From Piromyces finnis finn (Eukaryota; Fungi; Neocallimastigomycota): 37,530 nucleotides of DNA. Position 1 is the stretch's first letter. Every line of letters starts with the position of its first letter. The position numbers and the translations under genes are program-made. Under the pieces are notes generated by a model, which was given only the letters and a program-made list of their open reading frames with translations, ran no database searches and had not been told where the DNA came from. Below are positions 1 to 37,530 of this stretch, piece after piece. The stretch lies in NCBI GenBank assembly GCA_002104945.1, contig MCFH01000120.1, positions 1-37,530 of the forward strand, read 5' to 3'.

Positions 1-15
1 GAAGTTAATGATCCA

Positions 16-307
16 ATGGATGTTGATTTTGTTAGTAGAAAAAACAAATCAACAAAAAACAAAAACTACGGCGGTAGTAGAAGAAATATAAATAGAAGCC
101 ACCGTACATACTGCCATATCTGCTGTGAACATGGTCACTCCACCGAAATGTGTGAATATAATCAAAAGGCCAAAATGGAAAGAGAACAAAGAAGAAACAG
201 TAATAATAAGGCTTATAAACAAAACAAATCTAAAAGAAATTCACAATAAGGGAGGTAAGTTCACAAGAAATAACAACAAAAGAAGTTTGAACAAGAAGTA
301 GTATTCG
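16..307 (+). pseudogene. Copia gag C-terminal part with CCHC zinc knuckle
   Basis: ORF 16..249 contains CHICCEHGHSTEMC (CX2CX4HX4C). The same frame continues through in-frame stops to the insertion site at 307. Confidence 0.75.
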
Positions 308-2000
308 TGTAACGAATACTGTAAGAAATATTTGTGGCCATAAGTTTTCCCACAAATATTTCAATTGAAACCATATATTCTGGTTACCATTTATTGGCCA
401 GATATATGCATAACCATATATTAATGGTTATTAATTAAATAGAAAGTTTATTTGCTCTACCCAATTAAATGGTAAAGAAAATAAACTATTATAGTTAAAT
501 AGTATAGGATAAACTAACGTTAAATACTTTAGGGTTAGTATTAGAGTAAATTAATAGCTATAATAATAAAGAATGTATAATAATTATAATAAATAAAAGA
601 TATAATTAATAAATAATTATTAAGTAGATTTATTTCCTAATAATATTTATATATTTATTTATATTTATTTTAGTGTTATAATATTTATTTTAATTCTTCT
701 ATTATTTTTTATAAAACTTTATTTAGTTATTAACTCGTATAGAGAGGTAATAACTAAATTAACTATATAGTGATAACTTATTAACTAATTTATAATTGCA
801 AAATATTGTATTAATAGAATAATGTATTTAATACGTATTTAAAATAATGTATAATGTATTAAATTAATGTACCGTAAATTTTACAAAAATTTATATCACA
901 ATACATTAACATAAATTTATGTAAAATTTAATTTTATGATAAGATAAAGTTTTTGATGATAAAATAAAATTTTAAATTAAATAATTTTTAACCAATAAAT
1001 ATTTTAGATAATAAAAAATTTTTTTTATAAACTAAACCTCAAAATTAGAAATAAATAAATTGAATATATGTTTGAAATATAATCAACCATATAGTAAATA
1101 AATCAAAACTTTATTTTAAGTTTAGAAAATTCTTTAGTAAATAAATTGAATCTAAATAGTTTAAGACAAATAATTTCTTTTAATTAATGTATAAATGTAA
1201 ACAATGTAAAATTATAATATTAAAACATGTATATTAGAATTTATTCAATTTATTTAAAAAAGTATAAATAAAGAAAATTTCTCAACTATTGAAACGATAG
1301 TTGGAAAATCGTATAAGTTAATTTTGTTTAGATAAATTAACATTAGTTTATAATTAGTTTAGTTGTTATTAAATAATAAAAATTATTAATTGATTACCTA
1401 GTGAGGGCTCTGGTGAAATAAACTTCACGGTAAAGTAATCAACGGTTGTTATAGTTTAGTTTAGTTTAAATAATTTAATAAATAAATAAATTATAATAAA
1501 TAAAAATAATTTGTTAGTTTAGTTAAAGTGTATACAAACCTGAACTTAGGTTAGTTTATTTTACAATAATAAACCTTTTAAAAATAATAGAAATAACTAA
1601 ATTGTATTAGTGGTTAGTAGCTAAGAATTTAAGTCTGAATGACACTAGTTCGAGACCTCATAGATACTATTTTAAAAATTATAATTTTATTTTATTTTTA
1701 AATTTTATTTTATATGAAGATTATTGATTGGCTATGAATTTTAAGTTGAAAAATTTTATAAATTAATTTAAATAATTTTAGTATAAATACGAGTAAATTT
1801 TAACAAATATTTTAAAAAATCGAGATTTTAAAATAAATAATTATATTATTAAACACTAACTTATTAAGTTAAATTCTATGCGTTTTTAATAATATTTTTA
1901 TAAATTAATAATTTACAGAATATTTTAAAGTGGTAATATTACTAAGTTATTTTATAAATATTATAATTTATTATTATTGTTAAAGACACATTTCTTTACA
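308..2000. mobile_element. 1,693-bp non-coding TG..CA element (long solo LTR or non-autonomous LTR element) inserted in copia gag-pol
   Basis: Begins TGTAAC (308) and ends TTTACA (2000). Flanks ATTCG (303-307) and ATTTG (2001-2005) form a 5-bp TSD with one C>T. Removing it restores the frame EVVF-VENYNDNES into the protease. Confidence 0.8.
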
Positions 2001-3539
2001 ATTTGTCGAAAACTACAACGACAACGAAAGTTACAGCATTAACGTAGAATTTGAAGATATTAGACCTTTAACGGAAAGAAGTATCTACCTTATTGAAAAG
2101 GATGAAGCTACAAAAGAAGACTCACCTAACGCAAAGGATATAGATTATGTGTATGGAAAAAATAAATAAGACGAATGGTTCTATGATACTGGTGCCGCCG
2201 CCGAACATATCGTTAACAATAAGGACATTTTGCAGAACTTCATAGAAGAGCACATTAAACTTAGATGTGCAAATGGAACTACCTGTGAATTTAGTGGTTA
2301 TGGTTCATATGAGTTTAAGGTAAAAACAAAACTTACAAGTTAGAAAAAGTTTTGTATTCAGATAAAGTTAGCAAGAATTTGATTAGTGGTGTAGGACTCT
2401 CTAAAGTTGGTTTAAGAAGCATTATAAATATTATTGGCGTTGGAAAAGTCAGATTTATCTTCAAGGATTCTAAAAATAAAGATATAATGTAAACATATTC
2501 AAATGAATTAAACCAATTCAAAATTAAACTCATAAATTTTAATAAAAACAAAAATGAACCATTCATTGCAAATTTTGAAAATGATTTAGGCATATGGCAT
2601 AATAGATTAGGCCATTTCTATCAAAAGGATCTGAAGAAATACATAAACAGCACAAAATTAAAGTAACACCTTGCTTAGACTGTAAAAATTCAAAAATGAA
2701 GAAGTCACCACATGATAAGACCGTACCCAAAGCCGGAAGGGTTCTTTAGACTATCTATTCTGATATTTAAGGCCCGTTTAATTCATCCGTAAACAATAAG
2801 AATATTTTATGACTATGCTGGATAAATATTCAATAAAACTTTGGATTTATACTTTTAAATCAAGATCTGAGTCATAGGACATCATTATTGAATTCTTAAA
2901 GAATGCAATTAATAATATTGACAAATATAAATTAAAAACTATATTTACAAATATAAATTAAAAACTTTTAAGACTGATTGTGCAAAAGAGTATAACAGCA
3001 GTAAAGTTATAAAATATTGTAAGGAAAATGGCATATCGAAGATAAACACATCTTCTTACATACATGAATTAAATGGAAAAGCAGAAAGAATAAACCAAAC
3101 TATTCAAAATTCTGCTAAAACATTTTTATATTGGGTTAAATTATCTGAAGACTTTTGGAGTTTTGCTGTTAAATATTCTTGTTATATTTACAACAAAATA
3201 CCACATCAAGGAAACAATAATTTAATTCCTGGCGAAGTGTTTACCAACGAGGAAGCCGATCTAAAATACTTAAAAGAATTTGGATGTATATTTTACTTTA
3301 AGGATTACTCATTAAAAAAGTCAAAATTCGTACCAAATTCAAAAAAAGGAATCTTTCTTGGATTCAGTGAAGTACATCCCTCATATATCGTCATGGAGAT
3401 ATGTGATGAGAAGCTAAAAATCCAATACTCCATGGAAATTGAATGCTGTGAAGATGAGCTGGTACCTTCCATTTATGAAAGTAAAAATATTAATGATTTA
3501 TATTTCTCCTTCACCGATTCATATAACATTAGAAATTAA
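2001..3539 (+). pseudogene. Copia protease, GAG-pre-integrase and integrase (disrupted)
   Basis: WFYDTGAAAEHIVNN copia protease motif (~2176-2220). TIYSDI*GP matches the integrase HSDxxGP motif (~2750-2776). ELNGKAERINQT-type core motif near 3066-3100. ORF 3237..3539 has LKEFGC..SKKGIFLGFS, typical of the copia integrase C-terminus. Confidence 0.85.
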
Positions 3540-4552
3540 GACAAAAGGTACCCTTCATAATAAATAAATAACAACAAGAACACAAAAGATGTAAAAGAGA
3601 AAGTTGTTGACAACAAGAACAACAACATTACGGTTAATGAAAATTTTAAATATAATGACAGGAAAGAAGAAAAAACTGACGAAGAAAGGGAAGAAACTAA
3701 TATTAGAACCAAGACGAATTCTCAAAGGGAAGAAAATAATAGAAATACAAAACCAAAAGGAAATAGTACAATAATAATTGATAAAAACTTAAATTGTAAT
3801 TTAAATAGTAATTTACACAGTAAATTAGAAAATGTCACTCAAAATAAGAAAAACAAAAATATTAATTCAAATTCGAAGTTTAATAAAAATAAATTTACTG
3901 AAAACATTCCAAAAGTTTTAGAAGAAATTGCAAATGCCAATTGCAATTTAAGAAAGAAAAATAATAAAATTTCAAATATTAAAAATGAAAATAATTATAT
4001 TTACCCCTCTCCTGGTTCAAATATTGATAATAGCTGTAAAAATCCTGATAAAGCCATTAATGATAAAAATTCTGAAAATCCTATTAATAATAAGAATAAT
4101 TATACTGAAAATTTTACCAATAAAAATCTTTCTTATACCAAGAATACAGGTAATAATATCACTGATAATTCAAATCCTGTTATTGGTGAGAAAATTTTTA
4201 TTAATAAAAATTTTCCAAAAATTGACTCAAAAATTCAAAATAAAAATAAAGACATTCTATTGGATGAAAATTCAAATAATACACGTCATAATTCTAGCAA
4301 TAATACTAATGTTACACATGATAATTCTACCAACTCTTGCAATATGGATATTAATGCTAAAATAAATTTAAATTCAAAATTTTTTGATTCTTCTGATTTA
4401 CACGTGACTCAATTCTTATATCACAGATGACAACAAATCTATGGATGATCTTGATCCTAACTTGGAAGATGAAAATAATATTATGGATGATATCATGGAA
4501 GATAAATCTTATGCTTTCTCCCATCCTGAAAGAAAAAGGCCTTGCAGTCCTA
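3540..4552 (+). pseudogene. Asn/Lys-rich copia integrase-RT linker, cut by the gypsy insertion at 4552/4553
   Basis: Low-complexity N/K/D/S-rich reading downstream of integrase that ends ..PERKRPCSP exactly where TGTAAAA of the gypsy LTR begins. Confidence 0.55.
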
Positions 4553-5300
4553 TGTAAAATATTAATCTTAAAACAGATTATATATTTAACAATAAAACAA
4601 TTAAACACACGATAAAATAAAAATAGGAGTTTTTTTTTAAAAATTATCTTCTTTATTAATGGTTAGAAATAAAATAACAATTACATCGATTCAATTGATA
4701 AAATTTACATGTATTTATATTTTTTCATAATTATATTCTAATATATTATTCTATTTAAATAAACATATATTTAATATAAAATAAACAAAACTAATCTAAT
4801 TAAATAATAAAATAATAAAACTAAACTAAAACTAATTCATTATACTTTTAATTCAATTTGAGTAAACTCAAAATTGAATAAAGCTCATGTATTATCTATA
4901 AATTAATTTAATATTATCAATACTATTCTTAATATATTTCCTATTGAAATATAAACACATCTATTTTTAAAACTAAGTTAAAATTATTAAACTATTCTAA
5001 ATTTAAATAAGAAAGTATATTATTATTAAACTATTCTAAAATTAAATAAAAAGTATTTAAAGTTATTATGAATATTTAAAATATTTTAAATATTTAAATT
5101 TAATAATGATTCTTTTGTTCCTTAAATTTAAATATTTATCTTTATTTAATTTTGACGGAATTATTATAAAATAATTGATTATTAAATTATTCCATTGAAT
5201 ATTAAAAATTTCATAGTTAATTTTAATAAATATTAATTTATTATTTAATAATTGATAGTTAATTATTAAATAATCTAAAGATATATATTATATCTTTATA
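4553..5300 (-). repeat. Gypsy 3' LTR (~748 bp)
   Basis: Follows the purine-rich tract AAAGGGCGAGA (minus strand, 5312-5302). Starts TATAAAGATAT (TG>TA) and is inferred to end TTTTACA at 4553. Shares motifs with the 613-bp solo LTR (AATAACAATTACAT, TTGATAAAAT, TATTTATATTTTT). The 4553 boundary is less certain. Confidence 0.65.
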
Positions 5301-5329
5301 ATCTCGCCCTTTAAGTCGAGCTCCTGTGA

Positions 5330-5570
5330 GATCATTTTCTAGAAGGAATTTCTATAACAAATGGTCTATACTTTGTTCGAATCATACTGTCGTTGTTTAA
5401 ATTATCCATATATTCGTTGTCTTTATTTTTTCTTAGCTTTTTGTTTCTTCTGTAAAATTCTTGGATCAATTGTCTATCTAAAATCTGATCCTCGGGAATC
5501 CATCGATTTTCACTTGAATCAAGATATTTATAAGTAACAAGAAATGATTTCTTTTTATTATAAGTTCATT
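5330..5570 (-). pseudogene. Chromodomain at the C-terminus of the gypsy integrase
   Basis: Reading through the TGA at 5566-5568 gives ..KSFLVTYKYLDSSENRWIPEDQILDRQLIQEFYRR, which matches the chromodomain pattern YLVKW..SENTWEPE..L. Confidence 0.7.
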
Positions 5571-8500
5571 CTTTAATAATTTTTTCTGGAATTTTTTCAT
5601 TTGTATCAATATTTAATTGGATATTTTTCCTATTATAATTATTTGTCCTATCTTTAAATTTGTTTTCAGTATACGGTTCTAATAACGAAACATGAAAGAC
5701 AGGATGACAACGCAAATTGTGTGGTAATTTCAGTTCAAATGCTAGGGGACTTACTTTTTTAATAATTTTAAATGGTCCTAGCATTTGATCAGACAGTTTT
5801 CTTTTAATGTTTTTTCCTGAAGGATTTATTTCTTTCAATAACCAAACTTTCATTCCAACTTCAAACTTTGGTGATTCAATTCTTCTTTGATCAGCATATT
5901 TTTTATAAGTTTCTTTTGCATGATCAAGATTTTCCTTTAGAAGTTTGATATTTTTATTTATATCTAAAATTCTTTGTTCAGCTCTATTTGGTTTATTAGC
6001 TGAAGGAATATCGATATTAAATTTGGGATTAAAACCATAGTTTGCATAAAATGGGGATTGATTGATCGATTGCTGTAATGTGTTGTTATAGGCAAATTCG
6101 GCAAAAGGAAGCAAATCAACCCAATTATTTTGTTTTTCATTTATAAAACAACGGAGATATTGTTCCAATATCCCGTTCACTCTCCGTTTGACCATCAGTC
6201 TGTGGGTGGTTAGCAGTGGAAAACTTAAGTTTAATATTTAATAAATCACACAGACGATTCCAAAATTCAGAAGTAAACTGAGTACAACGGTCAGAAACAA
6301 TTGATTCAAGGAAACCATGTAACCGAAAGATATTGTTGATAAAAACATCAGCTGCAATAGATGCAGTAGGAAGGCACCTTAAGGGAATAAAATGAGCCAT
6401 TTTGGTTAGTTTATCAACAATGACCATAATGGTAGTCATATCTTTGGACTTTGGTAATTCAACAATGAAGTCCATAGATAATTCAGACCAAGCTCTATCA
6501 GGAGTAGGAAGAGGAGATAGCAACCCATATGGTCTATGTCTTGGAACTTTAGCTTTACAACAAGTTGCACAGGACTTAACAAACTTTTTAACATCATCAT
6601 AATATTTTGGCCACCAAAAATTTATGCTAATTAATCCGATAGTCTTATTAATACCAAAATGGCCAGCGGACATAGAGTTATGATGCAACTCTAAAATTCT
6701 AGTTCTTAAATTAGGTGGAACATAAATTAAATTATTAAATAACAAATAGCCATCATCATCGATAAAATATTTATCAATGTTTTTACATGGTGGGGACGAG
6801 GATTTATTGTTATTATTAAAGTAAGAAAAAATTTTATTGTAAAACACATCTTTTTTTTGAGAGCATAAAATGGAATTAATCAAAGTATTATCATTTTTAT
6901 TAATATTATCAATTATGTTACAAGAAATTTTATTACATGAAATATTATTAAATAAATGATCACTACGTCTTGATAATAAATCAGGTTTTCCAGACGTTTT
7001 ACCAGCTCTGTAAATTAGCTTAAAGTCAAAACGAGATAGGAACTCATACCATCTTATTTGTCGTTGCGAAAGCATTTCAGGCTTTCTAGGGAACGTCAAA
7101 TTCTTATGATCAGTATAGATGGTAAGCTGATGTCTAGCACCTTCCAAATAGTGTCTCCATTCTTTCAAAGCTACTTTGATAGCAAGCAATTCTTTATCAT
7201 AGATTTGATAATTTCTTTGAGACTTTGTTAAACTTGAAGAAATAAAAGCAACCGGATGCAACTGATCCTCAAATTCTTGTGACAAAATTGCACCAACCGC
7301 GAAGTTACTTGCGTCAGTCTCGGCAATAAATAGTTTATTACTATCAGGATTTATAAGAATAGGTGCGGAAGTAAATAATTCTTTGAGGGTATCAAATGCT
7401 TTCTGATGTTCTGAGCTCCAATTAAAAGGAACATTTTTTCTAGTGAATTTATGCAGCGGATTAGCTATCCTAGCAAAATCTTTAATAAAAATTCTGTAAT
7501 AATTGCATAAACCAATAAAGGATGGACTTCTTTAACAGAAGTAGGAACAGGCCAGTCAAGAATAGCTTTCACTTTATTACTGTCCATTCTTAGGCCTTCC
7601 CTCGATAACACATATCCAAGAAAAGTTGTCTCAGGGACGTCGAATTCACACTTTTCTAATTTAACAAACAAATTATTATCTAACAATTTCTTTAATACTT
7701 TTTTCACGTGTACATGATGTTCTTCTAAACTATTTGAGAAAATTAAAATATCATCGATAAAGGAAATAACAAAATCATCCAAATATTCACTAAGGACATC
7801 ATTAATAAAATGCTGGAAGGTAGCAGGTGCATTCTTTAACCCGAACGGCATAACAAGATATTCAAAGTGCCCATACCTAGTTCTAAAGGCAGTTTTAAAT
7901 TCATCACCTTCCTTGATTCTAAGTTGTAGGCTGACCTTAAATCTAACTTAGTAAAATACTTTGCTCCTTTCACTCTATCTAATAAGTCACTGATCAAAGG
8001 AAGAAGGTTTGAGTTTCTAATAGTCATGTCGTTAAGCCTCCTATAATCAACACATAGCCATAATGAGCCATCTTTCTTTTTAACAAATAAAACTGGTGCC
8101 CCAGCAGGAGATGTAGATTTCCTAATGAAACCTTTTTCTAAATTTTCTTTAATGTAATTTTTTAGTTCATCTCTTTCTGCTTCAGTTAATGGATAAAGGG
8201 AACCATAAAACAAATTAGAATTATCTTTTAATCCAATTTCACAATCATATTCACGATGAGGTGGTAACATATTACAATTATTTTCATTAAACACTTCTTT
8301 ATAAATTAAATATTGTTTTGGCACTGAGACCAATTTTTTATCTTTATTTAAGTTGTTTTCATTAATTACATTTAATTTTTTCATATTAATACAATTAATA
8401 CACTTAAGACAATTATTACACTTACAATTATTATTACTACAAATACTATTAAAACTATTTTTATAATTATTACCAAGACTAAAACTATCACTAATACTAT

Positions 8501-9291
8501 TACAGTTATTACAATTTAAGTTTTTATTAAAATTCCTATAATGATAAAAATCATCATTATCACTATTATTATCAACAATAGTACAAATACGAGAACGACG
8601 ACCACGAACATATTCAAAATCTTCATCAGTATCTTCAGTCACCTCCGATAATTTTCTTTTGTGAACTTGAGGATTTGTCATAATTTTGGTTTCTTGTATA
8701 GAGTTGTTCTTTTTATTAGATTTCTTTTTTGATTTGTGCTTTCTTTTTCCATTATTACAATGGCGAGAACAATAATCAGAATTAAACCGAATTTTGCTCG
8801 CGTCGTGGTAGTTTTGAGGGCTATGCTTATCAATCCAAGGGATACCAAGAATGATATCGACATCTGGAATTCTAAGAGCATAGAGCTTGATAACCTCGAG
8901 ATGGTTTCGATAGCGAAGAATACACTTTTCTGTTTCACTTTCAACCACGGCTACATCACATCCCAATCCCGTAACTCTTATTAATTCCTTAACTTTTCTA
9001 GTTCCGATTTTATGTTTTTTAATAAAGTCATGGTGAATAAAGTTAAGATCAGATCCAGAATCAATTAGTACTCTAGCTCTGACTTCATCTCCTTCATTTG
9101 ACTTAATTGAGAAGTTAAGGATATTATTTTTCTTTCTTGATAAATTTTCTCTCTTCACAATTTCATGGATTGTAGCTATGTCCATAAATTTATCTAGCTT
9201 AATTATTCTATTCAAAGAGGCAGTATCGTTAGAATGTGAGCCTTTTTCCTGAATGATTCTAACATTCATTGGCTTTCTCTTGTTAGGACAG
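5566..9291 (-). pseudogene. Gypsy pol: protease, RT, RNase H and integrase, frameshifted
   Basis: [10 protein letters not shown] (protease). [27 protein letters not shown] and FIDD (RT). TDASNFAVG and YDKELLAI (RNase H). GHFG..CATC, SMDFIVELP, QTDGQTE and GPF (integrase). Frameshifts near 7920, 7480 and 6170. Confidence 0.95.
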
Positions 9292-9904
9292 TGTAATGGC
9301 GACACAGAAAGAATAGATTAGGATATCTATTCTATTACAATAACACTAAATTTAAAATAAAAAATAAAAATTGTTTTATTAAAAAATATCTTTTATTATA
9401 ATAGAAATTTTATTAATAACAATTACATTGATAAAATGATGAAAAATATCTTCTATTTATATTTTTCCTAAATACATTTATACTATATTATAACTATTTA
9501 TTTCTTATATATTATTTAAAATCTACACTAAAATCTTAATTATTAATAAATATTTAAACTATAATTATTTTTAGTAAAATGCAATTGGCAATTAAAATTA
9601 AGTACTATTCAATTTGAATATGTGCCCATGTATTATTGATATATTAATCATTTATTATTTATACATTATTTATCTATTTTAAAAAAAAACAATACTAAAA
9701 CTAGGGATTTAAATTGAGAATTTTAATTTACTTGTTAAACATTAAAAATAAATTAATAATTTATTTTGTTTTAAACTTTAATTATTAATAAATAAATTAT
9801 GTCTCATTTTCTTTTTCTGAATATAATTTGTGTAACTTAAACAATAATACTTGTGGCTTAAGTTACATTAAAGATATCAAGTTGAGGCATTTGATATCTT
9901 TACA
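9292..9904 (-). mobile_element. 613-bp solo LTR inserted just after the gypsy gag zinc knuckle
   Basis: Minus strand TGTAAAGATATC...CGCCATTACA with a perfect 5-bp TSD GACAG (9287-9291 and 9905-9909). Removing it restores QFNC-PNKRKP. Confidence 0.92.
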
Positions 9905-10128
9905 GACAGTTGAATTGTAGGTGTCCCGGCTTCTTGCATAAAAAACAAAGACCTTTTTTCTTTTCTTCTTCATGGGAATCATTGTTCTTAACATAGTAGT
10001 CCCTTTTTGGATCCGCATAGTGATGAGTATATTTATATCTTTACATCCTACCTCTTTGTATAATTCTGGTACTTCTAAGAAGCACAAGTATAAATTTATA
10101 GCTACCGTATTTACTGATGCTCACACTA
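9905..10128 (-). pseudogene. Gypsy gag C-terminal remnant with CCHC zinc knuckle
   Basis: A frame not shown in the ORF track reads ..EEEKKKGLCFLCKKPGHLQFNC (CX2CX4HX4C). Confidence 0.85.
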
Positions 10129-11517
10129 CACTACGTACAAAGAAGTTATGTCTTGTACGAATTCGAATTGTTGGAAAGCTGCCATTCAAGATGAATTAAA
10201 TAATTTGTATTCAAACAAGATCATGTCCTTGGTTAAAAATATCTTAAAAAATGAAAACATTATATCTACTAAATGGGTTTTTGCTATTAAAAGGGACAGC
10301 AATAATAAAATAGTACGTTTTAAAGCTAGACTTGTCTCCAGAGGTTTCCGTCAAAAACAGGGTATTGACTTGACCTATTTTCCTACTTTAAATATTGACA
10401 ATCTAAAATTTATTATTGCTATTGCAGCAAAATTTAAGTGGAATATATATCAGCTTGATATTAAAGCTTCCTACCTCAATGCTCTTTTAGATATGGATAT
10501 ATATACTACAATTCTGCTTGGAGATAGCAACTTTGGGGGATGATACTGGAAGCTGAATAAAGCTCTCTGTAGTTTAAAACAATCAGGAAGACAATGGAAC
10601 AAAACAATAGATTCAAATCATGTATATATAAGTTAAAAGAAAATAAATACGTAAAATGTATAATTGGTCTATAGTTGGAAAAAAAAATACAATAGAGAGA
10701 GTAATAAGCAAGATTAAAAGTAAATTTAAAATATCAAATAGTGGCCCATCAACTATATTCTAGAAATAAAGATCGAGAAGAAAGAATCCAAATACATTAT
10801 TTCTCAAGAGAATTACATTAATAATGTATTACAAAGATTTCATATGGAAAATGTACGTAGAAGAAATATGTCATGTATAACAATTGACAAGAGCACCTCA
10901 AATAATAATCCATTTGATAAAACCAAATATAAAAGTGCAATCGGTTCATTAATATACTTGTCAAAATGTACAAGACCGAATATTGCGTTTGCAGTAAACA
11001 AAGCTGCAAAAAAATCCGAAAGGCCAACAATATCTAACTGGAACATAATTGTAAATATATTCAGATACTTATCTACCATCAAGCATTATTTAATCGAATA
11101 TAGTGGGGAAGGAAAAATCCAAGGATACACTGATTCGGACTAAGGAGGCGCAGAAGACTTTAAATCTACCTCTGGAGGGATAATTCTAATGGGAAACAGC
11201 CCAATATGCTGGTTATCCGAGAAACGAAAATCTTATGGATCAAAAACATGGTAGATGAAATTTTTAATTACAACAAAAATATAACTTTATTCACCGGTAA
11301 CAAGGCAAACAAGAAAATAATAGAAAACGGTGAAATAAATACTGAGCTAAAACACATTAATATACACTACTATTTCATTATTGACAACATAGAAAAGAAT
11401 AATATAAAAATTGAATACATAAACACTAAAGAAATGCTAGCTGACCCTTTAAATAAAGATCTACCTGGTCCAAGAATGTTTGAATATACAAATAAGATAT
11501 TCTTAAAGAAAATCTAA
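10129..11517 (+). pseudogene. Copia reverse transcriptase and RNase H (disrupted)
   Basis: TYKEVMSC..WKAAIQDEL, KWVFAIK..RFKARLVSRGF, QLDIKASYLN, KALCSLKQSGRQWN, YKSAIGSLIYL..TRPNIAFAV, YTDSD*GG, KHINIHYYFI, MLADPLNK. Confidence 0.93.
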
Positions 11518-11529
11518 TTTGAGGGGGAG

Positions 11530-11860
<331 letters not shown>

Positions 11861-14800
11861 TATTATCTTTATTGATAACATTACATTATTGTACATTGTA
11901 GAAACAATTAATATTATAATAAAAACTATATAAATTTAATATTAGGAAAAATTACAATATAATAATATGTTCAATTTACATATTATTTTTATATCATATC
12001 TTATTATATAACTGTAATATTTACAATGTAACTTTTTCTCTTTGTTAACCTTATTAATAAAATTATTAATTAAATTTATTTCACAATAAAATTAATAATC
12101 TTTTATATTAGATTAATTAAAAAATTTAATAAAATCAAATTAATACTTTATAATTCAAAATGTTTTGATTAGATTATTCAAGTATTGGAAAAATATATAT
12201 AAAAAATAAATTTGAAAAAAATGAAATGATTTTTTTTCTTTGTTTTTTTATTACTCTATTAATATAAAAATAAAATAAAATAAAGAAATACATTTTTAAA
12301 GAAAATATATTTACTTAATTATTTAGTGTTTACATGTTGGATAAATAAAGTTCCTTAAGTTAATACAATATTAAATAAGAACATTGCAATTAAATATTAA
12401 AATATTTTTTAAAAGTTGTGATGGATGATAAATATGAAAGTCTTATGGACTTTAAGAACACTTTAGAATCTTTGGAATTTTTAAACTTTTATGAACCTCT
12501 TTGGAATAAGAATAAATTTTTTTCAATCTTTGTAAAACTTGAAGAATTAAATTTTTTTTGGTAGATTAAAAATTTATTGTATACTTAAAATTTAAGATTT
12601 AACACAAAATTTATTTTCATTTGGACTCTTTTGGATACCTTTGTATACTAATTAAAAGATAAAAACATGACTTTTATCTTTTATAATACATTTTTTCATT
12701 TATATTATTAGGTTATATATATAGAAAATAATAAAAATATTTAGATATATAAAAAATTTATTTTATATATCTAAATAAATTATAAAAAAAATTCTGGAAT
12801 ACTAAATAAATATAAAACTATAGTAAAGAAAAAGCAAAAATGAAAAAATATTAACTATTATTATTATTATTATTACCATTATCGGTACCATTATATTGAA
12901 TAAAAATATAAAAAATAATGTAAATATAAAAATATTATAACCATGTAATGTTTAAATTTGGTTATATTAAAATATATAAAATATATTTCATTTTCATTTT
13001 TTATAAAAATTTAATTTATTATACGTTATATATTAAGTTTAAATAAATAATCTGAATATATTATAAAAGAAAATAAAATAAAAATTTTAAATAATTTTTT
13101 GTCTAATTTTTATAATGAGAAAAATATTTAAATGGTGAATATAAGGAAAAAAAAAATAAATTTTGTAAAATTTAAAATTGGAAAAATAAAAAACATATCC
13201 TTAATTATTTATTATTATACCAATTATTCTTTAAAAATCTGCTTTCAATATTAATATATTAAGTATATAAGTAATAATAAATTTGTGGATATATCATGGT
13301 TATATGATAGATAATAATTTACCTTTATTATAATGGGTTAGGCTGTAAAAGAAAAAAAAATAAATTTTTAAAATTATATTTTTATTAATTAAAGTATTAT
13401 TATACATATATATTGAAGATTATTTATATTTTATTATATTGTTTTTATTATTAATTTTCTATAATATGTATAATTGAACTATTAGAAATCTTTTATTGTA
13501 AAATATCTTCATATATATATTTAATTTTTATTTTCAAATAATTTTAAAATTGTTATACAAAATTAAAAGTATTAATATTAACAATTAACAAATTACAACT
13601 CTTTTCTTTCATTTGGAATACTATTATAATTAAACATTAATAATTCATTTTTAATTATTTTTTTAGAATTTTATTATTTCTTTTTAAATATAATTTTAAA
13701 AGTTTAAATATTTCATTAAAAAAATTTGATTGAAAATTTTCTATTTTAATATTTAAATGTTGAAACTAAAAAACATTCTTTAATTATTAACCCTAATAAT
13801 TTTAATATAATAATATGTATATATATACATTAGAAAATGCATATTAATATATAAGATGCATTAATATTTATAAGTAATTAAAAATCTAATACCATAAAAA
13901 TACGAATAAATATTAATAAACTATATTAAAAAAATAATTAAGCAAATAATTTATTAATGATTGTATAAAAGAATGAATACAATATTGTTGGAGGTACTTT
14001 GTAGAAAATACAAAAGAAAAAAAGAAAAATACTATAATGCATAGTTTTTTTTGCAAATCTAATGTATATTTTGTATTATTAAAAATTTCATTAAACAATA
14101 TAAAACTAATATTTATATGATATTTAAAAAAAACAGTACGTACTCTAATAATATAAATAATATATTGTATAAAAGTGTTGAAATGAATAAAGCAAAAATT
14201 GAAAATTATTTATATCTTCGACTGTTGCAGTGAATTATTTAATATATGAAGAAAAAATAAATAGTAAAATATTTTATTGAAACTGATCACTTATTATCAA
14301 AAAAAGTACATATACAATAATTATTTATTAATAATATCTAAATAATGAAATAAAAATTTTATTATAATAAACATATGCATTTATATTCAATATTTAATCT
14401 AAGGAACCATATAAACAATTTATCTAATTGAAATAACATATATATATATATATATATTTATTATAACAAAAAAAATTATAAGAATATTTCAAAAATATTA
14501 GTTTTAATAATTTTTCTGCCTGAAAGTCTGAAAGAAGTCGAAATTCTTATGGCTAAAATATCTGGATAAATTCGTCCAAAATCTAGGATGTATATTAATT
14601 CATCAATTAACATTATTGTTAGCTCTATTAGTTAATGAGGTGTATATAATCAATATTATTGATTGAAACATTTCATTGTTAAAATATATATGCATTTTTT
14701 TTCATAATAGTTGAATTAAAAAAATTATAAATATTGATGAACTAGTCATCTTTTAAAAAATCTGTCGAATATTAAATGATTATAATTTAAAAAAAAATTA

Positions 14801-16052
14801 TTTTATAATGATATTAATCAAAGTTTTAAGAATGGTATTTTATTTAAAATATATATATATTGTTAAATAATTTATTGATAAAAATTGTGAAAATATTTTC
14901 TTAATTATTACAATAAAAAAATATTCACATGGGATGTAAAAAGAAAATAAGAAAAAATTTTGAAAAATTCAAAATTGAAAAAAATAAAATATACTTTTAA
15001 TATTTTATTAGTACCTCAAATATTATTTTAAAAAATGACATTTTATTAAGTAAATGAATAATAATAAACTTGTATATCATATCATGCATGTGTATATATC
15101 ATTAAAATGTTTTAATATATTATTATTATGTTATTTACACTATTTAAATTAAAGCATATTTTATTTAAATATTGGAATAATTTAATATTTAAAACTTGAA
15201 AATTAAAAAAAAATAAGCAATATTATGAAATAAAATTGTAAAATAAAAGATAATTTATTTTTTCCCAAATTACATTTTTATTAACTTAAAGTATTACACA
15301 TTATAGATTATTTATATTTTATAACTTTTTTATTTTTAATTTTATATAAACTTTAACTATTAAGTATATTTTAATATAATAACATCTTCATATTTAATAT
15401 TTATTTTCAACTATCTTTAAAAAAAATTCTTTATTTTAATATATTAAAAATTAAAAAAAAAAAAAATATTGAGACTTTTCAAATTATTTTAGTTAAAATA
15501 GTCATTTATTTGCATATTCATTTATTAATTTATATATATTAATTTATTTATTCGTTAATATAATAATAGATTCATTCATTTATCTATTAATAAATTGATT
15601 CTTTCATTGTTTTATTTAATTAATAATTCTTTTATTCAGTTATATATCATTTGATTTATTCTTTCATTTAATGATTTTGAAATAAGTAAAATTTTAAACT
15701 TTTCCATATGTCAAATTACATTTTTATCTATTTAAAAATATTAAGAATTTACCTATATTTATCAATGTATATTTAAAAATTATAGTTAATTATTAAATGA
15801 TAAAGTAATGGTTCTAATTTACTATTCAAAGATGTATAGATTATAATTTAACTTAATCAAAATCTATATTGATAAGTAATTTCTAACTACATTTCTACAT
15901 TTCTACCAAATAAAATATAAAATCAAGTATTACTTAGTATCAAAAATGAAAAAAAAATATGCTAATTATTATCATTATCACCACCATCATCATTATTATT
16001 TAATATAAAGTTTAATGTTTTTCTAACTTATATAGAATAGCAAGTTAAAATA

Positions 16053-16291
16053 AAATATAATAAATATTTCTTGTATAAAGTTGTATTGAAGTATTTAAAG
16101 TGTACTTCATTTATTATATTAATTCAATTTTCAACTATTTATTATATGTTTTATATATTTTTCTTTTAAATATAATAAATATAATAAATATGTCTTGTAT
16201 AAAGTTGTATTAAAATATTTAAAGTGTACTTCATTTTTTATATTAATTCAATTTTCAACTATTTATTATATGTTTTATATATTTTTCTTTT
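16053..16291. repeat. 124-bp tandem duplication (2 copies, left arm only)
   Basis: TTGTATAAAG occurs at 16071 and 16195. The mirror region (~28995-29110) has one copy. Confidence 0.9.
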
Positions 16292-17410
16292 ATAGTATAT
16301 ATAAACAACTCGAAATATTTTATAAAAGAAATTTAAACAAAATACTTTAACAATTTTATGGCTAATTTTTATCATGAGAAAACTGTTTAAATAGGATATA
16401 AAAGAAAGATGATAATTTATAAAACTTACATTGAAAAAATAAAAATATATCTGTAAATATTTATTTTTACTTCAATTATTCTTTAAAAATGGTATTTTAA
16501 TACTACTTTATTAAGTAAAGTAAATGAGTAATAATAAAACTGTGTGCTATATCATTTGTATATAATTAAAATAATACTATTATAGATATAATATTTTAAA
16601 CAAAATTTATAAAGGGTTAGATTATATTACTAGAGGTTAATGATTAATTCATTTTGTGGGTTTGAAGAATTAAGTATATATATATAGTATTTAATAATTA
16701 AAAGAAATAGAGTATAAATTGATATATAATATAAAAATATAAAATATATTTATATGAAACAACTTATTGAAAAAAAAAGTAAATAAAAAATTTTACTTTA
16801 TATAAAAATATTAATTTTAGAAAAGATAATAAAAATTATATAAAATTAATTGTTTTTTTTTTTTGGTTTCATTTTTTATATATATATTTAAAAAAAATAA
16901 AAGTTTTTATTTAAAAACTTAATACTAATAATTCAAAATATCTAAATTTTATAATACTATTATGGCAGTAGAAATAATAATTCTTATGTTATTACAAATA
17001 TCATTATCATTATCATTTGATAGATTATATATCATTGAATATGAGGTATTTAGTTAATCAATGTTGAATATTTTAATTATTACTTCTGTAAAATATAAAT
17101 AAGTTTTAAAAAATATAATTTTATATTTATAACTTTATTAAATTTCTCTAAATATCAAATGTAAAATCTTATTGTATTACTAAAATAAGAATATCTTTTT
17201 AAATTAATAAATTAATAATAGATAAAAATAATTAAAATTTTTATTTTTATATTATATTTAGAAATTATAATAAGAAGTATAGGTTAAATAATTTTATATT
17301 ATAAAAAGGTGATGAAGAATATAAGTTATAATATGAATAACAATAAAAAGTCGTATCGTTTTTTTTAAATTTAAAATATTTTTAAATTAATACATGATGA
17401 TGCTTAATAC

Positions 17411-17541
17411 TATTATTATTATTATTACTACTATTATTACTACTATTACTACTACTACTACTACTACTACTACTAATAATAATAATAATGATAATAATAA
17501 TGATAATAATAATAATGATAATAATAATAATGATAATAATA
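17411..17541. repeat. Compound microsatellite (TAT)n(TAC)n(AAT/GAT)n
   Basis: Read directly. Confidence 0.9.
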
Positions 17542-18455
17542 AAAATAATAATATAAATAAGTAATTATATAATAAAATTTTAATATATAAATAGTATCAG
17601 TTTTTAATTAATTTAAAAGTAACAATAAAAATTAAAAAATAAGTAAAAATTAAAAATAGTTTGTAATAAGAAATCAATAATAAATAAAAATATATAAAAT
17701 TATTTATTTTCTCTATATTCTCGAAAATATAAATAAAAATTAATCGTAATAAGATTATTATTATAATTATTAATTTACAATATCTTATATTGACTTGATA
17801 TTTAATAATATGTTAAAATATAATAAACATTTCTTGCATAAATTTATAATATTAAAATATTTACAATACATTTCATTTTCATTTTTTATATATATTTTAA
17901 TTTTTTTAATTGTGTAAATCTTTTTCATTTATTTCTTTTATATTAAAATATTTTTTTCATGATAAAGTTTTTTTAATAAATGGCATTTTAGCATTAATTC
18001 ACTAAGTAAAGTAAATGTGTAATAATATATTTGTGTGCTATAACATGGTTTAAAATTTTATAATTTCTTTTTTATTTAAAACATTTTATTTAAACTTTTT
18101 TCAAGTAAAATTTTAAAAAATATTGAAATTTTTGTAAATTTTCAAAGTTTGATTTTTTTATTAATTTTTCATTCATTCATTAATTAATTATTCATCGTCC
18201 ATTTAAAAAAATTTGATCTAAAAAAAAAATTCATTTGAACTTTAACATAAAAAAACTTAAACTTTTTTTTTTTAAAATTTTTATACTTTAAGAAATAATT
18301 TATTTTTTTTATTATATTTTTATTATATTTTTATTATATTTTTATTATTTTATTTATATTTTATTTTAAAAATGAATTATTACATGTTTTTTTTTATTAA
18401 TAAATATATAAAACAAGAAAAAATTTAAATATAAAAATATAAATATAATATTATT

Positions 18456-20123
18456 TTAATTAGTTATCCATTCATTGTAATCATTATATTTATTGAAATA
18501 TTTAATAAATTCTTGATTTTTAATTGTCATAGATAATATATAGGCATCTTTGTCATTACTTCCAATTCTCTTTAATTCTTCTAAAATAAATTTTACCTTT
18601 TGATCTGGTGTGCTTTCATCAAGCACATACATATCATTTACGACTTCATAATTATTATATTTTAATGCCATAGAGTACCATCCTGTTGGAAATTTTTTAT
18701 AGCATAAATATTCTTTTGCCAAAAGTGGGAAATATTCATTCTTTTTATGTTTAATTATTATATGAAATACGTATTCTGGGATTCTCAATTTTTCAATTTT
18801 TTTACTTTCATTTTTTAATTTTTCAATAATATAATATAAAACATCAAAAGATGCTTTCCTATGAAAAATTAAAAAATCTATTAAAATATTAAATGAATTA
18901 GTACTATCTATAAATCTATAATTTATATCTGCACCATTGGAAATGAGCAAAGAACATACATCGCTTCTACTTAATAAAAGAGAATAAACCGCGGGAGTTA
19001 TTGTTTCTGCGAAAATGTTTTTTGGAACTTCATAATCAAAGTTTGAATATGAAAATAAATTAATAATAGATTCAATAAAATTCAAAGGTAACCCGAAAGA
19101 TATAGCATTGGAGAGTACGTCATAATTTGAATCGTTAATATTGTCCATTAATGCATCATTATCTTGATAAAAACAAATCAATTTCTCAATATCGCATTCT
19201 TTAATAATATTATTTAATTTATTTCTTTTTTCATTGATGATTTTATCCATGCATCTTTTAACCTGGTTATTGTCCAACATTAATTTATAATTTAAACATA
19301 TATTATTGTTGTTATATTTATATTGGATAAAAAATTCGTATAACTTTGTTGAAAAACCAGGATGTTCGGCTTCATCAAAATTCTTAATTATATATTCAAT
19401 TTTACTTTTTAGCGATTTTCTTGAATCGTAACAAGAGAAAAATTTAAATTGGTCATATGTATTTTGGTAAATGCATCTGTAATACCACTGATAAGGTATA
19501 TCAAAAGATCTTTCACACATTACAATTTTGTCAAAGTTTTCTTTTGATATACCATCTTTTTTCTGATACATTGAAAGTAACTGATTAACTAGGTCTTTAT
19601 CACATAAATATTTGATATATGTGGATGCCAAATCGTATCTAAAATTAAAATTGTAAACATAATGTTTAATCATCATTATGTCCCAATCTCTGTTTAAAAG
19701 ATACATAAAGACCTTGGTAGTGAATAAATTATTTTCCATCAATAATTTTGCAATGTTAAAATTATTTTGAACATAATTGACATCGCCCCCTTTACTGATA
19801 ATGAAGTCTGCAATTTTAAAATGATTTTTTGAAATTGCAGCATATAGTGGCGATTTAATTTCACCATTTTTGAAAACGGTAAATTTATTGACATTATATT
19901 TTAATCTACTTAATAATATGTCTAAAAATTCAATTGAAACATTGCATTCAATTGCTGTGATAACTATGTCAAATTCTTTTTCTTTAATTAAATTAGTGAG
20001 TTGAACCATTTCATCTTGAAATTCAACCTCTTCAAAGAGGTCTTGTTCTGACTCATAAGAAATTGACATAGTGCTCTTATCACTGTCACAGTCATTATAA
20101 TCAATATTGTAATTGCTATTCAT
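18456..20123 (-). CDS. Intronless ankyrin-repeat protein, 555 aa
   Basis: Long open frame in otherwise very AT-rich DNA. Ankyrin-like motifs KSPLYAAISKNHFKIADFIISKGGDVNY and ITPAVYSLLLSRSDVCSLLISNGADINY. Acidic N-terminal tail. The two halves resemble each other around these motifs. Confidence 0.8.
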   Translation of the reverse strand: MNSNYNIDYNDCDSDKSTMSISYESEQDLFEEVEFQDEMVQLTNLIKEKEFDIVITAIECNVSIEFLDILLSRLKYNVNKFTVFKNGEIKSPLYAAISKNHFKIADFIISKGGDVNYVQNNFNIAKLLMENNLFTTKVFMYLLNRDWDIMMIKHYVYNFNFRYDLASTYIKYLCDKDLVNQLLSMYQKKDGISKENFDKIVMCERSFDIPYQWYYRCIYQNTYDQFKFFSCYDSRKSLKSKIEYIIKNFDEAEHPGFSTKLYEFFIQYKYNNNNICLNYKLMLDNNQVKRCMDKIINEKRNKLNNIIKECDIEKLICFYQDNDALMDNINDSNYDVLSNAISFGLPLNFIESIINLFSYSNFDYEVPKNIFAETITPAVYSLLLSRSDVCSLLISNGADINYRFIDSTNSFNILIDFLIFHRKASFDVLYYIIEKLKNESKKIEKLRIPEYVFHIIIKHKKNEYFPLLAKEYLCYKKFPTGWYSMALKYNNYEVVNDMYVLDESTPDQKVKFILEELKRIGSNDKDAYILSMTIKNQEFIKYFNKYNDYNEWITN

Positions 20124-22546
20124 TTTGAAAAATAAAATAAAAATAGTTGAATTTGAATTTGTTTAACAAACTAAAGATAAATAATATTTTACTGGTGTTT
20201 TTTTTAAATAAAAAACAATAAATATTAAAAGATAAAAAAAATGTATTTTATTTAATAAATAAAATTTAAAGTAATATTTAAATATGATTTGTTAATTAAA
20301 TATTCTTAATAAATAAAGTTGTATTTTTTTATTCAATTAAATTTAAACTTTAATTTTATTTTATATATAAAGTAGTTTAATTAATTATATATCAGTTATT
20401 AAATCTTTTGAATTTTTTTTTATTATTTAAATGGATCAACCATTATTAATATTGAAATAAAAAAATAAAAAAATCAACTTTTCAGTAAATATAATGAATG
20501 ATATTAATTATATTATATATTTTTAATATTCAAAAAGCATATTATAGTATTTATTATAGTATAATTAAATAAAAAAAACTATTAATTAATTGTTATAAAG
20601 AGTTTTTTTTTATTAGAAATAAAATATATATTTCATTTATACAATTTATTATATTATATTTATATTTAATTAAATTTAGGATATTTGATGATGTTAATTT
20701 ATGTAATAATAAATATATAATTGGAACAGTTTGTTCAATTGTAGAAATAACTACATTAAAAAGAAATTTTTTTTTGGTAGTAATTTACCTATTTAATGGA
20801 AACAAAAAATATTAATTCAAGAGGAGAAAATTTCCAAAAACAACAATAACAACAAAACGAAAAAAAATTTAAATATATATAGAATCATATTTATTGAATA
20901 CCATATTGGAAATAATGAAAGTAAAAAAATATATATATATATATACAATTGATTACTAAACAAATAATAATATAATGCTTATATTTTAATATAATGTTTT
21001 ATTCTAAAATAATCTTCATCTATGTAATTTCATATATTTTATAAAATTAAATGAAAAAATGTTACTTTTTTGGTTACTTTTTTTTGTGTTGTTATAAATA
21101 TAAATATAAACATATAGTTTATTTTAAATTTTTTTACATTTCAAGTATGTAATAGAATGGATGATTAATAATAGTAATAAAATAAATATTAAAATATACC
21201 TTAATAAATTTTTAAAATATAGATAATGATAATGGTTTTGAATTATATTGAATTAACCTTTTTGAACTTTATGTTCTTTCATATTATTGTATATAGATAA
21301 AATTATTAAATATCAATGATAAAATTAGTGAAATAATTTTAGCTTTAGTTAATTTTTTTGATGTCTTTATTAATAAATATTAATATAATTTATTAACATT
21401 TAAATATACTTTTTATTCTTTCTCAAAATATTATACATTTATACAATTAATTTTCTTTTCTTTTAAGTATTATTTTAAATATATATTTTTAAAAAACACC
21501 TTTTAAATATAGTCACAACTTTTATAAAAGTAATTTTAATTCATTTTAATGATTACATATCTAATAATAATTTATTCAAAAAAAATTTAAATAAATTTCA
21601 TTAATCAATTTTTTGATACTTTCTTCATAAATCGGAGCTCTAAAATCTGTATTATTATTTTTATCTAATACTAATACTATTATTAATTATAACATTTTCA
21701 TATTTTTTTATTTATCATCACTTTCATCACTTTTATTGGGTCAATACTAATGTTTTTTTAAGATATAAAATTTTCTACTACTAATTTTTCTAAATACTCA
21801 ATTTCATTCTATTGTTTTTTCTTTAAAACTCATACCCATATATTTACTATAACTACATTTGCTATCACCTATATTTTTTATCATATAATTAATCTTCTAA
21901 TTGGATTATTATTTGTTGCATTTTCATATAAAGTAGTTATACTATTTAATTTATTTGATTCAATTGACATTTATGTGTTTTTTTGTTGATAATAGAAAAT
22001 AAAATCTATATCCATTATTTTAATACTTTTTTAACAGTCAAATTCATATACAATTTCAAATTTTGAAACTGGATAACTTCCGTCAATTATTTATATTTGT
22101 TGTAAAACTTTATATCTTATGCTTAATTAAAATTATTCATTGTGTATATTAGTTTTTCTTGATTCTTCATCGGTTTTTCATATTTATATGAAGGGATATA
22201 AATAATTTTCATATAGCATCAAATCAAGCAATTGGAAATTAATAGATATTGGTTAGGTAAAGAAAGTAATACATAGTGTGAATCTAATTAGTATTTGATC
22301 ACCTGAAAATTAAAACATAGTAATAATTTTACAAATAATATTATCATAGGTATCAGGTATCTCTTTCATAGAACGTAATTTCTACTTTCTGTAATTTTTG
22401 TATGGATAGAAATAAAATAGTTACATTAGTAGTTTTTTACTACCTTTAAATGAATTGAAAATACTTAAATATAAAATATAAGCCTCTCATGTAATAAGTA
22501 TAATCTTTCTTATAAATTATATTATTTAATTTTATTTATATAAAAA

Positions 22547-22771
22547 TAAATTAATGATATAATTATTTTTTTTTAATTTTTTATTATATTAGTAGAATTA
22601 AATATAATAAATTTATTAACTTTAATGTTTCTGTATTTTCAATTACTATATAATTAGAAAAGATTTTTATATTTTTAATTGTGATAAATTAAAGTTAACA
22701 AATTTATATAAATCTATAATACATGTATTAATTTGAATGTAAAGTTATTAAATAAATAAAATAATTTTTAT
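22547..22771. other. Central ~225-bp spacer of the palindrome
   Basis: Exact complementarity stops at ..TATATAAAAA (22546) and TTTTTATATA.. (22772). A few more bases pair only with homopolymer slippage. Confidence 0.9.
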
Positions 22772-25195
22772 TTTTTATATAAATAAAATTAAATAATATA
22801 ATTTATAAGAAAGATTATACTTATTACATGAGAGGCTTATATTTTATATTTAAGTATTTTCAATTCATTTAAAGGTAGTAAAAAACTACTAATGTAACTA
22901 TTTTATTTCTATCCATACAAAAATTACAGAAAGTAGAAATTACGTTCTATGAAAGAGATACCTGATACCTATGATAATATTATTTGTAAAATTATTACTA
23001 TGTTTTAATTTTTCAGGTGATCAAATACTAATTAGATTCACACTATGTATTACTTTCTTTACCTAACCAATATCTATTAATTTCCAATTGCTTGATTTGA
23101 TGCTATATGAAAATTATTTATATCCCTTCATATAAATATGAAAAACCGATGAAGAATCAAGAAAAACTAATATACACAATGAATAATTTTAATTAAGCAT
23201 AAGATATAAAGTTTTACAACAAATATAAATAATTGACGGAAGTTATCCAGTTTCAAAATTTGAAATTGTATATGAATTTGACTGTTAAAAAAGTATTAAA
23301 ATAATGGATATAGATTTTATTTTCTATTATCAACAAAAAAACACATAAATGTCAATTGAATCAAATAAATTAAATAGTATAACTACTTTATATGAAAATG
23401 CAACAAATAATAATCCAATTAGAAGATTAATTATATGATAAAAAATATAGGTGATAGCAAATGTAGTTATAGTAAATATATGGGTATGAGTTTTAAAGAA
23501 AAAACAATAGAATGAAATTGAGTATTTAGAAAAATTAGTAGTAGAAAATTTTATATCTTAAAAAAACATTAGTATTGACCCAATAAAAGTGATGAAAGTG
23601 ATGATAAATAAAAAAATATGAAAATGTTATAATTAATAATAGTATTAGTATTAGATAAAAATAATAATACAGATTTTAGAGCTCCGATTTATGAAGAAAG
23701 TATCAAAAAATTGATTAATGAAATTTATTTAAATTTTTTTTGAATAAATTATTATTAGATATGTAATCATTAAAATGAATTAAAATTACTTTTATAAAAG
23801 TTGTGACTATATTTAAAAGGTGTTTTTTAAAAATATATATTTAAAATAATACTTAAAAGAAAAGAAAATTAATTGTATAAATGTATAATATTTTGAGAAA
23901 GAATAAAAAGTATATTTAAATGTTAATAAATTATATTAATATTTATTAATAAAGACATCAAAAAAATTAACTAAAGCTAAAATTATTTCACTAATTTTAT
24001 CATTGATATTTAATAATTTTATCTATATACAATAATATGAAAGAACATAAAGTTCAAAAAGGTTAATTCAATATAATTCAAAACCATTATCATTATCTAT
24101 ATTTTAAAAATTTATTAAGGTATATTTTAATATTTATTTTATTACTATTATTAATCATCCATTCTATTACATACTTGAAATGTAAAAAAATTTAAAATAA
24201 ACTATATGTTTATATTTATATTTATAACAACACAAAAAAAAGTAACCAAAAAAGTAACATTTTTTCATTTAATTTTATAAAATATATGAAATTACATAGA
24301 TGAAGATTATTTTAGAATAAACATTATATTAAAATATAAGCATTATATTATTATTTGTTTAGTAATCAATTGTATATATATATATATATTTTTTTACTTT
24401 CATTATTTCCAATATGGTATTCAATAAATATGATTCTATATATATTTAAATTTTTTTTCGTTTTGTTGTTATTGTTGTTTTTGGAAATTTTCTCCTCTTG
24501 AATTAATATTTTTTGTTTCCATTAAATAGGTAAATTACTACCAAAAAAAAATTTCTTTTTAATGTAGTTATTTCTACAATTGAACAAACTGTTCCAATTA
24601 TATATTTATTATTACATAAATTAACATCATCAAATATCCTAAATTTAATTAAATATAAATATAATATAATAAATTGTATAAATGAAATATATATTTTATT
24701 TCTAATAAAAAAAAACTCTTTATAACAATTAATTAATAGTTTTTTTTATTTAATTATACTATAATAAATACTATAATATGCTTTTTGAATATTAAAAATA
24801 TATAATATAATTAATATCATTCATTATATTTACTGAAAAGTTGATTTTTTTATTTTTTTATTTCAATATTAATAATGGTTGATCCATTTAAATAATAAAA
24901 AAAAATTCAAAAGATTTAATAACTGATATATAATTAATTAAACTACTTTATATATAAAATAAAATTAAAGTTTAAATTTAATTGAATAAAAAAATACAAC
25001 TTTATTTATTAAGAATATTTAATTAACAAATCATATTTAAATATTACTTTAAATTTTATTTATTAAATAAAATACATTTTTTTTATCTTTTAATATTTAT
25101 TGTTTTTTATTTAAAAAAAAACACCAGTAAAATATTATTTATCTTTAGTTTGTTAAACAAATTCAAATTCAACTATTTTTATTTTATTTTTCAAA

Positions 25196-26862
25196 ATGAA
25201 TAGCAATTACAATATTGATTATAATGACTGTGACAGTGATAAGAGCACTATGTCATTTCTTATGAGTCAGAACAAGACCTCTTTGAAGAGGTTGAATTTC
25301 AAGATGAAATGGTTCAACTCACTAATTTAATTAAAGAAAAAGAATTTGACATAGTTATCACAGCAATTGAATGCAATGTTTCAATTGAATTTTTAGACAT
25401 ATTATTAAGTAGATTAAAATATAATATCAATAAATTTACCGTTTTCAAAAATGGTGAAATTAAATCGCCACTATATGCTGCAATTTCAAAAAATCATTTT
25501 AAAATTGCAGACTTCATTATCAGTAAAGGGGGCGATGTCAATTATGTTCAAAATAATTTTAACATTGCAAAATTATTGATGGAAAATAATTTATTCACTA
25601 CCAAGGTCTTTATGTATCTTTTAAACAGAGATTGGGACATAATGATGATTAAACATTATGTTTACAATTTTAATTTTAGATACGATTTGGCATCCACATA
25701 TATCAAATATTTATGTGATAAAGACCTAGTTAATCAGTTACTTTCAATGTATCAGAAAAAAGATGGTATATCAAAAGAAAACTTTGACAAAATTGTAATG
25801 TGTGAAAGATCTTTTGATATACCTTATCAGTGGTATTACAGATGCATTTACCAAAATACATATGACCAATTTAAATTTTTCTCTTGTTACGATTCAAGAA
25901 AATCGCTAAAAAGTAAAATTGAATATATAATTAAGAATTTTGATGAAGCCGAACATCCTGGTTTTTCAACAAAGTTATACGAATTTTTTATCCAATATAA
26001 ATATAACAACAATAATATATGTTTAAATTATAAATTAATGTTGGACAATAACCAGGTTAAAAGATGCATGGATAAAATCATCAATGAAAAAAGAAATAAA
26101 TTAAATAATATTATTAAAGAATGCGATATTGAGAAATTGATTTGTTTTTATCAAGATAATGATGCATTAATGGACAATATTAACGATTCAAATTATGACG
26201 TACTCTCCAATGCTATATCTTTCGGGTTACCTTTGAATTTTATTGAATCTATTATTAATTTATTTTCATATTCAAACTTTGATTATGAAGTTCCAAAAAA
26301 CATTTTCGCAGAAACAATAACTCCCGCGGTTTATTCTCTTTTATTAAGTAGAAGCGATGTATGTTCTTTGCTCATTTCCAATGGTGCAGATATAAATTAT
26401 AGATTTATAGATAGTACTAATTCATTTAATATTTTAATAGATTTTTTAATTTTTCATAGGAAAGCATCTTTTGATGTTTTATATTATATTATTGAAAAAT
26501 TAAAAAATGAAAGTAAAAAAATTGAAAAATTGAGAATCCCAGAATACGTATTTCATATAATAATTAAACATAAAAAGAATGAATATTTCCCACTTTTGGC
26601 AAAAGAATATTTATGCTATAAAAAATTTCCAACAGGATGGTACTCTATGGCATTAAAATATAATAATTATGAAGTCGTAAATGATATGTATGTGCTTGAT
26701 GAAAGCACACCAGATCAAAAGGTAAAATTTATTTTAGAAGAATTAAAGAGAATTGGAAGTAATGACAAAGATGCCTATATATTATCTATGACAATTAAAA
26801 ATCAAGAATTTATTAAATATTTCAATAAATATAATGATTACAATGAATGGATAACTAATTAA
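25196..26862 (+). pseudogene. Second copy of the ankyrin-repeat gene with a 1-nt frameshift (or a 517-aa protein from ATG 25309)
   Basis: Reads ATGTCATTTCTT (25250-25261) against ATGTCAATTTCTT in the left copy, so one A is missing near 25255. One substitution (V>I, 25426 vs 19892). The deletion could be a consensus error. Confidence 0.65.
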
Positions 26863-27749
26863 AATAATATTATATTTATATTTTTATATTTAAATTTTTT
26901 CTTGTTTTATATATTTATTAATAAAAAAAACATGTAATAATTCATTTTTAAAATAAAATATAAATAAAATAATAAAAATATAATAAAAATATAATAAAAA
27001 AAATAAATTATTTCTTAAAGTATAAAAATTTTAAAAAAAAAAGTTTAAGTTTTTTTATGTTAAAGTTCAAATGAATTTTTTTTTAGATCAAATTTTTTTA
27101 AATGGACGATGAATAATTAATTAATGAATGAATGAAAAATTAATAAAAAAATCAAACTTTGAAAATTTACAAAAATTTCAATATTTTTTAAAATTTTACT
27201 TGAAAAAAGTTTAAATAAAATGTTTTAAATAAAAAAGAAATTATAAAATTTTAAACCATGTTATAGCACACAAATATATTATTACACATTTACTTTACTT
27301 AGTGAATTAATGCTAAAATGCCATTTATTAAAAAAACTTTATCATGAAAAAATATTTTAATATAAAAGAAATAAATGAAAAAGATTTACACAATTAAAAA
27401 AATTAAAATATATATAAAAAATGAAAATGAAATGTATTGTAAATATTTTAATATTATAAATTTATGCAAGAAATGTTTATTATATTTTAACATATTATTA
27501 AATATCAAGTCAATATAAGATATTGTAAATTAATAATTATAATAATAATCTTATTACGATTAATTTTTATTTATATTTTCGAGAATATAGAGAAAATAAA
27601 TAATTTTATATATTTTTATTTATTATTGATTTCTTATTACAAACTATTTTTAATTTTTACTTATTTTTTAATTTTTATTGTTACTTTTAAATTAATTAAA
27701 AACTGATACTATTTATATATTAAAATTTTATTATATAATTACTTATTTA

Positions 27750-27878
27750 TATTATTATTTTTATTATTATTATTATTATTTATTATTATTATATTATTAT
27801 TATTATTATTATTATTATTAGTAGTAGTAGTAGTAGTAGTAGTAGTAATAGTAGTAATATAGTAATAATAATAATAAT
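27750..27878. repeat. Mirror compound microsatellite (ATT)n(GTA)n(ATA)n
   Basis: Mirror of 17411-17541 with a different length and different interruptions. Confidence 0.9.
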
Positions 27879-30800
27879 ATATTAAGCATCATCATGTATT
27901 AATTTAAAAATATTTTAAATTTAAAAAAAACGATACGACTTTTTATTGTTATTCATATTATAACTTATATTCTTCATCACCTTTTTATAATATAAAATTA
28001 TTTAACCTATACTTCTTATTATAATTTCTAAATATAATATAAAAATAAAAATTTTAATTATTTTTATCTATTATTAATTTATTAATTTAAAAAGATATTC
28101 TTATTTTAGTAATACAATAAGATTTTACATTTGATATTTAGAGAAATTTAATAAAGTTATAAATATAAAATTATATTTTTTAAAACTTATTTATATTTTA
28201 CAGAAGTAATAATTAAAATATTCAACATTGATTAACTAAATACCTCATATTCAATGATATATAATCTATCAAATGATAATGATAATGATATTTGTAATAA
28301 CATAAGAATTATTATTTCTACTGCCATAATAGTATTATAAAATTTAGATATTTTGAATTATTAGTATTAAGTTTTTAAATAAAAACTTTTATTTTTTTTA
28401 AATATATATATAAAAATGAAACCAAAAAAAAAAACAATTAATTTATATAATTTTTATTATCTTTTCTAAAATTAATATTTTTATATAAAGTAAAATTTTT
28501 TATTTACTTTTTTTTTCAATAAGTTGTTTCATATAAATATATTTTATATTTTATATTATATATCAATTTATACTCTATTTCTTTTAATTATTAAATACTA
28601 TATATATATACTTAATTCTTCAAACCCACAAAATGAATTAATCATTAACCTCTAGTAATATAATCTAACCCTTTATAAATTTTGTTTAAAAATATTATAT
28701 CTATAATAGTATTATTTTAATTATATACAAATGATATAGCACACAGTTTTATTATTACTCATTTACTTTACTTAATAAAGTAGTATTAAAATACCATTTT
28801 TAAAGAATAATTGAAGTAAAAATAAATATTTACAGATATATTTTTATTTTTTCAATGTAAGTTTTATAAATTATCATCTTTCTTTTATATCCTATTTAAA
28901 CAGTTTTCTCATGATAAAAATTAGCCATAAAATTGTTAAAGTATTTTGTTTAAATTTCTTTTATAAAATATTTCGAGTTGTTTATATATACTATAAAAGA
29001 AAAATATATAAAACATATAATAAATAGTTGAAAATTGAATTAATATAAAAATGAAGTACACTTTAAATATTCAATACAACTTTATACAAGAAATATTTAT
29101 TATATTTTATTTTAACTTGCTATTCTATATAAGTTAAAAAACATTAAACTTTATATTAAATAATAATGATGATGGTGGTGATAATGATAATAATTAGCAT
29201 TTTTTTTTTTCATTTTTGATACTAAGTAATACTTGATTTTATATTTTATTTGGTAGAAATGTAGAAATGTAGTTAGAAATTACTTATCAATATAGATTTT
29301 GATTAAGTTAAATTATAATCTATACATCTTTGAATAGTAAATTAGAACCATTACTTTATCATTTAATAATTAACTATAATTTTTAAATATACATTGATAA
29401 ATATAGGTAAATTCTTAATATTTTTAAATAGATAAAAATGTAATTTGACATATGGAAAAGTTTAAAATTTTACTTATTTCAAAATCATTAAATGAAAGAA
29501 TAAATCAAATGATATATAACTGAATAAAAGAATTATTAATTAAATAAAAAATGAAAGAATCAATTTATTAATAGATAAATGAATGAATCTATTATTATAT
29601 TAACGAATAAATAAATTAATATATATAAATTAATAAATGAATATGCAAATAAATGACTATTTTAACTAAAATAATTTGAAAAGTCTCAATATTTTTTTTT
29701 TTTTAATTTTTAATATATTAAAATAAAGAATTTTTTTTAAAGATAGTTGAAAATAAATATTAAATATGAAGATGTTATTATATTAAAATATACTTAATAG
29801 TTAAAGTTTATATAAATTAAAAATAAAAAGTTATAAAATATAAATAATTTATAATGTGTAATACTTTAAGTTAATAAAAATGTAATTTGGGAAAAAATAA
29901 ATTATCTTTTATTTTACAATTTTATTCATAATATTGCTTTTTTTTTTTTAATTTTCAAGTTTTAAATATTAAATTATTCCAATATTTAAATAAAATATGC
30001 TTTAATTTAAATAGTGTAAATAACATAATAATAATATATTAAAACATTTTAATGATATATACACATGCATGATATGATATACAAGTTTATTATTATTCAT
30101 TTACTTAATAAAATGTCATTTTTTAAAATAATATTTGAGGTACTAATAAAATATTAAAAGTATATTTTATTTTTTTCAATTTTGAATTTTTCAAAATTTT
30201 TCTTATTTTCTTTTTACATCCATGTGAATATTTTTTTATTGTAATAATTAAGAAAATATTTTCACAATTTTTATCAATAAATTATTTAACAATATATATA
30301 TATTTTAAATAAAATACCATTCTTAAAACTTTGATTAATATCATTATAAAATAATTTTTTTTTAAATTATAATCATTTAATATTCGACAGATTTTTTAAA
30401 AGATGACTAGTTCATCAATATTTATAATTTTTTTAATTCAACTATTATGAAAAAAAATGCATATATATTTTAACAATGAAATGTTTCAATCAATAATATT
30501 GATTATATAACCTCATTAACTAATAGAGCTAACAATAATGTTAATTGATGAATTAATATACATCCTAGATTTTGGACGAATTTATCCAGATATTTTAGCC
30601 ATAAGAATTTCGACTTCTTTCAGACTTTCAGGCAGAAAAATTATTAAAACTAATATTTTTGAAATATTCTTATAATTTTTTTGTTATAATAAATATATAT
30701 ATATATGTTATTTCAATTAGATAAATTGTTTATATGGTTCCTTAGATTAAATATTGAATATAAATGCATATGTTTATTATAATAAAATTTTTATTTCATT

Positions 30801-33800
30801 ATTTAGATATTATTAATAAATAATTATTGTATATGTACTTTTTTTGATAATAAGTGATCAGTTTCAATAAAATATTTTACTATTTATTTTTTCTTCATAT
30901 ATTAAATAATTCACTGCAACAGTCGAAGATATAAATAATTTTCAATTTTTGCTTTATTCATTTCAACACTTTTATACAATATATTATTTATATTATTAGA
31001 GTACGTACTGTTTTTTTTAAATATCATATAAATATTAGTTTTATATTGTTTAATGAAATTTTTAATAATACAAAATATACATTAGATTTGCAAAAAAAAC
31101 TATGCATTATAGTATTTTTCTTTTTTCTTTTGTATTTTCTACAAAGTACCTCCAACAATATTGTATTCATTCTTTTATACAATCATTAATAAATTATTTG
31201 CTTAATTATTTTTTTAATATAGTTTATTAATATTTATTCGTATTTTTATGGTATTAGATTTTTAATTACTTATAAATATTAATGCATCTTATATATTAAT
31301 ATGCATTTTCTAATGTATATATATACATATTATTATATTAAAATTATTAGGGTTAATAATTAAAGAATGTTTTTTAGTTTCAACATTTAAATATTAAAAT
31401 AGAAAATTTTCAATCAAATTTTTTTAATGAAATATTTAAACTTTTAAAATTATATTTAAAAAGAAATAATAAAATTCTAAAAAAATAATTAAAAATGAAT
31501 TATTAATGTTTAATTATAATAGTATTCCAAATGAAAGAAAAGAGTTGTAATTTGTTAATTGTTAATATTAATACTTTTAATTTTGTATAACAATTTTAAA
31601 ATTATTTGAAAATAAAAATTAAATATATATATGAAGATATTTTACAATAAAAGATTTCTAATAGTTCAATTATACATATTATAGAAAATTAATAATAAAA
31701 ACAATATAATAAAATATAAATAATCTTCAATATATATGTATAATAGTACTTTAATTAATAAAAATATAATTTTAAAAATTTATTTTTTTTTCTTTTACAG
31801 CCTAACCCATTATAATAAAGATAAATTATTATCTATCATATAACCATGATATATCCACAAATTTATTATTACTTATATACTTAATATATTAATATTGAAA
31901 GCAGATTTTTAAAGAATAATTGGTATAATAATAAATAATTAAGGATATGTTTTTTATTTTTCCAATTTTAAATTTTACAAAATTTATTTTTTTTTTCCTT
32001 ATATTCACCATTTAAATATTTTTCTCATTATAAAAATTAGACAAAAAATTATTTAAAATTTTTATTTTATTTTCTTTTATAATATATTCAGATTATTTAT
32101 TTAAACTTAATATATAACATATAATAAATTAAATTTTTATAAAAAATGAAAATGAAATATATTTTATATATTTTAATATAACCAAATTTAAACATTACAT
32201 GGTTATAATATTTTTATATTTACATTATTTTTTATATTTTTATTCAATATAATGGTACCGATAATGGTAATAATAATAATAATAATAGTTAATATTTTTT
32301 CATTTTTGCTTTTTCTTTACTATAGTTTTATATTTATTTAGTATTCCAGAATTTTTTTTATAATTTATTTAGATATATAAAATAAATTTTTTATATATCT
32401 AAATATTTTTATTATTTTCTATATATATAACCTAATAATATAAATGAAAAAATGTATTATAAAAGATAAAAGTCATGTTTTTATCTTTTAATTAGTATAC
32501 AAAGGTATCCAAAAGAGTCCAAATGAAAATAAATTTTGTGTTAAATCTTAAATTTTAAGTATACAATAAATTTTTAATCTACCAAAAAAAATTTAATTCT
32601 TCAAGTTTTACAAAGATTGAAAAAAATTTATTCTTATTCCAAAGAGGTTCATAAAAGTTTAAAAATTCCAAAGATTCTAAAGTGTTCTTAAAGTCCATAA
32701 GACTTTCATATTTATCATCCATCACAACTTTTAAAAAATATTTTAATATTTAATTGCAATGTTCTTATTTAATATTGTATTAACTTAAGGAACTTTATTT
32801 ATCCAACATGTAAACACTAAATAATTAAGTAAATATATTTTCTTTAAAAATGTATTTCTTTATTTTATTTTATTTTTATATTAATAGAGTAATAAAAAAA
32901 CAAAGAAAAAAAATCATTTCATTTTTTTCAAATTTATTTTTTATATATATTTTTCCAATACTTGAATAATCTAATCAAAACATTTTGAATTATAAAGTAT
33001 TAATTTGATTTTATTAAATTTTTTAATTAATCTAATATAAAAGATTATTAATTTTATTGTGAAATAAATTTAATTAATAATTTTATTAATAAGGTTAACA
33101 AAGAGAAAAAGTTACATTGTAAATATTACAGTTATATAATAAGATATGATATAAAAATAATATGTAAATTGAACATATTTTTATATTAGTAATTTTTCCT
33201 AATATTAAATTTATATAGTTTTATTATAATATTAATTGTTTCTACAATGTACAAGAATGTAATGTAAATGTATGACAAATGTAATATCATATAATGAATG
33301 ATCCATATAGTTCCAACCTTATAATTGGACAATTAGTTATAAAGTAAGCCTCATTAGTATAAATAGACTAGAATAAATATTTTTTTAAAAAGGGCTTCTT
33401 TTTTAGTTAGAATTTTTAATATTTGACAATGACAGAACGTTTTAGTATTTAGACAGAATAGAAATATTGGAACTTAATAAATAAAGTTATTAATAAAACA
33501 TATATTATTTAAAATTTAATTCTTTCTACATAAAATTAACTGATATGAAATTAATATGTCTAGCTACATATTAGCCATATTTAAAAATTTATATATAATA
33601 TTTCATAATAATAATATAATAATTGATATATATTATAATACATTATTTATATATTAGTTATAGAATTCATGTACATATTTCATTATATTCTTAAATATTA
33701 ATATTATATATTAGTATTAATTTTATTGTAATACTTATTTGTATTACATTACCTTTCCTTATATAGTAATATTTCATATAAAATGTAAAATATATTATAC

Positions 33801-34098
33801 TATATCCTATTTAATTATTATTCATATATTATGAATACATTACATTATATAATTGATATTCAATTATATTATAGGAATTTTATAATATAAAAATATTCAT
33901 GTAAAAATAATTAATAATTAGAAAGAGAAGAGCTTTAATAATTAATAAGAAAATATTATAAGTGAAATTATTAATAAGAGAGAAGTTAATAGTAATAAAA
34001 TATTTTTCACCTAATATAATAAATTATAAATAAACTAATATTAAATTACTACAACATAAAAGAAACTTATATCATAACCTGTATCAGATGCAAGGTCA

Positions 34099-34268
34099 TG
34101 TGACCATAAAAAATAAAATAAAATAAATAAAAAATGATTATCTCTACAACACGTAGATATTACGTTTACAACACTTTTAATACATGTTTATATTTTTATA
34201 AGTTAGTCACGTGTGTTTATAAATATATGATATAGATAAATAAAATTATGTGTCCATAAATGTTCACA
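34099..34268 (-). repeat. Copia 3' LTR, intact right copy (170 bp)
   Basis: Minus strand TGTGAACA...ATGGTCACA with TGTGA/TCACA termini. PPT GAGGGGGAG at 34277-34269. Confidence 0.88.
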
Positions 34269-34280
34269 CTCCCCCTCAAA

Positions 34281-34420
34281 TTAGATTTTCTTTAAAAATA
34301 TCTTATTTGTATATTCAAACATTCTTGGACCAGGTAGATCTTTATTTAAAGGGTCAGCTAGCATTTCTTTAGTGTTTATGTATTCAATTTTTATATTATT
34401 CTTTTCTATGTTGTCAATAA

Positions 34421-34466
<46 letters not shown>

Positions 34467-35834
34467 TTCCGAGTGCATTTCTCCCATCGATCAGAGTTAG
34501 CTCCAATGGTGGTTCTTAGAGAAACGTTGGCTCATTCCTATTGCTAGGTGGTTGTGACCCTCCTGGTCTGTCATACTGTCAATAATGAAATAGTAGTGTA
34601 TATTAATGTGTTTTAGCTCAGTATTTATTTCACCGTTTTCTATTATTTTCTTGTTTGCCTTGTTACCGGTGAATAAAGTTATATTTTTGTTGTAATTAAA
34701 AATTTCATCTACCATGTTTTTGATCCATAAGATTTTCGTTTCTCGGATAACCAGCATATTGGGCTATTTCCCATTAGAATTATCCCTCCAGAGGTAGATT
34801 TAAAGTCTTCTGCGCCTCCTTAGTCCGAATCAGTGTATCCTTGGATTTTTCCTTCCCCACTATATTCGATTAAATAATGCCTGATGGTAGATAAGTATCT
34901 GAATATATTTACAATTATGTTCCAGTTAGATATTGTTAGCCTTTCGGATTTTTTTGCAGCTTTGTTTACTGCAAACGCAATATTCGGTCTTGTACATTTT
35001 GACAAGTATATTAATGAACCGATTGCACTTTTATATTTGGTTTTATCAAATGGATTATTATTTGAGGTGCTCTTGTCAATTGTTATACATGACATATTTC
35101 TTCTACGTACATTTTCCATATGAAATCTTTGTAATACATTATTAATGTAATTCTCTTGAGAAATAATGTATTTGGATTCTTTCTTCTCGATCTTTATTTC
35201 TAGAATATAGTTGATGGGCCACTATTTGATATTTTAAATTTACTTTTAATCTTGCTTATTACTCTCTCTATTGTATTTTTTTTTCCAACTATAGACCAAT
35301 TATACATTTTACGTATTTATTTTCTTTTAACTTATATATACATGATTTGAATCTATTGTTTTGTTCCATTGTCTTCCTGATTGTTTTAAACTACAGAGAG
35401 CTTTATTCAGCTTCCAGTATCATCCCCCAAAGTTGCTATCTCCAAGCAGAATTGTAGTATATATATCCATATCTAAAAGAGCATTGAGGTAGGAAGCTTT
35501 AATATCAAGCTGATATATATTCCACTTAAATTTTGCTGCAATAGCAATAATAAATTTTAGATTGTCAATATTTAAAGTAGGAAAATAGGTCAAGTCAATA
35601 CCCTGTTTTTGACGGAAACCTCTGGAGACAAGTCTAGCTTTAAAACGTACTATTTTATTATTGCTGTCCCTTTTAATAGCAAAAACCCATTTAGTAGATA
35701 TAATGTTTTCATTTTTTAAGATATTTTTAACCAAGGACATGATCTTGTTTGAATACAAATTATTTAATTCATCTTGAATGGCAGCTTTCCAACAATTCGA
35801 ATTCGTACAAGACATAACTTCTTTGTACGTAGTG
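34281..35834 (-). pseudogene. Mirror copy of copia RT and RNase H, with the poly(A) retroinsertion inside RNase H
   Basis: Mirror of 10129-11517, with four transitions and the 34426-34576 insert. Confidence 0.92.
34426..34576 (-). mobile_element. Poly(A)-tailed retroposed insert (SINE-like, retrocopied small RNA, or 5'-truncated LINE end)
   Basis: 113-nt body (54/113 G+C) plus A38 on the minus strand. Flanked by the direct repeat TGTCAATAATGAAA (34412-34425 and 34577-34590), which is single at the left-arm empty site (~11373-11386). Confidence 0.9.
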
Positions 35835-36058
35835 TAGTGTGAGCATCAGTAAATACGGTAGCTATAAATTTATACTTGTGCTTCTTAGAAGTACCAGAAT
35901 TATACAAAGAGGTAGGATGTAAAGATATAAATATACTCATCACTATGCGGATCCAAAAAGGGACTACTATGTTAAGAACAATGATTCCCATGAAGAAGAA
36001 AAGAAAAAAGGTCTTTGTTTTTTATGCAAGAAGCCGGGACACCTACAATTCAACTGTC
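35835..36058 (+). pseudogene. Mirror gypsy gag zinc-knuckle remnant
   Basis: GLCFLCKKPGHLQFNC; mirror of 9905-10128. Confidence 0.85.
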
Positions 36059-36671
36059 TGTAAAGATATCAAATGCCTCAACTTGATATCTTTAATGTAA
36101 CTTAAGCCACAAGTATTATTATTTAAGTTACACAAATTATATTCAGAAAAAGAAAATGAGACATAATTTATTTATTAATAATTAAAGTTTAAAACAAAAT
36201 AAATTATTAATTTATTTTTAATGTTTAACAAGTAAATTAAAATTCTCAATTTAAATCCCTAGTTTTAGTATTGTATTTTTTTAAAATAGATAAATAATGT
36301 ATAAATAATAAATGATTAATATATCAATAATACATGGGCACATATTCAAATTGAATAGTACTTAATTTTAATTGCCAATTGCATTTTACTAAAAATAATT
36401 ATAGTTTAAATATTTATTAATAATTAAGATTTTAGTGTAGATTTTAAATAATATATAAGAAATAAATAGTTATAATATAGTATAAATGTATTTAGGAAAA
36501 ATATAAATAGAAGATATTTTTCATCATTTTATCAATGTAATTGTTATTAATAAAATTTCTATTATAATAAAAGATATTTTTTAATAAAACAATTTTTATT
36601 TTTTATTTTAAATTTAGTGTTATTGTAATAGAATAGATATCCTAATCTATTCTTTCTGTGTCGCCATTACA
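36059..36671 (+). mobile_element. Mirror copy of the 613-bp solo LTR
   Basis: TGTAAAG...ATTACA with TSD CTGTC (36054-36058 and 36672-36676). Confidence 0.92.
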
Positions 36672-37530
36672 CTGTCCTAACAAGAGAAAGCCAATGAATG
36701 TTAGAATCATTCAGGAAAAAGGCTCACATTCTAACGATACTGCCTCTTTGAATAGAATAATTAAGCTAGATAAATTTATGGACATAGCTACAATCCATGA
36801 AATTGTGAAGAGAGAAAATTTATCAAGAAAGAAAAATAATATCCTTAACTTCTCAATTAAGTCAAATGAAGGAGATGAAGTCAGAGCTAGAGTACTAATT
36901 GATTCTGGATCTGATCTTAACTTTATTCACCATGACTTTATTAAAAAACATAAAATCGGAACTAGAAAAGTTAAGGAATTAATAAGAGTTACGGGATTGG
37001 GATGTGATGTAGCCGTGGTTGAAAGTGAAACAGAAAAGTGTATTCTTCGCTATCGAACCATTCGAGGTTATCAAGCTCTATGCTCTTAGAATTCCAGATG
37101 TCGATATCATTCTTGGTATCCCTTGGATTGATAAGCATAGCCCTCAAAACTACCACGGACGCGAGCAAAATTCGGTTTAATTCTGATTATTGTTCTCGCC
37201 ATTGTAATAATGGAAAAGAAAAGCACAAATCAAAAAAGAAATCTAATAAAAAGAACAAACTCTATACAAGAAACCAAATTATGACAAAATCCTCAAGTTC
37301 ACAAAGAAAATTATCGGAGGTGATGAGATACTGATGAAGATTTGAATATGTTCGTGCGTGTTCTCGTATTTGTACTATTGTTGATAATAATAGTGATAAT
37401 GATGATTTTTATCATTATAGGAATTTTAATAAAAACTTAAATTGTAATAACTGTAATAGTATTAGTGATAGTTTTAGTCTTGGTTAATTAATTATAAAAA
37501 TAGTTTTTAATGTAATTTTGTTAGTTAATA
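36672..37530 (+). pseudogene. Mirror gypsy protease region, cut by the window end
   Basis: [10 protein letters not shown]. Mirror of 8432-9291, with many small indels after ~37050. Confidence 0.88.

Follow-up and report, generated by a model that had tools for sequence, protein, structure and literature searches.

Does the 29-kb inverted repeat that fills most of the small contig C25 of the Piromyces finnis assembly stand in the genome as a palindrome, or did it arise when two copies of one segment were joined head to head? The initial annotation preferred a real, young inverted duplication and gave as its alternative a chimeric fold-back contig with arms from two haplotypes or paralogues. 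The window studied here was the entire contig (37,530 bp), and the search space was the whole assembly (56,455,805 bp, 232 contigs), which was produced from PacBio reads only, using Falcon, FinisherSC and Quiver (PMC5622200).

Anatomy of the mirror-image repeat

The inverted repeat was recovered by an inverted-repeat scan, by self-BLAST and by a global alignment of the two arms, and its dimensions (Table 1) agree with the arms of ~14-15 kb and the spacer of ~225 bp described at the outset. On its outer side the palindrome is bounded simply by the end of the contig, and when the assembly was searched for the left flank and for the truncated-gypsy junction at 9292, neither had a further copy by which the right arm could be prolonged. 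A palindrome that reaches the end of a small contig in a long-read-only assembly is what an artefact would be expected to look like, and C25 is more likely a small leftover contig from a tangled multi-copy region of this PacBio-only assembly.

Table 1. Features of contig C25 and of its two arms
Feature	Position	Strand	Remarks
Non-palindromic left flank	1..8431	.	All nested retrotransposon pieces, each segment with matches of 80-99% at many other loci
LTR in left flank	4553-5300		
Ty3/gypsy element, 3' part		-	RT, RNase H, integrase and Tf2-SH3 domains in ORFs at 5566-9305(-)
Left arm	8432-22546	+	Scan, self-BLAST, arm alignment; better-polished copy
Ty1/copia-type RT fragment inside arms	10148..11510	+	RVT_2 domain; target of the right-arm retro-insertion
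Left-only replacement of the 842-bp segment	11691-11877 (187 bp)	+	T-rich
Extra 125-bp tandem unit, left only	16089-16213	+	Self-BLAST, alignment, paralogue comparison
Ankyrin-repeat ORF, left arm	18456..20123	-	555 aa, intact
Fold-back junction	22546..22547	.	Equivalent of C5:3671 joined to reverse complement of C5:~3895
Spacer	22547-22770	-	224-225 nt; native continuation of arm
Right arm	22771-37530	-	Self-BLAST, arm alignment; runs off contig end
Right counterpart of ankyrin ORF	25309..26862	+	Shortened to 517 aa
Right-only 842-bp segment	33266-34107	-	Inner part is a dispersed repeat
Poly(A) retro-insertion, right only	34427-34576	-	113-nt GC-rich body + A37
Ragged end of right arm, poorly polished	37057..37530	.	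~20 indel events in 470 bp

The microhomology at the fold-back junction amounts to 1 nt or, with a 1-nt slip permitted, to 5 nt (ATAAA), in local sequence that is ~90% AT. Beyond this ATAAA, no native inverted repeat was found at the junction in C5:3666-3680 and 3885-3897, and, with a microhomology of only 1-5 nt, a programmed site is therefore not marked here by a native inverted repeat. The assembly search found the junction on no contig other than C25. The spacer is the reverse complement of C5:3672-~3895 and equals the corresponding sequence of C5, C33 and C28 save for the length of one A-run and, for C28, a few substitutions. Because every base of the spacer aligns to native sequence on these three contigs, an adapter at the centre was rejected, just as the initial annotation had seen no SMRTbell adapter there. 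A short single-copy spacer between inverted arms, closed by a microhomology junction, is the anatomy of a real fold-back. The palindrome had been described as centred on an ankyrin gene; the ankyrin ORF in fact sits 2.4 kb off centre, and its counterpart in the right arm is shortened by a 1-bp deletion at ~25255, where C5 and C28 match the left arm.

Two arms with mutations of their own

The arm alignment contains 17 substitutions between 8906 and 22546 (0.13%), where about 11 had been counted by eye, with a single one across the inner 5 kb and ~0.2% farther out. The reported excess of transitions holds, at 13 of 19 substitutions, a count that includes 2 in the error cluster at the contig end. 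When the substitutions were polarised with paralogue outgroups, derived changes were found in both arms; RIP-like mutation between the arms was considered and rejected, since the 17 substitutions are too few and run in both directions.

The structural differences tell a similar story. The arm-specific retro-insertion was confirmed as a poly(A) insertion in the right arm, flanked by target-site duplications of 15 nt, ATTTCATTATTGACA, at 34577-34591 and 34412-34426; the left arm keeps the site empty, at 11372-11386. Its 113-nt body has copies of 100% identity at 39 other scored loci (321 candidates) and found no match in Rfam. What had been called an 839-bp indel is indeed a length change specific to one arm, but its exact sizes are 842 bp in the right arm against 187 bp in the left, where an unbroken run of 155 T at 11680-11834 is followed by ~25-45 nt of left-only sequence. 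This T run with its filler was tried as the tail of a retroelement family and rejected, the filler having no other copies and not being a repeat family. The right-arm stretch 33044-33540 matches C5:48189-48708 at 90%, and since the dispersed repeat of the 842-bp segment extends into the shared part of the arm, the right arm holds the ancestral state. The duplication given as 124 bp stands as an extra tandem unit in the left arm, although the unit measures 125 bp. The two left units are ~93% alike; in the right arm there is a single unit, a hybrid, and in the older paralogues there is also just one. Assembly stutter was considered since the left units are only 93% alike, and was rejected because the second left unit has ancestral features of the paralogues on C192 and C43, and the right unit is a hybrid; judged from these comparisons of sequence, the difference has the pattern of natural unequal exchange.

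The arms therefore differ by more than sequencing error, as seen in the retro-insertion, the 842-bp replacement, the tandem unit and the polarised substitutions, and the initial view that these differences are biological, and beyond what one fold-back molecule would create, is borne out by the derived events found in each arm. A single molecule read on both strands was rejected, as each arm shows derived changes, structural ones as well as point changes, that are peculiar to it. Independent derived mutations in the two arms imply two physical copies, so that any reading of the palindrome as an artefact needs two natural copies that were joined.

The two arms are also unequal in quality. Among the 1-bp indels the left arm is longer in 25 and the right arm in 5 (p=3e-4), and, against the paralogue outgroups, the right arm has ~16 derived deletions and no insertions; the deletion that puts its ankyrin ORF out of frame is one of these. 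In the stretch 8432-8905 the arms differ at 40 columns, at all of which (40/40) the left arm is the same as five other gypsy copies and the right arm alone departs. The right arm is thus the weaker consensus, with an excess of error-like deletions.

Other copies of the segment and the origin of the join

Contigs C5, C28 and C33 each begin inside the arm, pass through the spacer and continue for >20 kb in sequence that is colinear among the three, with a gene for a 1380-aa ankyrin protein downstream of the spacer, which on C5 lies at 3949-8091. That a non-inverted continuation across the breakpoint exists on three contigs of the same assembly points to an artefact, and the initial annotation had itself held that a spacer joined to unrelated sequence in most reads would speak against a real duplication; at the level of contigs, such a joining is what was found. 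The older paralogues on C214 and C192 also carry the arm and the right-hand sequence, in one common orientation. The copy counts are unbalanced: at >=98% identity the outer arm has two copies only in the assembly, the left and right arms themselves, while the right-hand sequence is found on C5, C33, C38 and C186 (all ~99-100%; C38 and C186 by coordinates and scores alone) as well as on C28. Most of these right-hand copies start at contig position 1, without the left arm, which leaves at least 3-4 near-identical right-hand sides lacking left arms.

The divergence between C5 and C33, which amounts to 3 substitutions over the initial 8 kb and to 0.15-0.3% farther out, is mirrored by the divergence between the two arms, the profile being continuous across the junction. 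Since the low central divergence of the arms is also seen between C5 and C33, which are non-palindromic, arm-to-arm conversion is not needed to explain it. As to whether the arms are each other's closest relatives, the two characters disagree and only one of them is informative: a 5-bp TATTA tandem unit, present in both arms and missing from C5 and the outgroup C28, groups the left arm with the right, whereas the only inner SNP (19892, C in the left arm and T in both the right arm, at 25426, and C5), which is unpolarised, groups the right arm with C5. The TATTA unit is an observation against a chimera; either C5 is a third copy, or the end of the C5 contig was mis-polished.

Taking these findings together, we consider it probable, though well short of certain, that the head-to-head join at 22546|22547 is chimeric or otherwise not the standing arrangement of the genome. 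This reading is favoured because of the native continuation on C5, C28 and C33, the ragged contig end, the lower quality of the right arm and the bookkeeping of the copies. In this reading the genome has several natural near-identical (99-99.9%) copies of one segment, in the order retrotransposon debris, AT-rich DNA, the 555-aa ankyrin gene, intergenic DNA, the 1380-aa ankyrin gene and onward. The left and right arms would be the outer parts of two such copies, which would be alleles or else segmental duplicates of very recent origin, each with its own real mutations. Natively, each copy would run through what appears here as a spacer into the 1380-aa ankyrin gene, as on C5, C28 and C33. One or a few long reads that folded back, whether as a snap-back or hairpin artefact of the library or as a rare somatic molecule, could have turned back ~225 nt downstream, almost without homology, and would have given the assembler an edge that leads out of one copy and into the other in reverse complement. 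The outcome would be a leftover contig of 37.5 kb whose second arm breaks off raggedly where a read ends. PacBio ligation libraries have been documented to yield chimeric reads, which are a suspected cause of false duplications (PMC8495745). The anatomy of the repeat, its native continuation, the numbers of copies and the unequal error load of the arms are observations; that the joining read or reads were artefactual or rare is what we infer. The preference of the initial annotation for a young inverted duplication thus keeps its premise, that the arms differ biologically, but the standing palindrome is not favoured; its chimeric alternative is essentially the reading favoured here, although unproven.

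A real, fixed inverted duplication, with undisturbed copies of the segment persisting as C5, C33 and C28, is possible but in our estimate unlikely. It would have begun when, ~50 bp downstream of the 1380-aa ankyrin gene, the DNA broke or a fork stalled. Fold-back priming, or a template switch, at minimal homology would then have copied at least 14 kb in reverse and left a 225-nt single-copy spacer, and the arms would later have diverged by 0.13% substitutions, one retro-insertion, one deletion and one unit change. The independent derived mutations of each arm, which require two physical copies, fit such a history, as does the anatomy of spacer and microhomology, which is that of known fold-back inversions, and the shared, derived TATTA unit is expected of sister arms. 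The assembler offers a further argument on this side. Falcon usually splits a seed read at a junction that no other read spans, and a lone chimeric read should therefore not survive pre-assembly; the survival of this junction would point to support from several reads, or to a join that FinisherSC made with a raw read. A fixed duplication, however, needs two more outer arms for the right-hand contigs, which are missing from the assembly, and it leaves unexplained both why the divergence between the arms tracks that between C5 and C33 and why the errors are asymmetric, given that the arms should have equal depth. Moreover, instability is a known property of long palindromes whose spacers are short, and here 14-kb arms around a 225-nt spacer would have to persist long enough for three structural changes.

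The other way in which the junction could be biological is a somatic or sub-clonal fold-back, that is, a molecule, palindromic or capped by a hairpin, that a minority of the nuclei in the sequenced culture contained and from which a few reads were threaded into the contig, the difference between the arms coming from the assembler switching copies. This would reconcile several junction-supporting reads with the native adjacency on three contigs, and spontaneous palindromes and inverted triplications have been found at low frequency in deep long-read data from another fungus (bioRxiv 10.1101/2025.01.14.632981). Nevertheless, nothing in the assembly separates a somatic molecule from a library artefact, and the junction has no inverted repeat or other site feature, and we regard this reading as very improbable.

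What follows depends on which of these is correct. If the join is an artefact, then a single multi-copy tangle in a much-used gut fungus reference has been broken up into C25, C5, C28, C33, C38 and C186, and the counts of genes (ankyrin genes, retroelements) and the palindrome statistics taken from such small contigs would be inflated. If it is real, an anaerobic gut fungus would harbour a palindrome >=29 kb long around a 225-nt spacer, formed immediately downstream of a large ankyrin gene by a fold-back nearly free of homology, and old enough for each arm to have had its own retro-insertion or deletion. Such a large, diverged palindrome would bear on the tolerance of long inverted repeats in an extremely AT-rich genome and would offer, in Piromyces, a natural system in which to study how a genome tolerates long palindromes whose arms are so little separated.

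Comparison with known fold-back and palindromic systems

Hairpin contigs from fold-back long reads resemble C25 in that it is a small leftover from PacBio-only data, its palindrome runs to a ragged end, its second arm is less polished and the native continuation of its breakpoint is found elsewhere. They differ in that the centre of C25 is a native loop of 225 nt with no SMRTbell adapter, and the arms carry real variants, so that two natural copies were threaded and not one molecule twice. With fold-back inversions (breakage-fusion-bridge intermediates, DUP-TRP/INV-DUP, yeast palindromic amplification) C25 shares inverted arms, a short single-copy spacer and a junction with minimal microhomology at an intergenic, AT-rich site. 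Here, however, the undisturbed adjacency occurs three times in the same assembly, and the far end, where a second junction or a telomere belongs, lies beyond the contig.

The palindromes of the human Y chromosome, in which the arms are kept alike by arm-to-arm gene conversion, are likewise built of long arms, which in C25 are >99.8% identical, around a short unique spacer, with a gene in each arm. The arms of C25 are 100-fold shorter, and their low central divergence is matched by the non-palindromic pair C5 and C33. The macronuclear rDNA palindrome of Tetrahymena consists, like C25, of two units joined head to head around a short centre that is not itself palindromic. It forms at a pre-existing 42-bp inverted repeat beside a programmed breakage site and is then capped by telomere addition, whereas in C25 no native inverted repeat at the junction exceeds 5 nt, the arms hold sequence other than rDNA, and a telomere is not seen.

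Anatomy of the palindrome

The 37,530-bp window spans a complete contig, one of 232 in an assembly of 56,455,805 bp that was built from PacBio reads alone, with Falcon, FinisherSC and Quiver as the software (PMC5622200); the DNA of the window is extremely AT-rich (13-30% GC). The long palindrome noticed in the initial annotation is borne out, as its arms, here called L (left) and R (right), are recovered by scanning for inverted repeats, by self-BLAST and by global alignment. Its centre, which had been placed on an ankyrin gene, is intergenic and lies 2.4 kb from the ankyrin-repeat ORF.

Features of the palindrome and the sister contigs that enter its arm
Feature	Window position	Length	Remarks
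Left flank	left of L	8.4 kb	nested retrotransposon debris
L	8432-22546		from scan, self-BLAST and global alignment
Spacer	22547-22770	224-225 nt	
R	22771-37530		reaches and runs off the contig end
Arm: Ty3/gypsy element			truncated, 5' part
Arm: RT fragment			copia-type
Arm: non-coding DNA		~6.5 kb	13% GC
Arm: single ankyrin-repeat ORF	18456-20123 (L)		
Contig C5	starts inside arm, equivalent of 18871	59.5 kb	
Contig C28	starts inside arm, equivalent of 19939	36 kb	
Contig C33	starts inside arm, equivalent of 21987	33 kb	

A retrotransposon LTR of about 750 bp at 4553-5300 has more than 20 copies across the genome at 98-99% identity, and the gypsy element that owns it has at least five near-full copies at 98%, so this family was active in recent times. 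The copy in the window is truncated at 9292, and the sequence just past it (9292-9904) is a 95% match to part of the 5.7-kb tandem unit of C28, for which reason one retroelement appears to have inserted into, or recombined with, another. Nearer the centre, a 603-bp stretch (21800-22402, mirrored at ~22915-23517) lacks any ORF reaching 50 aa; its conservation is 96% on contigs C214, C192 and C43 and 74-79% at more than 20 further loci. It could be a dispersed element that has escaped annotation, or else a conserved gene piece, non-coding or poor in exons, beside ankyrin-family genes.

Differences between the arms

Within 8906-22546, L and R differ by 17 substitutions, and polarising these with older paralogues of 90-96% identity (on C214, C192 and C43) places derived substitutions on both arms. 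Because each arm has its own derived changes, L and R are two physical copies that mutated independently, and one molecule read on both strands is ruled out by these independent mutations. The earlier list of differences (a retro-insertion, an 839-bp indel, a 124-bp duplication and substitutions) was essentially correct, and the arm-specific derived changes uphold the accompanying argument that a single fold-back read could not create them.

The retro-insertion, found in R only, is of the poly(A) type, with 150 nt made up of a 113-nt body and A37, and is flanked by a perfect 15-nt target-site duplication whose empty site is present in L. The GC-rich body (34464-34576, minus strand) had no match in Rfam and is 100% identical at 39 of the 39 other loci scored (321 first-look candidates), an identity that marks it as a very young and apparently active retroposon, either a SINE-like element or a LINE 3' tail. 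At the replacement, 187 bp in L stands opposite 842 bp in R, and the R state is ancestral and the L state derived, since a dispersed repeat spans, without a break, the boundary between the 842-bp segment and the shared arm. The replacing stretch in L includes an uninterrupted T homopolymer of 155 nt (11680-11834), followed by ~25-45 nt of L-only filler that is not a repeat family; run and filler could mark a deletion that accompanied retroposition and left a very long tail, or an oddity of the consensus. The 125-bp tandem unit is present twice in L (93% alike), once as a hybrid in R and once in the older paralogues, which looks like natural unequal exchange; assembly stutter was rejected as its source because the unit pattern fits such exchange.

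Among the 1-bp indels, L is longer at 25 and R at 5 (p=3e-4), and L is longer in all six of the remaining short indels (3-11 bp and the 125-bp unit). Compared with the outgroups, R has ~16 derived 1-bp deletions, several outside homopolymers, and no insertions, and L has three deletions and four insertions. An R deletion of 1 bp at ~25255 frameshifts the ankyrin ORF, giving 517 aa in R versus 555 aa, and both C5 and C28 side with L at this site. In the outermost 470 bp, 40 of the 40 differing columns are departures of R from L and five other gypsy copies. The indel asymmetry and the end columns thus show R to be the consensus with the poorer support, finishing where a read ends raggedly. Poor contig ends are general in this assembly, the first 2 kb of C33 having eight indels relative to C5, and therefore only the interior asymmetry between L and R counts as evidence.

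The junction and the native continuation

On C5, C28 and C33, the arm is followed by the spacer and then by over 20 kb of sequence that is colinear among the three contigs (96-99.8% identity). The spacer is the reverse complement of C5:3672-~3895, and R and spacer together match C5 and C33 up to ~C5:3895 except for the length of one A-run. Past the spacer the window becomes the reverse complement of L; the three contigs go straight on, with the stop codon of a 1380-aa ankyrin-repeat gene 50-odd bp beyond the turn point. This entry of the spacer into other sequence, seen at contig level and three times, is an observation that the initial annotation had set against its own claim of a real duplication. 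In the older paralogues on C214 and C192, the arm and the right-hand sequence share one orientation, and a search for this fold-back junction on the other contigs of the assembly found none. Microhomology at the junction amounts to 1 nt exact, or 5 nt (ATAAA) with a 1-nt slip, no more than chance in ~90% AT sequence.

At an identity of 98% or above, the outer arm (9.3-18.8 kb) exists in two copies, L and R only. The right-hand side is present on C5, C33, C38 and C186 (~99-100%; C38 and C186 being known here from match coordinates alone) and on C28 (96-98%); on C33, C38 and C186 it begins at contig position 1, with the left arm missing or nearly missing. Two arms without right sides and several right sides without arms look like the pattern of a broken repeat tangle. 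Between L and R, the inner 5 kb has one substitution and the rest of the arm ~0.2%; between C5 and C33, the first 8 kb has three, after which divergence is 0.15-0.3%, and the profile is continuous across the junction. The inner region has a single SNP, at 19892, where R and C5 have T in common.

At least four of the contigs C5, C33, C38, C186 and C28 have the segment that bears the 1380-aa ankyrin gene, at 99-100% identity; the cause is either a tangle of multiple copies or alleles, or a reference in which one segment was assembled redundantly. C5 and C28 terminate in tandem repeats, perfect or nearly so, that extend exactly to the contig end (C5, 50197-54247 / 55482-59532, 100.000% over 4051 bp; C28, 23474-30406 / 29180-36111, 99.97% over 6933 bp). 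On C28 the unit has a period of 5.7 kb and an intact Ty3/gypsy gag-pol ORF of 1530 aa. These repeats are either LTR elements arrayed in tandem or the product of a loop in the assembler.

Origin of the head-to-head join

We consider it probable, if well short of certain, that the contig consists of two near-identical copies of one segment joined head-to-head via one or more fold-back reads; the copies would be natural and the reads would supply the link, and on this reading the palindrome is not a standing genome structure. The native continuation on three contigs, the copy counts, the continuous divergence and the excess of errors in R all disfavour the initial proposal of a real, young inverted duplication. 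Falcon normally splits a seed read where no second read spans it, which should eliminate a chimeric read that stands alone; support for the join would in that case have come from several reads, or from FinisherSC bridging with a raw read. The survival of the join would speak for a real, fixed inverted duplication, which we nevertheless regard as unlikely. A 5-bp tandem unit, TATTA, present in L and R and missing from C5 and C28, would make L and R sisters relative to C5 and so fits a real palindrome. The unit is equally compatible with a three-copy arrangement, in which C5 is the third copy and L and R lead on into C33 and C38, or with a polishing error at the C5 contig end, since a C5-only 1-bp deletion sits 123 bp away. 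A fixed duplication would moreover need extra outer arms, which are missing from a high-coverage assembly.

It is far less probable still that a rare somatic fold-back molecule was captured; for another fungus, deep long-read sequencing is reported to contain genuine palindromic molecules at low frequency (bioRxiv 10.1101/2025.01.14.632981). For the favoured reading, the joining of two natural copies by fold-back reads, chimeric PacBio reads are documented, together with false duplications possibly caused by them (PMC8495745).
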